Source: a virus (Duplodnaviria > Caudoviricetes). Taken from it: a stretch of DNA of 64,000 nucleotides. This document shows positions 1 to 64,000 of the stretch, in pieces. The first letter of the stretch is position 1. Each line of letters starts with the position of its first letter. Location: the IMG/VR virus record IMGVR_UViG_3300020576_005251, positions 96,001 through 160,000 of that record; one strand, given 5' to 3'. Both the position numbers and the translations under genes were made by a program. The notes under the pieces are model-generated. The model saw only the letters and a list, made by a program, of their open reading frames with translations, made no database searches and had not been told where the DNA came from.

Positions 1-81
1 GGACCTTTGCCACCTCACGAGCCTGGGTGATGAGCCCGGTGGTCTTGTCCGCGAACATCGGGCCGACGGTGAGGTGCAACA

Positions 82-453
82 TCAGAAGATCATGTCTTCG
101 TCGGTCCAGACCGAGTCCGGAACGGTGCAGGGGGTAGCGGAGACGACCGAGAGATTCACCACATCGAGTGGGGGGCCTCCGGGGGCGATGTGCAGGCCGT
201 CGGTCGACCCCACAGGATCGACGCGGATCCGTACGGCGTATTGCTGCGAGATGCTGCCTCCGCGCATGGCCAGGATGATCTCGGGCTCCATGTCGCGCAG
301 CATCGTCTGGAGGCGCGGTCTTCCGATGAGGAAGGGGCGCTGCAAGACCAACACCCCCTTGTCCTGAGAGTACGAGGCTGAGGAGATGAGGAGCTGCTTG
401 TCACCGCTCAGGACACGGCAGTCAGTAGGCAGGTTGAGCTGCGAGATCTTCAT
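82..453 (-). CDS. hypothetical protein, probably virion-associated
   Basis: ATG ORF, 123 aa, overlaps upstream stop (ATGA); in structural block. Confidence 0.55.
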   Translation of the reverse strand: MKISQLNLPTDCRVLSGDKQLLISSASYSQDKGVLVLQRPFLIGRPRLQTMLRDMEPEIILAMRGGSISQQYAVRIRVDPVGSTDGLHIAPGGPPLDVVNLSVVSATPCTVPDSVWTDEDMIF

Positions 454-782
454 CCCTCATGAGTACCATCGGAGCTGTTCCGTGACAACAGAAGCTCACC
501 TAGCGCGATGACATTCGCGATGAATGCCCGTGCGGCGGGCGGGTCCTGGTTGAGCAACGCTGTCACGTACTGGCCCGCATGCGCCATCAATGCGAGAGCT
601 ACTTCATGCGCTGCGACACCCTCGTAGCTCTGCGCCATGACCGCACGAGCCTCTACGAGAATGTCTTGGGGTCTCATCGAACAAACCGGGCAGCACGGGA
701 CAACCCGTCCGCACTGAAAAGGCGGGACGAAGAGATCCTCATGACACGTTGGGCAGGCTCCGAAGTGAACTTGGGCGAACAC
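450..782 (-). CDS. Zn-ribbon protein (CPTC...CPVC)
   Basis: Two CxxC pairs; start uncertain (GTG 782 chosen; ORF open to 971). Confidence 0.5.
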   Translation of the reverse strand: MFAQVHFGACPTCHEDLFVPPFQCGRVVPCCPVCSMRPQDILVEARAVMAQSYEGVAAHEVALALMAHAGQYVTALLNQDPPAARAFIANVIALGELLLSRNSSDGTHEG

Positions 783-801
783 AGAGGGAGTGTATCGGAG
801 C

Positions 802-1263
802 CTACCCGTGATGTCGATGGCGGCGATGATGGTGCACTGGCGGAGGTGCCTGCCCACCGCCCATCGCGTACTGCATGGCGGTGGGTTGTGTGTAGGCCAT
901 CGCGGGGTAGCGTTGCGCGTTGGCCTGCGCTTCGATTGCGTCTTGCCGCGCGCGCTCGGCCTCGAACGCATCGAAGGCCGCAGCGGCGCTCGGCAAGGTG
1001 CGATACAGGAACTCGCTCGCGGCCTCCTTGAGGAGCACCTGCGCCGCCTTCTCGCGCCCCTCGGCCCAGAGCTTCTGGCGAAGCTCCGAGCTCGTCCACG
1101 GGCGCTTCCTCTCGTGAGGCCACGCGTAGCTGATCACTTCGCGTGCGAGGCGGCGGTCCTTCTGGTAGAGGCGGCGCAGCGCAGCAAGACGCCCCTGCAA
1201 GTGCTCAGGGCTTTCGAGCTTATCCTGAAGCGAGAACTCATCAGGCCCCAGGAGCGCGCTCAC
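802..1263 (-). CDS. hypothetical protein
   Basis: 153 aa ORF coupled to upstream gene by GTGA overlap. Confidence 0.55.
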   Translation of the reverse strand: MSALLGPDEFSLQDKLESPEHLQGRLAALRRLYQKDRRLAREVISYAWPHERKRPWTSSELRQKLWAEGREKAAQVLLKEAASEFLYRTLPSAAAAFDAFEAERARQDAIEAQANAQRYPAMAYTQPTAMQYAMGGGQAPPPVHHHRRHRHHG

Positions 1264-2543
1264 AGGTGTCCCTCCGACGGCTGCATCTGGATGCGATCGA
1301 ACGCGCGCTCGGTCCCGTTGTGCCCCGCAACCATCACCTCACCCACGAGGAGCTTGGTAATGTCTGCGAACTTCTCGCTGCTCGACTTGAACCCGAGGGC
1401 CTGGAGCATCGCGAGCTTCCCCAAGGTCCGGTAGGACGCGCCCTTGTACGCCTGTCGCGTGCGTGCGAACTCGGGCGTGCTCATGGTCTGGCGCAGGAAG
1501 TCGGGAGTGATCATGGTGCCGGGTGCCGTCTGGAGCAGGTGCGCTCCGAGAGAGTTCGAGTTCCTTGTGGCGGCGAAACCCCCTCCTGGCTGCACGCGTG
1601 CTCCGAGCGCCGAGCGCGACACGAGATCCTTCTTCAGCGTCTGTTGCATCCCCGGGGCGCCCATGACCATGGCGCCCTGAGAACTACGCTGAACCGGAGT
1701 GATCGGACGGGGCGCAGGCTCATGGCTGACGGCAAGCGCCGGATGGTCGACACGAGGCTGGGCCGGAGGCGTAGAGCCACGTCCCGTAGCACCCGAAAGG
1801 GCTCCGATCGGGGGGTGTGGGCGCTCAGAAACCTGTGTCGTCTTCGCGGCAGGCGCCGGGGGCGGCGCAGCCAGGAAGTCATGGAGGCGCGGCAGTTGGG
1901 CGGGTGTCTGGGGCGCAGATGCCTGCGGCAGCTGCGCCGTCTTCACCTGCGACTGTGGGATCTGCGGCGACTGCGCGGTCGGCGCCCTCGGAGGCTGCGC
2001 CGCGATGAAGTCATGCAGGGGCGGGGGCTTCGGCACGGAGGGTCGCGGAGCAGTTGGCGCGGTAGGCGCCGCAGCGCGCCCCCGACCCAGCAGCCCCTTG
2101 AGCGAGTCCATGAAGCCCGCGTCCTTCTCCATTACGCCGTATTGCCCGAAGTCCAGGGTGTAGCGGGGCTTCTGGGTGGGGCGAAAGCGAAGCAGCTGGG
2201 CGGTGAGCTCGTCCATGTTCCGGTAGACCCTTCGATGCCAGATCTCCTGGCCATAGAGAGCATAGATCGTCTCGCGCTGCGCGTCTGTCACCCCGACGAG
2301 AAACTTGGTCTCGTCGAGGACCCCGTCCTTCAGCTTCTGAAAGCTCTCCAGGTGGCCGTTGGGGTCGTCCCCCACGAAGAAGTCCAAGCCCTCGCCGTCC
2401 TCCGCCTTGTGGCCCGGCAGGTAGCCGTAGTCCACCGGGTAAGTGAAGGTCTTGCTCGACCCATCCGGCCGCTTCCACGTCTTGACGGTGCCCTTGGGGC
2501 GGTCGATGGTGAAGCGGAGGGACTTGAAGGACTTGGTGCGCAC
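1260..2543 (-). CDS. inorganic pyrophosphatase-like domain protein with Pro/Ala-rich linker
   Basis: N-terminal TIDRPKG...YPVDYGYLPG...DGEGLDFFVG resembles the family I PPase-like domain seen in phage polyvalent proteins. Confidence 0.7.
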   Translation of the reverse strand: MRTKSFKSLRFTIDRPKGTVKTWKRPDGSSKTFTYPVDYGYLPGHKAEDGEGLDFFVGDDPNGHLESFQKLKDGVLDETKFLVGVTDAQRETIYALYGQEIWHRRVYRNMDELTAQLLRFRPTQKPRYTLDFGQYGVMEKDAGFMDSLKGLLGRGRAAAPTAPTAPRPSVPKPPPLHDFIAAQPPRAPTAQSPQIPQSQVKTAQLPQASAPQTPAQLPRLHDFLAAPPPAPAAKTTQVSERPHPPIGALSGATGRGSTPPAQPRVDHPALAVSHEPAPRPITPVQRSSQGAMVMGAPGMQQTLKKDLVSRSALGARVQPGGGFAATRNSNSLGAHLLQTAPGTMITPDFLRQTMSTPEFARTRQAYKGASYRTLGKLAMLQALGFKSSSEKFADITKLLVGEVMVAGHNGTERAFDRIQMQPSEGHL

Positions 2544-2548
2544 AGAGG

Positions 2549-3334
2549 CTAAAACTCCCAGTGGGTGTTGTGATCCAGCAACGCTTGGTCGAACTCTTCC
2601 GGGGACAGTTCAAGCGGGTTGACACGTCGCACAGGGGCTGCACTGGGTGCGGCAGGGGGCGAAGGGGGCGAAGGGGGCAGAACCACCTCGTGTGGCGCAA
2701 CTTTCAGCGTGCTCGGGACCCCCAAGGTGTCGAGCGCCTTCTGCTGCCCCGCCTGTCGCGCCTCCTGCAACTTATCCGAGCGCCCATCGCGCCACCCAGC
2801 CCCAACTGTGGCGCCGATGGCCCCACCAAGAAGCGCGTGTCCTGCTGCGTAACGCCACGGGTCTTCATCATCCCTGTGGCGATAATAGCCGAGAGCTGCT
2901 CCGCCTAAGGCGCCCACACCACCCCCGATCAGTGGTGCGGAGGCGAGCTTGGTCCATAGGGAGTGCCACGCGTTCTTCTCCATCTTCTTGATCCTCGACT
3001 CCACGAAATTCTCCGGGGGAGGAGGGTCAGTCAGGTGGTGGTAGGCCCCATAAGCTAGCCCCCCGAGACCGGCGATGGATGCGGCGGCACCGAGGCGGGC
3101 GTAGGGGTAGCCGTGGCGTTTGATGATCGAAGTAGGGGTAGCCGCACCCACTAGAAACGAACCGAGGCGTGGATGGAGAGTCGCCAGAGACGCACCCGCC
3201 GACACAACAGGGCCTCGACTCCCACGAAAGTACGGATACACCTCCTGCAAGTGATCCCATCGAGCCCCCCACGAAGGGATACTCTCACGCCGAGCCCGCG
3301 CCTCTCCCAGAAGAACATCCCACTCTGAACTCAT
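2549..3334 (-). CDS. Gly-zipper membrane-type protein, putative virion internal protein
   Basis: GxxxG hydrophobic segments (GGGVGALGGAALGYY; LLGGAIGATVGAG); KxA motifs. Confidence 0.6.
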   Translation of the reverse strand: MSSEWDVLLGEARARRESIPSWGARWDHLQEVYPYFRGSRGPVVSAGASLATLHPRLGSFLVGAATPTSIIKRHGYPYARLGAAASIAGLGGLAYGAYHHLTDPPPPENFVESRIKKMEKNAWHSLWTKLASAPLIGGGVGALGGAALGYYRHRDDEDPWRYAAGHALLGGAIGATVGAGWRDGRSDKLQEARQAGQQKALDTLGVPSTLKVAPHEVVLPPSPPSPPAAPSAAPVRRVNPLELSPEEFDQALLDHNTHWEF

Positions 3335-3356
3335 CGATCTCTCCTCACGTCCATCC

Positions 3357-3569
3357 TCACGTCTCCAATACGTCGTACGCCTGTCGCCAGAGGAGCTCGT
3401 TGCCCTTCTTCTCCAGCTTCCGAATCTGCCCTTCCACGAAGCTCTTCTCTTTGGCCGTCACTGGGCGCGACTTCCCATCTGGGTCGACAGCTTCTCGCAC
3501 ACCGCAAGCGCAGTAGCGAAAGGTGTCGCCGGGGACGTAGAAGTAGGTCCAGTGGTGAGAGTGGCTCAT
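3357..3569 (-). CDS. small hypothetical protein (His/Cys motif)
   Basis: 70 aa, ATGA overlap. Confidence 0.5.
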   Translation of the reverse strand: MSHSHHWTYFYVPGDTFRYCACGVREAVDPDGKSRPVTAKEKSFVEGQIRKLEKKGNELLWRQAYDVLET

Positions 3570-4063
3570 CGGCCCACGTAGTAGTTGTTGATCAGCGCAT
3601 ACCCCGACGACAGCCCGCCGTACACCGCTTCCATATTGCGCTGCGTCTTGATCCCGCGCGCGAACTGGTCGAACTGGGCCATCAGAAACTGCGCCGCCGA
3701 GAGATAGGGGTTGTGCTTGTCATCCAGCCCCACCGGCACCACACCCGTCGCCTGACCTGACGCCTGATTGCGCAGCTGACGCATCGACTCGCTGGTGAGA
3801 AGGTGCGCCGCAGTGCCATAGAAGATGATCGCGCGAGGGATCATGTCCTGCGTCAGATTCGTGTACGGAGTCATCGCGTTGTAGCGATCCGTACACATCC
3901 GAATCCCTTGGTCGATGTCGTCGTCCGAGAACTCCACGCCGTCGAGCAGTGAGTTGATCACGCCCGTCTTCGGGACATACCCCGAGGGGTAGTCGCGCAG
4001 CCAGCGACGGATCTCGTCGCGCGTGATCATTCTCACGCGCGTCGGTGTGGCGATGACCGGCAT
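3566..4063 (-). CDS. putative head-tail adaptor/neck protein
   Basis: 165 aa helical protein (IRRWLRD...EFSDDDI...QLRNQ) resembling large-phage neck proteins; inferred from pattern and context. Confidence 0.5.
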   Translation of the reverse strand: MPVIATPTRVRMITRDEIRRWLRDYPSGYVPKTGVINSLLDGVEFSDDDIDQGIRMCTDRYNAMTPYTNLTQDMIPRAIIFYGTAAHLLTSESMRQLRNQASGQATGVVPVGLDDKHNPYLSAAQFLMAQFDQFARGIKTQRNMEAVYGGLSSGYALINNYYVGR

Positions 4064-4332
4064 CAGAAGCTCGGGATTCCGTAGCGGCGGTAGGCGTCGG
4101 CGCGGCCCTGCTCGTAAGAAGAAACAGGGGGAGGGAGAAGGTCGTCGGGGGTCAGCGCGAGGGACGCCTGCTTGGGCTCTTCCGGGTTGTGGTAGTCGTC
4201 CACCAGCTTGTGTACGCCGTATCCGAGCGCCGCCAGGGCGCTGGTGCCGAGCGTCGCGAGCGCGAGGCGCGCGGGGAGCGACATCTTGGAGGGCGTAGGG
4301 ACCGAGGGGTTGAAGTTCAGTGCGGTGTCCAT
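4063..4332 (-). CDS. small membrane protein
   Basis: One hydrophobic helix LALATLGTSALAALGYGV. Confidence 0.6.
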   Translation of the reverse strand: MDTALNFNPSVPTPSKMSLPARLALATLGTSALAALGYGVHKLVDDYHNPEEPKQASLALTPDDLLPPPVSSYEQGRADAYRRYGIPSF

Positions 4333-4338
4333 GGTTCC

Positions 4339-5115
4339 TCAGCGGTTGTCTCGGCGAACATCCATGCGAACGATACCTGCAAGCGCGACGCTCGTCACGA
4401 CCTGGAGCGCCCAGCCGCGCGGGACCAAGAGCTCGATGTCTGAGATCGAGAAGTCGGGCTTGGCGTTCGAGAGGCCGTCGTAGACGAACAGGGGAATCGC
4501 TTCCGCCGTGATCGGTTCAAACGCCTCGTTGAGCGGGACGCGTGAGATCGTCAGCGTCGGCGTGCCCGAGGCGATGGTGAACTTGGTCTCGATCTGACGG
4601 ACCTGAACCGACGCGTCCTGCTCGAAGTGGAACAGGCCAAAGTTGGTGTTGACGAGCCCCCAGCGGAACACGTCGGGAGAGGTCGTCGGGTTGACCCCGG
4701 ATGCCAGGGCGGTCGCGGTGACCGCAGACACGATCCCGGTGCCGTCGCCGCCTGCCGCCGCACCAATGGGCAACGGGTACTCGGTGAACGCGTTGAGGGC
4801 CGCAGCCACCTCCGCCGCCGTTGCGAGGATGCCGCCGCTGGAGCCGCGCCGAAGCGTCACGCGGATGGCTGAGCCAATCTGCTGGACGGTGGTCGCGGTG
4901 ACGGTGTTACCGAGGCCCCGGTCGATGAGTTCGATGGTCAGCGCGTTCGACGGGGTGCCGTAGAGCTTCGAGGCCACCCGCACCACCGCATTCGGATCCG
5001 CGTTGGTCAGCGTGAGCTTCGCGCGACCGTAGTCCGCGCCCGTGAACCCCCCTGTGCCGCTGGCCTGCTGGGAGACGACGAAGTTGATGCCGAGGGGTAC
5101 GGGGTACATCCCCAC
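4339..5115 (-). CDS. putative structural protein, paralog of 7899-8648
   Basis: Thr/Ala/Gly-rich beta-type protein with ATAAEVAAALNA segment; shares GxFTG and PxGW motifs with 7899-8648. Confidence 0.6.
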   Translation of the reverse strand: MGMYPVPLGINFVVSQQASGTGGFTGADYGRAKLTLTNADPNAVVRVASKLYGTPSNALTIELIDRGLGNTVTATTVQQIGSAIRVTLRRGSSGGILATAAEVAAALNAFTEYPLPIGAAAGGDGTGIVSAVTATALASGVNPTTSPDVFRWGLVNTNFGLFHFEQDASVQVRQIETKFTIASGTPTLTISRVPLNEAFEPITAEAIPLFVYDGLSNAKPDFSISDIELLVPRGWALQVVTSVALAGIVRMDVRRDNR

Positions 5116-5142
5116 AAGGATACGCCGTATTACCCTAACCTC

Positions 5143-5838
5143 GTGCTCACCAGTAGGCCGCTACCTCCCGTCACGGCTGCGCCCATCGGACCCGCCAGCG
5201 GGGACCTGGGCGGCACCTACCCAGGTCCGACCGTCACGAGCGGTGCGAACCACACGCATGCAGCTACGCAGATCGCCAGCGGCACCCTTGCGGTGGAGCG
5301 CGGAGGCACGAGCGGCACCACCGCTGCGGAGGCGCGCACGGCGCTCGGGGCGGCGGCTGCGTCCCACACACACGGCGCCTCCGACATTGCGAGCGGCACA
5401 CTCGCGGTGGCGCGCGGTGGCACAGGCAGCGCGAACGCCGCTGATGCGCGGGCGGCGTTGGGTGTGCAGGATGGGCCACGATTGATCCCGCTTGCGTCCT
5501 ATTCCGATACCGTGTCGACGGTAGACGTTGCCGTCGGGGGCACACGATTCGACCCGGCGGACTACGCGCGGTCGGGCCTCACCACGGTGCTCACCCTCGA
5601 CGCGATCGGACAGGCCGTAAGCGGCGTCACGGGGACGCTCACGCTGCGCAACCTCACCGACTCGATTGATGCTACGACGCCAATCGAATGGACCGAGACC
5701 AGCGCCACACGTAAGACCGCATCAGTGACGCTACCGGACGCCGCGAAGGTCTACGAGCTGAGGTTCAAGAAGAGCGGCGGCAGCGTCTCTGACTATGCAG
5801 TGATCCTCGCCGCCAACCTCCGTATCACCTGGAGCTGA
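5143..5838 (+). CDS. tail-fibre-like protein
   Basis: Two HTHxAxxIASGTLAVxRGGT...AR.ALG repeats typical of fibre shafts; GDLGGTYPGPTV motif. Confidence 0.7.
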   Translation: MLTSRPLPPVTAAPIGPASGDLGGTYPGPTVTSGANHTHAATQIASGTLAVERGGTSGTTAAEARTALGAAAASHTHGASDIASGTLAVARGGTGSANAADARAALGVQDGPRLIPLASYSDTVSTVDVAVGGTRFDPADYARSGLTTVLTLDAIGQAVSGVTGTLTLRNLTDSIDATTPIEWTETSATRKTASVTLPDAAKVYELRFKKSGGSVSDYAVILAANLRITWS

Positions 5839-5840
5839 GC

Positions 5841-6794
5841 ATGGCCACGAACACCGATGTTTCGTCCCCCGCGAGCGGCACCGCCGCGATCTTCTCCCTG
5901 CTCACAACGCTCTGCGCCGCGGGCTGGATCGTCAAGCGCTGGAGCGACGCCACCACGCTGAGCAGCGACAACGTCGACCTCACGACCAACCCCTACGGCA
6001 GCGCGTCGAGCGGCGCGGGCAACCTCGGGAACACGTCGGCGTGGTTCCGCGTGGCCGCAGGCGACGCCTCGCGCGAGTGGCTCTTTCAGCGTGGCTCGGG
6101 TGATGCGACGTGGACCATCTCGCGCTCGAAGGCGGGGTTCACCGGGGGCTCCCCGAACGCCACGACCGTGGGCACCGCGACCGATGCGACGGCGCTTTTC
6201 AGCGCGGCGTCGGCGTTCAGCGCCACGCCCGGGCGGTGGTTCATCTCGGTGGACACGGTCACCTATGGGTGGACGGCCTACGCGATCACGCTCGGCGGCG
6301 GCAACGTGCTCACGTTCCTCGCCGATGAGCCCCTCCTCACCGGCAGCAGCGCGGCCGAGGACACCGACCCTTACCTGTGGCTCGGGTACTACAACCCGAC
6401 GGGACTCGCGGCGACGGGCGCGTTCATCGTCAACCTCAGTTCCACGACGCTCGGGTACAAGCGGTGGGTCACCGCGGCGTCGAACCAGCGCATCTGCTAC
6501 GGTATGGTGTTTGATAGCTACGCGGGCGCCCAGGCCGCGCCCGCGATCGGCACCACCGGCGGGCAGATGGGTCAGACCGCCATCGGCGCGAAGGAAGTCC
6601 CCATCCCGATCAACGTGTTCCGCAACGCGGCTGCGGCCACGTCGACGGGGTGGGCGGGCATCACGAGCCGCCACCGCTGGTGCACCGTGGGCGGGCGCGC
6701 GAACGGCGACAAACTCGTGAGCGGCGCCGACAACTGGCTGTACGCCGCGGGTCTGTGGGTCAAGTGGGACTCTTCGACGCCGACGCTGAGCTGA
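5841..6794 (+). CDS. putative virion/tail-associated protein
   Basis: 317 aa, Thr/Ser/Gly/Trp-rich; follows the fibre gene. Confidence 0.6.
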   Translation: MATNTDVSSPASGTAAIFSLLTTLCAAGWIVKRWSDATTLSSDNVDLTTNPYGSASSGAGNLGNTSAWFRVAAGDASREWLFQRGSGDATWTISRSKAGFTGGSPNATTVGTATDATALFSAASAFSATPGRWFISVDTVTYGWTAYAITLGGGNVLTFLADEPLLTGSSAAEDTDPYLWLGYYNPTGLAATGAFIVNLSSTTLGYKRWVTAASNQRICYGMVFDSYAGAQAAPAIGTTGGQMGQTAIGAKEVPIPINVFRNAAAATSTGWAGITSRHRWCTVGGRANGDKLVSGADNWLYAAGLWVKWDSSTPTLS

Positions 6795-6801
6795 GGGCGC
6801 C

Positions 6802-7008
6802 ATGGCAGTCCTTGACGCCTTCGTGGTCCCCGACCCGTCGCCTGTGTTCGCCGCAAAGCGCGCCGGGCGGCGTAATGGGTTCGTCGCTGAGCAGAGCAGC
6901 ACCGTGACCTACTACTACTACCGCACCAGCGGCGGCACACGCGGCAGCACCACCGACCTCGGCGCGATCCCCGCGCTCGCGGTCATTGAGCGGACGTCGA
7001 CGACGTAA
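6802..7008 (+). CDS. small hypothetical protein
   Basis: GAGG RBS plus ATG; third gene of the + cassette. Confidence 0.55.
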   Translation: MAVLDAFVVPDPSPVFAAKRAGRRNGFVAEQSSTVTYYYYRTSGGTRGSTTDLGAIPALAVIERTSTT

Positions 7009-7064
7009 GTCAGGGCGCAACGCTACTCCTACTGGGGCTGAGCGCGAACGCATCGTCCGGTAGC

Positions 7065-7655
7065 TCAGGGCTTCAATCTCGGCACATTGACACCCAGCGG
7101 ACGGGGCGGCGGAGGGGGTGGTGTGGTGGGCACCGGGTCCGTCGCTGCGCGAGGCGGAGCGCCTTGCCTGCCGTGTAGGTACGACACGCTCGTCTGCAAC
7201 TCGCGCAGGGCGTCCAAGATGGCTTCTTGGAACTTCCGGTTCTCTTTCGCCTGCTCCTCCAACATCCGACGCTGTTCGGCAATCTGTCCATTGAGCGCGT
7301 CGGCGCTCGTCGAGACCCGGTTCTGGATCTCACGGTGAATGAGCCCGTCGTCCCGATGGATGTGGCTGTCCAACACCCCCTCGGTGTAGGTCTTCCGCTC
7401 CTGTTGGATATCCGGAGAGCGATACCAACTTTCGACGGTCTTCTGTGTCTCCACCTGTCGCGAAGACGCCTGATCTTTGTGCGTGTACCACGTGTTGAGG
7501 GTGTTCAAGAACATGGGTTCAACGAACTTTACGTAGAACCCGCGTACGAACAACGACGCCAAGCCAGTCGCCGTTAGCACGACGACGATCCCTTGGGTGA
7601 GCAGCTTGATCGGATCCGTCGGCTGACCGTCGGCCAAGAGGGTGAGGAGGTCCAT
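7065..7655 (-). CDS. membrane protein with coiled coil
   Basis: N-terminal TM helix, coiled coil, Pro-rich tail; start MDLL chosen. Confidence 0.6.
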   Translation of the reverse strand: MDLLTLLADGQPTDPIKLLTQGIVVVLTATGLASLFVRGFYVKFVEPMFLNTLNTWYTHKDQASSRQVETQKTVESWYRSPDIQQERKTYTEGVLDSHIHRDDGLIHREIQNRVSTSADALNGQIAEQRRMLEEQAKENRKFQEAILDALRELQTSVSYLHGRQGAPPRAATDPVPTTPPPPPPRPLGVNVPRLKP

Positions 7656-7898
7656 CACCCTAGAGTATATGATCAAACGCAGTCGATCACTGCTTCGTAG
7701 CGGCACACCCCGCCACCCCACACTGTGATCCGAACTTCGGACCAACCGCGTGCGCGAACCTTCAGGTCGTCGACGGCCTGTGCCAGCGTGTACCGATCCT
7801 CGTCGTAGTGTGCGACCACACTGCCCTGGCGTGAATGCGCGCTACCTCGGAGTGTTCTCATCCTCGAAGCGTAGATCCGCGTAGCGAGTGTGGGTAGG

Positions 7899-8648
7899 TC
7901 AGGGGGCGAGGCGGCGGACGCTAGCGGTGATCGAGCCGGTGGTGTTCGCCACGAAAGACAGACCCCAGCCGGGCGGGATGACGGCCGAGGCGGCGGTGTG
8001 TCCCCGTTGAGCGGTCCCAGAAGCCAATACGGCGTACTGCTGAACCCTACGGTCGGGCGCGAGTCGCACGAGCCTGAGCTCCCAGGCCACCGATCCCGCC
8101 AGCGAGAAGAAGAACGAGGTCAGTGTGATCGGAAAGGGGGCGTCGAAGCAGATCAGCCCCGCGTCGACATCCTCAGCGTAAAACGAAGGCCCTGACGTGA
8201 GGTAGTCAGGCTCAAGCCCGCCTGAGAAGGTCCCGGATCCCGCGACAGGTGCGTCCGAACCATCACCCAGGTGAGACACGCCGATGTTGAAGTGCGCGAG
8301 GGCCGTCGCCGCCTCACGGCTCTCGTAGGCGCGGCGACACAGAGCAGCGAAAGCCGCTGCGCACTCCTCCGACGTGTCTCCTGCCGTGGGGGTGTAGCGA
8401 ATGGCCTTCGCCGCGTTCGAGACACGTGACGCCTCCAGCTCGACGCGTGCGAGCGCGGCAGGCGCCTTGACTTGCCACGTCATGCCGTTCATGTGCGAGC
8501 CGAGCTGCCACGCCGTCGCGCTCAGTCCCGCATCCCCGGAGCCCACGGAGGCGCTTGCGCGGCCGAGCTCGGCCACCCCAGTGAACGTGCCCGAGCCGTC
8601 GATCTCCTGCGTGAGGGACGCCCCGGCCGTGAAGTCGTGGTTGATCAT
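7899..8648 (-). CDS. putative structural protein, paralog of 4339-5115
   Basis: GSGTFTG near N-terminus, VIPPGWGL near C-terminus. Confidence 0.6.
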   Translation of the reverse strand: MINHDFTAGASLTQEIDGSGTFTGVAELGRASASVGSGDAGLSATAWQLGSHMNGMTWQVKAPAALARVELEASRVSNAAKAIRYTPTAGDTSEECAAAFAALCRRAYESREAATALAHFNIGVSHLGDGSDAPVAGSGTFSGGLEPDYLTSGPSFYAEDVDAGLICFDAPFPITLTSFFFSLAGSVAWELRLVRLAPDRRVQQYAVLASGTAQRGHTAASAVIPPGWGLSFVANTTGSITASVRRLAP

Positions 8649-8663
8649 GGAAGAAGTGTAGCG

Positions 8664-9212
8664 TCAGCCGCCGTCAGGCCGCCACACTCTACGGAACTCC
8701 ATCAGGTCGAGCTCGGTGGGGCTGTCTGTGAACCGGACCGGGGCCAGCGGATCGGAGTCCTCTCCCAGGATGGGGTTCATGAGCGCGTCGCCGAAGCCGA
8801 TGGTGGAACAGTCTGAAGCCTCCCCCGCGTACTTGCAGACGTGCGACATCCCCAGCACGTGTCCGATCTCGTGGCCGACGGTGGTTCGAAACGCGGTGTC
8901 TCCTTGGGTACATACGGGATCGATCTCGGCGAGCCGAGTCCCGAGGAAGTGTCGCCCCGCCCCGGTCAGCTCGCAGTTCTGCGAATCGAAGCGCCGCACG
9001 ATGACGCGCGCGGTGGATCCGAAGTTGGTCTCGACGAAGCGCGGGCCCAGGCGGTTCATGGTGAGGATCTGGTCACGGATCCGCCGCTTGTCGAGGTCGA
9101 GCCACTCGGAGCTGATGTACACGGACACCTCTCCGTAGAGGGTGGGGTTGTACTGCGTGGGAGACTCGCAGGAGGCGAGAGCGAGGAGAGCGAGGAGTAG
9201 GAGCGCGCGCAT
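8664..9212 (-). CDS. lipoprotein metzincin (matrixin-like) Zn metalloprotease
   Basis: Lipobox LALASC; HEIGHVLGMSH zinc motif; Met-turn ALMNP. Confidence 0.85.
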   Translation of the reverse strand: MRALLLLALLALASCESPTQYNPTLYGEVSVYISSEWLDLDKRRIRDQILTMNRLGPRFVETNFGSTARVIVRRFDSQNCELTGAGRHFLGTRLAEIDPVCTQGDTAFRTTVGHEIGHVLGMSHVCKYAGEASDCSTIGFGDALMNPILGEDSDPLAPVRFTDSPTELDLMEFRRVWRPDGG

Positions 9213-9233
9213 CTGGAGGTCCTTCGTTGATGG

Positions 9234-9260
9234 CCAAAAGAAACGCCATGGGGGCGTTTC
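9234..9260 (-). terminator. intrinsic terminator
   Basis: Minus strand GAAACGCC-loop-GGCGTTTC followed by TTTT. Confidence 0.55.
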
Positions 9261-9287
9261 CCGGAGTCTAGCACTCCGTGAGAGGGT

Positions 9288-9788
9288 TCAGGGGTCGGGG
9301 AGTTCGAGGAGCGGCGAGTTGTGCCGGTTGAAGGTGACCGTGAGCACGAGTGGTGCCTTCTCCGCGTCAGCAACCGTCACGACGAGCATCAGGTAGCCCG
9401 TGTCCACCCCTCGACCCGGAGCGCACTTGTACGCCGTCCTCGACAACGGGGCATCGTTGTCTGGACTCACGACACCCGCTTGGTAGTCGTTGTCGACGCT
9501 GTGGGAGTACAGGTGCGCCACGTGAGAGCCCCTGACGGGTGACGACGGGTCATATGGCCACTCAAGGGTCACCCCTCTCAGCGGGTTGTTCGTACCGGGA
9601 GCGATGTACTTGTCCACCACGCCGTAGATGTCCGCGGGGATGCGGAACCGAAACACACCTCCCTCCCCGGCTCGGGTTTGTACGAGCCCGAGCTCGGGGT
9701 CGCGCTTCGCCGCCACCCACGTAGCCAGCGCTGCAAGGTCGTTGGGCCCAAGATCCCGAGTGCGCTTGTGCAGATCCTTCCTTCTCAC
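9288..9788 (-). CDS. hypothetical protein
   Basis: GGAGG RBS then GTG at 9788. Confidence 0.55.
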   Translation of the reverse strand: MRRKDLHKRTRDLGPNDLAALATWVAAKRDPELGLVQTRAGEGGVFRFRIPADIYGVVDKYIAPGTNNPLRGVTLEWPYDPSSPVRGSHVAHLYSHSVDNDYQAGVVSPDNDAPLSRTAYKCAPGRGVDTGYLMLVVTVADAEKAPLVLTVTFNRHNSPLLELPDP

Positions 9789-9856
9789 CACACCCTCCAG
9801 ACGTAGACGACGACGAGGACGATCACGATCAGCATGACGATTCCATCGATGGGCAT
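9785..9856 (-). CDS. 23-aa single-TM microprotein (MPIDGIVMLIVIVLVVVYVWRVW)
   Basis: GGAGG RBS, downstream of promoter motif, stop overlaps next GTG; absent from ORF track. Confidence 0.55.
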   Translation of the reverse strand: MPIDGIVMLIVIVLVVVYVWRVW

Positions 9857-9872
9857 AGGTAGCCTCCACAGG

Positions 9873-9886
9873 CTTATACCAGAGAG
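9873..9886 (-). promoter_or_regulatory. phage promoter-like motif
   Basis: CTCTGGTATAAG on minus strand; member of repeated motif family. Confidence 0.55.
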
Positions 9887-10012
9887 TTGCGCCAGTTACG
9901 GGCGCCAGCGGGGGCGAGTGCCCCACGCCCAGACGAGATAGCCGCCGACGGTCACGAGACAGATCAGGTCAAAGTAGATCACAGGGCCTCCTTGGGGTTA
10001 CACTTGACTATC

Positions 10013-11119
10013 GTGCACGAGATCTACCGCAGGATCAATACGCCGTACGCCCCGCTCCGCAAGGAGGCGTCGGGCATCCTGGGCGGTCTCGCTCACGGGC
10101 TCGGGATGGGGGTGGCAGGACACGCCGGGACGAACTTCCTCGGGATGAAGGCCCACCACCACTCGAACATCGGGGAGGTGCTCGCCCACCGGGGCTTTCA
10201 GCACGGGTTGCTGGAGCAGCGGATCTCCCCGGTGATGGAGCAGTCGATCAAGTCGGTGTTCGGCCCTGAGTCGCTGATCAACTACCACGCGGCGGTCGAG
10301 GCCGGGAAGCACTTCGTGACGAAGGCCCCGAACCCCGACCAACGTCGCAACGCGCTCCTCCTGGCGACTCAGCACGCGCTGCCTCACGACATGCCCGTGC
10401 TCTCGCAACTCCAGAGCGCGATGAACCACGAGCTGCAAGGGACCGCCCCTACGCTCAACGCGAAGGGGCTGAGCGCGTCGGTCTACGGGAAGATCCTCGA
10501 CAGCCTCACGAACAACCCGGTCACGGGGATGGAGACGAAGGCGCAGGCGGCGTGGAAGCACCTGAAGGGGGCGGGGCCTGCGGCGGCGATGGTCGGGGCC
10601 GACGTGGGGATGAGTGGCGTGCCATTGGGTGCCTTGGCACACTTCGGATGGAATGGGATGCGACAGGGGGCAGCGGCGACGGACATCGGTCAGCGGATCG
10701 CCGCCGACCAGATCGCGAAGGGCCTGAGCGGGGGAGTGCCCAAGTCCACGACGAAGTGGGACATCGGACTGAGCCCCGCCTACCTGGACGGGCAGCGGTT
10801 CGGCGGCGCATTGCGTAGGGCGATCCCTCAAGTGGGGTTGAAGAAGACACCCGAGGCACTCGCGTCGCGCTTGAGTACACCTGTGGGTAGTCGTACCGTT
10901 ACACGGGAGCCGGGCCGGGCCCTGGAGACTGCACACGACGTGCACAAGATCACACACAATCGTGGCGTCTTGGGGCAGTCGGATCCCGGGGCCAATCCAC
11001 GTCTACAAGAGCTGATCGTGAACAAGATGCGTCAGGCGGAGCCCGCGAAGTACAAGCTGGAACCTCTGATGGATCGCATCGTGCCTCGGTGGCGCCCACA
11101 AGTAAGGACGACAACATGA
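10013..11119 (+). CDS. Gly/Ala-rich putative virion internal protein
   Basis: N-terminal RKEAS then GxxxG segments; GTG start 10013 chosen. Confidence 0.6.
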   Translation: MHEIYRRINTPYAPLRKEASGILGGLAHGLGMGVAGHAGTNFLGMKAHHHSNIGEVLAHRGFQHGLLEQRISPVMEQSIKSVFGPESLINYHAAVEAGKHFVTKAPNPDQRRNALLLATQHALPHDMPVLSQLQSAMNHELQGTAPTLNAKGLSASVYGKILDSLTNNPVTGMETKAQAAWKHLKGAGPAAAMVGADVGMSGVPLGALAHFGWNGMRQGAAATDIGQRIAADQIAKGLSGGVPKSTTKWDIGLSPAYLDGQRFGGALRRAIPQVGLKKTPEALASRLSTPVGSRTVTREPGRALETAHDVHKITHNRGVLGQSDPGANPRLQELIVNKMRQAEPAKYKLEPLMDRIVPRWRPQVRTTT

Positions 11120-12123
11120 AGACTCTCTACAACGATATTCTCACGAAAACTGCCGCCGCCGCGTGGCAACGCGCGTTGCGAGCAGGTACGATCGGTGCTG
11201 CGGAGATTCAGCGGTTGGCGCCTCACGCTTCGCCATCGAATCTGGCAGGTGTTCGCAGTCACCTCCAAACTCCGGGCGCGGAGCTGTCAGGCGCGGCGCT
11301 CAATCGGTACCAACACGGCGCCGAAGCGCGTTCGAAGCTAAAGGTGCTCGCGACACCGTCGGGAATGTTGAAGAACCACCCGACGCTTGGGCCGGGAGTC
11401 ATCCCCTCGATGGAGGGGGGTCAGATCGGTGTGAGCACTCAAGTCGGTACGACGCTGCGCCTGATGAGTGGGCGTGGCGCAACGAAGGCGGTGGCCCAAG
11501 GCGCGATGGTGAGCGGTAAAGAGATTCCCCAGAGTCTCTACTCCCGACTTGCCGAGCCGGGCGATCGTAGCCTCTTTTCAAGCACTGCGGCGCACGAACT
11601 GGCGGAGCGTCAAGGTATGAGCGCGATGGGGCACGGCACACTCAATGCGAATCCTGTGGCCAGCCACATCAGCGTAGCTCCGCTACTCGCGGAGAGAATC
11701 GGACAGCGTGACAGTGAGGCACTCCGCGTATTCGATCAGCTCCGCGCCACGACCGGGAAGGACGATCCGCGAGTTCGCAAGAAGCTCCGGGAGATGGGGA
11801 TGGTAGCCAACTACACGCCGCCGCTGGGAGGGCGTACGCATCGAAGTATGGAGGCGTACACCGCCGGTATGCCCATCGAAGACGCCGCGCTGAACAGGTA
11901 CCGGATGGGCGGGCGAATCACGCCGACCCGCGAGGGCGCACAGACCGCTGCCCGCTGGGGTAACCGCTACGACCGAGTCAAGAAGTATCTACCGGAACAA
12001 ACGGTGAAGAACCTCGATGAGCTTCGGAGCGACTACCACGAGGTCTTGAACAGGCCGCTTGCGTTCAATAAGCAGGATCCTACACAGGTGCGCGCCCTGA
12101 CGGCAACCTATACGTCCGTCTGA
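11116..12123 (+). CDS. putative virion internal protein
   Basis: AAGGA RBS, ATGA overlap, N-terminal TKTAA. Confidence 0.6.
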   Translation: MKTLYNDILTKTAAAAWQRALRAGTIGAAEIQRLAPHASPSNLAGVRSHLQTPGAELSGAALNRYQHGAEARSKLKVLATPSGMLKNHPTLGPGVIPSMEGGQIGVSTQVGTTLRLMSGRGATKAVAQGAMVSGKEIPQSLYSRLAEPGDRSLFSSTAAHELAERQGMSAMGHGTLNANPVASHISVAPLLAERIGQRDSEALRVFDQLRATTGKDDPRVRKKLREMGMVANYTPPLGGRTHRSMEAYTAGMPIEDAALNRYRMGGRITPTREGAQTAARWGNRYDRVKKYLPEQTVKNLDELRSDYHEVLNRPLAFNKQDPTQVRALTATYTSV

Positions 12124-12639
12124 TCAAACCGGCTCCCTGACATCCCCCCACGACAGCCCCGCGTAGACCAGCTTGAACGCCGTCGTCACTCCGATGGCCT
12201 CTTCGAAGATGGAGATGCGCCGGAGATGGTCCCCGATGCCGTAGGTAAAGAGGCAACGCTCAATGAAGAGGGCTGCACGGCCGAAGTCGTAGCGACGGAC
12301 GGTTGACAGCTTCTCCCACCGGCTTGGGCTCCAGCCCGCGTATACGACGTACGCGTAAGCCACCCGCGCCATCGACTGAAGGATGCGGTTGTGCCGCCTG
12401 TCCGTGTGGAAGCGCGCGACCTGTTCCGGCGAGAGCTTCTTGATGAACTCCTCGTACCTCGCGGGATCCCGGCAGACCCACACAGCCTCAGGGCCGTACA
12501 GCGCCTCCAGCGGAGCTGTTCGAAGTTCACTCCCACTGAACCCGGGCGCGTAGCGGGAGGGCTCTGCGCGGAAGAACTCAGTGGCCTCTACGAGGTACGT
12601 GTCGACATCGTCGACATCATCGTCTATGTTGTCACGCAT
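12124..12639 (-). CDS. hypothetical protein
   Basis: 171 aa ATG ORF. Confidence 0.55.
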   Translation of the reverse strand: MRDNIDDDVDDVDTYLVEATEFFRAEPSRYAPGFSGSELRTAPLEALYGPEAVWVCRDPARYEEFIKKLSPEQVARFHTDRRHNRILQSMARVAYAYVVYAGWSPSRWEKLSTVRRYDFGRAALFIERCLFTYGIGDHLRRISIFEEAIGVTTAFKLVYAGLSWGDVREPV

Positions 12640-12663
12640 ACGAACAGACTAGCGCCTTTGGGG

Positions 12664-12712
12664 GCAAAAGAAAAGGCGACGCCCGACTCACCTCTCGCGA
12701 GGTGAGTCGGGC
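12664..12712 (-). terminator. intrinsic terminator
   Basis: GCCCGACTCACCTC / GAGGTGAGTCGGGC 14-bp stem followed by T-rich tract on minus strand. Confidence 0.7.
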
Positions 12713-12718
12713 AGGAGA

Positions 12719-13042
12719 TCAGTTCTCGAATACGATGTCGTCTCCGACCACTTCCTGCGCCTGGGCGGCGGCGAGCGCTTCTGCCCGCCACCTCACCCAC
12801 GCCTTGATCTCGGGGATCACGAGGGCCTGAGTCATGCCGCCCCAGCACGTGGCTGCATGGGCGCGGCGGGCGCGCGAGAAGGCCGTCATCGCAGGCGGCA
12901 GGGCCGCGCTGATGATGGTGGGGACGAGCACGAACGCGGACTCCACCACGACTTGCGCGGCAATCTCCGCGTTCTGATCCGAGGCGCCGAGGCGGGTGGC
13001 GAGGCCGTGGACGGTGGACAGTGCAGAGTGGATGATCTTCAT
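12719..13042 (-). CDS. hypothetical membrane-associated protein
   Basis: AGGAG RBS; flanked by its own promoter motif and terminator. Confidence 0.6.
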   Translation of the reverse strand: MKIIHSALSTVHGLATRLGASDQNAEIAAQVVVESAFVLVPTIISAALPPAMTAFSRARRAHAATCWGGMTQALVIPEIKAWVRWRAEALAAAQAQEVVGDDIVFEN

Positions 13043-13086
13043 GGACGTTCTCCTGGTACCTGTAGGGCACACTGCTCCTACACCTC

Positions 13087-13100
13087 CTTATACCAGAAAA
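13087..13100 (-). promoter_or_regulatory. phage promoter-like motif
   Basis: TTTTCTGGTATAAG on minus strand, consensus copy. Confidence 0.6.
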
Positions 13101-13111
13101 CACCCCCTGTT

Positions 13112-13483
13112 TCAGGGCGCCCGGAAGTGGATCTTGAGGTCCTTGATTCCGAGGGCGCGAAGGGTCCCGTTGAGGTCTCCCATGAGATCGTCGTTGATCT
13201 TCGCCATCACACTGGGCGTGAAGTGGTCTGCGACGTACTCCATCTCCAGGACCCAGCCAGGGAGATCCGGAGCCGCCGCGTTCCGTTTCACGGGCGCGAT
13301 CACGAAGTCGTACTGCGTCAGCGGGTGCTCGCGACAGGTTGCGGGCGCGTGCTTGGCGTAGGTGCCGAGGGCCTTCTCCCAAAGGCCCAGTCGGAAGCGG
13401 CTCAGGAGAAAGTCAGAGTCGCAGAAGACGCGAAACGTGCGGTAGCCCAGCACATAGCGAACGCGGATGTCAGAACGGTCCAT
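13112..13483 (-). CDS. hypothetical protein
   Basis: GGAGG RBS; promoter motif at 13500-13512. Confidence 0.6.
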   Translation of the reverse strand: MDRSDIRVRYVLGYRTFRVFCDSDFLLSRFRLGLWEKALGTYAKHAPATCREHPLTQYDFVIAPVKRNAAAPDLPGWVLEMEYVADHFTPSVMAKINDDLMGDLNGTLRALGIKDLKIHFRAP

Positions 13484-13524
13484 AGAACACCTCCACGTAC
13501 TTATACCCGGGGAGGTGCTCCCTT

Positions 13525-14067
13525 TCAGACCGTGATCCGCCTCTCATCCGGCCCGAACTCCCCCGCCTTCTCGAAGATCAGCACCCAGTCCAGGCCCGGT
13601 TCCAGCCACACGGGGGCCTTCCAGCGGCCCGTGGCGTCGGTCAATACGGCGTACTCCGACACGTCCCGACGCCCACGGTCCCACTCCGAGGCCCGAAAGA
13701 GCCGGATGATGGCGTCGGGGATCCCCTGGTTGGAGGGGGTCACGTAGCGCAGGTTGTCAGGGTCTTCGAAGTTGTGGTCCACCCGGGTGCGCGAGGCGAG
13801 CCCTGCGGCGACAGCGGCGGACGGCTGGAAGGGGCCGCTGTCGCCGTAGAGCTCCCCGTTGGGGCCGAGGGCGCGTACGCGGTACACGGTGGTGTCGGTG
13901 CCCTGAGGGTCCTCGATGGAGAAGCGACGGAAGGGCGCCTCCCAGTAGGGCCCGGGGACCTGATGGGCGATGGAGGTCAGGAAGCGCTCGGGGGTCTCGA
14001 CGAGGTGGACCTCGTAGCGCGTGGGGGTGTAGACCTCGGGCGGGGTCCAGTAGATGCGTTGGGCCAT
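13525..14067 (-). CDS. Ig/carboxypeptidase-regulatory-like beta-domain protein, probably structural
   Basis: YRVRALG segment and GIPDAIIRLF...TDATGRW...LEPG pattern. Confidence 0.55.
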   Translation of the reverse strand: MAQRIYWTPPEVYTPTRYEVHLVETPERFLTSIAHQVPGPYWEAPFRRFSIEDPQGTDTTVYRVRALGPNGELYGDSGPFQPSAAVAAGLASRTRVDHNFEDPDNLRYVTPSNQGIPDAIIRLFRASEWDRGRRDVSEYAVLTDATGRWKAPVWLEPGLDWVLIFEKAGEFGPDERRITV

Positions 14068-14138
14068 GAGAGAAGGGTACGCTTGCCAAAGAAAAGGGGA
14101 CAGGGTATATTGCCTGAGACGGCTTGGTCGCGGTCGGG

Positions 14139-14171
14139 CGAAGGGCGTAGGAGTTTCTCCTACGCCCTTCG
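14139..14171 (-). terminator. stem-loop terminator
   Basis: CGAAGGGCGTAGGAG-ttt-CTCCTACGCCCTTCG perfect 15-bp stem just after a stop codon. Confidence 0.65.
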
Positions 14172-14182
14172 TCTTTGGTGGG

Positions 14183-14464
14183 TCAGGGCCGCTTCAACTC
14201 CTTGTAGTACTTGGTGCTCAGGTCGACGTATCTCTTCCAGGCGCTGTACATGCGCCTGGGATTGCGGTCCATCTCAGCCAGCTCGTGCGCGACCGGATTG
14301 AATCCGCCGAGAACCAGCGCGTGTTCTCGGATGAGGGACTCCAGGTGATCCGACTTGCTGACCCCCGGCTTTCGTTTCCAGCCCCACCCTCGGCGGAGTT
14401 CCTCAGCCGTGGTACGGGCCCATCCATCGACCTGCTTCCACATGTACTTCCGATAGGGCGTCAT
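14183..14464 (-). CDS. hypothetical protein
   Basis: ATGA-coupled ORF. Confidence 0.5.
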   Translation of the reverse strand: MTPYRKYMWKQVDGWARTTAEELRRGWGWKRKPGVSKSDHLESLIREHALVLGGFNPVAHELAEMDRNPRRMYSAWKRYVDLSTKYYKELKRP

Positions 14465-14787
14465 CCGACAGGTTCCTTCGGAATGATCTGGAGGTACGAC
14501 GGCATGGCGTGCAGGGCTCTCCACGCGTCATAACACCTGCGTACGGCTTCCTCCTTGCTCATCCACGTCCGGGTGTCTTCGCCGTGCCAGATGAGAACGT
14601 GGCCGGTCTCCACCTGGAGGATGCGGACGGTGTCCAGCGAGATCTCGTGAGGCACCTCGTTTTCGGGGAAGCGCATCATGTGCACGCCTCCCTTCTCGAA
14701 GCGGATCGTGGGGAGGAGGGCGGTCTGCTCCTTGAGAAAACGCTCCGCTGCGGCGGCTTGGGCCAGATAGGTGTTGCTGATCTTCAC
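14461..14787 (-). CDS. hypothetical protein
   Basis: GGAGG RBS, GTGA overlap. Confidence 0.5.
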   Translation of the reverse strand: MKISNTYLAQAAAAERFLKEQTALLPTIRFEKGGVHMMRFPENEVPHEISLDTVRILQVETGHVLIWHGEDTRTWMSKEEAVRRCYDAWRALHAMPSYLQIIPKEPVG

Positions 14788-15125
14788 GTCGTAGCCTCCT
14801 TCTCGAACAGCACCATGTAGAGATAGCCACCCGACGCCCGGGGGTTGTATCGCATCACCCACTTCGAATACGCCGTAAGGCTCACTTCGTACTCGCAGTC
14901 GGCACGCGGGTCCAGATCGCTCCCGGAGTCCCGCAGGTCCTTCTTCACCTCGGAGATGAAGCGCTTGATGACCTTCTTCGGCACGTCAGCGCCGAGGCGG
15001 CTCTGTCGATCCGGCAGGAACTCCAGCGGCAATCGTCGATTGCCGTAGTTGAGGATCGCCCGCGCCGCCCAGGCGCGCTTGGTGCCTTCGGGAGGGCGGA
15101 GGCCGTACCACTCGTCGGTGGTCAT
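14784..15125 (-). CDS. hypothetical protein
   Basis: ATGA overlap; RAWAARAI...YNPRASGGYLYM. Confidence 0.55.
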   Translation of the reverse strand: MTTDEWYGLRPPEGTKRAWAARAILNYGNRRLPLEFLPDRQSRLGADVPKKVIKRFISEVKKDLRDSGSDLDPRADCEYEVSLTAYSKWVMRYNPRASGGYLYMVLFEKEATT

Positions 15126-15358
15126 GCCTTCACCCGCATCTTCGGCGGCACGAGCTCCGGCAGCGGGTCGAGTCTTCGCAGGGTCGTGGCGAGGTTCTCG
15201 CAGTTGAAGGCGCGACTGTCGTCTTCGAGGCACCAGGGGGTGTCGGGCGAGTTGGTGTTGTCGTTGTCGATGATCTCAGACACGGCGTGCAGGGGCGCGT
15301 GGTCCCGCGTCAGCTCGTAGAGGAACGCGACCAGGGGGTCATTCGTGATGCGACTCAT
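15122..15358 (-). CDS. hypothetical protein
   Basis: MSRITNDPLVAFLYELTRD; coupled. Confidence 0.5.
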   Translation of the reverse strand: MSRITNDPLVAFLYELTRDHAPLHAVSEIIDNDNTNSPDTPWCLEDDSRAFNCENLATTLRRLDPLPELVPPKMRVKA

Positions 15359-15716
15359 TCTCTTTCTCCAGTGTCTTGATGGCGTTGTCGAGGAGCGCGA
15401 GCACGTCCTCGATGGTGGATTGGTCGTTGAAGGCCGGGATGTTGTCGTAGCCGCGCGCGGCGTCGGGCTCGGGGATGAACTGCTCCAGTGTAACTTCCGC
15501 ATGCCGACGCCGCCCTGGACGCGCCTGCCCCTGGTCTGCGAGAGCTCTCCACACCGCACCGATCAGGCAGAAACTACACGCTTCCGGGCTCGGGGGCGGG
15601 CAGGGGCGTCGGGAAGCGTCCCTCGCGAACGCGCCCTGACTCCACCCCTGCGTCGTCAGAATCTCTCGGGCTGCGCGGAACGTCTCGATCCACTGGGACT
15701 TGGACAGCTCACTCAC
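15339..15716 (-). CDS. family A (DUF6197-like) protein
   Basis: GWSQGAFARD...SFCLIGA...FND...DVLALLD. Confidence 0.75.
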   Translation of the reverse strand: MSELSKSQWIETFRAAREILTTQGWSQGAFARDASRRPCPPPSPEACSFCLIGAVWRALADQGQARPGRRRHAEVTLEQFIPEPDAARGYDNIPAFNDQSTIEDVLALLDNAIKTLEKENESHHE

Positions 15717-16495
15717 TTCGCCACCGATTCGATGGCCTTGTCGAGGACGGCCAGCACGTCCGACAGCTTCGTGTTGGGGCGGTCGTTGAACGCGGCGGCA
15801 GGGGCGAGGTCGTCGTCCGCGTCCGGACCCTCCCCATCCCCCTCTTCCTCTCCGACCGCAGGGATGTGTGGCGCCAGGATCGGATCCACCAGATCGCGCC
15901 AGCTGTCGGGGCAGCGGGAGCGCTCGTGCATCTCGCGCGCGATCGCGCCCAGCATGCAGAAACAAGCCGCACTAGCATTGTCCGGGCTGACTTTTCGCCC
16001 GCTCGAATCTCGTGCGAGGCTTCCCTTGCACCACCCGTCTTCCAGGCGACTCTTCGCCGCGCCCAGGATGTTGACCCACTCCGTCTCGCTGATGTCAATG
16101 GCCATGCGTGACTCCTTCAGTTTGTCTGTTGCGTGCATGATCGCGTACTTGATCGCCACACGCCCAGCGCGCGCGTCGACGTAGGCGTGTATGAAACGCC
16201 ATAGATCCTCGGGCGTGAGGTTGTCGACTACCCCACGATCATTGACGGACTGTAGTTCGAGGCAGTCCGCTGGAGAGAAGCCCATGGACGCCAACCACTC
16301 GCCCACCAAGGGCTGCGTGTGGTTGCGTCTGGCGTAGTCGTACTGCCAGGACTTCTCGCGGTCGATGGTGGGGTCGAAGGTGCCGAAGACACAGCCACAC
16401 TGCATGTTGTGATTCCAGGCCATGTGTGTGAGGAGGCGACGACGTGGCGCCGGGGTCGCATCCATCAGCTTGAGGAGGTTCTCCCAGGGGTTCAT
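15713..16495 (-). CDS. family B + family A (DUF6197-like) two-domain fusion
   Basis: N-half CGCVFG...W...G...VND; C-half GWCKG.ARD..CFCMLGA..FND; internal AAGGAG-ATG at 16105. Confidence 0.7.
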   Translation of the reverse strand: MNPWENLLKLMDATPAPRRRLLTHMAWNHNMQCGCVFGTFDPTIDREKSWQYDYARRNHTQPLVGEWLASMGFSPADCLELQSVNDRGVVDNLTPEDLWRFIHAYVDARAGRVAIKYAIMHATDKLKESRMAIDISETEWVNILGAAKSRLEDGWCKGSLARDSSGRKVSPDNASAACFCMLGAIAREMHERSRCPDSWRDLVDPILAPHIPAVGEEEGDGEGPDADDDLAPAAAFNDRPNTKLSDVLAVLDKAIESVAK

Positions 16496-16914
16496 TCGTA
16501 CACCCATAGAAACTTGGTGTCTGTGTATGGCTCGCCATCTGGTGTGCGGAGCGTCACGCCGGTCAGGTCGTAGCCGAAAGGCGGACCGTCGATGCTTACC
16601 TCACGGCCATCAGAACGTTGGAGCCTGTAGATGGTGCGCAGATCCGCGCAACTAGCGTCATGCTCCAACATCCCGCTGAGGGTGTCTGCGTCCGTGTACA
16701 CCGCGACAACGCGTGGAACATTCAGGTCCTTGTCCCGCCAGATCCTACCTACCGAGTTCTTGATTGCTGCTGCGCCAGTGCCTGCCATCTCGCAGGGATA
16801 GCTCAGCCCACGACTCGTTGTCAGTGTTCTTGAAGGCGGGCTCTTGCGCTCGATCTCGAAGTGCGTCTCGTCGCCGTCGGCGTGGACGAACTTCACTTGG
16901 ATCTTGTCACTCAC
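16492..16914 (-). CDS. hypothetical protein
   Basis: Coupled ORF. Confidence 0.5.
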   Translation of the reverse strand: MSDKIQVKFVHADGDETHFEIERKSPPSRTLTTSRGLSYPCEMAGTGAAAIKNSVGRIWRDKDLNVPRVVAVYTDADTLSGMLEHDASCADLRTIYRLQRSDGREVSIDGPPFGYDLTGVTLRTPDGEPYTDTKFLWVYE

Positions 16915-17452
16915 TCTTGATCTCCTTCGCAGCTTGGCGAATCACCTGCGGCGCATCGAAGAGCCACTTCGACTCACCTTGCGGGAGGGTGTCCAGTTCA
17001 TCTCGAATCGCATTGAGCTGCTTGGCGTCTTCGGCCGTCAGCTCCTCCCTCGCGAGAAGTTCGTCCCGCTGCTTCTGAAGTTCGAGCACGCGTGGCGATC
17101 GGTAGCCGAGGCGAACGATCGCGGCGAGCTTGGGGTAGCTGAGGTCACCAGCTAACTTGTGGGACATGCCGACAGCGCGGCTGACGGCCAGGACGTTCGG
17201 GTCGTAGCCGAACCGCCAGGGGGTGGTGATGCTCAGGTACACGAGGCCGTACGCCGTACGACGCCCTTCGCAGTAGAGCAGAGAAAGCGCCTGTCGGGCT
17301 TTGGCGTGGAAGCGCGCCCAGAAGACATCGTCGTAGATGCGGGAGTGGGCCACGTGGCCTCGGAGAACCTGGGAAGGCACGTGACTTGAGATCGAGAGGG
17401 CCGACGCGTTGAGATAGCGAAGGCCGAACAGGCGTTGACTCATGAAACTCAT
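16907..17452 (-). CDS. hypothetical protein
   Basis: GGAGG-like RBS, coupled ORF. Confidence 0.55.
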   Translation of the reverse strand: MSFMSQRLFGLRYLNASALSISSHVPSQVLRGHVAHSRIYDDVFWARFHAKARQALSLLYCEGRRTAYGLVYLSITTPWRFGYDPNVLAVSRAVGMSHKLAGDLSYPKLAAIVRLGYRSPRVLELQKQRDELLAREELTAEDAKQLNAIRDELDTLPQGESKWLFDAPQVIRQAAKEIKSE

Positions 17453-17797
17453 CAGATCTCTTCCTTCTCCAGCACCCTCATCGCCTCATCGAAGAGCGCC
17501 AGGACCTCTTCTTTGGTGCGGAAGGGGCCATCGTTGTAGGTCGCGATGGCGGGGACCACGCCGAGCTGCTCTGCGGCCTTCTCAAGGGCCCACCACAAGG
17601 TGGCCTGCATCCAGATAGAGTCATGTGCGTCCAGGCTGACCTTCGTCACGGCCCCGAGCGCACAGAACTTGGTCGCGCTGTCGTCGCTGACGCGGCAGGG
17701 CTCGTTGAAATGATCGCGTGCGTAGGCCCTCTGCGTCCATCCTTTCTCGATGTAGGTGCGGGCGCGAGCGAGGCTTGTTTGTGCGGGGGGTGGTCAC
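17452..17797 (-). pseudogene. family A (DUF6197-like) gene frameshifted at a G6/C6 run
   Basis: GTG start 17797 is out of frame with LARARTYIEKGWTQRAYARD..FCALGA..YND; removing one base of the run at 17785-17790 restores it. Confidence 0.65.
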
Positions 17798-18141
17798 TTG
17801 GGTTCCTCTTTCTCTGCGATCAGGATCGCCTCATCAAACAGCGACAGGATCTCCTCCTTGGTGCGGTTCCACTTGTCGTTGTATTCGCTCACGCTCGGGT
17901 ACGCCTTGCCTGTCCGGACATCCAGCGCTGAGCGCAGGTGAGTCTGAGCCTCGATCGCACGCTTGGGCGCTGCGCCACTCTCCCACGCTGCGCGATTCAA
18001 CGCACCCACTGCACAGAACTGCGTAGCACCTCCATAGGTGGCGCTGACCGGATACCCCTTGGCCTCGCGTGCGAAACAGCCCTGGGTCCAGCCTTGTTCG
18101 ATGAACGCCTTGGCGGCGCGGAGAACGTCACGAGTTACCAT
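17794..18141 (-). CDS. family A (DUF6197-like) protein
   Basis: GWTQGCFARE..FCAVGA..YNDKWNRTKEE. Confidence 0.8.
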   Translation of the reverse strand: MVTRDVLRAAKAFIEQGWTQGCFAREAKGYPVSATYGGATQFCAVGALNRAAWESGAAPKRAIEAQTHLRSALDVRTGKAYPSVSEYNDKWNRTKEEILSLFDEAILIAEKEEPK

Positions 18142-18442
18142 TGGTCTTCCTCTTTTCAGTGATGGAGTCGTATTGGTCCTTGGTGAGCATTGCGACCCAC
18201 GTACCGAAGTCTTGCCAGTAGCTGGGTGTGACGCCGTATTCGTTCACGACGCCCCTGTCGCGGGCCAGTCCCATGTGCCGTTGCGCTGCCTTCGAGGCCG
18301 TCGATACCGACTGTGCACGTGTGTGAACCCAGCCGAGGCGCGACTTACCGGGGGCCTTGAAGCACACAGAGTAACCCCACCCTACTGGAGCCGACTGCAT
18401 CAGACAGAAGGAGTCGGTAGCACGGGCCATGCGGATGATCAT
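18128..18442 (-). CDS. hypothetical protein
   Basis: Fills the gap between family A genes; start uncertain. Confidence 0.45.
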   Translation of the reverse strand: MIIRMARATDSFCLMQSAPVGWGYSVCFKAPGKSRLGWVHTRAQSVSTASKAAQRHMGLARDRGVVNEYGVTPSYWQDFGTWVAMLTKDQYDSITEKRKTNGNS

Positions 18443-18473
18443 CGGGTCTGCGCCCTCTTCAACCTCTCGGCCC

Positions 18474-18782
18474 TTACTCCACACGGGCAATGGCCTTGTC
18501 GAAGAGAGCCAGGACCTCCTCCTGGGTGCGGGAAGGGTGGTCGTTGTATGCGCTGACAGTCCATTGATGATCACGACCCTGGAGCACAGAGCAAAGCACC
18601 GAGAGATGTGCCGGAAAGTAGTGACCACACACGGAGACGAGCGCGCCCATAGCACAGAACTTAGTTGCGTCAGGGTATTCGGCTAAGATCGGTTGCCCCT
18701 GGGCATCCCGTGCGTTTGTGCCTTGACACCACCCCGTCTCGACCTTCGCCCTCGCCGTAATGAGATCTTCTTTGACTGTCAT
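18474..18782 (-). CDS. family A (DUF6197-like) protein
   Basis: GWCQGTNARD..FCAMGA..YNDHPSRTQEE; GGAGG RBS. Confidence 0.8.
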   Translation of the reverse strand: MTVKEDLITARAKVETGWCQGTNARDAQGQPILAEYPDATKFCAMGALVSVCGHYFPAHLSVLCSVLQGRDHQWTVSAYNDHPSRTQEEVLALFDKAIARVE

Positions 18783-18794
18783 CTTACCTCCCTA

Positions 18795-18851
18795 CCAAAA
18801 GAGTGTGAACCAATACGGCGTACGGCGCGCTCGAACGCGCCGTACGCCGTC
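18795..18851 (-). terminator. terminator hairpin containing TACGSCGTA
   Basis: ACGGCGTACGGCGCG / CGCGCCGTACGCCGT stem then T tract on minus strand. Confidence 0.6.
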
Positions 18852-18870
18852 CGTACTTGTACCAGGAAGC

Positions 18871-19668
18871 TCAGTCGATCTTGCGGACCTCGTTGGGATA
18901 GAAGAGCATGAGCTTCGGCCCCGCGAAGACCTGATCCTGGGGGCGTACGACGTACTGGTAGCCACCGAGGTTGTAGGTGATGGGTGCGTCGAGGGGCGTG
19001 CTAATCACGCCCACTGCGTGGGCGAGCGCGCCCTCGAAGAAGTTCCCGCGCTTGAGGTAGACGCGTGCGAACCGCCCACCCTCCGGCGTCAGCGCCCACT
19101 GGGCGGGCGACGTGTCGATGGCGCGCAGTTCATCCCGGAACGTCTCGATGACGTGGAAGGCGTGTACCCCAGATGGCGCCGCGCGTGCGGCGGGGCTCAT
19201 CCGCACTCCCTCGGCCGCGTTCAGCGAGCGGCGGTAGATCTGGTAGGCCGACGCGCCCCGCAGAGAGTCGTAGGGCGCGGCGAGGGTCTCAGCGAGGGAT
19301 TGCCACAGATCCTCCGCCCGATTGCGAATCTTGACCCACTCGGTCTCGGTGTACGAACCACGTCGGTCCGACTGCGCCAGACACCACGTCCAGAGCCCTC
19401 GAATGCGGTAGAACATGCCCTCCGCGTCGATGAGTTCCGCCTCGCCCTTGGGGACGAGCTTGGTGAGATCGACGCCTTTGAGGGTCTCGGCCACACCGAA
19501 GAGCGGGTGGCCGATCTGCTCTTCGAGTTCGAGCTGGACCTGCGCGTGCCCGGCGTATCCGTCGGCGATGAGCGTCTGGAGCCCGTCGAGGTCGGAGGCG
19601 TAGGGCTTGGGGTCGGGGGCGTATCGGGCGACGGTGAGGATGTAGCGGTCGATCCAGATCTTCTTCAT
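18871..19668 (-). CDS. hypothetical protein, paralog of 19665-20537
   Basis: Shared N-terminus and GNF/YxxGxLAH motif. Confidence 0.65.
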   Translation of the reverse strand: MKKIWIDRYILTVARYAPDPKPYASDLDGLQTLIADGYAGHAQVQLELEEQIGHPLFGVAETLKGVDLTKLVPKGEAELIDAEGMFYRIRGLWTWCLAQSDRRGSYTETEWVKIRNRAEDLWQSLAETLAAPYDSLRGASAYQIYRRSLNAAEGVRMSPAARAAPSGVHAFHVIETFRDELRAIDTSPAQWALTPEGGRFARVYLKRGNFFEGALAHAVGVISTPLDAPITYNLGGYQYVVRPQDQVFAGPKLMLFYPNEVRKID

Positions 19669-20537
19669 CGGAGGACTCCCAGTGAAATGTGACGAGAGAG
19701 CGTGTGCGGGAAGAACCACGCACAGCGGTTGCCGGTGTGGCCGGTGGTCACGGGGATCAGCTTGTCGCATGCGGCGCTGTAGTAGATGCCGTCGATCAGG
19801 TAGCTGATCGTTCCCGAACAGCTGGTCGTGTCGTAGTCGCACACGAGCAGGTGCGCGAGCGTGCCGTCCATGTAGTTCCCAGTGGACCAGTGAAGCTGCA
19901 TGTGTTCGGAGGTCTCGATCGGCGCCGCCGTCGGGAACTCCAGCAGATCATTGTAGAAGTCGTGAAGGATTGCGACGGTCGCCCGTTCGATGAGAGATGT
20001 GGGGTGCTCCTTCCAGCGCGCCTGAGCGAACTGGAGCAGATGATGTGTGTAGTCTCGGAGCTTGCGGAAGCCGATATAGCCCACCACGGAAGCGTCCGCG
20101 TGCGCGAAGTCCTCGATCTCGACGGCGAGGGTGCCTACTGCGAGCTTCACGGCACGCCAGACCGCGTCCGCGTCGTTCGGGCGCTGGACGCGTCCCCGCT
20201 CCTTGCTCTCGTTGATGTGAAGGCGCAGCAGCCACAGCGCCTTCATGCGCAGCGGGATGTCGGGCCCTTGGACGAACTTCGCGAAGTCTTCGTCGGGGAT
20301 CAGGGGGCGTGCGTACTCCCGCGCGCGAGGCACCCCGATCTCTTCGATGTTGAAGGGGGTGAGCGACTGCGCGGAGAGAGCGGTGAGCTTAGCGATGGTC
20401 TTGGGTTCGTCATTCTCGGACGACGTGTCGGTGACGAGGTCCTGAAAGGCGTTGTCCGAGTCGTCGTAGCAACGTGGGGCGTCAGCGTAGGTGTAGGTGG
20501 TGAGCTCGTAGTGCTCGACGTAGAGTCGTTTGGTCAT
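19665..20537 (-). CDS. hypothetical protein, paralog of 18871-19668
   Basis: MTKRLYVEHY...GNYMDGTLAH. Confidence 0.65.
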   Translation of the reverse strand: MTKRLYVEHYELTTYTYADAPRCYDDSDNAFQDLVTDTSSENDEPKTIAKLTALSAQSLTPFNIEEIGVPRAREYARPLIPDEDFAKFVQGPDIPLRMKALWLLRLHINESKERGRVQRPNDADAVWRAVKLAVGTLAVEIEDFAHADASVVGYIGFRKLRDYTHHLLQFAQARWKEHPTSLIERATVAILHDFYNDLLEFPTAAPIETSEHMQLHWSTGNYMDGTLAHLLVCDYDTTSCSGTISYLIDGIYYSAACDKLIPVTTGHTGNRCAWFFPHTLSRHISLGVLR

Positions 20538-20707
20538 TGGTTGCTCCAGTACGTGATGTGGCGGTGAGTAGTGAGAAACCGCCCCGACCCACGCGGCCAA
20601 GGCGGCGCGAAGAAGTCGCCGACGTGATCAGCCCAGGCGTCTCCGTACCCCTGCTCCTCGGCGGGGAGCTCCACCAGGAGGCTCAGGATCTTGGCGTAGG
20701 GGTTCAC
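20534..20707 (-). pseudogene. family B 5' fragment / chimeric 57-aa ORF
   Basis: First ~18 codons duplicate 20704-21117 (29-bp exact repeat), then unrelated sequence. Confidence 0.5.
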
Positions 20708-21117
20708 GTCGAGCTCCTTGTGTTGTCTTCTTCGTAGTCAGCAGAAAGCAGGCGCAAGCGCGCACAGACGCTGCGGTATCGCGCGCGGCAGGTCTCGGGG
20801 TCGTTCTTCACCACTTCGTAGTAGTCGTTGGCGATCTCCAGCTTTCTCACCACGTCGTAGAGGGCGTGGTCGTCCAGACCGAGAACCGCGTGACCCCACT
20901 GTGCGATCGGCGTCTCGGGGATGTCTGTCTCGTGTCGAAACGAAGCGCTCGCCTCCTGCTGCGGGTTCAGCGCGAAGCCGCCCTTCGGCAGCAGCGTCCC
21001 GAAGAGACAGCCGCACTCCCTCTCACCCACCTTCTGACGGCGAGACATCGAGACCAGGAGACGCTCCTCGTCGGGGAGCGCCTCCAAGAGGCTCAGGATC
21101 TTGGCGTAGGGGTTCAT
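20704..21117 (-). CDS. family B protein
   Basis: MNPY...ERLL...ECGCLFG...QWG...IAND...RY. Confidence 0.75.
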   Translation of the reverse strand: MNPYAKILSLLEALPDEERLLVSMSRRQKVGERECGCLFGTLLPKGGFALNPQQEASASFRHETDIPETPIAQWGHAVLGLDDHALYDVVRKLEIANDYYEVVKNDPETCRARYRSVCARLRLLSADYEEDNTRSST

Positions 21118-21635
21118 GCGCCCTCCGGGAAGAGCTCGGGGAAGTCGCGGCGGATCTTGCAGCGGCCCTTGAGGACGCTGGAGGTCTCCATCAACCGAAC
21201 GAAGTCGGGGGTCAGGATGTAGAAGCTCCAGCTGAAGTCGTGGCGGTAGACGCACAGGTACTGCCCCAGGGCGAGCTGGTCCGGGAACACCGCCTGCTCC
21301 TTGGGGCTGACACGCAGGAGCGTGAAGCACTTGTTGATGTAGCTGCGATCGAACACCTCGCGAGAGGAGTCGAGGCCCACCAGCGCGTGGGCGATGCCGA
21401 GGAGATCAGGCTCGTGCAGCTCATCGCCCACGCACTCGATGCGTACGGCGTATCCCTCGGCCTGAGGGTTCTTCTCCCAGTAGGCCCTGAAGTAGTCGTG
21501 GATGTACTCGCCGTGGTCTTCGGTGAAGGGCGTCGACGCCCTCGACTCTTTCAACGCTCGATCGAGCGCCATCAGGTCGTACTTGTCCAGGTCGACGCTC
21601 ACGGTCGCGAGCGGCTTCTTCTCATCTTCACTCAT
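21114..21635 (-). CDS. hypothetical protein
   Basis: Coupled ORF with RBS. Confidence 0.6.
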   Translation of the reverse strand: MSEDEKKPLATVSVDLDKYDLMALDRALKESRASTPFTEDHGEYIHDYFRAYWEKNPQAEGYAVRIECVGDELHEPDLLGIAHALVGLDSSREVFDRSYINKCFTLLRVSPKEQAVFPDQLALGQYLCVYRHDFSWSFYILTPDFVRLMETSSVLKGRCKIRRDFPELFPEGA

Positions 21636-21859
21636 ACGATCTCCATGTCCGCTGGGATCCCCGCCAGCGGTCGGCTTGCCGTGATGACATCCACGGTCTC
21701 TTGGTTGCCGTGGAGATCGGCCAGGACGATACCATCCAGGTCGATCTCCACGAAGATGCGGTGGTCGTAGTGATTGCCGTCACGGGTGACGGCGACGGTC
21801 TCGCCCTCTTCGAGGGAAGAGGCGATGAGTTCGGTGTCGCAGTGGGGTGGGTTCTTCAT
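21632..21859 (-). CDS. small acidic hypothetical protein
   Basis: ATGA overlaps at both ends. Confidence 0.5.
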   Translation of the reverse strand: MKNPPHCDTELIASSLEEGETVAVTRDGNHYDHRIFVEIDLDGIVLADLHGNQETVDVITASRPLAGIPADMEIV

Positions 21860-22404
21860 CGGCCAAGCAACGCGTTCAATGCGAACCTACCAGTGAGGCG
21901 CCGAACTTCATCCACAGTAACGCGAAGAATCGCAGCCTGCCCTGCGTCGCCCTCCATCCAGAAACGACGGTTGGGTCTGAACCCACCCGCGAATCGGCGC
22001 CGCCAGTAGTGATACCTCGGCGAACCCCCTGGAGGCGGCTTGTCATAGGGGTCGGGGGTGGGGCCGCGCGGGACGCGACCACGGATCTTGAAGATGGTGG
22101 GTTCGATCTCCCAGAGGCGTTCGAGAGGAAGGTCGTAGAGCAGAACCGCACCTGCTTGTGTGGTGTCAAGCGCGAGCGGGAGTTTCGGGTCGCTTCCCGT
22201 GAAGAACCCGATCAGGTGGCCGTACGGAAACCACTCGACGGCGGATGGTCCGTACCAGTAGCTCCGCAGCCACACATACGGAGGGGCCCCGTTGAGAAGC
22301 GCGCCCAGGTGCGTCTCCATACGCCGTACGAGCGCCTCGTGGTGCCTCGCCTTCTCGCGATCGACCTTATGCATCAGCCGATGCAGTTCACCGCGTGTCA
22401 TCAC
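21856..22404 (-). CDS. hypothetical protein
   Basis: Coupled ORF. Confidence 0.55.
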   Translation of the reverse strand: MMTRGELHRLMHKVDREKARHHEALVRRMETHLGALLNGAPPYVWLRSYWYGPSAVEWFPYGHLIGFFTGSDPKLPLALDTTQAGAVLLYDLPLERLWEIEPTIFKIRGRVPRGPTPDPYDKPPPGGSPRYHYWRRRFAGGFRPNRRFWMEGDAGQAAILRVTVDEVRRLTGRFALNALLGR

Positions 22405-22700
22405 GAGTCGTACTCCTCCCAGTTAGTGTTCTTGGGGTCGATCCCCAGCTCTTCGTGGATGAGCGCGCGCTCCGCTTCCATGCCGAGGTTCTTGGGGATC
22501 GCGTGGCCGTTGGCGAGGCGAAGGAGGAGCTCGGCCACGGCCAGCTGCGTACGTGTCTCCGGGAGTCCGTGCATCAGCAGAGACTGGACGGCCTCCACTC
22601 CGTACGCCTTACGCAGCGCGCCCAGGGAGAGCTTGTCGATCCTACTCCAGATGACCAGCTCGGAGAGCTGGCGAAGAATCTTGTCAGTATTCACGGCCAT
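22401..22700 (-). CDS. hypothetical protein
   Basis: Coupled ORF. Confidence 0.55.
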   Translation of the reverse strand: MAVNTDKILRQLSELVIWSRIDKLSLGALRKAYGVEAVQSLLMHGLPETRTQLAVAELLLRLANGHAIPKNLGMEAERALIHEELGIDPKNTNWEEYDS

Positions 22701-23293
22701 TGACGAAACCTCACCTTCGAAGGGTCCTTGAGCTTGCCTTCATCGTCGAAGTCGGTGTCCATGTCGATGTCCTGCTTCCACTCGGAGTGCGGGCACGTCT
22801 CATCCTCGCAGAGCCCGTTCTTGTCGAGGGGCGTAGCGCATCGCTTGCAGTTGCTCGGGTAGTTCGGCATCGCCAGCAGCGTCTCGGGGTCGCGGGAGAA
22901 GATGTCCGCGAGTCGCTCCTGGAGCGTGGCCTTGGCGGTAGAGACTTCCTGGCGCGCAGTGATCTCACTGAGCAGGACGACGTTGGCGAAGCGCGCGACG
23001 AGGTCGGACAGGCGTGGCAGGTCCTTGTCGTAGACGCTTTCCACATCTCGAAGCGACGCCGAGTTGCGATAGAACGCCTGCATGAGCGTCTCGCCGTTGA
23101 GCGTCGATGTCTGGCCCTTCTCGGGGAATCGGAAGTCGTACACGCCCCCGCTCTCGTCGTTGTCCTGCGTCCACACCAGGAAGTCGTCGCCGTCCTGAAT
23201 GAAGGCATCACGTACACACCCGAGCCTGCGTAGGTGGACCGCCATGGCTCGGATCAGCTCCCGGAGGCTCTCCGCTTCGTTCTCGTTGATCAT
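22691..23293 (-). CDS. hypothetical protein with C-terminal Zn finger
   Basis: CKRC...CEDETCPH. Confidence 0.6.
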   Translation of the reverse strand: MINENEAESLRELIRAMAVHLRRLGCVRDAFIQDGDDFLVWTQDNDESGGVYDFRFPEKGQTSTLNGETLMQAFYRNSASLRDVESVYDKDLPRLSDLVARFANVVLLSEITARQEVSTAKATLQERLADIFSRDPETLLAMPNYPSNCKRCATPLDKNGLCEDETCPHSEWKQDIDMDTDFDDEGKLKDPSKVRFRQWP

Positions 23294-23294
23294 G

Positions 23295-23486
23295 TCACTT
23301 CCCCTTCGTTGTCACTTCGTAGATCTCGACTTCGCTGTCATCCTCAGCCAGTCCGTTGTAGACCCAGCTCACATTGCCGATGTTCTCTCGCATCTTGGCG
23401 TCAGCCTCCTCGCGCGTTGGTGCTTCGATATCAAGGCGACCCTTCACGTGCGCCGTGGACGACAGTCGATAATGGAACTTCATCAC
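23295..23486 (-). CDS. small hypothetical protein
   Basis: IEAPTREEA motif, common in small phage proteins. Confidence 0.55.
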   Translation of the reverse strand: MMKFHYRLSSTAHVKGRLDIEAPTREEADAKMRENIGNVSWVYNGLAEDDSEVEIYEVTTKGK

Positions 23487-23977
23487 TCCACCTCCTCAGT
23501 CAGCAGCTTCCGGTCGATCGGCCGCGTCGCTTCCGCCATCAGGCGTTGCATCGGCTCAGGCAACGCTTCCTGGCACGCCGCATCGGGGAACTCCGCCGTC
23601 ACCTCACGCACCACCGCCGCGCGCAACTTCATCAGGGCGTTGTGGTTGAGGTTCGAGATCTGCCCCTGTCGCCGGTACTTCTTCTTGCACTCGGCGAGGC
23701 GTTCCTCGATGTCCGCGTCCGCGATCAGCTGCTCCTTGCGAAGGAGGAACTCCGCCGCGCGCGTCTCCCAACGCATCTGGGCGAACTCGCGGCGCGAGAG
23801 CGCATCCTCCGAACGCGTGATGCCCCGCGCCTTGTCGTGCTCGATCTGCTGTTGGATGGAGTTGCTCCGCACCTTGACGAAGGCCAGGGCGGCGTCGCAC
23901 TCGGCGATGGTTCGTGGGATGCGAACGTTCGCTGCGAGGCAGAAGAAGGGGGCAGGGATGGCAGGGTTCTCGCTCAT
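23483..23977 (-). CDS. hypothetical coiled-coil protein
   Basis: AGGAG RBS; promoter motif at 24019-24030. Confidence 0.6.
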   Translation of the reverse strand: MSENPAIPAPFFCLAANVRIPRTIAECDAALAFVKVRSNSIQQQIEHDKARGITRSEDALSRREFAQMRWETRAAEFLLRKEQLIADADIEERLAECKKKYRRQGQISNLNHNALMKLRAAVVREVTAEFPDAACQEALPEPMQRLMAEATRPIDRKLLTEEVE

Positions 23978-24042
23978 GGTGGTTCTCCTGAGAGCGCCGT
24001 TTCTTTGGCACTCAAAGTCTTATACCAGAGCGTGGGCCGGAT

Positions 24043-24684
24043 TCAGACTACGTAGCGAAGGTAGGCAGGATCGATGGCGCCTTCATCCGAGAGCGCCCAG
24101 GCGGCAGGAGAGCCGTGAAGCCCCGCAATCACCTGTGTGAGTTGCACGGTCACGCCGTTCAAACGCCCCAGCTTCCTCACGAGTCGCGTGCCGTGCGAGT
24201 AGTCGGCGTACTTCTTCGAGTGCACGGTACAGAGCGGCTGGACCGGCTTGACGGCGCCCTTGTACCACGCGCCGTAGATGATCACCTTGTCGCGCTTCTT
24301 TCGAAGTAGGCGCGACACCACGATGTCCTTCTTGTGGTCCACGAAGAGCCCCACACGCCCAGCGCGGTCCGCCTCGATCTTCTCGTTGGAGGTGCGCACG
24401 AGCCGATGGGCGGTGATGCTCTCGCCTGTGACGGGTCGCACGGAGCGGAAGGGGAGGTGGACGGCGTCAGGCGCCTCCCGGATACGCCGTACGATGGCGG
24501 GCGTCGGGAGCATGGCCTCGTACTCGTCGGCGTAGAGCTGCGCGACGGCCGGGGTGAGGGCCATTCGAACACCAGCGTCGTCTTGCAGGTAGTCGGTGGT
24601 AACTTCGATCTCCAAGCCCTCGGGGCAGGAGATCCAGATCCAGTTGGGGGTCATACCCAAAAGTAATGGGGAGGGTGCCGCCAC
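24043..24684 (-). CDS. conserved HKKD/YGxW/QP/DYSH family protein, possible cell-wall hydrolase
   Basis: HKKDIVV..IYGAW..PVQPL..H..YADYSHGTRLV motif set; function inferred. Confidence 0.55.
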   Translation of the reverse strand: MAAPSPLLLGMTPNWIWISCPEGLEIEVTTDYLQDDAGVRMALTPAVAQLYADEYEAMLPTPAIVRRIREAPDAVHLPFRSVRPVTGESITAHRLVRTSNEKIEADRAGRVGLFVDHKKDIVVSRLLRKKRDKVIIYGAWYKGAVKPVQPLCTVHSKKYADYSHGTRLVRKLGRLNGVTVQLTQVIAGLHGSPAAWALSDEGAIDPAYLRYVV

Positions 24685-24713
24685 CCGGGAGGGGGTGGCG
24701 GCGGTGGGGAGGG

Positions 24714-25553
24714 TCAGGGGGTGTGGGTGGGGAGGTCGGCGAGGCGCAGGGCGATGTCGAAGGTGGCGATTCTCAGGCGGTCCACCGCTTCGCGCAGGCC
24801 CGTGTAGTCGACCGACTTGGCGTACTCCTCACCGCTTCGATCCGCCCGCTCACGGCTCTTGGCGAGCAAGGCGTCGCGCTCGGTCTTCAGGTCGTTGCGC
24901 TCGGTCGCCAGCTTCGCGTACTCGGCCTTGAGGTCGTTGAGCGCCGTAACGCTCACTGTGTACGTGGAGGGGTCGGGCGCCTTCTCCTCGACCTCGCGTA
25001 CCGCGTACTGCATGCCGGGGATTCGGGTGATGGGCTTGAGGTTGGCGGGTTCACTCATGGTCTTCTGCTCCTGTAGTTCCCTGATCGCACAACGGAGATC
25101 GGTGTTGGCGTTCTGGAGGGTCTGGGCCATGTCATTCGCGACGTTGCGTTGCGTCTGGAGCTGCGCGTTCTCGCTCGCCTGCTTTCGCACACACGCGCGC
25201 AGTTCCATCCTCTCCCTGTCAGCCGTCGCGAGCTCCCCACGCAGGCGGAGCGTGCAAGCCTCATGAGCGTCGCGGTCCGCTTCGAGGGCGGTGAAGGTGC
25301 CCTGGAGAGTGGCGAGCTTGGCCTGCTCCTTGTTGAGCGCGTCACGAAGCTCTTGGATCGTGTCGTTCTGCTTCTCGAAGGCTTCCATCGTCGGATGGGA
25401 CTGCTCCAAGAGCTGCTTGCGAAGCTCTTGGTTCTCTGCGCGAAGCGTCACGATCGTCCGGTTCTCTTCGCGAAGAGAACCGTCCTTCACTTCAATCACC
25501 GTCGCCACGCGATCGAGGTACTTGTTGATCTCGCGGGCGACACTGTCGGTCAC
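24714..25553 (-). CDS. long coiled-coil protein
   Basis: Heptad-rich; start uncertain. Confidence 0.6.
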   Translation of the reverse strand: MTDSVAREINKYLDRVATVIEVKDGSLREENRTIVTLRAENQELRKQLLEQSHPTMEAFEKQNDTIQELRDALNKEQAKLATLQGTFTALEADRDAHEACTLRLRGELATADRERMELRACVRKQASENAQLQTQRNVANDMAQTLQNANTDLRCAIRELQEQKTMSEPANLKPITRIPGMQYAVREVEEKAPDPSTYTVSVTALNDLKAEYAKLATERNDLKTERDALLAKSRERADRSGEEYAKSVDYTGLREAVDRLRIATFDIALRLADLPTHTP

Positions 25554-25711
25554 CGGGCCGCGCCCCCGGCGTTCCGCGCAAGAAGGCCACCACATGCGCA
25601 GCATCTTCGTGCGAGGTGCCTACTTCACTCGTCGAGCACCACTCCATTGCGCGGTCGAGGCTCGACAGGTGTGGGTCGCGGATGTACCCCAGATTGGCTC
25701 TCGTCAGCATC

Positions 25712-26248
25712 TCATCGCCTCGTCGTCAGCTGCGTGGCCGAGTGGCTCCCGGGCGCGCGGGTCAGCTGCCCATCCACCATCACCATGCGCCGCGTGGTGG
25801 TGATGACCGGGTCCTCGATGTACACGGGTTCGACCGTCCCCGAGCCCTCGCCCAGGCACATCACGAAGGTGCCATCCGTGTCGGGCGGTGCGTAGAGTCC
25901 GTTGGGTTCGGCCTGGGGGATGGCGGTGCCGCCGTTGTTGTAGACCACCGTCTGCGGGTTGGTCAGCTGGGTGGTCGCCGGGATCGGGAAGCCCAGGCTC
26001 TCGCAGCTGAACAGCAGCCCGCCGTTGCGGTTGAACACGTAGGTGTACGTGAGCGTCTGCGAGTTGCGCGCGCGGAAGAGCTGCGTCATCAGGTGCCGTT
26101 CGAGGCTCCAGTCGAACGTGGGAGCGGGCTGGTTGCGCACCAGTCCTTCTTGTGAGCGATTCACCTGCTCGCGCTCCAGGCGGTTGGCAGTGTCCTGCTC
26201 GCAGCTGGCGAGGAGGAGGGGGAAGAGCAGAAGGTACAGATACTTCAT
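25712..26248 (-). CDS. phage lipoprotein
   Basis: Lipobox LLLASC; SLER..GFPIP.TQLTNP..QAEPNGLY..DGTFVMC. Confidence 0.75.
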   Translation of the reverse strand: MKYLYLLLFPLLLASCEQDTANRLEREQVNRSQEGLVRNQPAPTFDWSLERHLMTQLFRARNSQTLTYTYVFNRNGGLLFSCESLGFPIPATTQLTNPQTVVYNNGGTAIPQAEPNGLYAPPDTDGTFVMCLGEGSGTVEPVYIEDPVITTTRRMVMVDGQLTRAPGSHSATQLTTRR

Positions 26249-26562
26249 CGAACACCTCGGTTGAGCGCATCCTGGATGTCGGCCGGGACGCTGTTGGGGA
26301 TGAGATCGGCTTCGTGACGGAGCTGGCGGAAAAGCGCGCGGCGCTGAGCCTCGCTCAGCGCCTCATCGCAGTACTGCGTATAGATCTGGCGCATCGCGCC
26401 CTGGTGGCTCTGGATGTACTCCAGGGACTGGCGGTGATCCCGCACTTCCTGGGCGCGGATGTACGGCGCGATCACGCCGAAGGTGATGACGGTGCCGATG
26501 GCCAGCGCCGTGAGAGTGCCCCACCACTTGACGGTGATGGGGAGCAGGTTGTCGTGGATCAT
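26245..26562 (-). CDS. membrane protein, partner of the lipoprotein
   Basis: N-terminal TM; coupled to 25712-26248. Confidence 0.6.
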   Translation of the reverse strand: MIHDNLLPITVKWWGTLTALAIGTVITFGVIAPYIRAQEVRDHRQSLEYIQSHQGAMRQIYTQYCDEALSEAQRRALFRQLRHEADLIPNSVPADIQDALNRGVR

Positions 26563-27056
26563 GGGAGGTCGTAGAGCTTTCCGTTGAGAGTCATCTTCGC
26601 TTCGCCGCCCATAACCCCCGCCCTCGACAACATGCCGATGGCGATCAGGCGGTAGAGACGCAGGGGGAGGCCGAGCGGGGCGGTCGTCCTGAACCCCATG
26701 CCTGCCTGGGTGTTCGAGGGAAGGCCCTTCACTTCGATCGTGACACACCCCGTGTCGAACACGTTGAGGTGAACCGTCTGTGCGAGGTGCTTGGCGTGCT
26801 CTTCGATCTGACTCTCGTCAGCGTAGTTGAGCATCGGAAGCAGCGTGTCCGCGATACGGCGTACGGCTCGTTCTGCATGGTCGTGGCTCAGATCTGACAC
26901 AAGGTGCGTCACGCCTTCGACAACCGAATCCCAGGCTGCGATGTCCGGCGTCGCCACCTGCGCACGATCCACGTGGAACACCCAGCGGGACCTCCCATCA
27001 AGGTCTTCGTTGCGCAGCGTCACCCGATACACGTCTTCTGTGAATGAAAACTCCAT
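26559..27056 (-). CDS. hypothetical protein
   Basis: GAGG RBS; coupled. Confidence 0.55.
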   Translation of the reverse strand: MEFSFTEDVYRVTLRNEDLDGRSRWVFHVDRAQVATPDIAAWDSVVEGVTHLVSDLSHDHAERAVRRIADTLLPMLNYADESQIEEHAKHLAQTVHLNVFDTGCVTIEVKGLPSNTQAGMGFRTTAPLGLPLRLYRLIAIGMLSRAGVMGGEAKMTLNGKLYDLP

Positions 27057-27646
27057 TAGTTCCTCAATCCTGCCAAGAAGTTCTTGGCGTGCTTCTCGTC
27101 ATCAAACAGCGCCCAGTCGGTGGCGCGCAGCTCACTGCCTCGATCGCTGTTCTCGTCCCGTACCACCCACCAGCCGACCTCGCGGGAAGAGAACTTGTCG
27201 CCCGCCAGCTTGTACTTGGGGCCGGAGGTGTTCTTCGACGTACCCGTCATCTGTGTCTTGACCGTGCGCTTGCTCGGATCGAGACAGTACTCCAGATACG
27301 CCCTGGCGTAGCCCCAGGACTTCTCGACTCCCACGTACCAGAACATGCGCCCATCGGGGAGGGGCATCTGCATGATCTTGATGTCACCGAGCTCGGCGCG
27401 CATCCTTTGCAGGGTCTGGGGGAGCGCGCCGAACTCGTACTCGGCGGCTCCCATGTAGTGCATCGTGAAGTAGTGGTCGATCCCCTTTCTTGGGTTGTCG
27501 GTGTCTGGCCTTTCCTCCAGGATCTGCACCAGACATGGGCAGCGCAGCTCCTTGATCAGCCACGGGGCCAGGAGCTGCGCTTCGCGTTCGGGGGTCATCT
27601 TCGAGTCGTTCTTCGCGGCTTGTCGTGCTTCGTTCTTCTTTCCCAT
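27056..27646 (-). CDS. hypothetical protein
   Basis: YMGAAEYEFGALP motif; GAGGAG RBS. Confidence 0.6.
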   Translation of the reverse strand: MGKKNEARQAAKNDSKMTPEREAQLLAPWLIKELRCPCLVQILEERPDTDNPRKGIDHYFTMHYMGAAEYEFGALPQTLQRMRAELGDIKIMQMPLPDGRMFWYVGVEKSWGYARAYLEYCLDPSKRTVKTQMTGTSKNTSGPKYKLAGDKFSSREVGWWVVRDENSDRGSELRATDWALFDDEKHAKNFLAGLRN

Positions 27647-27647
27647 T

Positions 27648-28172
27648 CTACTCCTCAGTCGGTGGCGTTGACTCACAGAACACACAGCGGCGATAGGCCG
27701 CAGGTCCTCCCGGATAGCCGTGGCAGTTCGGATACGGGCAGTCGTCAGACTCACAGAGGACGGCATCGACCGGCGTGAGCTTCTCGAAAGGCAGATCCGA
27801 ATACTGGGGCTTCTTGAGGAGAAACCTGCGGTAGGTCTCGCGTGCGAGTTCGTCGGTGAGGGCGATCAGGGTAGCGAGCTTGAGTTGGTAGACCTCCTCG
27901 GACATGCCCGGCGTCGCTTGCGATGCGTGAGGGTCGAGGTGCCGTCGCCCGAGCTCGGTGATCTCGAAGCGGATCGTCCGAGCGCCCCTCCCTCCGTTGG
28001 GCACACGATCCAGCTCGCGGATATACCCCTGGACGCGGAGGCGTTGCGTGACGCCAGTCACATTGAGGTACTTGCCACCTAGCGCCGCGTTCAGTCTGGC
28101 GTGGGTCAGCGGACCCTTCCGAAAAGCCTTCAGCGCCTTCTCCAACACGTCAGGGTCACGTTCCGCAGTCAC
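27648..28172 (-). CDS. winged-helix DNA-binding protein with C-terminal Cys cluster
   Basis: GPLT...LRVQGYIRE...FEITELGR wHTH pattern. Confidence 0.6.
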   Translation of the reverse strand: MTAERDPDVLEKALKAFRKGPLTHARLNAALGGKYLNVTGVTQRLRVQGYIRELDRVPNGGRGARTIRFEITELGRRHLDPHASQATPGMSEEVYQLKLATLIALTDELARETYRRFLLKKPQYSDLPFEKLTPVDAVLCESDDCPYPNCHGYPGGPAAYRRCVFCESTPPTEE

Positions 28173-28372
28173 CTCCGCCCCGCCATCGCCTTGAGCTCCA
28201 CCTCCAGGCTCAGGAGTACGGCGTATCGAGCCACCTCCACCTGCTTCACCCCTTTCAGCCCCCTCCGGGTCTGCTGCACACGCCGTGCCACGTCCTCGGG
28301 AGTGGTGCCGTCGCGGTGCGCCTCGGGTGCCCACCGCCTGATCTTCGCCCAGAGCGCTTGCCTGTTCTCCAT
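28169..28372 (-). CDS. small hypothetical protein
   Basis: First gene after promoter motif 28416-28430. Confidence 0.55.
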   Translation of the reverse strand: MENRQALWAKIRRWAPEAHRDGTTPEDVARRVQQTRRGLKGVKQVEVARYAVLLSLEVELKAMAGRR

Positions 28373-28479
28373 ACTTTGCCCTTCCTGACCGAGCGGTCAG
28401 AGTTCCCTACTTTCCCTTCTACCAGCAAAGACGGGAATCTACGCAGGCGGGGAACGAGCCGCAGAGGGGGTCGGCAAAG

Positions 28480-29170
28480 ATAACGTACACGAGGATGATA
28501 CCCGTGTACGTTGTTTACGTTAGGTTTGAACGCCTCGTTTTCTAGGGGTTCAAACGTAACGTAGACAGGTTTCCTAGCCAGCTATCAGTGATATGCCACT
28601 AAAGGGGGGTTGAGGCGCATGCCTGGGCGCCCGCCCGCAGGGACATTAGCGCCTGCGAGCGCGCACACGCGTTGCAACCCCCGTGCCGGAGGCACTCCCC
28701 CCAGCTACTTCTGCCTCCCCCGAAGAAACAGAGCAGACACCAAACCCTCTGAAAACAAAGGCAAAAGAAGCTGGCCCAAACCTTGCAGAACCCCAAAGAA
28801 CCAACCAATACATAAAAGCAACTCAATCCTTTGACGCGTTTATTTTTTTGACTTTCCAGACTTTTGGTCTGGTCTGGTGTTTGCTTGGTGTCTCTTGGCA
28901 TGGGGGTTGCTTTTCTTTCCTTGGCTTGGCTCTTGCTAAGGCCGAAGGCGGGTCGGCCTCCGGCCTGCCCCTTGCAACGCGCGCCGCGACCGCGCACGCG
29001 GTGATGTCCCCGCCCCCGCGCGCCCCGGCATGCGCCTCAACCCCCCTTTAGTGGCACATAGCTGATAGCTGGCTAGGAAACCCCACCCCACCCCCTCGAA
29101 GCCCCCAGAAACAAGCCACTCTAACGTAAAGTAAACAACGCCCCTTGCCCTCACTCTCGGTTACGTTATT
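28480..29170. repeat. ~700-bp degenerate inverted repeat, non-coding (origin, terminus or genome-end candidate)
   Basis: 28568-28623 vs 29027-29082 are reverse complements at 53/56; further in-register matches about axis ~28825. Confidence 0.85.
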
Positions 29171-29190
29171 ATTGCCCCTGGAGGTTCCCC

Positions 29191-29670
29191 ATGGCCCGTC
29201 CCCGCACCCAAGACCCCGTCGTCTCCACCACCATCTGTCTCCCCACGAGCGTCCTGCAACGCCTTCAAACCCTCTCCGACAGCCGCGTCGCCCGGGGTTT
29301 CCCTGCCAAGTCCGTGTCCAAGCTCCTCCACGAGATGACCCTCGCCGCCCTCCCCGCCTACGAAGCCTCCGAAGGCTATCTCTGGAATCCTCTAGCAAAC
29401 CGCAGCGCCGTCCCGGCCCCCCTCGGCCGTCCCCTCCCCTCCGAGCACTGTCTCCCCCTCCCTGGCGTCGCCCAGGCGCCCTCCACCTTCCCCCTCCCCC
29501 CTCCCCCTCCCCAGGCCCCGACCTACGCCCCCACCGACGCTCCCCCTCTCCGCGACCTCCTCGCCGCCGCCCAGGAGCAGCGCCTGGGCACGCACCAGGA
29601 CCTCTCCCTGGACACCTTCTTCGCCGAGCTCGGTCCCCAGGACACCCCGCCCCCCGGCCGCGCCCCCTGA
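29191..29670 (+). CDS. ribbon-helix-helix DNA-binding protein with Pro-rich tail
   Basis: GGAGG RBS; VSTTICLPTSVLQRLQTLS...SVSKLLHEM fits RHH. Confidence 0.6.
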   Translation: MARPRTQDPVVSTTICLPTSVLQRLQTLSDSRVARGFPAKSVSKLLHEMTLAALPAYEASEGYLWNPLANRSAVPAPLGRPLPSEHCLPLPGVAQAPSTFPLPPPPPQAPTYAPTDAPPLRDLLAAAQEQRLGTHQDLSLDTFFAELGPQDTPPPGRAP

Positions 29671-29807
29671 ATCCCCCAGCGATCCCCTCCCGACTCTCCC
29701 GTCTTCCCGCCTCAGCCCTCCCGACTTTCCCGCCTCCAAACTGACTTTCCAGACTTCACGCACCCTGACCACTCGGTCAACTTTCCAGCCACTCCAGACT
29801 TCCGACC

Positions 29808-29879
29808 CAAAAGAAACCGAGCCGCCGCCCCTCGACGGGCGGCGGCTCATCGAGGGGGCGGCGTTCGTACGGCGTACGG
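29808..29879 (-). terminator. terminator with adjacent TACGSCGTA
   Basis: CGCCGCCCC...GGGGCGGCG stem, TTTCTTTT tail on minus strand. Confidence 0.55.
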
Positions 29880-30161
29880 TCAGGGTGAGGGCTTGATCCC
29901 TATCTCCTCCAACCTCTCCTCCAGCTTCCACTCCGGCCACGCCCGAAGCCCGCCGCTGTCCGAGTGGTTGACCAGGAAGTACCGCTTGCGAGGGTTGAGT
30001 GTGGGCTTGTGGTCGAGCTCCGTCACCCAGAACCCTCGCGCCTTGTAGTCCGACGCGAGGGCACCCGTCTCCGTGAGGATGAGGACGGTCCGCCCCAGCT
30101 TGACCAGCAGGAAGCGAGGGGCGGAGGGTAGTTCGGAGGCGTCCCGAACGCGGTGTGTCAC
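29880..30161 (-). CDS. hypothetical protein
   Basis: GTGA-coupled. Confidence 0.5.
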   Translation of the reverse strand: MTHRVRDASELPSAPRFLLVKLGRTVLILTETGALASDYKARGFWVTELDHKPTLNPRKRYFLVNHSDSGGLRAWPEWKLEERLEEIGIKPSP

Positions 30162-31237
30162 TTCACACTCGCCCAGATCGCCTCGTACTCGGGGTGGTTG
30201 GGTCGAGGCTCGCCAGCGGGGCGGACGTGGGCAGCTCGCGTGACGTACTGTCGGTACTCGAACAGAGCCTTCTTGTGTTCGGCGGCAGAGAAGCCACTCT
30301 GGTACCCCATCCGCACGCGGTCCTGCTCCTGCTTCCGAAGGGAGCACTCCGCGTACTCCACCGCCGCCTTCCGATACTTCTCGAAGTCCACCTCCACCTT
30401 CCCCACCTGACGAATCAGGGCGGGCTTCTTGACGACGCGGCACGCCCAGGGTTCGGCGGTCGTAGGGTCTTGCTGCTCGGCCCACTCTTTGGCCCAGAGC
30501 TCGATCGTCTCTCGATCGGACTCCTTCGCCACGTACATGCTCAGGTCCACCCAGACATTGACCCCCCGTTCGAGCTTTACGGCGTATTCCGCAGGCCGCA
30601 TCGGGTAGCCGTACACCGCCTTCTTCGTCTCGACGATGTCATCCACGTCGCACTTGCCCAGGTAGACCATCGCATCGAGCTTCCGGGTGAGGTACACCCC
30701 ACCCAGCTCGTAGTCCGCCTGCGTCAGGTCCTTGGTCGCCTTGCGCTCAGCGGCCTCCAGCATCGCCTTGTGGAGCGTTGACCCCACCCGCACGAGCCGG
30801 AGCTGTGTCTCGTAGCGCCCCCACACGAACGGCCCCGCGAGGATGCCGCCCTTCTTCGCCCCGCTCGCGAGGAGCGCATCGAGCACCACATCCTCACGCA
30901 TGTCGACGTAGAGCGTCCCATCCAGCACGCCACCCAACCGCACCTTGTAGGCACGCCCTCCTTCCTGCCGCACCTCCAGGCTCAGGATCTCGACGGACTT
31001 GATGGGGTCGTTGTCGAGCGTGGTGGAGGTGCACTTGCCATCCCCACCCCACCCCGCCGCCCATCTCCGCGCCGTCTCCTTCCCGTCCTTGGACTGTTCG
31101 TCCACCGCGAACGCAGGCGTCGCGGTGACAGGCGGGGCGATGTCGAGGTCGCTGAAGCCCGTCCAGCCGCGCCGCACCTCGACCTCCTCGCGCTGGAAGT
31201 ACACGAGGCGCTTGGGAATCTCACCGTAGATGATCAC
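30158..31237 (-). CDS. hypothetical protein
   Basis: ~360 aa; GGRAYKV..YVDMREDVVLD motif. Confidence 0.65.
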   Translation of the reverse strand: MIIYGEIPKRLVYFQREEVEVRRGWTGFSDLDIAPPVTATPAFAVDEQSKDGKETARRWAAGWGGDGKCTSTTLDNDPIKSVEILSLEVRQEGGRAYKVRLGGVLDGTLYVDMREDVVLDALLASGAKKGGILAGPFVWGRYETQLRLVRVGSTLHKAMLEAAERKATKDLTQADYELGGVYLTRKLDAMVYLGKCDVDDIVETKKAVYGYPMRPAEYAVKLERGVNVWVDLSMYVAKESDRETIELWAKEWAEQQDPTTAEPWACRVVKKPALIRQVGKVEVDFEKYRKAAVEYAECSLRKQEQDRVRMGYQSGFSAAEHKKALFEYRQYVTRAAHVRPAGEPRPNHPEYEAIWASVK

Positions 31238-31551
31238 GTCTCTCGCTCCATCTGTTCCTTGAACCCCACCCACGATTGGGCGAGGGACTGCTTCAGCGGC
31301 AGCTCCGCCAGCCGCCAGTTCTTGCGGTAGTTGATCGGCAGCGACTGATTCGCCTCCTTCAGCAGGTACTGCGCCATCGTATTCAGCGCCACGCCCTCCG
31401 CCGCCATCCCTTCTAGCGTCTCCGCCACGAACGCCGCGAGGTCGTGATGCGACTTCCGCATCCGCGCATCACGCTTCGCCTTGCAGTAGCTGATCACCTC
31501 GCTCGCCAGATAGACCGCGAGCGGCCTCGGGAAGGCACAGGGCTCACTCAT
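31234..31551 (-). CDS. hypothetical protein
   Basis: Coupled ORF. Confidence 0.55.
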   Translation of the reverse strand: MSEPCAFPRPLAVYLASEVISYCKAKRDARMRKSHHDLAAFVAETLEGMAAEGVALNTMAQYLLKEANQSLPINYRKNWRLAELPLKQSLAQSWVGFKEQMERET

Positions 31552-31769
31552 TCGTCGTCCCCGCCCCAGTCCACGTCCTCGTGCTCACCCTCATCTTCCT
31601 TCTCCCACCCCGGCTGGTTCTCCTCCATCTCCTCGATCGCCACCGCCTCCAGGTACGCCTCCAGCTCCCCCTCCAGCTCCTTCTCTCGAATGAACCCACG
31701 CAGGTGGATCAGCATGCACTCGCGGTCCCACCTGCACAGGTCCAGCGCCCGTTGCCCTCGTTCACTCAT
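31548..31769 (-). CDS. small highly acidic protein
   Basis: E/D-rich C-terminus. Confidence 0.55.
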   Translation of the reverse strand: MSERGQRALDLCRWDRECMLIHLRGFIREKELEGELEAYLEAVAIEEMEENQPGWEKEDEGEHEDVDWGGDDE

Positions 31770-32278
31770 CAGACCCTCTTTCCGATCTTGATCACCCGGC
31801 AATAGAAGCTCACCGGCTCTTCGTCGTAGCTGTCGAACTCCGGGACCTCCACCATGTGGCCGTTCTCAGGCATCATTGCGCCGAACACCCACCCACCGAG
31901 GTAGTTGAGCCAGCGCGCGTCGTATTCCGGCTCATTGAGCGGGTACGCAGCCGTATCGAAGCCGTCCACATCCGCGCGCTGGAGATCGCGGATGTAGTCG
32001 CCAAAGTTCTTCTTCTTCGGCTTGTCGATCTTGGCCCCGCAGTTCGGGCATGCCTTGGAGTCAGCCCTGACCGCCAGCTGCAACTCGCAGCACTCCTTTC
32101 GTTCGCGCACCTTCTCCACACACTCTGCGAGGCATGCACGATAGAAGTGCTTGACTGCCTCCTGCGCGTCCGCGAACGGCTTACCTTCCCACCCGACGAT
32201 CAGCGTTGACAGGCTAGAGTCTTCGACGGACCCTACGTCGATCAGCAGGCCCTTGACCCTCAGCTTCGTGCCACTCAT
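31769..32278 (-). CDS. Zn-ribbon protein
   Basis: ECC...CPNCG. Confidence 0.6.
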   Translation of the reverse strand: MSGTKLRVKGLLIDVGSVEDSSLSTLIVGWEGKPFADAQEAVKHFYRACLAECVEKVRERKECCELQLAVRADSKACPNCGAKIDKPKKKNFGDYIRDLQRADVDGFDTAAYPLNEPEYDARWLNYLGGWVFGAMMPENGHMVEVPEFDSYDEEPVSFYCRVIKIGKRV

Positions 32279-32508
32279 AGAAACAGCACCTCCTTCTCCT
32301 TCCCATCTGGGCTACGCAGCACCAGCGCCCAGCCTTGCTTCTGCGCTGCGAGCAACTGCGCGGTCTGGATCACTGCCCGCCGCACCACCTCTCTATCACT
32401 GTCGGCCCCGAGCGAAGCCCTCAAGTTCTCGATCACACCCCTGACCTCAGGGCTCAGTTCATACTGAGCCCGGACCCTCTTATCAACTCGCGCTGTCCTC
32501 GCCATCAC
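32275..32508 (-). CDS. ribbon-helix-helix (CopG-like) regulator
   Basis: RAQYELSPEVRGVIENLRASLGADSDREVVRRA...KEVLFL. Confidence 0.7.
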   Translation of the reverse strand: MMARTARVDKRVRAQYELSPEVRGVIENLRASLGADSDREVVRRAVIQTAQLLAAQKQGWALVLRSPDGKEKEVLFL

Positions 32509-32824
32509 TCTCCTCCTTCTTCACCAGCCTCAGCTTCACCGGCATCCGCTTCACCGGGTTCCACCCCTCCCACGTCTTCTTGCGCCACTTCTCCGCGCGC
32601 TCCTCCGTCATCTTGCCCGTCCACTGCCGGTAGGTGAGGTAGTGGAAACCCCCAGGGAGCACGACGTTCTTCGGGACAGGGCTCGACCCGATCGCGTTGA
32701 ACGCCGCGATCAGGTTGTCCACCGCCCCGTGCAGGTACTCCTGCTTCAAGCGCCCCTGAGCATTCCGTGCCATGGGGTGATTGAGATTGATCAGTCCGAT
32801 GATCACGCGATCACTCATCCGCAT
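32483..32824 (-). CDS. hypothetical protein
   Basis: Coupled ORF. Confidence 0.5.
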   Translation of the reverse strand: MRMSDRVIIGLINLNHPMARNAQGRLKQEYLHGAVDNLIAAFNAIGSSPVPKNVVLPGGFHYLTYRQWTGKMTEERAEKWRKKTWEGWNPVKRMPVKLRLVKKEESDGEDSAS

Positions 32825-33179
32825 CCACCATCTTGTTCACCTCCATCTGCGCCTGCCCCCTCACCTCAGCCGACGGCAGGCTCTCCTTGTACGCCACCAG
32901 CGCCTTCGAGCCCTCGGAGATCGCGGCGAGCCGCTCCTGGAAGCCGAAGTCGATCTTGTTGAGGAGATCCTTCAGCACCAACCTCAGGACTTCCACGCTC
33001 AGGGCATACTCCTTCTGCTGACCTGCTCGGAAGATCGTCGCCACCGGGAGGCAGCGCATCACCTCACAGGTCGAGCCTCCCGTCGCCGCCTCCCACCGCG
33101 TCTGGACCTCGTACTTGGCCCCCTCGCTGTCCAGCGTCTCCGCCAGTGCGACCAGTCGTTCGATCTCGTTCATGCTCAT
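32811..33179 (-). CDS. hypothetical protein
   Basis: AAGGAG RBS, ATGA overlap. Confidence 0.55.
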   Translation of the reverse strand: MSMNEIERLVALAETLDSEGAKYEVQTRWEAATGGSTCEVMRCLPVATIFRAGQQKEYALSVEVLRLVLKDLLNKIDFGFQERLAAISEGSKALVAYKESLPSAEVRGQAQMEVNKMVDADE

Positions 33180-33580
33180 CGGCCGTACTCCTTCAGCAGT
33201 TTTCGAGCGCCGTGTTTCTCAAACACGGCGACCGCCTCCTCCGCCTCTCGCAGGGTGCGTGTCGCCTCTCGCAGGGTGCGTGTCGCGTCTCGCGCCCGTT
33301 CCCGCGCCGCGTCTCTCGCCAGCTCCCGCGTGTGGAGCAACTCCTGCAACGCTTCCGCCGCGCAATCCTCCACCTCGGCTTCGCGCGAGTCAGCATCATC
33401 CGCAATCCAGCTGCCCTCCAGCACGCCGATCGTCTTGACGAGCTCGTAACCCTTCTCAGTCCTGCGTACGGCGTATTCCGCCGGGTCCGGATCGAGCACC
33501 TCTAGCGCCCCGAGCAGCTCCTTCATCTTCTCTTCGTGTCGAGTCGGGGCACCCGCCACCACTTCCGCCGTCTCATTCAT
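33176..33580 (-). CDS. hypothetical coiled-coil protein with 21-bp tandem duplication
   Basis: ATRTLRE x2 at 33242-33283. Confidence 0.55.
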   Translation of the reverse strand: MNETAEVVAGAPTRHEEKMKELLGALEVLDPDPAEYAVRRTEKGYELVKTIGVLEGSWIADDADSREAEVEDCAAEALQELLHTRELARDAARERARDATRTLREATRTLREAEEAVAVFEKHGARKLLKEYGR

Positions 33581-33582
33581 CG

Positions 33583-33879
33583 CTACCACCCCACCGTGAT
33601 GATGTACATGCCCTCGTCCACCAACCCCCGCTTGAGGAGGTCGGTGAAGATCCCATCGAAACTCACCGAACCCCACTCCGCCAGCTCCCACGCCTCGGGC
33701 GTACTCGGCATCGCGAACTGACTCTCGGGCTTCGCCTCCGTCAAGTAGTAGGTGCCACGGGAGACATCTCCCATCATGCAGTCCTGGATCACTGACCGAT
33801 CCACGCGGTAGATCTCCTCCAAAAGCGCGAAGAGCTCATGGCTCTTCACCCGGCGCCAGGGCGTGGATTCGAGCTTCAC
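33583..33879 (-). CDS. hypothetical protein
   Basis: GTGA-coupled; ends GMYIITVGW. Confidence 0.55.
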   Translation of the reverse strand: MKLESTPWRRVKSHELFALLEEIYRVDRSVIQDCMMGDVSRGTYYLTEAKPESQFAMPSTPEAWELAEWGSVSFDGIFTDLLKRGLVDEGMYIITVGW

Positions 33880-34064
33880 TTCACACACCCTCCTGCTGAC
33901 CACCGCCACTTGCCATCCCTCGTCCGACGCTCCTCCGTGATCCCGCCGCCCGCGCGGCAGAGCCACACCCGCGTGTCGTCCACTTCGATCTTGAGGTCGC
34001 AGCACGGCCCCACGGAGAGGGTCTTGAACCTCTCCAGGTTGTCCGGGTTGTAGATCACGAGCAC
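33876..34064 (-). CDS. small hypothetical protein
   Basis: GGAGG RBS. Confidence 0.5.
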   Translation of the reverse strand: MLVIYNPDNLERFKTLSVGPCCDLKIEVDDTRVWLCRAGGGITEERRTRDGKWRWSAGGCVK

Positions 34065-34408
34065 GCCTCCAGTCGCTTTCTGAGTTCCTCCATCACCTCG
34101 ACGTACCGCCCCTCAGGCGTCAAAGCGACCGCGAGGTCGTTGATCGCCTCCAGCTGGTTGAGCGCCCCCTTGGACAGGTAGAGAGTCTCCGCCCACCGTT
34201 GAACCGCAGGCGTCACGAAGCGACACGAAACCCCATCCGAGTCCCCATCCACCAACGTGCGCTGCCCCTTCCAGAACGCCCTCGGACAGATCGCCCCTTG
34301 AGCGCAGTGGCACTGCGTCTCCTCATCCCACATCGTCCCACCGATCAGACGCTTGTCCTCGACCTTGTCGAGCAAGCCGATGATCGTCGTCAGCTCTTCA
34401 CGTGTCAT
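34055..34408 (-). CDS. family B protein
   Basis: DKRL..MWDEETQCHCAQG..W..IND..EGRY. Confidence 0.75.
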   Translation of the reverse strand: MTREELTTIIGLLDKVEDKRLIGGTMWDEETQCHCAQGAICPRAFWKGQRTLVDGDSDGVSCRFVTPAVQRWAETLYLSKGALNQLEAINDLAVALTPEGRYVEVMEELRKRLEACS

Positions 34409-34661
34409 TCGATCCCCTCTCAGTACGTACCCGAGACAGTCCCGCGAGCCCCAGGAGCAAGGCCGACACACAGAACGCACGCACGTTGCCCTCCGTGAGT
34501 CCCCCGAATACCCACGACACCAAAGTGGCCGCGCTCGCGATGAGCGCGAGGTCCCTCCAGTTCTTCGCCTTGGCGTCTTCGTGGGCCCACCGAAGCCGCG
34601 TCTCCACCTCCCGCTTCGCACACTTCTGACACGGCCCCGGCTCTCTATACGGCGTACTCAT
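34398..34661 (-). CDS. two-TM membrane protein
   Basis: CQKC then two hydrophobic helices. Confidence 0.55.
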   Translation of the reverse strand: MSTPYREPGPCQKCAKREVETRLRWAHEDAKAKNWRDLALIASAATLVSWVFGGLTEGNVRAFCVSALLLGLAGLSRVRTERGSNDT

Positions 34662-35092
34662 GCTCCCGCCGCCCTCCTCTCCTCTGCCACCTTCTCGCCC
34701 CACGCCTCACACTCCACCGTCACACGCAGCTCGTTCTTGAGCCAGGAGAGCACCCGCACGTAGCGCCCCTCAGGCGTCTCCGTCTCCGGCCCCGTGTCAT
34801 TCACCTCTTGGAGCCGGTAGATCACTTCGGGGGTCAACCCCATGTTGTTAGCCCACCCAGCGACGGTCAGGTTTGCACACACGATGGGAGACCTATCCCA
34901 GGTCTGCCCGAACGCAGGGACCTTGTACGCCAGCGCACGCCCCCGAACGCTCTCCCGCACCTCCGCCCCAGCCAGCGTCCCCATCAGACACCCGCAGTTC
35001 AGGCCGACACTCCACAGCGTCCCCCACGCCAGCCTCTTGTCTTCGAGCCCCTCCACGGACTCGATCAGCTTCGTCAGCGTCTCCTTGTTCAT
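34658..35092 (-). CDS. family B protein
   Basis: DKRL..LW..CGCLMG..W..VND..EGRY. Confidence 0.8.
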   Translation of the reverse strand: MNKETLTKLIESVEGLEDKRLAWGTLWSVGLNCGCLMGTLAGAEVRESVRGRALAYKVPAFGQTWDRSPIVCANLTVAGWANNMGLTPEVIYRLQEVNDTGPETETPEGRYVRVLSWLKNELRVTVECEAWGEKVAEERRAAGA

Positions 35093-35454
35093 TCGTCCTC
35101 CAGTTCGATCAGTGTCCGACGTAGCTCGACCAGCACGTCTTCGTATCGCACCTCCGGCGAGAGGTGCACGTTCGAGTCGTTCATCGCTTCCAGTTCAGCA
35201 AGCGCGAACGCGCTCAGACCAACCTCCTTCGCCCATCGATCAGAGGCAAGAGAGATGAAACCCACCCTGCCAGCGTCGTCCTCCCACGTCAGCGTGTCGT
35301 TTTGCGGCCTGCTCGGCCACGCCTCCTTCGGACAAAGCATCCCTTGCACACACCCGCACCCCAGCGTCTCATCCCACATCTTGCCGTAGGCCAGCCGCTT
35401 GTCCGTCAGCCCTTCCAGCAGACGGATCGACACCTCCGCTTCCTCACGCGTCAT
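35089..35454 (-). CDS. family B protein
   Basis: DKRL..MW..CGCVQG..W..MND..EVRY. Confidence 0.8.
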   Translation of the reverse strand: MTREEAEVSIRLLEGLTDKRLAYGKMWDETLGCGCVQGMLCPKEAWPSRPQNDTLTWEDDAGRVGFISLASDRWAKEVGLSAFALAELEAMNDSNVHLSPEVRYEDVLVELRRTLIELEDE

Positions 35455-35794
35455 CCAGTTCCTCCTTCAGTGCGTGAAGCACCTTCGCGTACCGCTCATC
35501 TTCCGTCATGAACTTGAACTCGTCGTTCAGTCGTTGCAGGTAGTCGACATCCTCCGCGAGCAGTCCGATCTTCTCAGCCCACTCCCGCACCCCTTTGTTG
35601 ACGAACCGCGAACGCGGGTTGTCGCTCCCGATCACCAGCGTACACCCAGCGTTCTCTCGTAGCTCCGCAGGCAGCAGCATCCCCATCAGACACCCGCAGT
35701 CCGCGATCGCGTCCCATAGGTACCCCCTGGCGAGTCTCTTGTCTTCGAGGTTCTCCAGCATCCCGATGATCGTCTTCAGTGAGTCAGGTGTCAC
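35444..35794 (-). CDS. family B protein
   Basis: DKRL..LW..CGCLMG..W..LND..ERY. Confidence 0.8.
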   Translation of the reverse strand: MTPDSLKTIIGMLENLEDKRLARGYLWDAIADCGCLMGMLLPAELRENAGCTLVIGSDNPRSRFVNKGVREWAEKIGLLAEDVDYLQRLNDEFKFMTEDERYAKVLHALKEELDDA

Positions 35795-36185
35795 TTCGAG
35801 TGCTCACTTCCTTCTTCAGACCCGCCAGCACGGCTTCGTATCGCGAAGCGCTGTCCCCAGACATACTGTCGTTGTACGCCTCCAGATTACGCACCTCCTC
35901 GGTGCTGATCCCCATGCCCTCTCCCCACTCTTTCGCGTCCACGAACTCCCAGACGTAGTGACACCCCACCCCCTTCACGATCGATACCAGATTCCCTCGC
36001 GTCAGATACTCACCGGACAGCGCCTCACTCCTCGGGTAGATCGCGCCGATCAAACACCCGCACTTCAAAGAGCGGTCCCACAACATACCCCTCACGAGGC
36101 GCTTGTTCGTGACGTTCTCCAGTGCCGTGAGAACGTTCTTCAGCCCCTGGGTGTTCACGCGTCGAAGCAGATTCACGTCACTCAC
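35784..36185 (-). CDS. family B protein
   Basis: NKRL..LW..CGCLIG..W..YND..SRY. Confidence 0.8.
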   Translation of the reverse strand: MSDVNLLRRVNTQGLKNVLTALENVTNKRLVRGMLWDRSLKCGCLIGAIYPRSEALSGEYLTRGNLVSIVKGVGCHYVWEFVDAKEWGEGMGISTEEVRNLEAYNDSMSGDSASRYEAVLAGLKKEVSTRSDT

Positions 36186-36546
36186 CCACCGCCTCCTTCA
36201 ACGCCCTCACCACCTCCACGTATCGATCCTCCGCCGACATGTGGATCGAGTCATTGAACGTCTGAAGCGACGCGGCCTCGACGGGGGTGAGGCTCATCGC
36301 CTCACCCCACTGCGCCAGGGCTTCTTCATCCACCTTCGTCCAGAACCATTCGCCCTCGCGATGCCCCACGAGCCCGTGCGCATTGATCTCCCGGCTCCTC
36401 GGGTAGATCGCCCCCAGGAGACACCCGCAGTTCTCCTTCTTGCTCCACAGCTCCACCGAGACGAGCCGCTTGTCCTCCAGCGCCTCCAGTGCGCGAATCA
36501 CTGCCTTCAGCCCCTCCTGATTCACTTCGTTGAGGATGTCGTTCAC
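36178..36546 (-). CDS. family B protein
   Basis: DKRL..LW..CGCLLG..W..FND..DRY; GTG start. Confidence 0.8.
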   Translation of the reverse strand: MNDILNEVNQEGLKAVIRALEALEDKRLVSVELWSKKENCGCLLGAIYPRSREINAHGLVGHREGEWFWTKVDEEALAQWGEAMSLTPVEAASLQTFNDSIHMSAEDRYVEVVRALKEAVGE

Positions 36547-36842
36547 GGCTTCAGCTTCCCGATGGTGAAGAAGTCCTTGGTGTCGATGAACGCAGTGAGC
36601 AACCGCCCCACGTTCTCCACCTTCTTCTGGTGGAAGTCCGCGTGCTCGTTCGCGTACTCGCGCACGTTCCGCTCGATCTCCTGCGAGAGCGACTCCCCCT
36701 TCGCCAGTGGCAGGATGAACTCGGGCTCGATCAGCCCCTTGACGCCCTCCACGGACACGCTCCCTCCCGCGTGGGTTTGTGTGATCTCCCCGTACTTCAC
36801 GTAGGGGAACTTGTTGTCTGACCAAAACGCCATCTGTCGCAT
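36543..36842 (-). CDS. hypothetical protein
   Basis: AGGAGG RBS; AFWSDNKFPY. Confidence 0.6.
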   Translation of the reverse strand: MRQMAFWSDNKFPYVKYGEITQTHAGGSVSVEGVKGLIEPEFILPLAKGESLSQEIERNVREYANEHADFHQKKVENVGRLLTAFIDTKDFFTIGKLKP

Positions 36843-36854
36843 CTCATCCTCCTT

Positions 36855-36897
36855 GAAAACAAAAGCCGAACCCCGCGCGTACGGCGTACGCGCGGGG
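36855..36897 (-). terminator. 27-bp palindrome centred on TACGGCGTA, with T tract
   Basis: CCCCGCGCGTACG-G-CGTACGCGCGGGG at 36871-36897; TTTTGTTTT follows on minus strand. Confidence 0.6.
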
Positions 36898-36904
36898 CAC
36901 TTGA

Positions 36905-37417
36905 TCAGACCTCGATCACCGCGCCGCCCTGCCCTGCCATCCGCACCCGGTCGTAGAGGGCTTGCACCACCCACGTCTCCTTGACCTGCCCCACCGTCTC
37001 GCGCTCCTGGTCATCCCCGGTCCGGATCGGGATGTTCCGTCGTCGGATCCCTTGCGCCTTCAGCGCCCAGGACTGGCAGGCGAACGCATAGGTCCTGTCG
37101 TCCGCCTCGAAGCTGTAGACGCAGTTCCCCATCTCCTCCAGCCGCTGGAAGTCGCCGCACCACCGCGCGCGCTCCTTCTCGACAGCCTCAGCCGCAGGCT
37201 CGACCAGAGTTGCCACCGTGTCGGTCGCGTCGTCGTAGTGCCCCATGTTCACGAGCCTGCGCGCGTAGGTGATCCCAGCCGCCAGCGACATCAGCAGATG
37301 CTTCATCACCGCGCACCGGTGCGGGTACGGATGTGCCCGCCCATTCACCATCTCCTGGGTGTTCTTGTGCTTGTCCTCGCACACCGCGATCTTCTCGTTC
37401 AGGTCACTCTTGTTCAT
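36905..37417 (-). CDS. hypothetical protein
   Basis: Coupled to the last family A gene. Confidence 0.6.
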   Translation of the reverse strand: MNKSDLNEKIAVCEDKHKNTQEMVNGRAHPYPHRCAVMKHLLMSLAAGITYARRLVNMGHYDDATDTVATLVEPAAEAVEKERARWCGDFQRLEEMGNCVYSFEADDRTYAFACQSWALKAQGIRRRNIPIRTGDDQERETVGQVKETWVVQALYDRVRMAGQGGAVIEV

Positions 37418-37736
37418 TGGTCTTCTCCAGTCGTTCGATCGTCTTGTCCACCAGCGTGAGGATCTCGGCTTTGGTGCGGCCGGGGGTGTCGTTGTACGCG
37501 GGCAGCGTCAGATCAAACCCTGTCCCCCGCAGCGTTTGCATCAGCGCGTCCTCCACGGTGTCCTTCAGCGACGAGTTCGCACTCCACAACGCCCCCATCA
37601 CGCAGAACGAACACGCCTCCGGGTCTTCACTGAACACCGGAATACCACACGAGGTCCGGGCCGCAGCCTCTTGCGTCCACCCCGCCGCGAGCTTCACCCG
37701 CATCGCCTTGAGCACCTTGACGATCTCTTCGTTCAT
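37404..37736 (-). CDS. family A (DUF6197-like) protein
   Basis: GWTQ..SFCVMGA..YNDTPGRT. Confidence 0.8.
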   Translation of the reverse strand: MNEEIVKVLKAMRVKLAAGWTQEAAARTSCGIPVFSEDPEACSFCVMGALWSANSSLKDTVEDALMQTLRGTGFDLTLPAYNDTPGRTKAEILTLVDKTIERLEKTNEQE

Positions 37737-38065
37737 GTCTCTCTCCCGGCGATCTCGATCGCCACGTCGTACAGCTTGAGCACGTCTTCCTTCAGTCGGT
37801 AGGGGGAGTCGTTGAAGGAGATGACCGACATCCCCGGCCACGCCCCAACCCCATCCAGGGCACGTTCGAGGATGCCCGTTGCTTCGGGCAGCTCCGCCCC
37901 ACCGGCTACGCGCCACAGCGCCCCCATCGCGCAGAAGGAACACGCCCTCCCCTCGGACCATCCGCACTTCAGCCCATCGGCGTCTCTCGCCGCCGACCCT
38001 TGCGTCCACCCCGCCTCGACCTTCGCCCGCGCCGCCTTGAGAAGCTCCACCGTCTTCTCACTCAT
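37733..38065 (-). CDS. family A (DUF6197-like) protein
   Basis: GWTQG..SFCAMGA..FND. Confidence 0.8.
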   Translation of the reverse strand: MSEKTVELLKAARAKVEAGWTQGSAARDADGLKCGWSEGRACSFCAMGALWRVAGGAELPEATGILERALDGVGAWPGMSVISFNDSPYRLKEDVLKLYDVAIEIAGRET

Positions 38066-38382
38066 GCACTCACCGCCTTGAGTATCTCATCGATCATCGT
38101 GAGCACCTCCTCCTGCGTGCGGCCGGGCGCGTCGTTCCAGAGATGAAGCCAGTCACCCCCCGTCCGCACCTTCACGAAACGCCCCACGAGCAAGTGCGTC
38201 TCAAGACACGCGTACGCGCGATTCAACGCGCCCGTCACACAGAACGAACATGCGTTCGGGCTCCCCTCGTCGACGGCGACCCCATTGGCATTCCTCGCGT
38301 ACGCGCGCTGCGTCCACCCCTTCTCCAGGAGCTTCCGCGCCTCCGTCAGATCACTGACGATCCTCTCATTCTCCGACGCCAC
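38062..38382 (-). CDS. family A (DUF6197-like) protein
   Basis: GWTQ..SFCVTGA..WNDAPGRT. Confidence 0.8.
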   Translation of the reverse strand: MASENERIVSDLTEARKLLEKGWTQRAYARNANGVAVDEGSPNACSFCVTGALNRAYACLETHLLVGRFVKVRTGGDWLHLWNDAPGRTQEEVLTMIDEILKAVSA

Positions 38383-38689
38383 GGATCGCCTCCTCCATCA
38401 GCTCCAGGACATCTTCCTTGGTGCGCCCAAACTTGTCGTTCCACTCGGGGATATGTCCGTTCTTCCCCCGATTGACCAGGGCGTCTTCGACACACTCCGC
38501 AAGCAGATCATCCGGCGTACTGAGTTCGATCTCAGCTTGTCGACACGCCCCCTGGATGCAGAACTTCACCGCCCGGGTATCCCCCACCGCCACCGGGTTG
38601 TTCTCCGCATCTCTCGCCCTGGTGAACTGCGTCCACCCACCTTCGAGCAGCGTCTTGGCTCGCTTGAGCCCTTCGATCACGTCTTTCAT
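38366..38689 (-). CDS. family A (DUF6197-like) protein
   Basis: GWTQ..FCIQGA..WNDKFGRT. Confidence 0.8.
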   Translation of the reverse strand: MKDVIEGLKRAKTLLEGGWTQFTRARDAENNPVAVGDTRAVKFCIQGACRQAEIELSTPDDLLAECVEDALVNRGKNGHIPEWNDKFGRTKEDVLELMEEAIRGVGE

Positions 38690-39060
38690 TCGTCGCCTCC
38701 CGCTTCCTTCTCGATGGCCTTGTCGATGATCGCCACCATCTCCTCGCGCGTGCGTCCCGGGGTGTCGTTGTACGTAGCAGGGGCCAGATGATCCGGAGAT
38801 ACCTCTTCCACAGCCTGCCGCAGTCGGATGGACGTACGGTGACGAACCGTTGATCGATCCATCTTGACACCATCTGGGTACGCATCCCACTCCGCCCGAA
38901 TCGTTGCCCCGAGCACACAGAACCGCTCCGCACGTGGATCCGTCGGGCTGTACTTGGTCTCAGGCGTCCCACCCTTCGCATACGCCCCCTGGCACCATCC
39001 CCGCTCGACCAGAATGGTCTTGGCACCAGTCAGAATACGCAGTACGCGTTCGTCACTCAT
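38686..39060 (-). CDS. family A (DUF6197-like) protein
   Basis: GWCQG..FCVLGA..YNDTPGRT. Confidence 0.8.
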   Translation of the reverse strand: MSDERVLRILTGAKTILVERGWCQGAYAKGGTPETKYSPTDPRAERFCVLGATIRAEWDAYPDGVKMDRSTVRHRTSIRLRQAVEEVSPDHLAPATYNDTPGRTREEMVAIIDKAIEKEAGGDE

Positions 39061-39394
39061 TGACCACCTCCTCCGCCGTCTTGATCGTCTCGTCCATCAG
39101 GGCGAGCACTTCCTCCTTGGTGCGTTCGGGGGCGTCGTTGTACCGGGCGATGTCTGCGTACCCACGTGCTTCCACACCACCTGCGACGAGTTCGTCGAGA
39201 AGAAACCACCCTACGCCCGACGGACTCGCCTCCCACTCCGCTCTCATGCACGCGCCCATCAGGCAGACCGAATACACCTTGTCGCAGTACACATCCACCA
39301 ACGCCCCCTCCTTGTCATGCGCCAGATCTCCCTTACACCACCCCTGCTCCAGCAGCTCTCGCGCCCGCTTGAGGCGCTTGACGACTTCACTCAT
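39053..39394 (-). CDS. family A (DUF6197-like) protein
   Basis: GWCKG..VCLMGA..YNDAPERT. Confidence 0.8.
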   Translation of the reverse strand: MSEVVKRLKRARELLEQGWCKGDLAHDKEGALVDVYCDKVYSVCLMGACMRAEWEASPSGVGWFLLDELVAGGVEARGYADIARYNDAPERTKEEVLALMDETIKTAEEVVNE

Positions 39395-39734
39395 CTCCCC
39401 CACCCACCTTCGCGATCGCCCTGTCGTAGAGCGCGACGATCTCCTCCTTGACGCGCCAGGGGGCGTCGTTGTACCCCGAGAGCGCCGACCCGTGTTCCTT
39501 GACTTCGTCGTACGCGCCCTGGAGCGCCAGCGCGGCGTCTACTCTCGCGTGGTACAGCGCATCTTGCCCCGCCCGATCCAGCGCCCCGTATGCGCAGAAC
39601 TGCCACGCATTCGCCTCAGTGCGCGACGCCACCACCCCCTCCCTCGTCCTCGCGTATGCCCCCTGACACCACCCCTGCTCGACGATGAGGCGCCGCGCCT
39701 CGACCAGGACGGCCTTCGCGTCACAGTGAATCAT
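39387..39734 (-). CDS. family A (DUF6197-like) protein
   Basis: GWCQG..FCAYGA..YNDAP. Confidence 0.8.
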   Translation of the reverse strand: MIHCDAKAVLVEARRLIVEQGWCQGAYARTREGVVASRTEANAWQFCAYGALDRAGQDALYHARVDAALALQGAYDEVKEHGSALSGYNDAPWRVKEEIVALYDRAIAKVGGGDE

Positions 39735-40053
39735 CTTTCACCCACCCCTTCGCTGCCTCGAACACCTCCAGGACTTCCGCTTTCGTCCGCCCCGGCGCGT
39801 CGTTGAATCCCACCACGTCCTGACCGGGCACCACGTACCGAAGCGCCTGCTTCGCCAGGGCCTCGGCCGCGATAGGCATGTCATTCCCCGCCCGCTCCAA
39901 CGCCCCGATGGCGCAGAACGCCACGGCATGCTCACTTGAGGGAGTCCGCCTCTCTCCGTGTTCGTCCCTTGCGTAGTACCCCTGGTGCCACCCCTTCTCG
40001 ATCAGCGCCTTGGCATCGTCGAGGATCCTCAGCGCATCACTCGCCTTGCTCAT
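39721..40053 (-). CDS. family A (DUF6197-like) protein
   Basis: GWHQG..FCAIGA..FNDAPGRT. Confidence 0.8.
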   Translation of the reverse strand: MSKASDALRILDDAKALIEKGWHQGYYARDEHGERRTPSSEHAVAFCAIGALERAGNDMPIAAEALAKQALRYVVPGQDVVGFNDAPGRTKAEVLEVFEAAKGWVKDDSL

Positions 40054-40360
40054 TGACCCACTCCTTCGCCTTGTCGATCAGCGCCAGGACCTCCTCCTTG
40101 GTACGTCCCGGCGCGTCGTTGTACTCGGCGGGCTCCCCCGCAGGCGCAGCTGCGATCAGCGCAGCGCGAATGAAGCTCTCATTCCGGCATCCAGCGGCGA
40201 GAAACGCCGCACCAAGCACGCAGAAGGACTTCGCCTCCTCGCTGTCAAGCCTCACGTTCTCTCCCGCTGCGTTCTTCGCGAAGTACCCCTGGGTCCATCC
40301 CTTCTCAACGAGGATCCTCTGGGCCTCGTCGAGGATCTTCAGTGCCTCAGCCTTGTTCAT
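40037..40360 (-). CDS. family A (DUF6197-like) protein
   Basis: GWTQG..FCVLGA..YNDAPGRT. Confidence 0.8.
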   Translation of the reverse strand: MNKAEALKILDEAQRILVEKGWTQGYFAKNAAGENVRLDSEEAKSFCVLGAAFLAAGCRNESFIRAALIAAAPAGEPAEYNDAPGRTKEEVLALIDKAKEWVNEQGE

Positions 40361-40667
40361 TGACCCACTCCTTCGCCTTGTCGATCAAGGCGAGCATGTC
40401 TTCCTTCGTACGTCCAGGTGCGTCGTTGTAGGCGGCAGCTGACCCTCCAGGGGCGACCGCGCTGAGGGCGTTGAGCGGGCCAGCCACAGGCTTCGTACCA
40501 GCAGCGCGGAACACAGCCCCCAGTACACAGAAGGCGCACGCGGACTCGTTCATGAAACTGACATGCTTTCTGCGTTTGTCTATCGCGAAGTACCCCTGAT
40601 GCCACCCCCTTTCGATGAGAGTCTTCTTGGTCTCATCGAGGATCTTCAGCACCTCAGCCTTGTTCAT
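40347..40667 (-). CDS. family A (DUF6197-like) protein
   Basis: GWHQG..FCVLGA..YNDAPGRT. Confidence 0.8.
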   Translation of the reverse strand: MNKAEVLKILDETKKTLIERGWHQGYFAIDKRRKHVSFMNESACAFCVLGAVFRAAGTKPVAGPLNALSAVAPGGSAAAYNDAPGRTKEDMLALIDKAKEWVNEQG

Positions 40668-40983
40668 TGACTCTCCCCTTCGCCTTGTCGATCAGCGCCA
40701 GGATCTCGTCCTTGGTCCGCTCCTCTGCGTCGTTGTAGATCGGGATATTGAACCCTGGAGTCGCCATCACCACCGCGTTGATGGCCTCGTCTCGCGCCCA
40801 GTCGCTGGCGTCCTCGGATGCCCGATAGATCGCCCCGACCGCGCAGAAGGAACACGCATCCCGGTCGTGGATCCCGACCAGTTCCCCCCGCCTGTCCTTC
40901 GCGTAGTACCCCTGTGTCCACCCCTTCTCAATGAGCACCTTCTTCGCTTCATCGAGAACTCGAATCACCTCAGACTTGTCCAT
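40654..40983 (-). CDS. family A (DUF6197-like) protein
   Basis: GWTQG..FCAVGA..YNDAEERT. Confidence 0.8.
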   Translation of the reverse strand: MDKSEVIRVLDEAKKVLIEKGWTQGYYAKDRRGELVGIHDRDACSFCAVGAIYRASEDASDWARDEAINAVVMATPGFNIPIYNDAEERTKDEILALIDKAKGRVNEQG

Positions 40984-41311
40984 TGACCACCAGATCTTTC
41001 GCCCTGTCGATCAGCGCGAGGATGTCTTCCTTCGTACGCCCCGCCTCATCGTTGTACGCCGCGATTCCCTTCGCAGTCGCCTTCGCCGTCCACAGCGCCA
41101 GCAGCGCCCGCAGTCGTCCGTTGCTGCTGTCCACGGACGACTCCTCGCACGTCCGCGCGAAGGCCCCCAGGAGGCAGAACGAACAGGCGCGAGGATCACC
41201 GGGGGGTACGAGCCCACCCTCCGCGCTGCGTGCGCGCGCCCCCTGCGTCCACCCCTTCTCGACCAGGAGCTTCTTGGTTCCATCCAGCAGTTGAATCACC
41301 TTCTCATTCAC
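40970..41311 (-). CDS. family A (DUF6197-like) protein
   Basis: GWTQG..FCLLGA..YNDEAGRT; GGAGG plus GTG start. Confidence 0.8.
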   Translation of the reverse strand: MNEKVIQLLDGTKKLLVEKGWTQGARARSAEGGLVPPGDPRACSFCLLGAFARTCEESSVDSSNGRLRALLALWTAKATAKGIAAYNDEAGRTKEDILALIDRAKDLVVNGQV

Positions 41312-41535
41312 GTCGGCACCTCCGGCATTCCCTGGGCCCCCAGGATCTTCAGCGCTGCCCACAGCGCGTTGGCGTTCTCTTGATGGATCTGAATCAACGC
41401 AGCCATGCACTCCTGGATGTCTTCTTCCCCCGGCCGCGTCTCCTTGAGCTCCTCCCGGTTCTTCGCGTAGCGTCTCGCCTGACCCCGCTCTTGGAAGAAC
41501 AGCCTCACCAGTACTTCCCGCTCCTCGTTCGTCAC
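41308..41535 (-). CDS. small helical protein
   Basis: Weakly similar to 41532-41780 (ARRY...H.xxANAL). Confidence 0.55.
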   Translation of the reverse strand: MTNEEREVLVRLFFQERGQARRYAKNREELKETRPGEEDIQECMAALIQIHQENANALWAALKILGAQGMPEVPT

Positions 41536-41780
41536 GACTTCACCTCATCCAGAGTCAGGGGTTCGGGCGGAAGGTCCCGTTCACCCAGGTAGAGCAGGAC
41601 CTCGCGCAGGGCGTTGGCGTCTCGACAGTGCATGTGCGCTAGTTCCTCCAGTATCGACTTGTCCTTGGCATTCCCCTCCGTGCGATGCGCCGTGTGCCAG
41701 TAGCGCCGCGCTTCCGAGCGCTTCTCCTCCGCGATGTTCTTCACGATCTTCAGCGTCGTCTCCGACGGCTTCTTCTTCAC
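41532..41780 (-). CDS. small helical protein
   Basis: EARRYW...HCRDANAL; GTGA overlap. Confidence 0.55.
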   Translation of the reverse strand: MKKKPSETTLKIVKNIAEEKRSEARRYWHTAHRTEGNAKDKSILEELAHMHCRDANALREVLLYLGERDLPPEPLTLDEVKS

Positions 41781-42217
41781 TGGTACACACGCCACGTCTT
41801 GATCTCCTCGTAGACCGGGAAGCTCCTCGTGTCCTTCCACATGCGCAGGATCGCATCGAGCCCACTCTCGGTGCACTTGGAGAGCTCGGTCAATACGCCG
41901 TATACCCGGGTGTACTTGGACTCGGGCGTCTCCTCTCCGGTGTCGTTCATCTGCACCAGCGCCGCCGCCCACGCCGTCGTCAGCCCCAGCCCCTCTCCCC
42001 AGCCCTTCGCCGTCTCGTGAGTCCAGACCAGCCCACGGCTCCCGATCATCACCGGGCTGAGGTGCAGGTGGATCAGGACCTCGCGCGGCATCACCGACCC
42101 GAAGAGGCACCCGCATGCCTTCTCCTCGCTCCACAGCTTGGACGCGATGAGCTTCTTGTTCGGGAGCGCATCGAGCATCTCCAGCAGCGCCTTGATCCCG
42201 TCACTGACCTTCTTCAT
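41777..42217 (-). CDS. family B protein
   Basis: NKKL..LW..CGCLFG..W.G..MND..KY. Confidence 0.8.
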   Translation of the reverse strand: MKKVSDGIKALLEMLDALPNKKLIASKLWSEEKACGCLFGSVMPREVLIHLHLSPVMIGSRGLVWTHETAKGWGEGLGLTTAWAAALVQMNDTGEETPESKYTRVYGVLTELSKCTESGLDAILRMWKDTRSFPVYEEIKTWRVYQ

Positions 42218-42551
42218 CGCTCTTCTCCTTGAGGTACTTCATCACGCGCGCATAGCGCTCTTCGGGGTCTTCGGTCATGCAGTTGTAGTCGTCGTTCACG
42301 GTCTGGATGTCCCAGACGAAGGTCGGGGTGAACCCCAGTGGTTCCAGATGTTTCGCCATCACGGGGATCGTCCAGCCGTAGTAGCCCGTGTACTCACGGA
42401 CGGCGCTCAGATGCGACTTTCGCACATCATCCGGCAAGATCATCCCGATGGCGCATCCGCACCCATCCTCCGCGCTCCACAGGTGTAGCCGGACCAGACG
42501 CTTGTCGTCGAGAGCCGCGAGGAGGTCGTGGAGCTTCTTGTAGGGATTCAT
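42201..42551 (-). CDS. family B protein
   Basis: MNPY..DKRL..LW..CGCAIG..VND..ERY. Confidence 0.8.
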   Translation of the reverse strand: MNPYKKLHDLLAALDDKRLVRLHLWSAEDGCGCAIGMILPDDVRKSHLSAVREYTGYYGWTIPVMAKHLEPLGFTPTFVWDIQTVNDDYNCMTEDPEERYARVMKYLKEKSDEEGQ

Positions 42552-42859
42552 TCGCTCTTCTCCTTGAGATACTTCATCACACGCGCGTAGCGCTCCCACC
42601 CTGTCACACCCTTGATTCGGTCGTTCATCTTCTCGACCTCGTACGCGATCTCCGGAGTGAACCCGAGCGGCGTGAGCGCCTCGTCGATCGAGTCGGTCCG
42701 CCAGATGATCATGGTGCCCTCCACGATGACCGTGCTCCGGTATTCCCGCAGCTCGGTCGGGAGAGGTACCCCCATCGCACAGTCACACAGTCGCCCCATC
42801 CCCAACCGCTTGTCGGTCAGCTGCTCCAGCCGAGCGTGCAGTTCCTTGTAGGGGTTCAT
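42548..42859 (-). CDS. family B protein
   Basis: MNPY..DKRL..CDCAMG..MND..ERY. Confidence 0.8.
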   Translation of the reverse strand: MNPYKELHARLEQLTDKRLGMGRLCDCAMGVPLPTELREYRSTVIVEGTMIIWRTDSIDEALTPLGFTPEIAYEVEKMNDRIKGVTGWERYARVMKYLKEKSE

Positions 42860-43278
42860 CCCATCACATCCATCTTGAAGTCCGAGGTCATGTTCTCCCG
42901 CCACTTCTCGATGAGCTCGCGCGTCGAGATCGCGGAGCGAATCGACCCCGTCACACGCGCGTATCGCTCCGCAGGCGTCTCGGCGATGTAGGGCGTCGAG
43001 AACACCTTCGTATCGAAGTCATTCACGTCGATCAGCCACAGGACGATCTCGAAGGTCAGTCCCTTCCTCTCCGCCCAGCTGGCCACGTGATCATTCGCCC
43101 ACCGCGTCCCACTCACGTCCTGGATCACCCAGGTGGTGTTGGGGTGCTGAGCGTCGTAGAGCGCGCCCATCACACACGGGCAGTTCTCGACACGCGAGAC
43201 GGCGGCGAAGCGGGCGAAGCGCTTGTTGGGGAGGGCTTCGAGGAAGGCGAGGATGGACTTGAGGGTGGTGCTGTTCAT
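42856..43278 (-). CDS. family B protein
   Basis: NKRF..CPCVMGA..W..GL..VND..ERY. Confidence 0.75.
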   Translation of the reverse strand: MNSTTLKSILAFLEALPNKRFARFAAVSRVENCPCVMGALYDAQHPNTTWVIQDVSGTRWANDHVASWAERKGLTFEIVLWLIDVNDFDTKVFSTPYIAETPAERYARVTGSIRSAISTRELIEKWRENMTSDFKMDVMG

Positions 43279-43532
43279 TGGGATGGCTCCTTGGGGAAAG
43301 CGGTGAGTCCGACACGAAGGCCGAAGAAGTGGAAAACCACGATGAAGTAGCCTGGGTTGCTTAGACAGTCGAAGCCGAAGAGCCAGCGACGGATAGTGAT
43401 CTCCGCACCCAGTTGGGTGTGGTAGTCGCGGTTCGCCCTGGCGAAGTCGAAGAACGCGCCCATCACCTTCCCGAGCGTGAGGTAGAAGGAGAGCGTGAGA
43501 TGTATAAAGACGGCGAGCGTGACGTAGTACAT
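43275..43532 (-). CDS. membrane protein
   Basis: Hydrophobic; GAGG RBS; directly after promoter motif. Confidence 0.55.
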   Translation of the reverse strand: MYYVTLAVFIHLTLSFYLTLGKVMGAFFDFARANRDYHTQLGAEITIRRWLFGFDCLSNPGYFIVVFHFFGLRVGLTAFPKEPSQ

Positions 43533-43545
43533 GGACACCTCAGTT

Positions 43546-43560
43546 CTTCTACCAGAAAAC
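43546..43560 (-). promoter_or_regulatory. phage promoter-like motif driving the paralog arrays
   Basis: TTTTCTGGTAGAAG on minus strand. Confidence 0.6.
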
Positions 43561-43574
43561 GATGTCGTTTGAGA

Positions 43575-43625
43575 GCCAAAGAAAGCGCGTACGGCGTATC
43601 GCAACAAGTGCGATACGCCGTACGG
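43575..43625 (-). terminator. terminator whose stem is two TACGSCGTA copies
   Basis: CGTACGGCGTATCGCA-loop-TGCGATACGCCGTACG then TTTCTTT on minus strand. Confidence 0.7.
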
Positions 43626-43630
43626 GAGGC

Positions 43631-43807
43631 TCAGATCATGCCCAGGAAGATCGGCCAGGACGGGTACCCGTGCTCACACACCCCGTCCGCTTCGATCGGT
43701 TCACAGCCGTCGGTCGCTCGGGCGTCGCACCCGCTGAACAGCATCCCCAGGAGCTCGCCCTCCGATGGCTGCTCTGTTGTAGGCTCAGGCCATTCGTTGT
43801 CAATCAT
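43631..43807 (-). CDS. 58-aa Cys/His metal-binding protein (not in ORF track)
   Basis: ATDGC..IEADGVCEHGYPSW. Confidence 0.6.
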   Translation of the reverse strand: MIDNEWPEPTTEQPSEGELLGMLFSGCDARATDGCEPIEADGVCEHGYPSWPIFLGMI

Positions 43808-43989
43808 CACTTCTCCTCTCCGAGGTACTCACGCAGGGTGGGGTACGTCTCCTGCACACACTTGCCGAGGTATGCCATGTTCACCTCGTACTCTTGAAAC
43901 GAGATCTCTCGATTGCGAAACTGCGCAGAGAGTTCGGAGAAGAGGGCACGCGCGGCTGCCGCGTCTTCGATAGCCTTAGGCCCCGTCAT
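43807..43989 (-). CDS. small hypothetical protein
   Basis: GGAGG RBS; coupled. Confidence 0.5.
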   Translation of the reverse strand: MTGPKAIEDAAAARALFSELSAQFRNREISFQEYEVNMAYLGKCVQETYPTLREYLGEEK

Positions 43990-44532
43990 TCATTCCTCCG
44001 CCACCCTCGCCAACGCCTTCACCATCCACGCGTTCCACCGCGCCTCCGGCGTCCCTTCCATGATCTCCCCGATCGCTTGTAGATCCACGAGATGCGCGTC
44101 GATCAGCCCGTACTTCTCCACCTCCTTGAGCACTCTCGTTTGCAGCTTCTTCGGCAGCTCTCCGAAGATCTGATCGTTCTCCGGTGCCCCCTCGCGCCTG
44201 CGTAGGCAGGGCGCGAGGGTCGCGAGGATGTCATAGACCGGAGGAAAGCCGCTCGTGTAATGGCACCGCCCCACTCGACGCTCACCTTCGGGTAGCTCCC
44301 CGAGCGCCGCCGCCACTCGCCCCCACGGAAGCTCCGGTTCGATCAACGGCCACACCCAGGGGAGCACCGAGCGCCCCCCAGGGATGATCGAGAGTTTCTC
44401 GTCAGTCGGGTAGTAACACGCACGAAGCGCATCCTCGCGATTGAGCCCCCAGCCTGGGCGCCAGGAACGGTTCTCGCGATGGTCGTTTCGTGTACCGGCT
44501 ACGCAGACGAAGCCGAATGAGACGGGGGTCAT
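43990..44532 (-). CDS. hypothetical protein
   Basis: ATGA-coupled. Confidence 0.55.
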   Translation of the reverse strand: MTPVSFGFVCVAGTRNDHRENRSWRPGWGLNREDALRACYYPTDEKLSIIPGGRSVLPWVWPLIEPELPWGRVAAALGELPEGERRVGRCHYTSGFPPVYDILATLAPCLRRREGAPENDQIFGELPKKLQTRVLKEVEKYGLIDAHLVDLQAIGEIMEGTPEARWNAWMVKALARVAEE

Positions 44533-45104
44533 ACTCTCAGAACTCCCTCCCCATCCACCCAGTAGTTGTCCGTCGATCCGTACGGCTTGCTCGCGGCGCT
44601 CAGCCTCTCTCCCACGTCCCCCAGCCCTCGATCCCAGAACCCGGCTCCGTGGCCGTTCCGGGTGAGATAGAAGTCGTGTCCCGCCGACTCGTCGCAGAAG
44701 TGATGATGCTCGTAGGCTTCTTCGAGATCCTCTTTGTTCGCCTCCTGGAAGTCGGCACACTCCTCCTTGATCTCGATGAGCGCCTCGGGGGAGATGGTCT
44801 CGCAGGCGTCTTCTTCCGCCGTGCCGTCTTCGTCGTACCTGCGCTCCAGCCACTTCACCGCGCCGATGTATCCACGCGTGAACGCATCGACATCGTCTTC
44901 GCTCACCCCCAACTCGATGGTCACCTCGGGGTGCTCCGCAGCCATCTGCTTGAACGCCGCGCGCTCGCTCTTCGCCCGGAACCGCTCGTCGATCTCCCCA
45001 TCTTCCGAGATGAACGACCAGAGCGCCTCACCGATGCCGTAGTACCTCCCCTGGGGGTCGTACCCGCCGTCGTCGAGGGGGATGTAGGTCAGATAGGCGA
45101 TCAC
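44529..45104 (-). CDS. acidic hypothetical protein
   Basis: AGHDFYLTRNGHGAGFWDRG motif. Confidence 0.65.
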   Translation of the reverse strand: MIAYLTYIPLDDGGYDPQGRYYGIGEALWSFISEDGEIDERFRAKSERAAFKQMAAEHPEVTIELGVSEDDVDAFTRGYIGAVKWLERRYDEDGTAEEDACETISPEALIEIKEECADFQEANKEDLEEAYEHHHFCDESAGHDFYLTRNGHGAGFWDRGLGDVGERLSAASKPYGSTDNYWVDGEGVLRV

Positions 45105-45313
45105 TTCGTCTCTCCCATCGCTGCCGTCATCGCCGCCTGCTCTTCGTCGGTGAGCCCTTCGACACGGATGTCGAACTGAAACTCTCGGTCGCCTGCCGCG
45201 ACCGTCGCGCTGAGCAGGGTGAGCGCTGACCAGAATGTGTCGACGGGGGTAGGCCCCCAGGGCGGGAGCTCGTCGACTTCGATCGTGGTGGTGAGTGTGA
45301 GTCGCTTAGCCAT
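45101..45313 (-). CDS. small hypothetical protein
   Basis: Coupled ORF. Confidence 0.5.
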   Translation of the reverse strand: MAKRLTLTTTIEVDELPPWGPTPVDTFWSALTLLSATVAAGDREFQFDIRVEGLTDEEQAAMTAAMGETK

Positions 45314-46263
45314 CAATCCACCCCCGCCCTTCCCCGCAGCACCCCAGGTTGTGGTTTGTATCGCCACCCCGCAGGCGACGTGTTCCGCACGACCTTGTGC
45401 CACGCCTGCCCCAGCCGCAGCGTGCTGTGCTCATCGTCCCTCACGTCACCCTTGACGAAGACGGAGTCACCCTCGAAGGTCATGTAGCGCACGACATGCC
45501 GGTTCTGACGGGAGCGGTCGCTTGAGAACTCCACCTGATCGATGGCCCGATCACTGACCACGGGCGTACCTAGCTCCGCCCGAGTCATCTTCACCTTCAT
45601 CTGCGGCTGCGGCACGAAGAACCACTCGCCTTGCCGGGGCGTGCCCACCGGCACATGCGCAGGCCGAAGGGCCTCCAACGCAGCCTCCACCGTGTCCACG
45701 TACGGCGTACTCGGGAGCATGCACAGGTAGTACATGCGCTTCTGGGGGTCGTCGTTTCTGTCGAGGCCCGAGAGGTAGAACCGACCGCCCAGGTCCGAGA
45801 ACAGACACTCCCCCAGGAAGTGGGCCTTCCTCTCCACCTTCTCACCCTTGATCACCCGCGTGCGCGTGAGCGTGAAGTCAGGGTTCACGTCTTCCACCCG
45901 GATGTACTTCGGCTCGATCCCAGCCGCCACCAGCGTCGAGAACGGGATGGTCGCGCTCGGCGCCCCCACCACCTTGATCGCGTCGAACAGCGCCCTTCGC
46001 TGGATGTCCGTACGCCGGGACGGCGCGGCGTCTCCGTTCACCACGACGTAGCTCCCGCAGATCCACGCCAGATCCCAGTGCACGTAGCTCATGAGCTGGC
46101 GGCCCCGGTAGCTCAGGCAGAGTGTGCCGTCGGGCGGCTGGAGGTTCTGGTTGAAGCCACCCCAACCACCCTTGGTGATCTTCGTCGTCTTCTTGAACTT
46201 CTTGGGGACCTCGTCCCACAGAGTGCGGCGCAGGAACGCCTCACAGATCTCTTGCTCGTACAT
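45313..46263 (-). CDS. hypothetical protein
   Basis: 316 aa; RQGEWFFVP...NRH...EH motif. Confidence 0.65.
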   Translation of the reverse strand: MYEQEICEAFLRRTLWDEVPKKFKKTTKITKGGWGGFNQNLQPPDGTLCLSYRGRQLMSYVHWDLAWICGSYVVVNGDAAPSRRTDIQRRALFDAIKVVGAPSATIPFSTLVAAGIEPKYIRVEDVNPDFTLTRTRVIKGEKVERKAHFLGECLFSDLGGRFYLSGLDRNDDPQKRMYYLCMLPSTPYVDTVEAALEALRPAHVPVGTPRQGEWFFVPQPQMKVKMTRAELGTPVVSDRAIDQVEFSSDRSRQNRHVVRYMTFEGDSVFVKGDVRDDEHSTLRLGQAWHKVVRNTSPAGWRYKPQPGVLRGRAGVD

Positions 46264-46264
46264 C

Positions 46265-46708
46265 TCAGGATCCTTTCATACTTTCACTCTGAGCTCGATG
46301 CTCTTCTTCCCGCGCTAGAAGCCAGTGCGTCGTGTTCATGTACTGGACCACCGTCGCCGTGATGAACGCGGCCCCACCTCCGTACCCATAGGCCCGCATA
46401 GGTTCCGTGACACACGCCCACTCCAGCCCCAGCGTCGTCTCCGGGCGGAACTTCGCCAGGAAGGCCGAGAGAAACTCCGCAGCAGCAGAGGGGCTTCCTT
46501 GCTCTTCGGATTCGACGGCAAACTCTCGATCGGCCAAGTACCAACTCGTGTCGAAGGGGACGCACTCCCCCTCCTCATCCCACCAGGGCGGGGCCTCTTC
46601 TTCAGAACCCTCCGTAGGGGCCCAGTTTGCGTTGGCCTTGAGCCATGCGTACTCTTCGTCCGTGACCTCGTCGATCACCAGACAGAACTTCGTGTAACAA
46701 TCTGCCAT
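46265..46708 (-). CDS. acidic hypothetical protein
   Basis: MADCYTKF...EWA...GGGA. Confidence 0.65.
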   Translation of the reverse strand: MADCYTKFCLVIDEVTDEEYAWLKANANWAPTEGSEEEAPPWWDEEGECVPFDTSWYLADREFAVESEEQGSPSAAAEFLSAFLAKFRPETTLGLEWACVTEPMRAYGYGGGAAFITATVVQYMNTTHWLLAREEEHRAQSESMKGS

Positions 46709-46843
46709 CGACTTCCTCTTCTGATCAGTCAGAGTTGATCGCGGAGATACTCCGCCATGCCGTCCCGCGCTTGCCAGTGCTCTTTCACCAGATCTCGATC
46801 TTCGAGTCTCAGAGGTCCCAGCACATCGAACCCTCTCTCCTCA

Positions 46844-47581
46844 TCAGTCACTCTTGCTCTCCCTCACCACGTTCACTCCCGCCGCGCAGCACGTGAGCCC
46901 CTTCATGTCGATGCACACCATCGTCAGCTCCTCGGTGTCGTCGATCTTCCCGTCGAGGTTCCTGAGCATCGTCGCCACCTTCTGGTAGCCCCAGCTCCCG
47001 TGGCTCGTCTCCCCCTTCGTACGCCGTACGCGAGTCATCCCCTTGGCGAGTGCTCCTGCGAGCTGCGCGTCCGGGTCCGACGCCACGGCCATGAACAGCT
47101 TGAACGCCGCGATCGCCGCGCGCTCCTTCGCCGTGCCCTCGTCGGGCACAGGGATCTCATCGATGATCTTCCACCGGATCCTCAGCGCCTCGGCCGAGAG
47201 TTCCAGCGGATAGCCGTCGACATTGTCCCACCCGTGGTAGCCACCCACCCCGTAGACGAGCGCCTTCGCACGCACCTTCACGTCCTCGCTCCGCCCCTCC
47301 TCCTTGTCTGCCTCGCTCGCGTCTGCCGCCGCCCAGTCGTGCTCCTTGTACACGTCGTCGGGCACGTCAGAGCGATAGACCACCATCATCGTCCAGGGGT
47401 AGATGGCCTTGACTTCCTTCCGAGGCCCCGGCGTGTACTCGACGTAATGCGTCCCATCCGCGCGCTTCCAGAGCCCCCAGCCGCTGGGGAACTCCCCGTA
47501 GGAGACCTCGAAGTCGACGGGCAGGTTGTCGATGATCAGCTCGTCGTCGATCTGATAGGGTTCATTCATCGGATCTCCCAT
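46844..47581 (-). CDS. hypothetical protein
   Basis: 245 aa; YHGWDNVDGYPL motif. Confidence 0.6.
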   Translation of the reverse strand: MGDPMNEPYQIDDELIIDNLPVDFEVSYGEFPSGWGLWKRADGTHYVEYTPGPRKEVKAIYPWTMMVVYRSDVPDDVYKEHDWAAADASEADKEEGRSEDVKVRAKALVYGVGGYHGWDNVDGYPLELSAEALRIRWKIIDEIPVPDEGTAKERAAIAAFKLFMAVASDPDAQLAGALAKGMTRVRRTKGETSHGSWGYQKVATMLRNLDGKIDDTEELTMVCIDMKGLTCCAAGVNVVRESKSD

Positions 47582-47802
47582 GCGCCATTGAGCCAGATCA
47601 GACCCTTGCTACAGGGCCACGTGCGTGCGCCATCCGGCCACCGAACCATCAGCCGTACTCCGGTACAGCCATGGAGTTGACAGCGTCTACGGCTCTCAGA
47701 CAACACACCTACGACGCCGTTTCGCGCGCGTACCGCGTCCCCCTTCTCGAAGTTCGTCTCACTCATCTTCATCCTCCTCCAGTTCGTCTCACTCATCTTC
47801 AT
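47566..47802 (-). CDS. small Cys-containing protein
   Basis: RCQLHGCTG...WPDG...WPC; N-terminus duplicated. Confidence 0.55.
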   Translation of the reverse strand: MKMSETNWRRMKMSETNFEKGDAVRARNGVVGVLSESRRRCQLHGCTGVRLMVRWPDGARTWPCSKGLIWLNGAWEIR

Positions 47803-47810
47803 CCTCCTCC
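47751..47810. repeat. exact 30-bp tandem duplication across a stop/start junction
   Basis: AGTTCGTCTCACTCATCTTCATCCTCCTCC x2. Confidence 0.9.
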
Positions 47811-48403
47811 AACCACCCCAGCGCCCTCAGCGCCTTCGTCATCTGCTCTCTCGACGGGTAACCGCCCTCCCCGCTTCGGTTCTCGATCGCGCGCTCGTCG
47901 TTGTCCCTGAACCAGCGATACACTTCGCGCTCCCACTCCTCCGGCTCCTCGCCATTCAGGAGCCCCCACCCCTCGCCTCCGATGTTGCTGATCGTGGCCG
48001 CGTACTCACGTTCATTCAGATCGTCTTGGTCTGCGATGGGGTAGTCGTCGAGCTTCGCGTACCACTCGTAGAGCCACTCGTAAAACGGAGTCAGCGCCCC
48101 CTTCTCGTCGATCAGCTGGAAGCAGAGCTGCTCCACCCACCCGAACCCGAAGTGCGTGTGGGCTCGGATGGCCCACATCCTCGCCAGTTCCGGCCTCTCC
48201 TCCGCCAGCTTCGTGAGCGCCTTCTTGAGCGCTGCGCAGTTCGACTTTTCGAGGAGGTTTGCGTCTCGCGTGAGGATCCCCGGGCCGATCGTCCAGGTGT
48301 CAGGGTTCTCCGCCACAGGGTGTCCCGACCGCATGGAGAAGTCAGAGGGGACGCGCAGCATCTCTCGGATCTGCGCCTCGGTCGGATCTCGCGGGAGACT
48401 CAT
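47789..48403 (-). CDS. hypothetical protein
   Basis: HFGFGWVE...LDDYPIAD. Confidence 0.6.
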   Translation of the reverse strand: MSLPRDPTEAQIREMLRVPSDFSMRSGHPVAENPDTWTIGPGILTRDANLLEKSNCAALKKALTKLAEERPELARMWAIRAHTHFGFGWVEQLCFQLIDEKGALTPFYEWLYEWYAKLDDYPIADQDDLNEREYAATISNIGGEGWGLLNGEEPEEWEREVYRWFRDNDERAIENRSGEGGYPSREQMTKALRALGWLEEDEDE

Positions 48404-48789
48404 CAGAGCCACCTCGCGATCAAGACCTTCTCGGGAGGCGTGCCGAACGCGACGCACGGCGGCAGGTCCTCAATCGTAGTCTCTTCGTACAGGGCCTTGC
48501 TCAGCGCCTCCACGAGAGCCTGCCCCAGGTCAAGCCCGAAGCCGCGCATGACGACGCAATCATACCCCTTCCACTGCACGTACTTCCGCCCGAGGATCTT
48601 CGCGATGTTGTATGCGTAGGTCCGCACCCGCAGCCCGTCTTCGTACGTGGGGTCCGGGAGGATCGAAAGGACCTCGATGTAGCGCGACATCCCACTGCGC
48701 ACCGTGTGCCGGTTGATGAGGCAGAGCGTTCGGATGTTGTTCTCTCGGAACTCTCTGCGCATGATATCGATTGTGTACTGGTTTGTCAT
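48403..48789 (-). CDS. hypothetical protein
   Basis: SGMSRYI...GFGLDLG. Confidence 0.6.
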   Translation of the reverse strand: MTNQYTIDIMRREFRENNIRTLCLINRHTVRSGMSRYIEVLSILPDPTYEDGLRVRTYAYNIAKILGRKYVQWKGYDCVVMRGFGLDLGQALVEALSKALYEETTIEDLPPCVAFGTPPEKVLIARWL

Positions 48790-49262
48790 GTCATCTCCTT
48801 CACCCACTGCTCGATCATCTCCCAGGGGATGGTCGCCGATTCGATCTCACCCTCCCCGTGCTTGGGGAGACCGCACCACGCGACGCCCACTTCCATGATG
48901 ACTTGCTCATCGCACTCGGTACGGTAGATCTGCGCTTCGTTGATGATCAGGTCCTCACCCTCCAGGACGAACACGTCGGGGAACTCGCGGAGACTTCCGG
49001 AGCGTTGGAACACCTGATCCCGCTGATCATCCGCCGCTTCCTCCCGCTCGGTCTTCTCTTCCCCATCGTCCCCAAAGAACACCGGGGCCCCTCCGTCCCA
49101 GAATCGAAGTTCAGAGAGGTCGCTGTCGGCTGCGCAGAGCGACGCACGAGTCTCGCGGCGTCGCAGCAGCCGCTGGAGATCCTCGCCGTCCAGCCCCACG
49201 ACCACGAAGGAACACGAACACCAGTCGGGGGTGTCCACGGTCAGCATGATGTACTTCTTCAC
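48786..49262 (-). CDS. hypothetical protein
   Basis: Coupled ORF. Confidence 0.55.
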   Translation of the reverse strand: MKKYIMLTVDTPDWCSCSFVVVGLDGEDLQRLLRRRETRASLCAADSDLSELRFWDGGAPVFFGDDGEEKTEREEAADDQRDQVFQRSGSLREFPDVFVLEGEDLIINEAQIYRTECDEQVIMEVGVAWCGLPKHGEGEIESATIPWEMIEQWVKEMT

Positions 49263-49564
49263 GGGCTTTTCCTTTTCTTCGGTGCCACTTCGTTCAGCAT
49301 CTCAGTCAGATCATCCGGCGCATCCGGCTCTGCGCCCTCCGGTTCGTCTCCCAGCAGTTCATCCGCCAGTTGATCGAAGTCGTCGGCGTCCCTACTCCAC
49401 TCTGCCTCACCGTCTGGGTAGGGCATCTTGTCGTAGATGATGTCCAGGATCACCGCAGGTGTCCTGATGTCTCGATGGGTCTCTGCCAGCAACCGTAGCG
49501 CCCCCACGATGATGTCGATCTCCGTGTCTTCGAACTCGAAGACTCCATCGCTTACTTTTCTCAT
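49259..49564 (-). CDS. acidic hypothetical protein
   Basis: Start MRKVSD chosen. Confidence 0.55.
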   Translation of the reverse strand: MRKVSDGVFEFEDTEIDIIVGALRLLAETHRDIRTPAVILDIIYDKMPYPDGEAEWSRDADDFDQLADELLGDEPEGAEPDAPDDLTEMLNEVAPKKRKSP

Positions 49565-49634
49565 GTTCTCTCTTTCGTGGACAAAAGAAAACAGGCGAGG
49601 GATGTGCAGTCCCCTACCTGTCTTCCGGCGCCTG

Positions 49635-49811
49635 CTACGCCTTGGCCCGACGACACGACGGGCAGCTGCCCGTCGACAGATCAGAGATGACCAGCACCAC
49701 CTCCGAGTGACAGGCGCGACAGCGCGCCTTCCAGGAGTCGACACCCCGCCGCCGCACGGGGTATCGAACGACCAACGTTCCGACGATCTTGCCCAAGTAG
49801 ATCTGGTCCAT
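49635..49811 (-). CDS. 58-aa Zn-ribbon protein (not in ORF track)
   Basis: AGGAG RBS; CRAC...CPSC; promoter motif 49853-49866 upstream, hairpin plus T tract ~49580-49622 downstream. Confidence 0.6.
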   Translation of the reverse strand: MDQIYLGKIVGTLVVRYPVRRRGVDSWKARCRACHSEVVLVISDLSTGSCPSCRRAKA

Positions 49812-49876
49812 GGCTTCTCCTGCAACACGAGCCTGCGTGCTCGCGTGCAGACCTTCTACCAGAAACTGAGGGAGGT

Positions 49877-50323
49877 TTAGGACTCGTCGATAACGCCGTC
49901 GACTTCAACCACCCAGCCGGAATCGCAAGTACCTGCTTTCAACTCGTCGAGGGACATCTCCGCTACGATTGCCTCAGCTGCGTCCGCGTGAAGCGCTTCG
50001 ACTTCGAGGAGGCCCGCAAGCCGGAGGTCGTAGCTCACAGTGAACTTCGGCATCGCTTCGCCCTCCTCGCTTGATTCAGCTGGTACTTCATGATGTCCAG
50101 CCACGTAGAAGTCCTCCCCGTGCCTGTGACTGTAGCGGATCCCGTGCGACTGATCCGACTCGAACGGGAACGCCGCCACCTGCCGGATCCACCTCCGCGT
50201 CGCCTCCATCGGTGACGCCCCCACAGGTGTCGAGACGAGATAGAACCCTGTCTCGACGCGGAGAATCTCCCAGACCTTTCCATCCAGGAGATTGATCTGA
50301 AACCCGACCCCGTACTGATCCAT
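49877..50323 (-). CDS. hypothetical protein (possible internal start MPKFTV)
   Basis: GGAGGAG RBS. Confidence 0.5.
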   Translation of the reverse strand: MDQYGVGFQINLLDGKVWEILRVETGFYLVSTPVGASPMEATRRWIRQVAAFPFESDQSHGIRYSHRHGEDFYVAGHHEVPAESSEEGEAMPKFTVSYDLRLAGLLEVEALHADAAEAIVAEMSLDELKAGTCDSGWVVEVDGVIDES

Positions 50324-50333
50324 GTGACTCCTC

Positions 50334-50397
50334 CAAAGAAAACGCGACGCCGTACGCCCTGCCGCCGAACCATTCGGCGGCAGGGCGTACGGCGTAT
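50334..50397 (-). terminator. long terminator hairpin containing TACGSCGTA
   Basis: ~23-bp stem ACGCCGTACGCCCTGCCGCCGAA / TTCGGCGGCAGGGCGTACGGCGT with TTTTCTTT tail on minus strand. Confidence 0.7.
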
Positions 50398-50400
50398 TGA

Positions 50401-50697
50401 TCACTTCCGACCGACGAACGCGGCGTGAAGAACACGCAGCGCGTCACCCGGCTTCACGCCGATCTCGTCCTCGACGAACGCCTGGATCTGCCGATTCAGG
50501 AGCGTGAACCAGAGCCACGCCACGCCCACTCCGAATGTCAGGACACAGACGTTCCTACGCAGGATCGCCGTGTCCTCAGTCCACACCGTGAGGCTCAACG
50601 CCGCAACGGTTCCCGCCATGACTCCAAAGAGACTGGAGTACATCGCGACGCTCTTGATCGCCGCGCGGTGCGCGGGATCGGTCCAGTGGATACCCAT
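50401..50697 (-). CDS. two-TM membrane protein
   Basis: AAGGAGG RBS; promoter motif 50703-50716. Confidence 0.65.
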   Translation of the reverse strand: MGIHWTDPAHRAAIKSVAMYSSLFGVMAGTVAALSLTVWTEDTAILRRNVCVLTFGVGVAWLWFTLLNRQIQAFVEDEIGVKPGDALRVLHAAFVGRK

Positions 50698-50732
50698 ACC
50701 TCCTTATACCCGAAAAGGGTGGGAGGTTCGGG

Positions 50733-51137
50733 CTACCAGACCTCCTCCAGGCGCGTCTTGTTCGGCATAAGGTCCGCCTGGAGCCGCACCGCCTCCGACA
50801 CCGCGTAGCGCGTTCCCTCCCCCTCTTGTACCCAACCTACGCCCTTCCGGTACGCGAGGGCGTCCGAGCGATCGGGGTAGATCGACGCCTCCAGGAGCAC
50901 GAGATAGCACGGGAGGTCAGGGCGTCGCGGTTGAGCCTGGATCCAGCGGAGGGTCGCGGACATACCCTGCTCCGCCCCCCGCACCGCAGCCTCCAGCCAC
51001 GACGCCAGTTCGTCGGGCGCGGCCTGACATGTGTTGAGTTCCGCCCTCAGCCTGCCGCAGTGGTAGTAGCCGACCTCGTCGTCGTTCCCCCACTTGAACC
51101 CCGTGAAGTCAATATCCGGAAGTCGTTTCGGTAGCAT
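50733..51137 (-). CDS. hypothetical protein
   Basis: GAGGAG RBS. Confidence 0.55.
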   Translation of the reverse strand: MLPKRLPDIDFTGFKWGNDDEVGYYHCGRLRAELNTCQAAPDELASWLEAAVRGAEQGMSATLRWIQAQPRRPDLPCYLVLLEASIYPDRSDALAYRKGVGWVQEGEGTRYAVSEAVRLQADLMPNKTRLEEVW

Positions 51138-51477
51138 CGATCCACTCCTCTACCTGTTGAAGTTCATAGACCAGTCGGTCAGGAAGTCGCGTCCCATCCT
51201 CCGGGATGAGGCAGGCGAGCGCGTCCTCTACGCTCCGGAACTCCGACTGGCGTCTTACAGCCATCAGGTCTGTCTTGCTGTACTCGCAGATCGTCTTCAC
51301 GATCTTGTGGATTCTCGTGGCGTTCTTGACGCTCAGTTCTCGCTCGTAAGGAGTTCGCGCCACGACAGTTCCGTAGCGCCAACCCGTACACACGCGTTGG
51401 TCATACTCTTCCGTCCGAAGGTGGAGGAAGGCGGCGAGACGGAGGACGCGTTGGGCTTTTGGATCTACGGCAAACAC
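51109..51477 (-). CDS. hypothetical protein
   Basis: FLHLRTEEYDQRVCTG. Confidence 0.55.
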   Translation of the reverse strand: MFAVDPKAQRVLRLAAFLHLRTEEYDQRVCTGWRYGTVVARTPYERELSVKNATRIHKIVKTICEYSKTDLMAVRRQSEFRSVEDALACLIPEDGTRLPDRLVYELQQVEEWIDATETTSGY

Positions 51478-51513
51478 CCCCCATGTACTGAGCCTCCCAC
51501 GCCAACGACTTGC

Positions 51514-52167
51514 TCACCCCACCCTCACAATCCGCCCCTTGAACGCCTCTTCCACCCGCGCGTCGTTGTTGTAATCCTTGTCCACGTACACCACCCGAAT
51601 CCCCCCGCTCAGCAGAGACTTCGCGCAGTTCCAGCAGGGGTAGGTGTTCGTGTAGATGTCCGCGTCCTTGATCGATACGCCGTATAGCGCCGCCTGCGCC
51701 ACCGCGTTCATCTCCGCGTGCACCGTCCGCACGCAGGTCTCCCGCCCGTTCGTGACCACGATGTCGTGCCCCACGTCGTCGCAGTGAGGCATCCCAGGGG
51801 GCGAGCCGTTGTACCCCGTCGCGATGATGCGCCGATCCCGCACGATCACCGCCCCCACATGCTTGCGGTCGCAGGTGGCGCGGGTGGCCACGACCTGGGC
51901 GATGTTCATGAAGTAGACGTGCGTGGAAGGTCGGAGATCCGTCGCCTTGTACAGGTGTTCGAGGGTGTCGTCAGGGAACCCCGCGACCTCCGAAAGGTCA
52001 CCGCCGATCGCGATCATGAGCGACTTGACGCTGCGATAGCGATTGACCTCGCCCCCGCAGTACGCGCGAGCCGCTGCCATGGACCGCTCGATCATCTCCC
52101 GTGCTTCCTTCGGCGTCCTCATCCTCATCTTCATCTCATCCATCGACTCTTCTCCCTTCGCTGTCAT
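51514..52167 (-). CDS. dCMP deaminase (ComEB/CDD family) with N-terminal extension
   Basis: RATCDRKHVGAVIV..TGYNG..HAEMNA..PCWNC zinc motifs. Confidence 0.9.
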   Translation of the reverse strand: MTAKGEESMDEMKMRMRTPKEAREMIERSMAAARAYCGGEVNRYRSVKSLMIAIGGDLSEVAGFPDDTLEHLYKATDLRPSTHVYFMNIAQVVATRATCDRKHVGAVIVRDRRIIATGYNGSPPGMPHCDDVGHDIVVTNGRETCVRTVHAEMNAVAQAALYGVSIKDADIYTNTYPCWNCAKSLLSGGIRVVYVDKDYNNDARVEEAFKGRIVRVG

Positions 52168-52393
52168 ACGACCACCCCAGCTTCATCCACGGGTGGTTGA
52201 TCACGTACCCCACCAGATCGACCCGACGCTCCAGAATCTGGAACACGTCGGCTCGCATCTCCGCACCTTCGTACACCCACCCCAGGCACTTGTGCCCCAG
52301 CCACACGCCCACCTGACTCCCGGAAGAGAGCTCCAGCCAGACTTCGCGCGGCGTTGCATCGCCTCGGACGTAGATCAGAAGATCTGGTTCCAT
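52136..52393 (-). CDS. hypothetical protein
   Basis: Coupled ORF. Confidence 0.45.
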   Translation of the reverse strand: MEPDLLIYVRGDATPREVWLELSSGSQVGVWLGHKCLGWVYEGAEMRADVFQILERRVDLVGYVINHPWMKLGWSYDSEGRRVDG

Positions 52394-53175
52394 CGAAGGA
52401 ACGCCCCCACGACTTCTTCCGACAGGGTGTCTCCGTACCACTGCCCGAGCAGCGCCCTGCCCTCTTTGATCGAGGCGCAGGGCATGTCCACGAATGACCC
52501 CGGCCGGTGGGGGTCGGGCATGCTCACACTCACTCCGAGGTCTTCGCGGGCCTCGAAGAAGTCTCGCACCCGGGCCTTCGCGTCCGCGAGCGCGCGCTTG
52601 TTGGGCACACTCTTCGCCAGATCCCACCCGCCCACAAGGGCTGAAGCCAGAAGCCCGTTCTCAGCGAAGTCACTGCCGAAGTAGCCGCAGACGGAGTCGA
52701 TGGGCTCCTCCATGTCTCGGCCTTGGAAGATCTTGAAGCAGTAGATGTCGCCGGTCAGGAACTGGTCGTACGCTTTGACCTCGGCCTCCAGGATCTTCTC
52801 CGCCTCCTCCTTGGTGCAGTTCGCATCATCGAACCCCATCGCGATCATCCGGCTCTTGCGGACGACGCCGAGGCCGAGACAGCCAGAGTCCCACGCGTCC
52901 CAGTAGGGCTTGAGGCGGATGGTAATCCCTCCATGGTCGTGTCCGTAGATCTCACGTGCGATCAGAACGTCCGTGTCTCGCATCAACTCGGCGTACAGCC
53001 CCGTCGGGTTATTCTTGAAGTCCTCCGGGGGGTCCTTGTCCCCCAGCGTGTACCTCCGGTGAGACATCCACAGGTTCGCGATGTTCTCGTGCTCCCGAGG
53101 GTTCGTGGGGTCGTCGTCCTGGTAGACGAACACCAGCTTGTCGTTGAGTTCGTAGATCGCGTGCGCTTCTCGCAT
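52375..53175 (-). CDS. hypothetical protein
   Basis: NPRE..DHGGIT..WDSG..YDQFLTGD..DSVCGYFG; AGGAG RBS. Confidence 0.65.
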   Translation of the reverse strand: MREAHAIYELNDKLVFVYQDDDPTNPREHENIANLWMSHRRYTLGDKDPPEDFKNNPTGLYAELMRDTDVLIAREIYGHDHGGITIRLKPYWDAWDSGCLGLGVVRKSRMIAMGFDDANCTKEEAEKILEAEVKAYDQFLTGDIYCFKIFQGRDMEEPIDSVCGYFGSDFAENGLLASALVGGWDLAKSVPNKRALADAKARVRDFFEAREDLGVSVSMPDPHRPGSFVDMPCASIKEGRALLGQWYGDTLSEEVVGAFLRWNQIF

Positions 53176-53299
53176 GGGTCTCCTATACGGCGTATTCGTC
53201 CGCCGCCCGAACCCTCGACACGCAGGGGCTCGGGCGGAGGACGAAGTCGAGCGCACCCACAACATGTGGGTGCGCTCATCCTTCTACCTGTGTTCTGGG

Positions 53300-53611
53300 C
53301 TACTTTCGCGAGGCGTCGATCAACGCCCGGACCCGGACCCCGAGATCGGAGGGGTCATCCCGCACCAGCTCGTAGATCTGCTCGATGAGCGTCGGCTCAG
53401 GGGGCAGCGGCGGCAGGCCGAGCCGCGCCCGCGTGTTCGCGCCGGTCACGTCATCCAGCGTAGCCCAACCACCCCCCTGTCGAGCATAAATCGCGTCCAG
53501 AGGCGCGGCGTCTTCAGCCGCGAGATGTTGCTGATCACGGATGTACGATCGTCCCGAGACTACCAGCTCACCCCACTTCTTGATCCAGACGTACTCCTCA
53601 GGCTTGGGCAT
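53300..53611 (-). CDS. hypothetical protein
   Basis: WG...YI...A..D.APLDAIY. Confidence 0.55.
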   Translation of the reverse strand: MPKPEEYVWIKKWGELVVSGRSYIRDQQHLAAEDAAPLDAIYARQGGGWATLDDVTGANTRARLGLPPLPPEPTLIEQIYELVRDDPSDLGVRVRALIDASRK

Positions 53612-53843
53612 CGCGCTTCCCGTGCAGTTCTTCGTTGGCCCGATCCGCCAGATCACCCGCCGACGCGGAGTTGTTCGTGCCCCAGATCGCGTTAGCGATC
53701 GCGCGATAAGCATCCTTGGGCGGGGAACCGCCCTGGATGATGTACCACCCACGCGGCGTCTTCGTCGCGATCATCACGTCGTTGTAGTGGATGGCCTGAT
53801 AGTGATCATCCCCACGGAACATCCCGCGCGGCTTTTCTTCCAT
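53598..53843 (-). CDS. hypothetical protein
   Basis: GAGGAG RBS. Confidence 0.55.
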   Translation of the reverse strand: MEEKPRGMFRGDDHYQAIHYNDVMIATKTPRGWYIIQGGSPPKDAYRAIANAIWGTNNSASAGDLADRANEELHGKRDAQA

Positions 53844-53855
53844 CGCGAACTCCTC

Positions 53856-54071
53856 TCACGCCCCCGGCAGCGGGTGACCCTTCACCCACGTCTCGAAGTC
53901 CCCCTGCGACGCCCGGTACACGATCTCTCCCGGGCCCTTCTTGCCCTCCTCCTTGCGTCGCCCCACTTCCTGCGCCGCACCGATCCCGACCAGCACCGTC
54001 ATCAGGGCGTAGGCCACCTTCTGTTCGAGCTGGCACTTGGTCATCAGCTCCTTGATCGTGAACTCCATCAC
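53856..54071 (-). CDS. small wHTH-like protein
   Basis: FTIKEL...AYALM..LV..G...KGPGEIVY. Confidence 0.5.
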   Translation of the reverse strand: MMEFTIKELMTKCQLEQKVAYALMTVLVGIGAAQEVGRRKEEGKKGPGEIVYRASQGDFETWVKGHPLPGA

Positions 54072-54601
54072 TTCCCTCGCGTCGGCTTCTCGTTGTACTT
54101 GGACGTGTCGGCGTTGTTCTTCAGCGCCCAGATCTTCACCTCGCGCTCGTGGATGCCGCGAGATTCGCTCGTGTACTTGTAGCGGTTGTTGGTTTCCACG
54201 AGAACGTCTTCTCGCTTGAGGCGCTTGAACACCGCGCCCATCCAGTGCTCGGGACCCGAGTCGTCGCTGACCAGCCCCACGTCGGCCATCTTCGCACGCA
54301 CCTCTCGGCTGTGCACCGTGAGGTTCGCCTTCGCGATCTGCACCGCGTAGTAGCAGGCCCAGTTGATCAGGTCCGGGTACTGCTTCTCCAGCTTGGCGAG
54401 GCTCTCGTTCGTCGCCGCGTGCGGGTTGCCGCTCAGCTTGCGCTTGGGCTGCGGGTCGAGCAGCACGGCACCGGCCGGGATCTCGCAGTTCTCAGCGAGC
54501 GCGTCGTACTTGCCGTCCGCGAGCTTGTAGACCTTGACGAACTTCTTCTTGATCTCGGCGGGAGTCCAGCCCTCCCAGGCGCCTTCGGGTGTGTCACTCA
54601 T
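54068..54601 (-). CDS. hypothetical protein, possible wHTH
   Basis: MGAVFKRL...H.REVKIW. Confidence 0.55.
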   Translation of the reverse strand: MSDTPEGAWEGWTPAEIKKKFVKVYKLADGKYDALAENCEIPAGAVLLDPQPKRKLSGNPHAATNESLAKLEKQYPDLINWACYYAVQIAKANLTVHSREVRAKMADVGLVSDDSGPEHWMGAVFKRLKREDVLVETNNRYKYTSESRGIHEREVKIWALKNNADTSKYNEKPTRGK

Positions 54602-54986
54602 CGTCCGCATCCTCTTCGTCTTCGTCGTCCTCTTCGTCTTCGTCTTCTTCCTCGATGATCGCCTCTTCTTCCTCCGCCGCGAAGGCTTCGAACACGTCGG
54701 CGTCGCTCTGCGTGTCGACGAGGCGCCCGCCGCCCAGCAGCTTCACGGTCCTCACCTCCCAGTCGTACACGTCCTCGATGCCCTCCAGGAAGAGTTCGAC
54801 GTGATCTTCGTCTTCCGACTCCACCAGGAACGCGGCACTGAGCTGGGTCCAGGACCCATGCCCGTCGTGAACGCGAAGCACTTGATGGAGCAGGACCCCC
54901 TTCGCCACGCGGCTGTGTGCGAAGAGCTCCTCCCCCTCGGGGATGGACGCCTCGATGTCGAGGCGCGCAGAAACCAGAAACTTCAT
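54594..54986 (-). CDS. highly acidic protein
   Basis: Poly-E/D C-terminus. Confidence 0.6.
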   Translation of the reverse strand: MKFLVSARLDIEASIPEGEELFAHSRVAKGVLLHQVLRVHDGHGSWTQLSAAFLVESEDEDHVELFLEGIEDVYDWEVRTVKLLGGGRLVDTQSDADVFEAFAAEEEEAIIEEEDEDEEDDEDEEDADDE

Positions 54987-55354
54987 GATGACCTCAGGTG
55001 TTGATGGTGGTTGAGAAGCAGTTCAGGTACCAGAACGCCGCACGTGTCGCAGAGTTCCGCAGAGACACCCTCCGTCAGGTAGAGCGTCTCAAGCATGGGA
55101 TAGAGCACGAGGAGTGAGGTGGGTTCACCCAGGCGCTTCTTGAGAATGACGTGGAGATCGAGCGCGATGTCCCAGCACGCGTCGGACCGGAATCGAGCTT
55201 CATCTTGAAGTACTCGCTCCTGATACTCCTCCGGGTAGCCGAGATGAAACACCCCCTCGAAGACCTTGCGACAGGTCTCCACCTTGTTCGCGTCGAGCCA
55301 TCGTTCGAGGCGGTCGACCCAGGGGGTGTAGGGTTCGATGGGGTAGAAGAGCAC
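54983..55354 (-). CDS. hypothetical protein with C-terminal CxxC..H..H
   Basis: CDTCG...HHQH. Confidence 0.55.
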   Translation of the reverse strand: MLFYPIEPYTPWVDRLERWLDANKVETCRKVFEGVFHLGYPEEYQERVLQDEARFRSDACWDIALDLHVILKKRLGEPTSLLVLYPMLETLYLTEGVSAELCDTCGVLVPELLLNHHQHLRSS

Positions 55355-55357
55355 GGG

Positions 55358-55984
55358 CTACTTGTCCTTGGGGGGTTCGAGGGGATCTGTCGAGATGGTC
55401 ACCTTGTCGATCGCCCGGCCCCTCCCCGTCACGATCACATCCAAGGGGATCATGTGCCCCTTCACCATGTTCTCCTGAAGCTCCCGCACCAACCTCTCCC
55501 GCTCCGGCGCCGGGATCGCCGCACCCATCACGTGGATCGGCCCCTCCTCCTTCGACACGTCCGCGCCGAAGCTCCACCGCCCCGAGTCCCAGACGTGCTT
55601 GCAGTGGTAGCACCTGTGCGTGTGATGCGGCCGACGCCGCCCGTCGATCTCCAGGTTGTCGAAGCGCGCGCCCTCGATGTGCTGCTTGCCACACTTCGGA
55701 CACGCGATGTACTCGCGCGGGAGGGCTTCATCGCACACCCGCTGAAACCGCGCCAGCTCCTTCGCCTGCTCGATGACCGTTCGGCAGAGCTCGGGGAGCT
55801 TGTTGATCGCGGTCACGATCAGCATTGCGTCGGAGTGCCCCTCCTCTGAGTGAGGGATCCTCGCGAGCTCCCCCTCGGCGTGCTCGATGATGTAGTCGTC
55901 GCCATCGTCGCTCATCCAGACGGGGCGAAGCAGGAACGCTTCGGCATCTTCGAGGATGGACTGGGCTTGGTCAGGGCTCATCAC
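55358..55984 (-). CDS. Zn-finger protein
   Basis: CPKCGKQH...HHTHRCYHC. Confidence 0.6.
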   Translation of the reverse strand: MMSPDQAQSILEDAEAFLLRPVWMSDDGDDYIIEHAEGELARIPHSEEGHSDAMLIVTAINKLPELCRTVIEQAKELARFQRVCDEALPREYIACPKCGKQHIEGARFDNLEIDGRRRPHHTHRCYHCKHVWDSGRWSFGADVSKEEGPIHVMGAAIPAPERERLVRELQENMVKGHMIPLDVIVTGRGRAIDKVTISTDPLEPPKDK

Positions 55985-56307
55985 TTGAGCATCTCCCGCA
56001 CCTGATACACCCGCTCTTCCACCTTCACATCGAACGCGCGCAGCGCGTTGTCGAACGTAGAGCCTTCCCCATCCGCGATGGCGCTACCGTCTTCGCAGAG
56101 CGAGACCCGCCACCCGCTCAGTCGGGCCTTCTTGATCGGGCAGAAGGCTCCCGGCAGTTCGATCGAGAAGACCACATTCTCCGGGGCCACGATCCGCCCA
56201 GGGCTCTCGGGCACTACCGTCTGGTACGCCACCAGCGCCCGTCGAAACACTTGCTCCAGCTCTCTCATGCTTCCTCCATACGCCGTATTGGCGTCAGTCC
56301 CCGTCAT
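55981..56307 (-). CDS. hypothetical protein
   Basis: Alternative start MRELEQ after GGAGG. Confidence 0.55.
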   Translation of the reverse strand: MTGTDANTAYGGSMRELEQVFRRALVAYQTVVPESPGRIVAPENVVFSIELPGAFCPIKKARLSGWRVSLCEDGSAIADGEGSTFDNALRAFDVKVEERVYQVREMLK

Positions 56308-56738
56308 ACGTCTTGCGGATCTTCTTGCCCGTGAGCTCTTCGGCGTGCTGGATGTACTGGGCGGCGCGGGGATAGTAACAGCCTGAAGTGCTTTCGATGA
56401 CCCTGAAGATCACCTTCGACATTCCGTTCGAGCCCCACGTAGACGATGGTCGTCACCCCACGCATCATGGCCTGCTGGATCGTCAGCCACACGAAGTCTC
56501 CGTGGCACGGCCGACAGAGCATGACCGTCGTCGCCGCGATGAACGGGTAGCAGGTCCCGTCACCTCGGATGGTCTTGCTCTCAGGGAACAGGTCGAGTCC
56601 GACCCCCCCGATCCCGATCTCGCGCAGCCCCTCCGACGTGTGTCCGTCTCCCGCACCCACCTCGAACACGAACTGGTTGCGCAGGAACTTCTTCGCCCAC
56701 GCAAAGAAAGCGGGGGTTGGTTCAAAGAACCTCGACAT
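56304..56738 (-). CDS. class I SAM-dependent methyltransferase-like protein (short)
   Basis: FEVGAGDG motif I; GLDL; CRPCH. Confidence 0.6.
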   Translation of the reverse strand: MSRFFEPTPAFFAWAKKFLRNQFVFEVGAGDGHTSEGLREIGIGGVGLDLFPESKTIRGDGTCYPFIAATTVMLCRPCHGDFVWLTIQQAMMRGVTTIVYVGLERNVEGDLQGHRKHFRLLLSPRRPVHPARRRAHGQEDPQDV

Positions 56739-57279
56739 CTTCCACCCTCTCTCGGTACTCCACCGCCAGGAGGTAGGTGGGGTCGGCCTCGCTCGACTCG
56801 AACGACACCCCGATGGATTCGAACTCCTCCTCCGTCTTCTCCCGCCAGCGATCGTCGTCGTACGCCTCGTGAGAGCCCGTGCCGCCGCATCGCGAGCAGA
56901 GCGGGTCGATCCGCGCCAGCTTCTTGTTCAGGCGATCAGCAGCCGCCACGACGCGCTCGGGCCACTTGCCATCCGACCAGTCTCCGTACCTTTTGACCCA
57001 CAGCCTCCGCCGCCGCCTGTTCTCGTTCTTCCACTTCCGGATGATCCGTCGCTTGAGTGGCGGCTTCGCGTCTCCCGTGCCCTGACACACCGGGCAGTCG
57101 TCCAGGTTGCCGCAGGCGAAGGGCATGTAGAACTTACCGCTGGGGTAGTTCTGGAACACGGATCCGAGGCCGATCGCTCGCGTCTCCCGCCCTGAGTCGT
57201 GATCGCAGACTTCCCACAGCTCACTGTCGAGCGCGGCGCGGATCTTGTCGAGATGCCAGCCGGTGACGACGGGCTTCAC
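56722..57279 (-). CDS. DnaJ-type Zn-finger repeat protein
   Basis: CPVCQGTG ... CSRCGGTG. Confidence 0.6.
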   Translation of the reverse strand: MKPVVTGWHLDKIRAALDSELWEVCDHDSGRETRAIGLGSVFQNYPSGKFYMPFACGNLDDCPVCQGTGDAKPPLKRRIIRKWKNENRRRRRLWVKRYGDWSDGKWPERVVAAADRLNKKLARIDPLCSRCGGTGSHEAYDDDRWREKTEEEFESIGVSFESSEADPTYLLAVEYRERVEDVEVL

Positions 57280-57461
57280 GCCCCCTCCTTGGGTAGGTCG
57301 CGATAGCTCATGCGGATCTCTCCGAACAGCCACAGGACGATCAAGACGACGATGGTCGTCTTGTACTCGCCCGCGTAGGTGACCACGGCCAGGAGTACCG
57401 CGCATGCGAGGTTGATACTATTGGCCCCCACCGCGACCATCACCCGCGTTAGTTTGTCCAC
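57276..57461 (-). CDS. small two-TM membrane protein
   Basis: Hydrophobic, 61 aa. Confidence 0.55.
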   Translation of the reverse strand: MDKLTRVMVAVGANSINLACAVLLAVVTYAGEYKTTIVVLIVLWLFGEIRMSYRDLPKEGA

Positions 57462-57496
57462 TTGACACCTTCTTCCGTTTCTTATCTACTTCTACC

Positions 57497-57781
57497 ATGG
57501 ATGTCACCGGCCACCAGCTGGATGCGCTGATACGCCGTACGCGAGACTTCGCGCCGTGCGCCACCCTTCTCGCCATCCGTGACCACTACCGAACCACGGT
57601 CTGGGGGCGCTTCTGCTTCGCCCCCGACCGGCAAGCCCCGCTCTTCGAAGCCTACCATCGAAGATCCCTCGAACCCTTCTCCTATCCTGATCTCGACGCC
57701 GAGATCGACCGCACCAACACCATCACCATCACGCTGGAGGCCCCCTATGACACGCTGGCTCAGGAAGTCATTCGTCCGTGA
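57497..57781 (+). CDS. hypothetical protein
   Basis: ATG ORF, phage-like codon usage. Confidence 0.5.
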   Translation: MDVTGHQLDALIRRTRDFAPCATLLAIRDHYRTTVWGRFCFAPDRQAPLFEAYHRRSLEPFSYPDLDAEIDRTNTITITLEAPYDTLAQEVIRP

Positions 57782-58115
57782 CACGATCGACAAGTCCATC
57801 GACCGCATCCGTGCGCAGAAGGCGTCGGTCGATGAGAAGATGGACCAAGCCCGTCTGCCTCACAACGAAGAGGCCCGCGCGATCGTGCGGTATCAAGTGC
57901 TCGAACAGATCGACCGTCACTGCAACGGGCTCCTGAGCGAGCGCGACTACTGGTGCGCGGGATGGTTCCCCTGGGTGGCGGTGCCGTTCGACGTGTGGCG
58001 CAACTGGCACCAGTCGGGTCAGCTGGGTATCGTCTATGCCCCGCCCAGCCTCATCGGCGGGCTCGACCCTTTCCTCATCCCGTCTTCGCGCGACTACACC
58101 AACCTCCCCTCATGA
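57747..58115 (+). CDS. hypothetical protein
   Basis: GGAGG RBS. Confidence 0.5.
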   Translation: MTRWLRKSFVRDTIDKSIDRIRAQKASVDEKMDQARLPHNEEARAIVRYQVLEQIDRHCNGLLSERDYWCAGWFPWVAVPFDVWRNWHQSGQLGIVYAPPSLIGGLDPFLIPSSRDYTNLPS

Positions 58116-58399
58116 ACATCCGCAAGCTGATCAAGAGCCTCCCCACCGGCTTCGCCGACGAGGCGCACGCCATGGGCCCCGAAGAGCTCAAGGCTGCGGT
58201 CATCACCTGTGAGGCGAACATCGCCGAGAGCGAGCGGGCCAAAGAGAACGACGACGACCTGCGCGCCGCCCAGGAGCGACTGAAGGACTTGAACGGCGCC
58301 TACGCCGATGCAGTCAAGGCCCAGCGTGCCAAGATCCGCTACCTCATGCTTCAGCTGGAGCAGAAGGGGTTGCTGCTGCACGAGGGGGATGACGAGTAA
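58112..58399 (+). CDS. coiled-coil hypothetical protein
   Basis: ATGA overlap. Confidence 0.6.
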   Translation: MNIRKLIKSLPTGFADEAHAMGPEELKAAVITCEANIAESERAKENDDDLRAAQERLKDLNGAYADAVKAQRAKIRYLMLQLEQKGLLLHEGDDE

Positions 58400-58451
58400 A
58401 GAAAGAGGGGAGCGGCGTACGGCGTACGACCGAAGTCGTACGCCGTACGCG
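58397..58451. terminator. terminator between convergent genes; stem of two TACGSCGTA copies, UUCG loop on minus strand
   Basis: GCGTACGGCGTACGAC-CGAA-GTCGTACGCCGTACGC. Confidence 0.75.
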
Positions 58452-58459
58452 AGAAGGGA

Positions 58460-58885
58460 TCAGAGGTGGGTGGTGTGTCCGGAGCGCGCGGCCTCGGCCT
58501 GGGCGTGCATGCGGTCGAACCGCTCCTGCTGCATGACGGCGCGCGCCTCCATGCGCAGCCGCGCCACCTGCGCGGCGTTCGGGCCGAGGTGCGCGCGCCG
58601 CTGCCACCGGGGGCGCGTGTCGCGCTCCTCGGGGAGGATCGAGACGACCCCCGCCTCGCGGTGGGTCTGGACGTACGTCGCCGTGGCGACGACGCGGGCG
58701 GCGAGCTCGGTCGGGAGCGGACGGCCCTTGAAGACGACCTTCAGCCCCACGCGCCCCTTCACCGAGGCGGGGAGCGTCGCGGGAACGAAGTGCGCGTTCG
58801 CGGCGAGGTGGGCGATGAGCGGGAGCCGGAGCTCGCCCGAACGGGGGGTGACGATCGACATGTCCTGCTTGATGAACTTCGCCAT
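58460..58885 (-). CDS. basic hypothetical protein
   Basis: AGGAGG RBS; promoter motif 58924-58937. Confidence 0.65.
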   Translation of the reverse strand: MAKFIKQDMSIVTPRSGELRLPLIAHLAANAHFVPATLPASVKGRVGLKVVFKGRPLPTELAARVVATATYVQTHREAGVVSILPEERDTRPRWQRRAHLGPNAAQVARLRMEARAVMQQERFDRMHAQAEAARSGHTTHL

Positions 58886-58987
58886 GACTGCGTTCCTCCT
58901 GAGCCCACTTCACGGGCTCATGTCTTATACCTGAAAACCCCTTCACTTTTGGGTTGCGTCTTGCACTACTTAGTGTAACCTCTTCGC

Positions 58988-59818
58988 ATGCCCACCCCCC
59001 TCGTCATCTATCACGCCGACTGCATGGATGGCCTCGCTGCCGCCTGGGCGGTCAGCAAGGCGCACCACAACGGCGTCGAGCTCCACGCCGCACAGTACCC
59101 CGACCCCCCGCCGCCCAACTGCGCAGGCCGCGATGTGATCATCGTCGACTTCTCCTACCCCCGCGAGCAAGTCGAAGAGATCCACCGGGTCGCCAAGTCG
59201 CTCATCATCCTCGACCACCACAAGACCGCTGAGGAGGCCCTCAAGGACCTTCCGTACGCCGTCTTCGACCCGAAACGTTCGGGGGCGGCGATGGCGTGGG
59301 ATCACTTCAACCCGGGAAAGCCGCGCCCCTGGAAGATCAACTACGTCCAGGACCGCGACCTGTGGACCTGGGCGCTGCCGAACTCCAACGCGGTGAATGC
59401 GTACATCCGGACGCGGGTGCGAACCGTGGAGGACTTCGATGAGCTCTTCCCGCTCGACATGCCCACGCGGGAGATCGACCTGGGGTCGATGGTGCTCGAC
59501 GCGGAGGCGTCGTACGTTCGGGAGACGATGAAGCACGCGCGGGAAGGGATCCTCCGCCGTAGCTTCGCGGACACTGTCCGCCCGGTCCCCATCGTCAACG
59601 CAGGCACCTACTGCCACTCCGAACTCCTCGGCGAACTCGCCAAGGGCGCCGACTTCGCGGTCGGCTGGTTCGCCACCGCCAGGGGCACCTACCGCTACTC
59701 CCTGAGGTCGGATCCGCAGGGTCTCGATGTCTCCGCCATCGCCAAGCTCTTCGGCGGTGGCGGACACAAGCACGCAGCCGGATTCGAAGTCGATCAACCC
59801 GTTCACACCTACGTCTGA
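58988..59818 (+). CDS. DHH/DHHA1 family phosphoesterase
   Basis: YHADCMDG, VDFS, LDHH, DRDLW, SLRS, GGGGHKHAAG motifs. Confidence 0.9.
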   Translation: MPTPLVIYHADCMDGLAAAWAVSKAHHNGVELHAAQYPDPPPPNCAGRDVIIVDFSYPREQVEEIHRVAKSLIILDHHKTAEEALKDLPYAVFDPKRSGAAMAWDHFNPGKPRPWKINYVQDRDLWTWALPNSNAVNAYIRTRVRTVEDFDELFPLDMPTREIDLGSMVLDAEASYVRETMKHAREGILRRSFADTVRPVPIVNAGTYCHSELLGELAKGADFAVGWFATARGTYRYSLRSDPQGLDVSAIAKLFGGGGHKHAAGFEVDQPVHTYV

Positions 59819-59826
59819 GGTTTCAC

Positions 59827-60540
59827 ATGAAGTCACCCGTCGCCTTCTGCGGTCGCAAGAAGTCTGGCAAGTCCACCATGGCCGCGTACCTCGTCTCCAA
59901 GGGGTACACCGAGCTCTCGCTCGCGGCTGAGCTCAAGACCCTCGCGGTCATGCTCTTCCCGAGCGTGCTCACCCCGGCCCGCGTCAACGCCACCTCCGAC
60001 GCCAAGGATGCCGTGTTCACGCCCGCCGAGCGTCGGGCGTCGGCGAACAACTCCCTCGCAGCCACCACATCCATTCGCCACGACCCCGATGTGCGCGCCG
60101 TGCTCACCAAGCTCTTCTCGGGCGCGGAGAAGCCGCCCACGAACTACGAGATGTCGGACCGCTTCGCCCGCGTCTTCGCGAACGTCGAGCGATCTCTCGC
60201 GAGCCCCCGCACCATCCTCCAGGTGCTCGGCACGGAGTGGGGGCGCTCTCTCTGGGAGGACGTGTGGCTGAACAGCGTACGGCGTACGATCGTGGACAAG
60301 CCCGGCCTCTACGTGATCCCCGACGCGCGCTTCCCCAACGAGCTCACCTACCTCAAGCAGCGCCTGGGGGCCTCGTGTTACTGGCTGGAGGCGGAGACGC
60401 GCCTGGGCCCCAACAAGGACGAGCACGCGTCGGAGCCCAAGCGCGAGGCGCTGATCGGCCAGTGCGACGGTGAGATCGACACCAACGGCCCGGTGGGCGA
60501 TTCGTACGCCCAGGTCGAGCGCCTCATCCTCGCGACCTGA
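59827..60540 (+). CDS. deoxynucleoside monophosphate kinase (T4 gp1/T5 dnk-like)
   Basis: GRKKSGKST P-loop; PRTILQVLGTEWGR; DARFPNE; HASE. Confidence 0.85.
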   Translation: MKSPVAFCGRKKSGKSTMAAYLVSKGYTELSLAAELKTLAVMLFPSVLTPARVNATSDAKDAVFTPAERRASANNSLAATTSIRHDPDVRAVLTKLFSGAEKPPTNYEMSDRFARVFANVERSLASPRTILQVLGTEWGRSLWEDVWLNSVRRTIVDKPGLYVIPDARFPNELTYLKQRLGASCYWLEAETRLGPNKDEHASEPKREALIGQCDGEIDTNGPVGDSYAQVERLILAT

Positions 60541-60541
60541 G

Positions 60542-62635
60542 CTACTTGTCCTTCACGTCCAGCTTCACCCGCTGCTTGACTTCCTTCGGAGGGAGCAGCA
60601 GCGGGTGCTTGTTGCTGGCGACCATATCCTCGACACCCATGGGCTTGTAGGTAGACTTGCCGATGTGCCACCCGAGGGTGCCGCCGAGCAGCGGGGCACC
60701 GACCTGAGACGCGAAGAAGAGCGGTAGGGACAACACCCTCGCGGCGGTCGGATGTTTCGCACCGAGGGCGTTCACTGCCTTCAGCGTCACCGCAGGCGCC
60801 CCTGGGATGCCCAGGAATGTACCGGCCAGGGTCCCCCACATCGCTCCCTGCGCCGCCCGGTTGATCTGCTTCTTCTCGTTCACCTTCGCCACTTGCCCCA
60901 GCGAGGCGTAGCCCATGTTCAGCAGATCGTCCTGCATCTGCTGAGCCATCAGGCGCGGCTTGCCCTCGAACTTCTCGTGCAGCTGCTCGGTCGCGAAGCC
61001 GTGGTTGAACTCGCTGTCCAGAGTCACCCCGGCCGGGTGCATGTATCGCAGGAGCCGCTTGCGCTTCTGCTGGACGACCGTCACTCCGTCCATGGCCTTG
61101 ACCACGTCGTCGAAGCTCGCTCGCTCGGCGCTGAGCTTCTGCCACAGTGGGCGCTTGAGTGGACCTCGGTCGCTCGCCTCTTGCAGCGCGCTCGCGATGT
61201 CCTTCGCGAGGATCCCCTTCTGCTCCGACGTGTGCGAGAGGTACTGCTCGATCGACTTCTTGGGCTTCATCCCGATCAGGAATGACGCCTTGTCGATCAA
61301 GTCTTCAGGGAGCTTCGAGTGATACTTCATCACTCGGACTTCCCGCTCTTCCTCGGGGAGGTGCTCGTGGCTCTTGTACCGGATGCCACGCCCGATCACC
61401 TGCTCGATGCGCGAGGGATTCCAGTGCGGTTCCATCAGCTGAATCGAACGCGTGCCCTTCAGGTCGAGACCCTCCGACCCGGCGCCCGACAGCAGGAGTA
61501 GCGGGGTCTTCCCGGAGTTGTAGTCCTCGATCATGGTTCGACGCTGCGTGGGGGACACCGACCCGGTGAACACGTTGTGCGCGACGCCCTGCTGCGTCAG
61601 CGCACGGCTCAGCGGCAGGATCCCCGAGTCGAGGTAGTTCGAGTAAACCACGCCCCGATGGTTGGGGTTCTTCGAACGCATCTCGTTGAGGTGCTGGAGC
61701 ATCAAGTTGAGCTTGCGCGAGTCCTTGATCTCCTGCTCGTCGGTCATGGAAGGGTCGTATGCACGTGCGGTGTTCGACACCTGACGCAGCGCCCCCTGGA
61801 ACGCATTCAGATCCTTGGACTCGCTCTTGTCCAGCGGGAGCCCCGAGCGAATCTTGGCGCGCAAGTACCACGGCATGGAGCCCTCGTGGAACTTGTAGTA
61901 CTCGTTTTGCTTGGACCCGAGAGGCACCTCATGCAGCTCATCGATCCGACGCGGGAAGCCCTCCCCGCCGCCCTGGTGTACGTCCACGTAGCCGGTGGCC
62001 GCGTCCACGAGGCGCTGTCGATTCACGAGCGCGGGCACCGTGACGTTGTCCACTGGATGGCCGAGGAGCTGCCCCTTCATGCGATCCCACAGCGGCGCCT
62101 GGATGGTCTTGGTCCCCACGAAGGTCTGACCGAACAGCTTTGGATCATCCGGCAACACCTTGCGTCCCGCAGCGGTGTTGAGCAGGATCGCGAGGTCGTG
62201 CGCCTGATTGTACACGGGAGTGCCGGTGAGGAGCAGCCGATCCTTCGCCTGGGCGACCTCCTGGGCGATGTGCTTCGCGATGCCGGTGCCCGCGTTGCGC
62301 GCCTTGTGCGCCTCGTCCATCACGGCGAGGCCGTCCTTGCGTACGTCGCGCTCCTTGAGGGTTCGCTCGTAGGACCGCACGCGCGCCCCATCGGGGATCC
62401 CTCCCGTGTGCTTGATCATCTCCTTCTGGTAGTTGGGGACCAGAGGGGCGGGGACGATGGCCTCGATGGGCTCATCCAGGGCGTCGCCTGCGGCGATGGA
62501 GGTCAGGGTCTTTCCGCTTCCCAAGCCATGCGCCACCAACACCCCATGCGACGCCTTCAGCTTGTCAATCACCCGCTGCTGGTGAGGCTGTAGCGGCGTG
62601 CGGAGGTCGGCGGTCTTCAGGTAGAGGGCGTGCAC
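60542..62635 (-). CDS. SNF2-like SF2 helicase/ATPase with C-terminal hydrophobic extension
   Basis: HGLGSGKT, DEAH, LTGTP, EGLDL, QVIGRGIR motifs. Confidence 0.9.
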   Translation of the reverse strand: MHALYLKTADLRTPLQPHQQRVIDKLKASHGVLVAHGLGSGKTLTSIAAGDALDEPIEAIVPAPLVPNYQKEMIKHTGGIPDGARVRSYERTLKERDVRKDGLAVMDEAHKARNAGTGIAKHIAQEVAQAKDRLLLTGTPVYNQAHDLAILLNTAAGRKVLPDDPKLFGQTFVGTKTIQAPLWDRMKGQLLGHPVDNVTVPALVNRQRLVDAATGYVDVHQGGGEGFPRRIDELHEVPLGSKQNEYYKFHEGSMPWYLRAKIRSGLPLDKSESKDLNAFQGALRQVSNTARAYDPSMTDEQEIKDSRKLNLMLQHLNEMRSKNPNHRGVVYSNYLDSGILPLSRALTQQGVAHNVFTGSVSPTQRRTMIEDYNSGKTPLLLLSGAGSEGLDLKGTRSIQLMEPHWNPSRIEQVIGRGIRYKSHEHLPEEEREVRVMKYHSKLPEDLIDKASFLIGMKPKKSIEQYLSHTSEQKGILAKDIASALQEASDRGPLKRPLWQKLSAERASFDDVVKAMDGVTVVQQKRKRLLRYMHPAGVTLDSEFNHGFATEQLHEKFEGKPRLMAQQMQDDLLNMGYASLGQVAKVNEKKQINRAAQGAMWGTLAGTFLGIPGAPAVTLKAVNALGAKHPTAARVLSLPLFFASQVGAPLLGGTLGWHIGKSTYKPMGVEDMVASNKHPLLLPPKEVKQRVKLDVKDK

Positions 62636-62648
62636 CCTCTTAGGATAG

Positions 62649-62707
62649 CCAAAAGAAGGGGTGTCCGTCTACGGCGTACGCCCCAGGGCATGGGGCGTAC
62701 GCCGTAT
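62649..62707 (-). terminator. terminator with stem of two TACGSCGTA copies
   Basis: TACGGCGTACGCCCCA-loop-TGGGGCGTACGCCGTA; TTCTTTT downstream on minus strand. Confidence 0.65.
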
Positions 62708-62717
62708 CGGCTGGTTG

Positions 62718-63430
62718 TCAGAGACCTGTTGTCCAGCGCTGCCCAGGGAGCTTGCGTCGAATGAGGTCGGCTAGGTCCGCGTCGCTCACGCCACAGAACA
62801 CACGAGACAGATAGGCCAGTTCGAAGAGCGGCGGCGTGAACCCGTAGCAGGACAACGCCACGGCGTAGGTCGCTCGGCGTCGAGCATCCTCCACCGTGGT
62901 CGGGTCCCATGGCATGACCTCCCAGGTGCGCGCTACATGCACGCGCACAGTGGGAGACCCGTGGGTACGAGACACAAGGGCGTCATACGCACGCCCAGCG
63001 TCCGCACCCATCTTCTTGAGCAGGAACACGCCCAGCTCATAGAACAGAGAGTCGGGATGGGTCAGGTACTCTCGGCTGAGCACCCACAGCATGGCCTCTC
63101 CGCTGGGGCAGAGATCCCACGCAGCTTGAGGAGTATCCGCGTTCCACCACTCTGCGTCATCCTCCCAGGTCCGATGAAGGACACGCGATTCGATCGCCTC
63201 CTGCCAGCGAGCCTCCCAGGGGGCGGGTCGCCTGAAGAATGTTTCGAGTAGATCAGCCTCCGAGGGTCGATTCGTTATCCGTGTGATCCTAGCTTCTCCC
63301 CCTTTCGCCGCCGAGTAGACCAGCGCCCCCGACCAGAGATCCCACCCCCGCTCCGCAGGATGCTCAATGAGCAGCTCTACGTCACGGCACTCGCCCCCGA
63401 TTGCTTGCGCCGCTCTCTCGATGATTCGTA
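62718..63430 (-). CDS. hypothetical protein (start uncertain)
   Basis: AW..CP.G..MLW.L...ADLIRR pattern; no clear start codon. Confidence 0.45.
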
Positions 63431-63943
63431 CTCGTGCTTCGCTTGACTGCCGCAATCCAACGCCCTTTCCATGATGTAGCGGAGCTCGTAGTCGCTCTCG
63501 ATCCCCCAGATCCCATCGCTCGCGAGTACCCGATCGGAGTCGTACGTGTCGGGATCCTCCTCCAGCGGAAGCAGGTAGGTGACCACGCCCACCCACCCCA
63601 GGTCGCCACTTCCGTAGCGTTCCAGCCGCCCCTTGCGTGACTTGAACGCCTCTCGCGCCAGGGCGTCTGCCTCCGCCTTCGTGTGCCCATCCCGCCAGTA
63701 GTAGCTGCGGAGTTCGAAGTAGTTGTAGTTCGACACGACGCCGTAGTCGAACTCCCACCTGATGCTCTTGCCTTCGTTGCGGTGGTAGGCGCCCTCCATC
63801 CAGTAGTGGCGATGGGCGGGACCCCGGAGGGAGATGGGACGCATGCCGTGCTCAAGGGTGAGCTTGCACTCCCCGATGTCGCACTTCGCCTGCGTCCCCA
63901 TTCGCAGACTCTTCCCGTGAACGGGGCAGGTCTTCTGGATCAT
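63377..63943 (-). CDS. hypothetical protein
   Basis: 188 aa; DGIWGIESD motif. Confidence 0.55.
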   Translation of the reverse strand: MIQKTCPVHGKSLRMGTQAKCDIGECKLTLEHGMRPISLRGPAHRHYWMEGAYHRNEGKSIRWEFDYGVVSNYNYFELRSYYWRDGHTKAEADALAREAFKSRKGRLERYGSGDLGWVGVVTYLLPLEEDPDTYDSDRVLASDGIWGIESDYELRYIMERALDCGSQAKHEYESSRERRKQSGASAVT

Positions 63944-64000
63944 CCACGGGACGTAGCTCGCCCAGTCGGGGGTCTCGTCGGTGAACTCCCCTTCGTGGTC

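Follow-up and report, generated by a model that had tools for sequence, protein, structure and literature searches.

The 64-kb stretch of DNA analysed here, from a large uncultured phage (64,000 nucleotides; hereafter the window), contains 35 sites that match TACGSCGTA exactly, and 31/35 of these are flanked by R and Y. An earlier, sequence-only reading of the window had listed the same 35 starts and had extended 31 of them to the 11-bp palindrome RTACGSCGTAY; every start is an exact match, the flanks were confirmed, and the window holds no further exact copies. The dyad symmetry of the motif reaches ±7, or ~15 bp (S-M-R-TACGSCGTA-Y-K-S). Three extra sites in the window have A or T at the centre and are located in long gaps (Table 1). 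Because these variants fill the long gaps, we consider the working motif to be TACGNCGTA, with S preferred at the centre. A literature search for the motif returned primers only.

Table 1. Motif sites, centre variants, and hairpin-forming site pairs, in positions of the window.
Feature	Position	Basis
TACGGCGTA site	232..240	exact match
TACGCCGTA site	2133..2141	exact match
A/T-centre variant TACGTCGTA	3369..3377	motif scan; gap-filling variant class
TACGCCGTA site	4213..4221	exact match
TACGCCGTA site	5121..5129	exact match
TACGGCGTA site	8028..8036	exact match
TACGCCGTA site	10039..10047	exact match
A/T-centre variant TACGACGTA	12343..12351	within the 3.6-kb gap 10039-13645
TACGGCGTA site	13645..13653	exact match
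TACGCCGTA site	14869..14877	exact match
TACGCCGTA site	17250..17258	exact match
TACGGCGTA site	18814..18822	exact match
A/T-centre variant TACGACGTA	18946..18954	motif scan
TACGGCGTA site	21444..21452	exact match
TACGCCGTA site	22320..22328	exact match
TACGCCGTA site	24483..24491	exact match
TACGGCGTA site	26855..26863	exact match
TACGGCGTA site	28217..28225	exact match
TACGGCGTA site	29868..29876	exact match
TACGGCGTA site	30578..30586	exact match
TACGGCGTA site	33467..33475	exact match
TACGGCGTA site	34648..34656	exact match
TACGGCGTA site	36880..36888	exact match
TACGCCGTA site	41894..41902	exact match
Site pair (43590, 43614), the two arms of a hairpin with a 16-bp stem	43590..43622	exact matches; fold -32.6 kcal/mol, z -6.7
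TACGGCGTA site	45701..45709	exact match
TACGCCGTA site	47020..47028	exact match
TACGGCGTA site	50388..50396	exact match
TACGCCGTA site, position shared with relative G004	51676..51684	exact match and comparison
TACGGCGTA site	53186..53194	exact match
TACGCCGTA site	56279..56287	exact match
TACGCCGTA site	57531..57539	exact match
Site pair (58418, 58439), arms of a perfect hairpin with convergent genes either side	58418..58447	exact matches; fold -32.7 kcal/mol, z -6.5
TACGGCGTA site, position shared with G004	60278..60286	exact match and comparison
Site pair (62670, 62698), hairpin arms	62670..62706	exact matches; fold -38.3 kcal/mol, z -4.7

Enrichment and spacing of the array

The complete phage genome (172,885 bp, 64.4% GC) has 92 TACGSCGTA sites, compared with a single match to the reversed control pattern, and 101 sites of the working motif TACGNCGTA. 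TACGSCGTA is the commonest 9-mer of the whole genome, where Markov models of order 0-3 predict 0.4-1.8 copies, and dinucleotide shuffles of the window gave 0.09 ± 0.29 matches (maximum 1) against the 35 observed. The enrichment is thus at least 50-fold over both expectations. About 77% of the sites in the genome are intragenic, and they occur in all three reading frames and in both orientations. Called genes contain 70 of the sites; shuffling synonymous codons leaves 2.9 ± 1.8 and shuffling codon order 0.7, so that the excess persists under the codon-preserving controls as it does under the Markov models. The argument of the sequence-only reading that protein sequence does not explain the motif is borne out by these frames, orientations, and shuffles, which rule out a protein-coding or RNA cause. 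Selection acts on the array at the DNA level. We also considered the stoperators of Cluster A phages, which are asymmetric and oriented with transcription, and rejected them as a match: the site here is symmetric, and its centre base (G or C) is unbiased with respect to gene strand (34 vs 36).

The sites are spaced far more evenly than chance would place them. Across the whole genome the gaps have a coefficient of variation (CV) of 0.58, compared with 0.98 ± 0.10 for random placement, and 0/5000 simulations were equally even. The longest gap measures 5.2 kb; under random placement the median longest gap is 9.1 kb. The mean density is ~1 site per 2 kb, with no gap above ~5 kb and almost none below 0.5 kb. 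The gaps reported previously for the window (three pairs 21-28 bp apart, one gap of 5.0 kb, and the others of 0.7-3.6 kb) were reproduced. Such regularity suggests a physical length scale, for example the sliding range of a clamp.

Site turnover and mirrored motif variants in relatives

Megablast against phage records found no cultured close relatives, and the best terminase matches, to Salmonella phage Arash and Vibrio phages, are ~30% identical. Clues to the host were sparse: no tRNA genes were found, and a scan of bacterial genomes with the RNA polymerase profile returned only uninformative matches of 26-30% (Salinivibrio contigs and a Myxococcales MAG).

A relative at ~85% median protein identity retains 18 of 20 mapped sites, and two relatives at ~46-48% protein identity retain 12/52 and 10/43 sites at the same codons. 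The conservation in relatives that the sequence-only reading had proposed as a check holds for the density and even spacing of the array, but not for individual positions, of which about a quarter are kept and some three quarters turn over at ~46-48% identity. Many site codons encode different amino acids between relatives. Selection on the sites is strong enough to override protein sequence.

Sister lineages carry different motifs of the same design. TTCAC-NNN-GTGAA occurs 23 times in 43.8 kb (CV 0.57) and 18 times in 51.7 kb (CV 0.26), TTTACCnGGTAAA occurs seven times in 18.9 kb, and TAACCnGGTTA occurs 34 times in a complete 191-kb genome, where 2.65 copies are expected; TTTACGnCGTAAA is a further symmetric variant. 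The base changes are mirrored in both half-sites, and the clade has at least five such variants, all mirrored. The commonest 9-mer of L040 was discarded, being a 9-bp tandem coding repeat and no dispersed motif. The consensus of parS is TGTTNCACGTGAAACA, with the core TTCAC/GTGAA (PMC7022226). The TTCAC/GTGAA half-sites of the sister lineages are identical to this core, and the motif of the present genome reads TAC-GSC-GTA, with a 3-bp spacer that is non-canonical for parS. The array, its regular spacing, and its co-variation across the clade are direct observations.

A ParB/Noc/KorB-like protein in the replication module

Outside the window, on the minus strand at 48,327-49,508 of the genome, lies a gene for a ParB-like protein of 394 aa. 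It sits in the replication module, beside genes for a primase-helicase, a PD-(D/E)XK nuclease, and PolA. Each of three genomes (G000, G003, and G004) has exactly one HTH_ParB gene, and a homologue is present in every other lineage with a readable neighbourhood, at the same place between the SNF2 helicase and sigma-like genes; the TTTACCnGGTAAA lineage has no ParB gene within the 19 kb that are readable. In most lineages examined a motif site precedes the start of the ParB-like gene by ~370-440 bp (381-399 bp in assembled genomes). The left half of this site, CTTTAC, is fixed, and the right half varies with the motif of the lineage.

Box II (GRxRxRA) and box III (ENxAR) are invariant across five homologues, and the helix-turn-helix (HTH) is of the ParB type (PF17762, 8.6e-7). 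Compared with profiles of PDB entries, the protein profile matched Noc (5.6e-14), ParB, and KorB. The predicted model (pLDDT 81) has Noc, CTP-bound ParB, and KorB as its top Foldseek matches, and its DNA-binding domain superposes on the ParB-parS, Noc-NBS, and KorB-OB structures. Residues 1-37 form a basic, disordered tail modelled with low confidence. The phage protein has the motifs and, as modelled, the fold of the ParB type. A homodimer was also predicted, with a C-terminal interface at residues 293-377 and an ipSAE of 0.75, where the best of three controls reached 0.00; the runs share at least 65% of their contacts, with a partner pLDDT of at least 74. The ipSAE mark was reached by 20/30 solved homo-pairs and 1/23 single chains, and the pass may be due in part to resemblance to solved ParB dimers. 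We found no simple code from recognition helix to motif: the helix residues do not map cleanly to motif type, and lineages with the same motif differ in the helix.

The complete genome gave no match to the ParA profile PF01656, which matched 14/14 control genomes. Integrase and parAB are absent, and the annotated genes show no sign of plasmid or lysogenic maintenance. The phage encodes its own multisubunit RNA polymerase, and genes for dCMP deaminase, dNMP kinase, and ThyX represent nucleotide metabolism.

Candidate readers of the array

We propose that the array is probably a genome-wide set of 'split-parS' loading sites for the orphan ParB-type clamp of the phage. A split parS would consist of two short inverted half-sites around a 3-bp spacer (TAC-GSC-GTA, with symmetric flanks), and the sites would serve as sequence-specific loading points for a single ParA-less protein of the ParB/Noc/KorB type. 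If it behaves as ParB, Noc, and KorB do, a dimer of this protein would load at each site, form a closed ring that depends on CTP, and then slide ~1 kb in each direction. With a site every ~2 kb and gaps of at most ~5 kb, the whole phage chromosome would be kept loaded with clamps and host DNA would stay unloaded. Such a coat might compact or separate phage DNA, shield it, or provide the phage RNA polymerase and sigma-like factors with a mobile platform. A spacer of 3 bp implies that the dimer is arranged differently from one on the canonical 16-bp parS, and the protein would be expected to favour CAATACGSCGTATTG duplexes when these compete with scrambled sequences or with mutants of one half-site. 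The sequence-only reading had proposed a dimeric protein binding at regular intervals, for which the symmetry to ±7, the mirrored changes between lineages, and the conserved density and spacing provide good indirect support. It had discounted parS for its different sequence; on the contrary, parS is probably the closest relative, given the TTCAC-NNN-GTGAA half-sites of sister lineages and the one ParB/Noc-like gene per readable lineage. Every lineage that is readable at the gene neighbourhood has both the gene and the array, which leaves no negative control, and the co-variation of motif and protein may reflect mere shared ancestry. Orphan ParB-fold proteins of phages can also have other jobs, such as the activation of a thymine dioxygenase by those that lack a DNA-binding domain (bioRxiv 10.1101/2025.08.14.668559).

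The sites could instead be read by another dimeric, sequence-specific protein, either from the host or a phage protein of unknown family, acting as a repressor or roadblock or as a nucleoid-type organiser, with the ParB-like gene a conserved bystander. Symmetry, spacing, and co-variation demand a dimeric reader without naming it, the recognition-helix residues of the ParB-like protein follow the motif only imperfectly, and most conserved phage genes match neither Pfam nor PHROG, so that any of them could be the reader. We nevertheless consider this explanation unlikely, since the half-sites in sister lineages are identical to the parS core and the ParB-like protein is the sole conserved protein identified with a recognisable DNA-binding domain from a palindrome-binding family. 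In the stretch at ~27.6-32.3 kb of the window, where RHH/wHTH proteins had been suggested as candidate binders, none of the crude gene calls has a detectable homologue in G004, a relative with an unchanged motif. A host reader would need matching changes across the hosts of phages with 55-69% GC.

Cleavage or nicking sites of the T5, tf, or phiKMV type, or entry points for replication or recombination (Okazaki-spaced priming, hot spots), are a distinctly less probable account. Okazaki-fragment lengths resemble the site spacing of 0.5-5 kb, a palindrome is usable on both strands, and the candidate reader gene lies in the replication module. However, the nick sites known from phages lack symmetry and are confined to one strand, primase sites are trinucleotides, and the 15-bp duplex symmetry points to double-stranded recognition by a dimer; the PD-(D/E)XK protein matches the RecB/Cas4-type family PF12705 and not a restriction enzyme. 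Least probable of all, and very improbable in our view, are targets of DNA modification or restriction, or phage mimicry of a host signal of the Chi or uptake-sequence kind. Like restriction-modification specificities, the motif is a palindrome that differs between lineages, and the three nucleotide-metabolism genes indicate an active nucleotide metabolism. Against this, restriction sites are normally avoided in phage genomes and not enriched, marks spaced 2 kb apart would give no protection from restriction, and the phage genome has no match to C5 (PF00145) or N6/N4 (PF01555) methylases. Chi and uptake signals are asymmetric, whereas the centre base here shows no bias by strand or by the direction of the gene.

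Among known systems, the split-parS reading finds a close parallel for the array in Cluster O mycobacteriophages (Corndog), which carry a 17-bp dyad repeat, 5'-TGTTCGG-NNN-CCGAACA, for which a dimeric binder was predicted and the ParB-like protein discounted (PMC4351075, PMC6439249). Both the Cluster O phages and the present phage have inverted half-sites with a 3-bp spacer and lack integrase and parAB, and the ~31-34 or more dispersed Cluster O copies (~1 per 2 kb) match the density found here. The orphan ParB-like gp90 of Corndog aligns with the family of the phage protein over box II, box III, and the HTH (hhalign 97%, E 6e-11). In contrast to the even and ~77% intragenic sites of the present phage, the Cluster O repeats differ in sequence, lie for the most part between genes or close to gene starts, and are denser at one end. 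The Cluster O phage is moreover an unrelated 70-kb siphovirus, unlike these 170-190-kb phages with their own multisubunit RNA polymerase.

KorB of plasmid RK2 is a ParB-family CTPase clamp that slides to promoters as far as 1.5 kb away from its dispersed OB operators, TTTAGCSGCTAAA, which are odd-length palindromes with S at the centre (PMC11790492). The phage protein matches KorB in profile and predicted fold, the kilobase spacing of the sites is compatible with the sliding range of this ParB family member, and two mirrored substitutions separate OB from the sister-lineage motif TTTACCSGGTAAA. On RK2 the 12 OB sites lie near promoters, and the plasmid has both a ParA (IncC) and the partner KorA; the phage differs in having 92 mostly intragenic sites, no PF01656-type ParA, and no KorA-like partner identified. 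The best match in both sequence and fold is Noc of Bacillus subtilis, a ParA-less ParB paralogue with many scattered chromosomal sites (~70 Noc-binding sites). Noc has ~1 site per 60 kb and uses an N-terminal amphipathic helix to anchor DNA at the membrane, whereas the site density in the phage is ~30-fold higher and its protein starts with the basic disordered tail. With ParABS systems the sister lineages share the TTCAC/GTGAA half-site core, and the phage protein has the NTD-HTH-CTD architecture of ParB. Unlike ParABS and the dispersed SopB sites of the prophage-plasmid N15, the phage has no PF01656-type ParA, a 3-bp spacer, and dozens of sites instead of 1-10 near an origin.

To our knowledge, many phages have orphan ParB-like genes, for which there is no agreed role. 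We tentatively suggest, as a possibility we hold to be somewhat short of even, that large phages of the virulent type load their whole chromosome with sliding orphan ParB-type CTP clamps through a regular, gene-embedded array, a form of self-marking or coating that would be a new job for the ParB fold. The coat could be protective or compacting, or could act as a mobile platform that steers the phage RNA polymerase and sigma-like factors to phage DNA, with a parallel in the T4 sliding clamp, which activates late transcription. A clamp-loading principle would also explain the dispersed dyad repeats of Cluster O, unexplained since 2015. The clade offers a natural experiment, in which five or more mirrored motifs are each paired with a ParB-like protein of their own, and would provide a source of orthogonal protein-site pairs. 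If this reading is true, the biology of ParB and its CTP switch would extend beyond segregation and local gene control to the coating of a whole viral genome.

Abundance and spacing of the palindrome

The sequence-only reading had listed 35 copies of an evenly spaced palindrome in the window. All 35 are exact matches to TACGSCGTA (S = G or C) and the window holds no others, against 0.09 expected from dinucleotide shuffles; R and Y bases flank 31 of the 35, and the gap structure is as that reading described. The IMG/VR phage record (172,885 bp, 64.4% GC, 100% complete according to CheckV), of which the window covers bases 96,001-160,000, carries 92 copies, compared with one for a reversed control pattern. 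The word is the top 9-mer of the genome, with 0.4-1.8 copies expected from Markov models of order 0-3. One-mismatch variants occur 0-9 times each genome-wide, the exception among them being the A/T-centre form with 9 copies. Dyad symmetry extends to ~15 bp (S-M-R-TACGSCGTA-Y-K-S).

By crude, GC3-based gene calling (187 calls), 70 sites are genic and, as had been proposed, they are read in varied frames: all three frames and both orientations are used, giving Y-[AG]-V, T-[AP]-Y or [VIL]-R-R-[ITM]. Within-gene shuffling of synonymous codons left 2.9 ± 1.8 sites, and shuffling of codon order left 0.7. Sites were not enriched between genes across the whole genome (23 of 101, versus 17% non-coding DNA; p = 0.11). 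We concluded that the array is real and strongly selected.

Spacing is more even than under random placement, with a coefficient of variation (CV) of the gaps of 0.58 versus 0.98 ± 0.10 and none of 5000 simulations equally even. The longest gap is 5.2 kb (random median, 9.1 kb), five gaps are below 500 bp where ~21 were expected, four of these being close pairs 21-52 bp apart, and site counts per genome tenth are under-dispersed (variance/mean 0.27). Inclusion of the A/T-centre sites evened out the spacing further in each of the five related genomes, and we therefore count these sites as array members. Three window hairpins carry a motif copy in both arms, with the paired sites 21-28 bp apart; convergent genes flank at least the second of them, and all three may have a second role as terminators.

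Site turnover and motif variants among relatives

A terminase search yielded four IMG/VR relatives (G001-G004), one of which is complete (186.8 kb) and has terminal repeats. TACGSCGTA is the top 9-mer in all four, at one site per 1.6-2.7 kb and a gap CV of 0.49-0.64. Mapped genic sites fell at the same codons in 18 of 20 cases in G001 (median protein identity to this phage about 85%), 12 of 52 in G004 (about 48%), 10 of 43 in G003 (about 46%) and 2 of 18 in G002 (about 49%). From these counts and the maintained density and spacing we concluded that single sites are kept far above neutral expectation, yet turn over. At sites present in one genome only, the encoded residues often differ between genomes (for example HPE versus YGV), and the motif is therefore imposed on the proteins. 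The record G006 (L103-L107) has sparse TACGNCGTA sites (~one per 6 kb), and its top 11-mers stem from a 6-bp tandem unit, ACGGCT, seen ~26 times.

Metagenomic and IMG/VR relatives were gathered with the phage RNA polymerase and the ParB-like protein as queries. Their lineages share an architecture in which a 3-bp spacer separates two inverted half-sites of 5-6 nt, and lineage changes are mirrored between both halves. An enriched word at L040:7955-8180, in a relative, was rejected as tandem copies of the 9-bp unit GCATGCAGG within a coding region. The sequence-only reading had set parS aside as a differing sequence; this dismissal appears mistaken, since the bacterial parS consensus, TGTTNCACGTGAAACA (PMC7022226), has TTCAC/GTGAA as its core and these are the half-sites used by sister lineages.

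Motif by lineage (records)
Lineage	Motif	Copies and spacing
This phage, G001-G004, many contigs	TACGNCGTA	here 92 in 172.9 kb
L043, L045, L047, L058	TTTACCnGGTAAA	7 in 18.9 kb
L067, L068	TTTACGnCGTAAA	3 exact copies per contig, in contigs of 16.8 kb and 14.0 kb
L065, G005, L074, L078	TTCACGnCGTGAA	G005: 18 in 51.7 kb, CV 0.26
G008	TTCAC-NNN-GTGAA, free spacer	23 in 43.8 kb, CV 0.57
G007 (complete, 191 kb)	TAACCnGGTTA	34 versus 2.65 expected, CV 0.61

The ParB-like protein and other phage genes

Every lineage with a readable neighbourhood encodes a homologue of the phage HTH_ParB protein at the same location, flanked by genes for an SNF2 helicase and a sigma-like factor; in G007 the homologue is divergent, beyond Pfam detection, and was found by tblastn. 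The family retains box II (GRxRxRA), box III (ENxAR) and the HTH, and its profile matches Noc (5.6e-14), ParB, Spo0J and KorB. The AlphaFold model (pLDDT 81; >90 over most of residues 40-280) resembles Noc, CTP-bound ParB and KorB across the N-terminal and DNA-binding domains. A homodimer through a C-terminal helical hairpin is predicted: its ipSAE is 0.75, whereas the best of three controls reached 0.00. The runs share 65% or more of their contacts, and pLDDT is 74 or higher. Among solved homo-pairs, 20 of 30 attained that ipSAE mark, as did 1 of 23 single chains; resemblance to solved ParB dimers may contribute to the pass.

In most lineages examined, the start of the ParB-like gene is preceded by one site at a distance of ~370-440 bp (381-399 bp in assembled genomes). 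This positionally conserved site is one of the two copies inside a zinc-ribbon ORF; the CTTTAC of its left half does not vary, and the right half is CGTAY, CGTGAA or GGTT according to the lineage motif. Judged by these sequences, the site is orthologous among lineages and has altered along with the genome-wide word.

Coordinates of features
Feature	Position	Strand	Remarks
HTH_ParB protein	genome 48,327-49,508	minus	the only one in this phage genome
62-aa zinc-ribbon ORF	L007:14770-14958 (genome about 49,770-49,958)	minus	upstream of ParB-like gene; two motif copies 52 bp apart
2,428-aa fused beta-beta' RNA polymerase	genome 54,611-61,897 (L008:611-7894), outside window		LAGLIDADG/Hom_end insert (intein) and AAA_18-like insert
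Separate Rpb1_5 piece	L008:9890-11686		
dCMP deaminase, T4-type dNMP kinase, ThyX	window 51517-52167, 59827-60537; L011:6258-7100	minus, plus; minus	
427-aa protein	window 1263-2543	minus	inorganic-pyrophosphatase-like (InPase) domain
DHH/DHHA1 phosphoesterase	window 58988-59815	plus	
Hairpins, motif copy in both arms	window 43590-43622, 58418-58447, 62670-62706		-32 to -38 kcal/mol
Corndog gp90	L111:928-2433	minus	Mycobacterium phage

The phage also encodes proteins of transcription (the fused multisubunit polymerase with its intein; sigma-like factors), replication (PolA, primase-helicase, two SNF2 helicases, UvrD helicase), nucleases (PD-(D/E)XK nuclease, RNase T-type exonuclease) and nucleotide metabolism (class II ribonucleotide reductase, ThyX, dCMP deaminase, dNMP kinase). 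A set of the dCMP deaminase/dNMP kinase/ThyX type sometimes accompanies modified bases; no modification enzyme was found in the phage genome, which also gave no match to C5 or N6/N4 methylases or to ParA (CbiA family). ParA-less or multi-site versions of the ParB family exist, namely Noc and KorB. The polymerase of the L058 lineage is divided in another way, with an InPase-bearing 767-aa gene upstream. Two Salinivibrio contigs from bacterial assemblies (L108, L110) encode distant relatives (27-30%) of the beta' piece, on what is probably phage or prophage DNA.

Candidate readers of the array and the nearest precedent

The main earlier inference, a dimeric protein at regular intervals, holds in view of the extended symmetry, the mirrored lineage changes and the even spacing. 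To account for the data, the reader must be dimeric, must recognise duplex DNA sequence-specifically and must have drifted in specificity within the clade; the function served must favour a site every few kb, gain nothing from extra close sites and be harmed by long gaps. The sites are probably a binding-site array for a putative phage-encoded dimeric protein. The RHH/wHTH proteins first proposed are unlikely readers, because no counterpart of the stretch encoding them was detected in a relative with the same motif. The ParB-like protein is the candidate that we favour. By analogy, a ParB-family clamp fits such an array: proteins of this family load at palindromes and then slide ~1 kb, and KorB gets to promoters as far away as 1.5 kb (PMC11790492). 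Against this candidate stand the absence of a simple code relating recognition-helix residues to lineage motif, the non-canonical 3-bp spacer, the other roles known for phage ParB-fold proteins and a clade in which no lineage examined serves as a negative control.

With the ParB-like protein as candidate reader, the array fits, again by analogy, ParB/parS-type recognition used genome-wide in a large phage. The array may serve to compact or separate phage DNA, to shield it, or to provide a platform for phage transcription. We found no paper on this motif or, for a lytic-type phage, on a parS-type array that spans the genome. The nearest precedent, with the same half-site and 3-bp-spacer architecture, comes from Cluster O mycobacteriophages, whose repeat TGTTCGG-NNN-CCGAACA is present in 31-34 or more copies at ~one per 2 kb with its function unexplained; its authors predicted a dimeric binder and set the ParB-like gp90 aside (PMC4351075, PMC6439249). 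The hhalign match (97%) between Corndog gp90 and the phage ParB-like family spans both CTPase boxes (II and III) and the HTH, and a single explanation may therefore cover both this array and the 17-bp dyad repeat of Cluster O.

Follow-up and report, generated by a model that had tools for sequence, protein, structure and literature searches.

Why should hairpins that lie between the genes of a phage be built from a short palindrome that also occurs, many times over, inside those genes? The question is posed by a window of 64,000 nt (the whole stretch of DNA analysed) within the 172,885-bp (~173 kb) genome of an uncultured phage. The initial annotation described this palindrome as forming the stems of intrinsic terminators, and proposed that a motif-binding factor could switch between termination and readthrough. 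The hairpin arms are indeed built from the dispersed palindrome. The explanation toward which the evidence tilts is that two independent codes, RNA hairpins and a DNA lattice site, share the same sequence, with no requirement for termination switching.

The palindrome, TACGSCGTA, is 9 bp long, and its flanks stretch the symmetry to ~15 bp. The genome contains 92 copies (88 events, ~1 per 2 kb), and the window contains 35 where 0.11 are expected. Called genes contain 70 of the 92 copies (~76%), which occupy all three frames and are distributed uniformly along the genes. Orientation or strand bias is absent: the one asymmetric position, the central base, reads G in 34 cases and C in 36 on the sense strand. 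Early and late genome halves have the same density. Spacing is more even than chance: copies placed at random would give a CV of 0.99 and a largest gap of 9.8 kb, against observed values of 0.52 and 5.2 kb. Events in hairpins have normal neighbour gaps, and deleting them opens holes of 7.0-7.2 kb. Because it is present in 92 copies, mostly intragenic and overly even in spacing, the palindrome is not a terminator element; its hairpin copies are ordinary lattice members.

Non-coding DNA, 9% of the genome, holds 24% of the copies, and non-coding events are concentrated in an arm of small genes (10/23 versus 8/65 elsewhere; P=0.005). Intergenic hairpins, 856 nt in total, contain six events, versus ~0.4 expected from a genome-wide model or ~1 from a non-coding model (Poisson P ~6e-4 or lower). 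This enrichment in stems, ~six-fold within non-coding DNA, depends on crude gene calls.

Six hairpins in the window contain the palindrome, and another has a copy nearby (window coordinates):

18814-18850, minus strand: hairpin (18815 in the text), palindrome at the base of both arms (exact, 18814-18822; near, 18842-18850); z -5.1; begins 20 nt past the stop of gene 18871-19668 (minus strand)
18795-18802, minus strand: T-rich tract, 13 nt from the 18815 stem, then the RBS and ATG of ORF 18474-18782
29819-29848, minus strand: canonical terminator-like hairpin without the palindrome in its stem; 12-13 bp stem, T-tract from 2 nt after
29868-29876: palindrome copy between the stop codon (29880) and the 29819-29848 hairpin, 19 nt upstream of the hairpin on the minus strand
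36871-36897, minus strand: hairpin, single palindrome copy (36880-36888) as its apex; 12-bp stem; z -3.7; 8 nt past the stop of gene 36905-37417 (minus strand), with a T-tract and RBS directly after
43586-43626, minus strand: hairpin, 16-17 bp stem, exact copies at 43590 and 43614; z -7.5
43576-43585, minus strand: T-tract adjoining the 43586 stem, with a consensus early promoter and ATG (43532) downstream
43547-43554, minus strand: extended -10 element of a sigma-70-type early promoter, from a family of 20 intergenic members
50346-50396, minus strand: hairpin (50347 in the text), perfect 23-bp stem, -51.6 kcal/mol, z -8.4; palindromes at the stem base (exact, 50388-50396; near, 50346-50354); begins 5 nt past the stop at 50401
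50335-50343, minus strand: T-tract, 4 nt from the 50347 stem, then the RBS and ATG (50323), with no promoter between
58415-58450, minus strand: hairpin, perfect 16-bp stem, C(UUCG)G tetraloop, copies at 58418 and 58439; z -8.3; between convergent genes 58112-58399 (plus strand) and 58460-58885 (minus strand)
58398-58406, minus strand: T-tract, 9 nt from the 58415 stem
62670-62706, minus strand: hairpin, 16-bp stem, copies at 62670 and 62698; z -6.6; stop codon (62718) 11 nt before the hairpin, SNF2-helicase start (62635) 35 nt beyond it
62649-62658, minus strand: T-rich element, 12 nt from the 62670 stem

Direct reading of the sequence and an inverted-repeat scan bear out the two exact copies that had been described as arms at 43588-43624, 58415-58450, and 62670-62706. 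The pairing of one exact with one near copy at 18815-18850 and 50347-50395 holds as well; both near copies (18842 and 50346) deviate in the outermost base only. The hairpin at 36871-36897 was absent from the earlier list. The copy at 29868, which had been said to abut a hairpin, does lie near one, the term being loose for a distance of 19 nt. Two exact copies do not count as independent evidence: a palindrome in one arm is mirrored automatically in the other, so the second copy is unavoidable.

The six motif hairpins are very stable. In the comparison with shuffled sequences they fold at -28 to -52 kcal/mol (-24 at the weak end of the overall range), z-scores run from -3.7 to -8.4, and none of 200 shuffles is as good. 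Evidence for the 29819-29848 hairpin is weaker (z -3.0; 2/200 shuffles as good). Alternative RNA folds, suggested from the self-complementarity of each arm, fare poorly: the mini-hairpins within arms are 21-43 kcal/mol less stable, and the long hairpin makes up 48-96% of the ensemble. All six are in sense orientation, 5-20 nt past stop codons, and ahead of a U-rich tract, and in the five cases where the palindrome is in the arms it is always at the stem base. Among hairpins with a T-tract, those with the palindrome number 6/9 in one 45-kb arm versus 0/9 elsewhere. Other hairpins share this layout, including one terminator-promoter tandem. Apart from fragments of the palindrome, no 8-mer recurs in four or more of the 26 intergenic hairpins; inner stems and loops are unrelated. 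UUCG or GNRA tetraloops, with loops read by eye, occur in ~7/17 hairpins followed by a T-rich tract, a frequency that points to selection on RNA.

How many of these are intrinsic terminators? The T tract that had been placed after each hairpin is present, at a distance that varies. It begins 0-5 nt from the stem on the minus strand at 36871, 43586, 50347, and 29819, and 9-13 nt from it at 18815, 58415, and 62670. Hairpins 36871 and 43586 have the textbook terminator layout. The U-tract of an intrinsic terminator starts about 0-3 nt from the stem, as it does at 36871, 43586, and the non-motif hairpin 29819; at 50347 the gap is 4 nt. No more than three of the six motif hairpins can thus be called intrinsic terminators with any security, the other three being without an adjacent U-tract. 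Judged from sequence, 36871, 43586, and 50347 are most likely Rho-independent terminators or attenuators; 18815, 58415, and 62670 may be weak or U-tract-less terminators, or hairpins that protect 3' ends. Because it requires a run of T no more than 2 nt from the stem, a simple search for consensus terminators picks up 43586 and 29819 alone. Contigs from three metatranscriptomic wastewater runs (a ~98% identical strain; possibly DNA) bridge the 50347 hairpin, and show neither ends nor strand. Rfam 15, searched with the whole window at the gathering score, gave zero matches, and a tRNA scan found nothing.

The small-gene arm contains a family of early promoters, all 20 intergenic members of which are on the minus strand. 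Two promoter motifs had been placed beside hairpins: that at 43546 is a true member of this family, whereas that at 18791 is only a weak variant. Counted from the start site of the 43547 promoter, the palindrome copies of the 43586 hairpin fall near positions -55 and -79. There is a mild excess of lattice sites no more than 100 bp from early promoter start sites (6/20 versus ~2.3 expected; P 0.01-0.03). Four of the six motif hairpins precede a gene without a recognisable promoter. The T-rich tract was considered as a general UP element and rejected; start codons are mostly 10-25 nt further on. The promoter consensus, hairpins, and U-rich element provide a first transcription map of the early arm, useful for studies of the lattice and the ParB-like protein.

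Relatives distinguish what is conserved. Relative L046, 79.9% identical overall to this phage (G000), keeps the 62670 hairpin: the inner stem is changed yet paired, through compensatory substitution, and the palindrome arms are letter-perfect. At that locus the 10-nt spacer after the stem is not conserved; the T-rich element is. All six G000 palindrome copies within the 12 kb common to L046 are conserved, versus a chance of ~0.13 each. The terminator upstream of the helicase occupies the same position in the more distant G001 and L049 and in L046/G000, with stems that are unrelated between lineages. Other lattice-bearing relatives do not use their own motif in stems (G001, 0/25 hairpins; G002, 0/7; L049, 0/9), so stem use has something particular to this lineage. 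Further searches gave little: megablast against phage GenBank found no match, and a viral-contig scan for paired palindrome copies turned up nothing beyond low-GC contigs, unrelated and carrying two copies apiece. The 141-aa protein of a neighbouring gene found no match in viral contigs; homologues of this protein are 77-88% identical.

The likeliest reader of the palindrome appears to be the phage's own ParB/Noc/KorB-like protein. Its gene (genome coordinates 48324-49508, minus strand) encodes an HTH_ParB match above the cut-off (E 8.6e-7), with matches also to TIGR04285 noc (E 4.7e-8) and to the PDB structure of Noc, 7ol9 (E 1.7e-4). Alignment to Noc begins at a GxxRxRA-like stretch. The genome has no match above threshold to PF02195, the CTP-binding ParB N-terminal domain, and no KorA-like partner or ParA was identified in it. 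ParB-family sites are characterised by a palindrome of ~13-16 bp and a cognate HTH protein on one replicon; the phage has the ~15-bp symmetry and a candidate for that protein. The promoter of the ParB-like gene is itself flanked by palindrome sites, at about -36 and +16. Relative G001 has a parS-like lattice motif and a full ParB, found with a Pfam model; the G000 protein as query found no match in G001-G005.

These elements suggest how two codes could come to occupy the same DNA. At the RNA level, the six inverted repeats are intercistronic hairpins of the minus-strand small-gene arm; transcription of that arm would start at sigma-70-type promoters with an extended -10 element, and the host polymerase is presumed to carry it out. 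At the DNA level, TACGSCGTA belongs to an evenly spaced, genome-wide lattice, in which it would act as a double-stranded-DNA site. The argument is one of cost: whenever even spacing requires a site among tiny genes, selection would write the palindrome into non-coding DNA, and hairpin stems would be the freely variable part of short intergenic gaps, provided that complementarity is maintained. Some features fit this cost model poorly. The ~six-fold enrichment in stems exceeds what a pure "any free DNA" rule predicts, and the consistent stem-base position is unpredicted. The location of all six hairpins in one 45-kb arm could reflect a regional function. The arrangement illustrates how a genome-wide DNA signal and transcription signals are packed together in a compact phage genome, and offers six natural sites where stem-preserving and motif-preserving mutations could separate the two codes.

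Might the lattice reader gate transcription boundaries as well? Bound to the double sites, it could act as a roadblock at U-tract-less hairpins or as a KorB-like promoter silencer, and early readthrough would then depend on the amount of accumulated protein. This is unlikely, although several observations speak for it: readthrough must be tuned where a promoterless gene follows (4/6 motif hairpins); three of the six hairpins are without an adjacent U-tract; lattice sites are mildly enriched near early start sites and bracket the promoter of the ParB-like gene; and motif hairpins are confined to one arm. There is precedent too, in that KorB represses from OB sites both near and far (PMC11790492), and phage repressors can halt elongation at dispersed sites (PMC9283540). 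Against it, the site is symmetric, without orientation bias relative to transcription, mostly intragenic, uniformly positioned, and equally dense in the early and late halves. Nor do paired copies, at spacings of 21, 24, 28, 28, and 42 bp, share a helical phase, an arrangement that was considered and rejected. Non-motif hairpins have the same layout, tandem included; stem association is absent from the three relatives examined, and stem sequence at the orthologous pre-helicase terminator is unrelated from lineage to lineage. From the sequence, a protein-gated termination switch is not favoured. A more specific proposal, that a ParB-family clamp loaded at double sites in hairpin DNA forms a stoperator-like roadblock or insulator, making termination effective at U-tract-less hairpins and shutting early operons as protein accumulates, is rather improbable; if true, it would give a ParB-type protein a transcription-boundary role on a lytic phage chromosome.

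The inverted repeats might instead function purely as DNA, as composite operators or cruciform double sites (for example, strong clamp-loading sites), with the RNA hairpin a by-product. The repeats, with their 16-23 bp arms and spacers of 3-5 nt, are of a size at which supercoiled DNA can extrude cruciforms, so that cruciforms here are physically possible. The invariance of the palindrome arms between G000 and L046, next to a variable post-stem spacer, and the distant U-tract at three hairpins also agree with a DNA function. Yet inner stems differ wholly between hairpins, and the compensatory change preserves pairing, not sequence; a UUCG tetraloop stabilises RNA, not DNA; and the six hairpins, 36871 and 43586 in textbook terminator form, each follow a stop and precede a U-rich tract, a placement shared with hairpins that lack the motif in this genome and its relatives. 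A DNA-only role is improbable. Simple coincidence, by which a few of 92 copies of a GC-rich, self-complementary motif well suited to stems landed in terminators, is very improbable, given six events where at most ~1 is expected and arms that are letter-for-letter identical in L046.

The nearest parallel to shared codes is found in competent bacteria. In Neisseria, DNA uptake sequences are frequently arranged in inverted pairs, which serve as Rho-independent terminators; being paired brings no increase in uptake (PMC2397512; bioRxiv 10.1101/2025.10.24.684340). Like the DUS of Neisseriaceae and the USS of Pasteurellaceae, the phage palindrome is a short DNA motif at kb-scale density, mostly intragenic, whose intergenic copies often form close inverted pairs as the stems of terminators, putative ones in the phage. 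By this comparison, the hairpin-embedded lattice sites look like a DNA-uptake-sequence arrangement rather than a termination switch, and dual coding would be a solution that competent bacteria use also. The differences are several. DUS and USS are asymmetric, so that a pair needs two motifs, whereas the phage palindrome is its own mirror; their reader is a competence pilin of the bacterium, here probably a phage ParB-family protein; the phage lattice, unlike DUS and USS, is more evenly spaced than chance; and stems hold 6/~88 phage events versus roughly half for DUS.

KorB and its OB sites in the IncP-1 plasmid RK2, as well as ParB-parS and Noc-NBS, share with the phage a dispersed palindrome and a ParB-family HTH reader. 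As with KorB, some sites are adjacent to promoters and others distant, and there are sites at the promoter of the reader itself. The OB sites of RK2 number about a dozen and are intergenic or regulatory in location, whereas the phage has ~90 sites, mostly within genes. We know of no OB site that forms a terminator stem.

Stoperators of cluster A mycobacteriophages, bound by L5 gp71-type repressors, provide a documented elongation stop between transcription units (PMC9283540), the role that the initial annotation proposed for the palindrome. Here too one protein-binding site is present in many copies over a phage genome. Stoperators, however, are asymmetric 13-mers, bound by monomers, in short intergenic gaps and oriented with transcription; membership in this class was rejected for a symmetric palindrome (G 34, C 36) with 70/92 copies intragenic.

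The REP and BIME elements of enterobacteria are dispersed palindromes that form RNA hairpins at gene 3' ends and are also bound by protein as DNA. REPs have a full 35-40 nt sequence in common and are strictly extragenic and chromosomal, whereas the phage hairpins have in common only a 9-11 bp core. A mobile palindromic repeat (REP- or MITE-like) was likewise rejected: inner stems, loops, and flanks are unrelated, and only the palindrome core is shared.

Six hairpins on the minus strand of the window incorporate the palindrome TACGSCGTA:

18815-18850, minus strand, one exact and one near copy in the arms
36871-36897, minus strand, palindrome forming the apex
43586-43626, minus strand, exact copies in the arms
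50347-50395, minus strand, one exact and one near copy in the arms
58415-58450, minus strand, exact copies in the arms, C(UUCG)G tetraloop
62670-62706, minus strand, exact copies in the arms

The initial annotation had named all except 36871, and sequence reads and an inverted-repeat scan located each of its five where it had been placed. The observation itself is thus confirmed and extended by a sixth hairpin; the interpretation built upon it is partly supported, a switching of termination by a motif-binding factor being disfavoured.

The hairpins have stems of 12-23 bp and loops of 3-5 nt, and begin 5-20 nt 3' of a minus-strand stop codon (the exception, 58415, lies between convergent genes). 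At 18815 and 50347, the near copy departs from the exact copy by a mismatch at the outermost base only. Minus-strand RNA folding gave -28 to -52 kcal/mol (z -3.7 to -8.4), and 0 of 200 shuffles folded as well; a neighbouring hairpin whose stem the palindrome merely adjoins (29819-29848) is weaker, with z -3.0 and 2 of 200 shuffles equalling it. The six have nothing in common outside the palindrome, and every 8-mer found in at least 4 of 26 intergenic hairpins is a piece of it. UUCG or GNRA tetraloops close about 7 of the 17 hairpins with a downstream T-rich tract (loops read by eye), which argues for function as RNA. Judged by sequence and predicted folding, the hairpins are selected as structures.

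The proposal that each arm might fold alone to give alternative RNA structures is rejected: a single arm folds at 0 to -8.6 kcal/mol, a pair of arm hairpins falls short of the long hairpin by 21-43 kcal/mol, and the long hairpin accounts for 48-96% of the RNA ensemble. Nor do the "two exact copies" represent paired motifs. A palindrome in one arm necessarily recurs in the other, so each hairpin counts as one event.

Nearly all intergenic hairpins are followed, on the minus strand, by a T-rich element with the consensus YTTTCTTTTGG (18 copies minus, 6 plus):

window 9236, 12667, 14088, 18795, 24663, 29809, 36857, 43577, T-rich element
window 49585, 50335, 58398, 62651, T-rich element
relatives' contigs L046 8463-8475, L047 7463-7475, L049 9966-9976 and 17888-17898, T-rich element

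It generally lies 0-13 nt 3' of the hairpin (about 40 nt at 14088), and is kept in relatives even where the hairpin spacer is not. This spacing bears on the description of the stems as intrinsic terminators. The description best suits 36871 and 43586, where the element adjoins the stem (as it does at 29819), and 50347, where it is 4 nt off; it is less secure for 58415, 62670, and 18815, whose spacing of 9-13 nt is unlike that needed by canonical Rho-independent termination. The motif hairpins would be intrinsic terminators only in part. The element could serve as a U-tract, belong to a short-leader promoter, or act in translation as a U-rich element; a general role as promoter UP element was rejected, because a start codon usually follows within 10-25 nt.

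Intergenic k-mer enrichment identified a sigma-70-type promoter family: a CTGAAA-type -35-like element; a stretch of 16-17 nt that ends T-rich; and an extended -10, TGGTAKAAG. All 20 intergenic copies are on the minus strand:

window 9874, 13088, 13501, 24020, 28417, 43547, minus strand, promoter
window 49854, 50704, 53282, 57490, 58925, minus strand, promoter
genome 760, 4561, 6764, 49917, 54581, 80866, 95491, 168887, 172326, minus strand, promoter

This family probably marks early units transcribed by host polymerase. Of the two promoter motifs reported beside hairpins, 43546 is a family member directly 3' of hairpin 43586, and 18791 is only a weak variant. After 4 of the 6 motif hairpins the next gene has no promoter of this family, which would make these hairpins attenuators inside operons. 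Lattice sites (the palindromes dispersed over the genome) lie within 100 bp of 6 of 20 promoter start sites, a mild enrichment (P 0.01-0.03). A second small palindrome family comprises hairpins at window 53249-53277 and genome 45962-46006, which have the 11-nt arm GCGCACCCACA and its complement in common. The former begins about 5 nt past a promoter's -10 element and would be a transcript 5' end; the loop of the latter contains a lattice copy with one mismatch.

The palindrome is a feature of the DNA across the whole genome rather than a terminator element. The window holds 35 copies, against 0.11 expected, and the genome 92, with symmetry carried by the flanks out to about 15 bp. Within gene calls (GC3-based, made in this analysis, and crude) lie 70 of the 92, in all three frames, uniformly placed along genes and without orientation bias relative to transcription. 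Counted as 88 events, the sites are spaced much more evenly than chance predicts: the CV is 0.52 versus 0.99, and the largest gap 5.2 kb versus 9.8 kb (P<1e-4). Hairpin copies are ordinary members of this lattice, their neighbour gaps (0.9-5.0 kb) being typical; removing them leaves holes of 7.0 and 7.2 kb, above any gap present. Central A/T variants (9 in this genome) outnumber any other one-mismatch variant, so the central base may be loosely read. One lattice copy in L046 (position 4328) aligns to the central-A variant TACGACGTA at window 66565.

In the relative L046, about 80% identical to this phage (79.9% in DNA, 87% for the SNF2-family helicase), hairpin 62670 is kept: palindrome arms and T-rich element are identical, the inner stem is altered on both sides with pairing intact, the loop differs, and the post-stem spacer is not conserved. 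All 6 copies in the 12 kb common to both are kept letter for letter (chance about 0.13 each). Other relatives, at 77-88% identity, are represented by long contigs, one of 156 kb. In two other relatives, G001 and G002, the lineage's own lattice motif occurs in 0 of 25 and 0 of 7 hairpins, and L049 has the motif of our phage, yet in the stem of 0 of 9. Sites in these three sometimes fall in the short gap between stop codon and hairpin, like 29868 here. The terminator immediately 5' of the helicase gene keeps its position in G001, L049, and the lineage of L046 and our phage, with completely different stems; stem sequence is thus free to drift, and the palindrome has displaced it in the last of these lineages only. 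Such comparisons go against a conserved coupling of lattice motif and termination.

The helicase start itself has two further features. A lattice-type site, TTCAC-NNN-GTGAA, overlaps the orthologue's GTG start in G001 and G002 (loci L001 and L002, both 9985-10000). A -10-like hexamer, TAnnnT, lies 6-7 nt 5' of the start in our phage, L046, G001, and L049, pointing to an mRNA with no leader or a very short one.

Why, then, is the palindrome in stems? Non-coding DNA, about 9% of the genome, holds 24% of copies. Of the 23 events in the small-gene arm, which spans 18-63 kb of the window and has a median gene of 116 aa, 10 are non-coding, versus 8 of 65 elsewhere (P=0.005). Intergenic hairpins (856 nt) contain six events where about one is expected within non-coding DNA, a figure resting on the crude gene calls. 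The simplest account is cost. Short gaps would be taken up by promoters, ribosome sites, and T-tracts, leaving stems as the only GC-rich sequence open to free choice, and there the palindrome would be placed. A KorB-like or stoperator-like boundary function is an unlikely alternative, kept in view by three points that cost does not settle: motif hairpins occur in a single arm, where they make up 6 of 9 T-tract hairpins against 0 of 9 outside it; the palindrome sits at the stem base wherever it occupies the arms (at 36871 it is the apex); and the enrichment depends on the crude gene calls. Sharing of sequence between a DNA-level motif and terminator stems is a known arrangement; new here is its occurrence in a phage with a lattice, and the lattice is the more unusual feature.

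The genome encodes a putative reader of the lattice:

genome 48324-49508, minus strand, ParB/Noc-like gene

Its product matches Pfam HTH_ParB above cut-off, with further hits to the Noc model and to solved structures of Noc; Pfam ParB_N was not detected in this genome. In G001, a parS-like variant of the motif recurs about 25 times over 131 kb, and the ParB encoded there carries both domains. Two lattice copies flank the promoter 5' of the gene (genome 49889-49949; L065, a stretch of the same genome, 1889-1949), roughly at -36 and +16 relative to the predicted start, a layout as would be expected for autoregulation. The more distant G003 (163 kb) and G004 (188 kb) lack both a ParB HTH and a motif of this kind. 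The S-centred palindrome is absent there and other words are over-represented: in G004, about 22 copies of a 14-mer, palindrome CAAGGCCTTG plus GAAA; in G003, 8-13 copies of the 16-mer AAGCGCGTGGAGGTAC.

The source contig is single (172,885 bp, 64% GC), the window being its bases 96001-160000, and no near match was found among GenBank phages; public runs containing the phage are for the most part wastewater and aquatic metagenomes. By the GC3-based calls, nearly all window genes are on the minus strand, with one small plus-strand island beside the first of two SNF2-family helicase genes:

58988-59818, plus strand, DHH/DHHA1 phosphoesterase
59827-60540, plus strand, dNMP kinase
60542-62635, minus strand, SNF2-family helicase
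genome 50310-52319, minus strand, SNF2-family helicase

A non-coding region of about 800 bp (28380-29190) has an AT-rich centre and contains a pair of roughly 50-bp inverted repeats (about 28575-28625 and 29028-29078), two small hairpins, and several repeats of the AACGTA/TACGTT type. GC skew flips exactly there, from about +0.03 to about -0.25, with gene strand unchanged. The region may be an origin of replication or a junction between modules.

Follow-up and report, generated by a model that had tools for sequence, protein, structure and literature searches.

The divergent switches of temperate phages, for instance immI of P22 (with mnt and arc, both of which encode ribbon-helix-helix proteins) and PR/PRM-OR of lambda, occupy regions of about 80–200 bp. 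Palindromic replication origins are also known, such as oriL and oriS of herpes simplex virus, which lie between divergent genes, and the archaeal oriC, which contains inverted ORB elements. In addition, quasipalindromes are corrected by template switching, which is a mutational mechanism and not a function. In the conjugation switch of pLS20, a regulator binds two separated arrays, loops the DNA and controls divergent promoters (PMC4207663).

The ~700-bp degenerate palindrome analyzed here shares several features with P22 immI and lambda PR/PRM-OR: small genes for putative DNA-binding proteins are transcribed outwards from a shared non-coding region, the repeats overlap a promoter, and the putative operator sequences differ between related phages. 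Unlike those two regions, which have neither a long palindrome nor a conserved AT-rich core, the putative outward promoters are here ~640 bp apart, a distance far beyond the needs of operators. Neither an integrase nor any other sign of lysogeny was found in this phage. With the origins of herpes simplex virus and archaea the locus has in common the mirror symmetry round the easiest-to-melt DNA, the inverted arrays of sites and the divergent genes; the adjoining gene of a winged-helix protein, here a lead, is a further likeness to them. It differs from these origins in that it is far longer (~700 bp), in that no UL9- or Orc1/Cdc6-type ATPase initiator is present, and in that the module is not common to the wider phage family; a role as an origin is in this case putative.

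As in the pLS20 switch, two separated arrays of sites accompany divergent promoters, which are here putative, and looping of the DNA may occur here too. The proteins belong to a different family, and the operators of pLS20, a plasmid that is not known to have a long palindrome, are much closer to each other (reportedly ~75 bp apart). Finally, the correction of quasipalindromes explains parts of the arms that change together (conversion tracts) without any selection on pairing, although the arms are here 400 nt apart, further than in the classic cases.

The palindrome is the most conspicuous non-coding landmark of a clade in which almost none of the genes has a known function, and it is an obvious place to look for an origin or for the main switch from early to middle transcription. 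If either role is true, three adjacent small proteins gain a function. Its layered structure is also a clear natural example of a long inverted repeat that has been decaying and has been partly re-homogenised.

The palindrome and its flanking genes

The window, i.e., the whole stretch of 64,000 nucleotides that was analyzed, comprises bases 96001–160000 of a 172,885-bp virus record with 64% G+C and a CheckV rating of complete. The two ends of the record overlap by ~23 nt with one mismatch and, on account of this overlap, the assembly is probably circular or permuted. Near-identical sequence is present in wastewater, river and sludge runs of 10 studies. The palindrome is located at ~124.8 kb of the full record; all positions given below are those of the window unless the genome is named.

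The ~700-bp degenerate palindrome is real and conserved. The original prediction had listed a series of matches in register about an axis at ~28825, all of which are present. The arms 28568–28664 and 28986–29082 have 97 nt each and are 85% complementary (53/56 over 28568–28623); a second pair, 28668–28702 and 28947–28981, is found nearer to the axis, and the outer matches at 28480/29162 and 28509/29121–29140 were confirmed as well. The arms contain identical blocks of 21 and 29 nt, which flank a 244-bp segment between the divergent genes. By self-BLAST, this is the sole significant inverted repeat of the whole genome (225 nt, 73%, E 1.8e-26). Folded as single-stranded DNA, the region reaches −186.8 kcal/mol against −104.8 kcal/mol for shuffled sequences, a difference of 82 kcal/mol (z = −18). 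An artefact of assembly is ruled out by a DNA contig from an independent study that covers 27400–29475 unbroken. The short-read unitigs of other runs break only at identical arm blocks of 29–31 nt, as an inverted repeat predicts. The same structure is found in eleven further public assemblies.

The anticipated composition of the centre was also borne out. Its top strand is rich in A and C left of the axis and in T and G right of it (A−T of +18, +13 and +8, then −17 and −19, per 40 nt), and the centre lacks exact pairing, the mirrored halves being only 42–45% alike. The region had been described as the longest non-coding and most AT-rich part of the window, which is true even across the whole 173-kb genome. 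The stretch without a coding GC3 signature measures 770 nt (560 nt in the runner-up), and the centre holds the windows of lowest GC (0.39 over 100 bp and 0.435 over 200 bp; mean 0.64). The parts of the region are listed in Table 1.

Table 1. Coordinates of the palindrome, its parts and the neighbouring features in the window.
Feature	Position	Strand	Basis or remark
Gene of 177-aa winged-helix-like protein (left operon, gene 2)	27648–28181	−	GC3 frame plot
67-aa gene (left operon, gene 1)	28169–28372	−	GC3 phase
Left-operon leader, with palindrome TGACC-N4-GGTCA at 28386–28399	28373–28445	−	88–90% identity between lineages, above adjacent coding DNA
Left outermost arm	28474–28567		Five AACGTA hexamers as two local palindromes, 28482–28512 and 28512–28567
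Left mid-arm	28568–28604		Fast-evolving; homogenised with right mid-arm in some lineages
Left inner arm	28605–28702		GC-rich, conserved, local hairpin potential
Centre	28703–28946		Non-coding, lowest GC of the genome; blocks invariant between lineages
Right inner arm	28947–29045		GC-rich, conserved; 85% alike between lineages
Right mid-arm	29046–29082		Partner of 28568–28604
Right outermost arm	29083–29170		Two AACGTA hexamers mirroring 28482 and 28516
Predicted sigma70-like promoter of ribbon-helix-helix gene	29145–29172	+	TTGCCC, 16 nt, TATTAT
Gene of 159-aa ribbon-helix-helix-like protein	29191–29670	+	GC3 phase
Second TGACC-N4-GGTCA	29766–29779		Downstream of ribbon-helix-helix gene; kept in L009
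Intrinsic-terminator-like hairpin	29818–29849	−	13-pair stem, 11 G-C, then T-rich tail (minus strand)

According to frame plots, the palindrome occupies an 818-bp gap between divergent genes: a minus-strand 67-aa gene with an overlapping 177-aa gene on the left, and a plus-strand 159-aa gene on the right. The centre has no period-3 GC signal and shows 1-nt indels between lineages. Some public assemblies annotate open reading frames within the gap; they were rejected, since they lack a GC3 signal and are broken by such indels.

The predicted promoter of the 159-aa gene is the sole promoter-like site in 28000–30200, where 0.1 would be expected. This gene has a GGAGG ribosome-binding site at 29181–29185, with the promoter given as ~20 nt before. 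Both the promoter layout and the ribosome-binding site are kept in all lineages (defined below), with TTGACA as a perfect −35 element in lineages B and C. In the left arm, a −10-like element is present but a −35 element is missing, and a search of the leader for a genome-recurrent motif, as a phage-specific promoter, yielded nothing usable. The hexamer AACGTA is nearly restricted to the outer arms, which hold 7/9 of its copies in the window, with five in the left arm, two in the right arm and two mutually mirrored pairs among them. The copy at 29162–29167 abuts the −10 element (29167–29172), so that the repeat overlaps the promoter.

The flanking proteins have no match in Pfam, in the function-annotated PHROGs or in PDB sequences. 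The AF2 models of both regulators are poor (pLDDT of 41 and 52), and the fold assignments derive from low-confidence models and sub-threshold leads. The named matches of the 177-aa protein in a protein atlas are all winged-helix regulators, every one with a score below 0.9, and its designation as a winged-helix regulator is a lead only. In an alignment with its homologs (P0001–P0003; 177/172 aa), a C-terminal Cys/His motif of the zinc type is conserved, and the putative recognition helix varies by lineage. The C-terminal cluster, of about four cysteines and one histidine, corresponds to no Pfam family and is probably a zinc site. The 67-aa gene is 75–90% conserved in P0007–P0010, and the winged-helix gene always follows it; its product is possibly a small helix-turn-helix protein.

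The 159-aa protein begins with a ribbon-helix-helix-like domain, which a proline-rich linker joins to a conserved acidic/hydrophobic peptide at the C-terminus. For this domain, the AF2 secondary structure consists of a strand (14–18) and two helices (19–34 and 42–59) at low pLDDT, a low-confidence model that suggests a ribbon-helix-helix fold. The linker has ~50 residues, and the C-terminal peptide, which ends in two phenylalanines, looks like a partner-recruiting tail. In the homolog P0005, which is 59% identical over the full alignment, this peptide is conserved.

With regard to its wider setting, the palindrome is sited between two co-directional minus-strand units, since a strong hairpin with a T-rich tail ends a minus-strand gene run to the right of the 159-aa gene. 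This terminator-like hairpin (29818–29849) closes a long minus-strand unit whose genes lie to the right. The abrupt GC-skew step at the palindrome stems from this right-hand unit (genome 124–152 kb), in which the coding strand has more G than C at all three codon positions across a ~28-kb transcription unit; for this reason, the step was rejected as a replication signal. In window coordinates, the 28-kb block of small minus-strand genes spans 28000–56000 and has a position-3 skew of +0.06 to +0.35, compared with about −0.1 elsewhere. The block with the G-rich coding strand begins sharply at the terminator. One idea is that the G-rich coding strand keeps a long early transcript free of C-rich sites at which Rho could load.

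Relatives and layered evolution

Relatives were gathered from protein look-ups (L006, L009, L011, L057 and L059–L065), giving 12 assemblies with the window included. They are divided into lineage A (the window and L057), lineage B (three sub-lineages) and lineage C (L011). The gap measures 811–825 nt in 12/12 assemblies and its sequence is 67–76% alike between the three lineages. The orientation of the centre relative to the flanking genes is likewise identical in 12/12 assemblies, which come from at least 8 samples. One member of sub-lineage B3, L061 (GCA_054403235.1, 172,397 bp), is near full length and nearly equal in size to this phage; it carries a Macro-domain gene ~400 nt beyond the ribbon-helix-helix gene.

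The identity between lineages is layered: 88–90% in the leader, 73–88% in the inner arms and centre (77–88% in one of the comparisons), and 38–59% in the outer arms. The left outermost arm is 45–55% alike between the three major lineages, while the left inner arm is 76–88% alike between lineages and 72–78% alike to the right arm. At the left side of the right inner arm, a 34-nt block (28932–28965) that has no mirror copy is invariant in a four-assembly alignment. In the inner arms and centre, sequence from one side resembles that side in other phages (0.73–0.99) more than it does the opposite side of its own phage (0.42–0.78), which indicates that the duplication predates the lineages and that each half has been kept in its own form.

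The left–right identity of the mid-arms within a phage is 0.92 in the window, 0.95 in L011, 0.89 in L009 and 0.64 in L006; between lineages, mid-arm identity is 0.38–0.49. These spacers are homogenised, with visible conversion tracts, in the window, in L011 and in sub-lineage B2. The 53/56 match of the arms is, as read from these alignments, a case of sporadic gene conversion within a fast-evolving spacer. Selection for arm identity as a requirement was rejected on the basis of sub-lineages B1 and B3, in which the left and right mid-arms are only ~65% alike. At the homologous places of the outer arms, the other lineages carry different repeats, and B3 is mixed, with a site of A type on the left and one of B type on the right.

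Four more distant family members, found via an SNF2 helicase, contain neither the two regulator genes nor a comparable inverted repeat, and they share almost none of the surrounding genes; one of them is 90% complete. Hence, the palindrome is no constant feature of the family and travels with a small cassette within an accessory region that is hypervariable. It is found only together with its cassette genes, and it is absent from L004, which has one neighbouring gene in common. Similarity searches found no look-alike sequence in the phage and plasmid collections searched, where BLASTN of the region gave no match. The exact arm and centre motifs are absent from IMG/VR, and pattern scans of that database with the 236-aa and ribbon-helix-helix proteins produced no match. 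In 185,579 representative genomes of prokaryote species, the arm motif had no match and the centre motif only chance 19-mers.

Possible functions of the palindrome

The reading that we favour, tentatively and at slightly less than even chances, is that the palindrome is an old inverted duplication that acts as a mirror-duplicated promoter/operator hub, that is, as a control region shared by the genes of a clade-specific cassette that encodes small DNA-binding proteins. From the axis outwards, each half would consist of an AT-rich half-centre, a GC-rich inner arm, a fast-evolving spacer, operator-like repeats and a gene. Direct support from the sequences is available for the conserved layout, for the promoter, repeat and ribosome-binding site on the right-hand side, for the near confinement of lineage-specific repeats to the outer arms, and for the co-occurrence with the genes.

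In the proposed mechanism, the cassette's own proteins would occupy the two mirrored arrays of sites. Given the differences between lineages in its putative recognition helix, the winged-helix protein would be the best candidate binder of the lineage-specific sites. Once bound, the proteins would repress or activate two outward promoters, of which the left one is putative, perhaps by bridging the arms ~600 bp apart. It is important to note that one protein bridging identical sites is not required, since the left and right outer sites of B3 differ in type. The complex could also mark a boundary, with a possible insulating role, between the 29-kb upstream minus-strand operon that ends at 29818–29849 and the minus-strand operon that follows from 28372 onwards. 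Such a hub leaves the conservation of the 440-bp core, its extreme AT-richness and its strand asymmetry unaccounted for. The core may carry a second function, either in the unwinding of origin DNA or as a transcribed RNA, and owing to this unexplained conservation a replication origin stays the main rival. The two readings are compatible, and the hub could possibly be an origin as well.

A bidirectional origin, which had been among the proposals of the original prediction, appears unlikely on present evidence but deserves serious weight. The AT-rich asymmetric centre would be unwound, the mirrored arms would load an initiator or adaptor encoded next door, and flanking transcription may activate the process. 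The palindrome is the only large inverted repeat of the genome, its centre is the lowest-GC and easiest-to-melt DNA, and no other non-coding stretch of the 173 kb is as long as this region; however, the module belongs to a hypervariable accessory region and is missing from the four distant family members, including the one that is 90% complete. The composition of the top strand changes at the axis from A/C-rich to G/T-rich, a polarity that an origin would be expected to show, but the GC-skew step follows the transcription unit and is not the V-shaped skew of replication. In addition, the length of the gap is conserved, and the core is kept while the flanking arrays are lineage-specific, in the manner of iterons with their initiators. 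Nonetheless, no initiator, helicase, primase or loader is recognisable among the neighbouring genes in Pfam and PHROGs, searches that remote homologs may escape, and no DnaA box is present in the core when up to 2 mismatches are allowed. The clustered AACGTA hexamers (five left, two right) may form an array of initiator sites, although they could equally be operators.

The linker and the conserved C-terminal peptide of the ribbon-helix-helix protein could recruit a partner. In a more specific version of the origin, which we consider quite improbable, the core would be a new type of bidirectional phage origin that moves as an accessory-region cassette and uses this protein as its adaptor. The ribbon-helix-helix domain would dock on the mirrored arms, and the linker and C-terminal peptide would recruit the host or phage replication machinery to the easiest-to-melt DNA.

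Transcription of the core into a functional RNA has a poor chance of being the explanation. The core would give rise to one or two non-coding RNAs, or to long leaders, such as mirror-duplicated antitermination or processing elements, for which nutL/nutR and putL/putR are the duplicated elements cited as a parallel. In one metatranscriptome run, the unitig 28594–29026 has a depth of 87 and that of the ribbon-helix-helix gene 79, compared with 18–33 in the flanks (2.4–4.8 times), but unitig depth mixes strains and possibly includes DNA carry-over, which makes it a weak measure and a hint only. Inner arms of the left and right types have one hairpin in common, in which three pairs are compensated, yet GC-rich arms form hairpins from composition alone. 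A small hairpin with a U-rich tail is conserved on the minus strand (28761–28746), and the core as a whole is conserved without a coding signal; nevertheless, in consensus folds of the centre the covariation terms are positive (unfavourable) and only 2 pairs are compensated, and the promoter search inside the core was negative. Rfam gave no match at the gathering score, and a relaxed scan (best E-value of 0.15) gave nothing in the core above noise. Long-range RNA pairing between the arms was rejected, since the arm-to-arm mismatches are mostly transversions with no G–U bias on either strand and therefore bear no sign of selection for it.

Very improbable is a packaging site or physical genome end, whether of the pac/cos type or a junction of terminal repeats. 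The site is unique and non-coding, and its hexamer arrays recall the layout of P1 pac, in which such arrays stand on either side of a central region; this likeness is one of analogy. Contigs of several runs cross the site without loose ends, the adjacent genes that were scanned include no identified terminase, and related phages of the same family are without the module. Joined genome ends or a terminus, as originally suggested, obtained no support either: a protelomerase is absent, the centre is not palindromic and the contigs run through, these being assembled contigs and not read ends.

The likelihood of an invertible promoter switch, in which the centre would flip between the arms, is smaller still, even though long inverted repeats with identical blocks flank a segment between divergent genes as such a switch would need. 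As regards phage-encoded enzymes, the genome has no match to a serine (PF00239) or tyrosine (PF00589) recombinase, although a host enzyme could conceivably act. All 12 assemblies have a single orientation of the centre, and no inversion joint was seen, with the limit that unitigs break at the identical blocks and rare flips could be missed. The matching segments are only ~65% alike in two sub-lineages, and each arm keeps its own conserved differences, so the invertible segment of the original prediction is disfavoured. A hairpin-telomere resolution site of the telRL type can be practically dismissed despite the large palindrome at a unique site: the earlier judgement that this is not a classical telRL site was correct, as the centre is non-palindromic in its weakly similar halves, the 172,885-bp record has no match to a protelomerase (PF16684) of the kind found in N15, PY54 and phiKO2, and the size is far beyond that of known sites.

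Other repeats in the genome and in a distant relative

The arm motifs are confined to a single locus within the phage genome. A miniature inverted-repeat or foldback mobile element was rejected, given that multiple copies occur neither in the phage nor in the 185,579 species genomes. The 14-bp palindrome TGACC-N4-GGTCA has only two copies in 173 kb, which bracket the module (28386–28399 and 29766–29779). The palindrome is kept in relatives. Both copies have a GGAAAGT motif just upstream on the minus strand, and the copy at 29766 resembles a degenerate copy of the start region of the 67-aa gene. The module is also flanked by copies of the palindrome TACG(S)CGTA, one at 28217 (inside the 67-aa gene) and one at 29868 (just right of the terminator), neither of them inside the long palindrome.

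An exact 15-nt direct repeat links the centre (28849–28863) with a place downstream of the ribbon-helix-helix gene (29742–29756). It is specific to the lineage of the window; L009 (lineage B) lacks the second copy, so a recent local duplication is its probable source. Outside the window, near the end of the record (genome 169,934–171,844), three direct copies of a 64–113-nt repeat are 91–98% alike. In a distant relative with a genome of 188 kb (G004), the most AT-rich spot (L024:8960–9040) is not homologous to the palindrome studied here; it contains a perfect inverted repeat of 16 nt between AG/CT runs, and a gene for an SbcD-like nuclease lies downstream.
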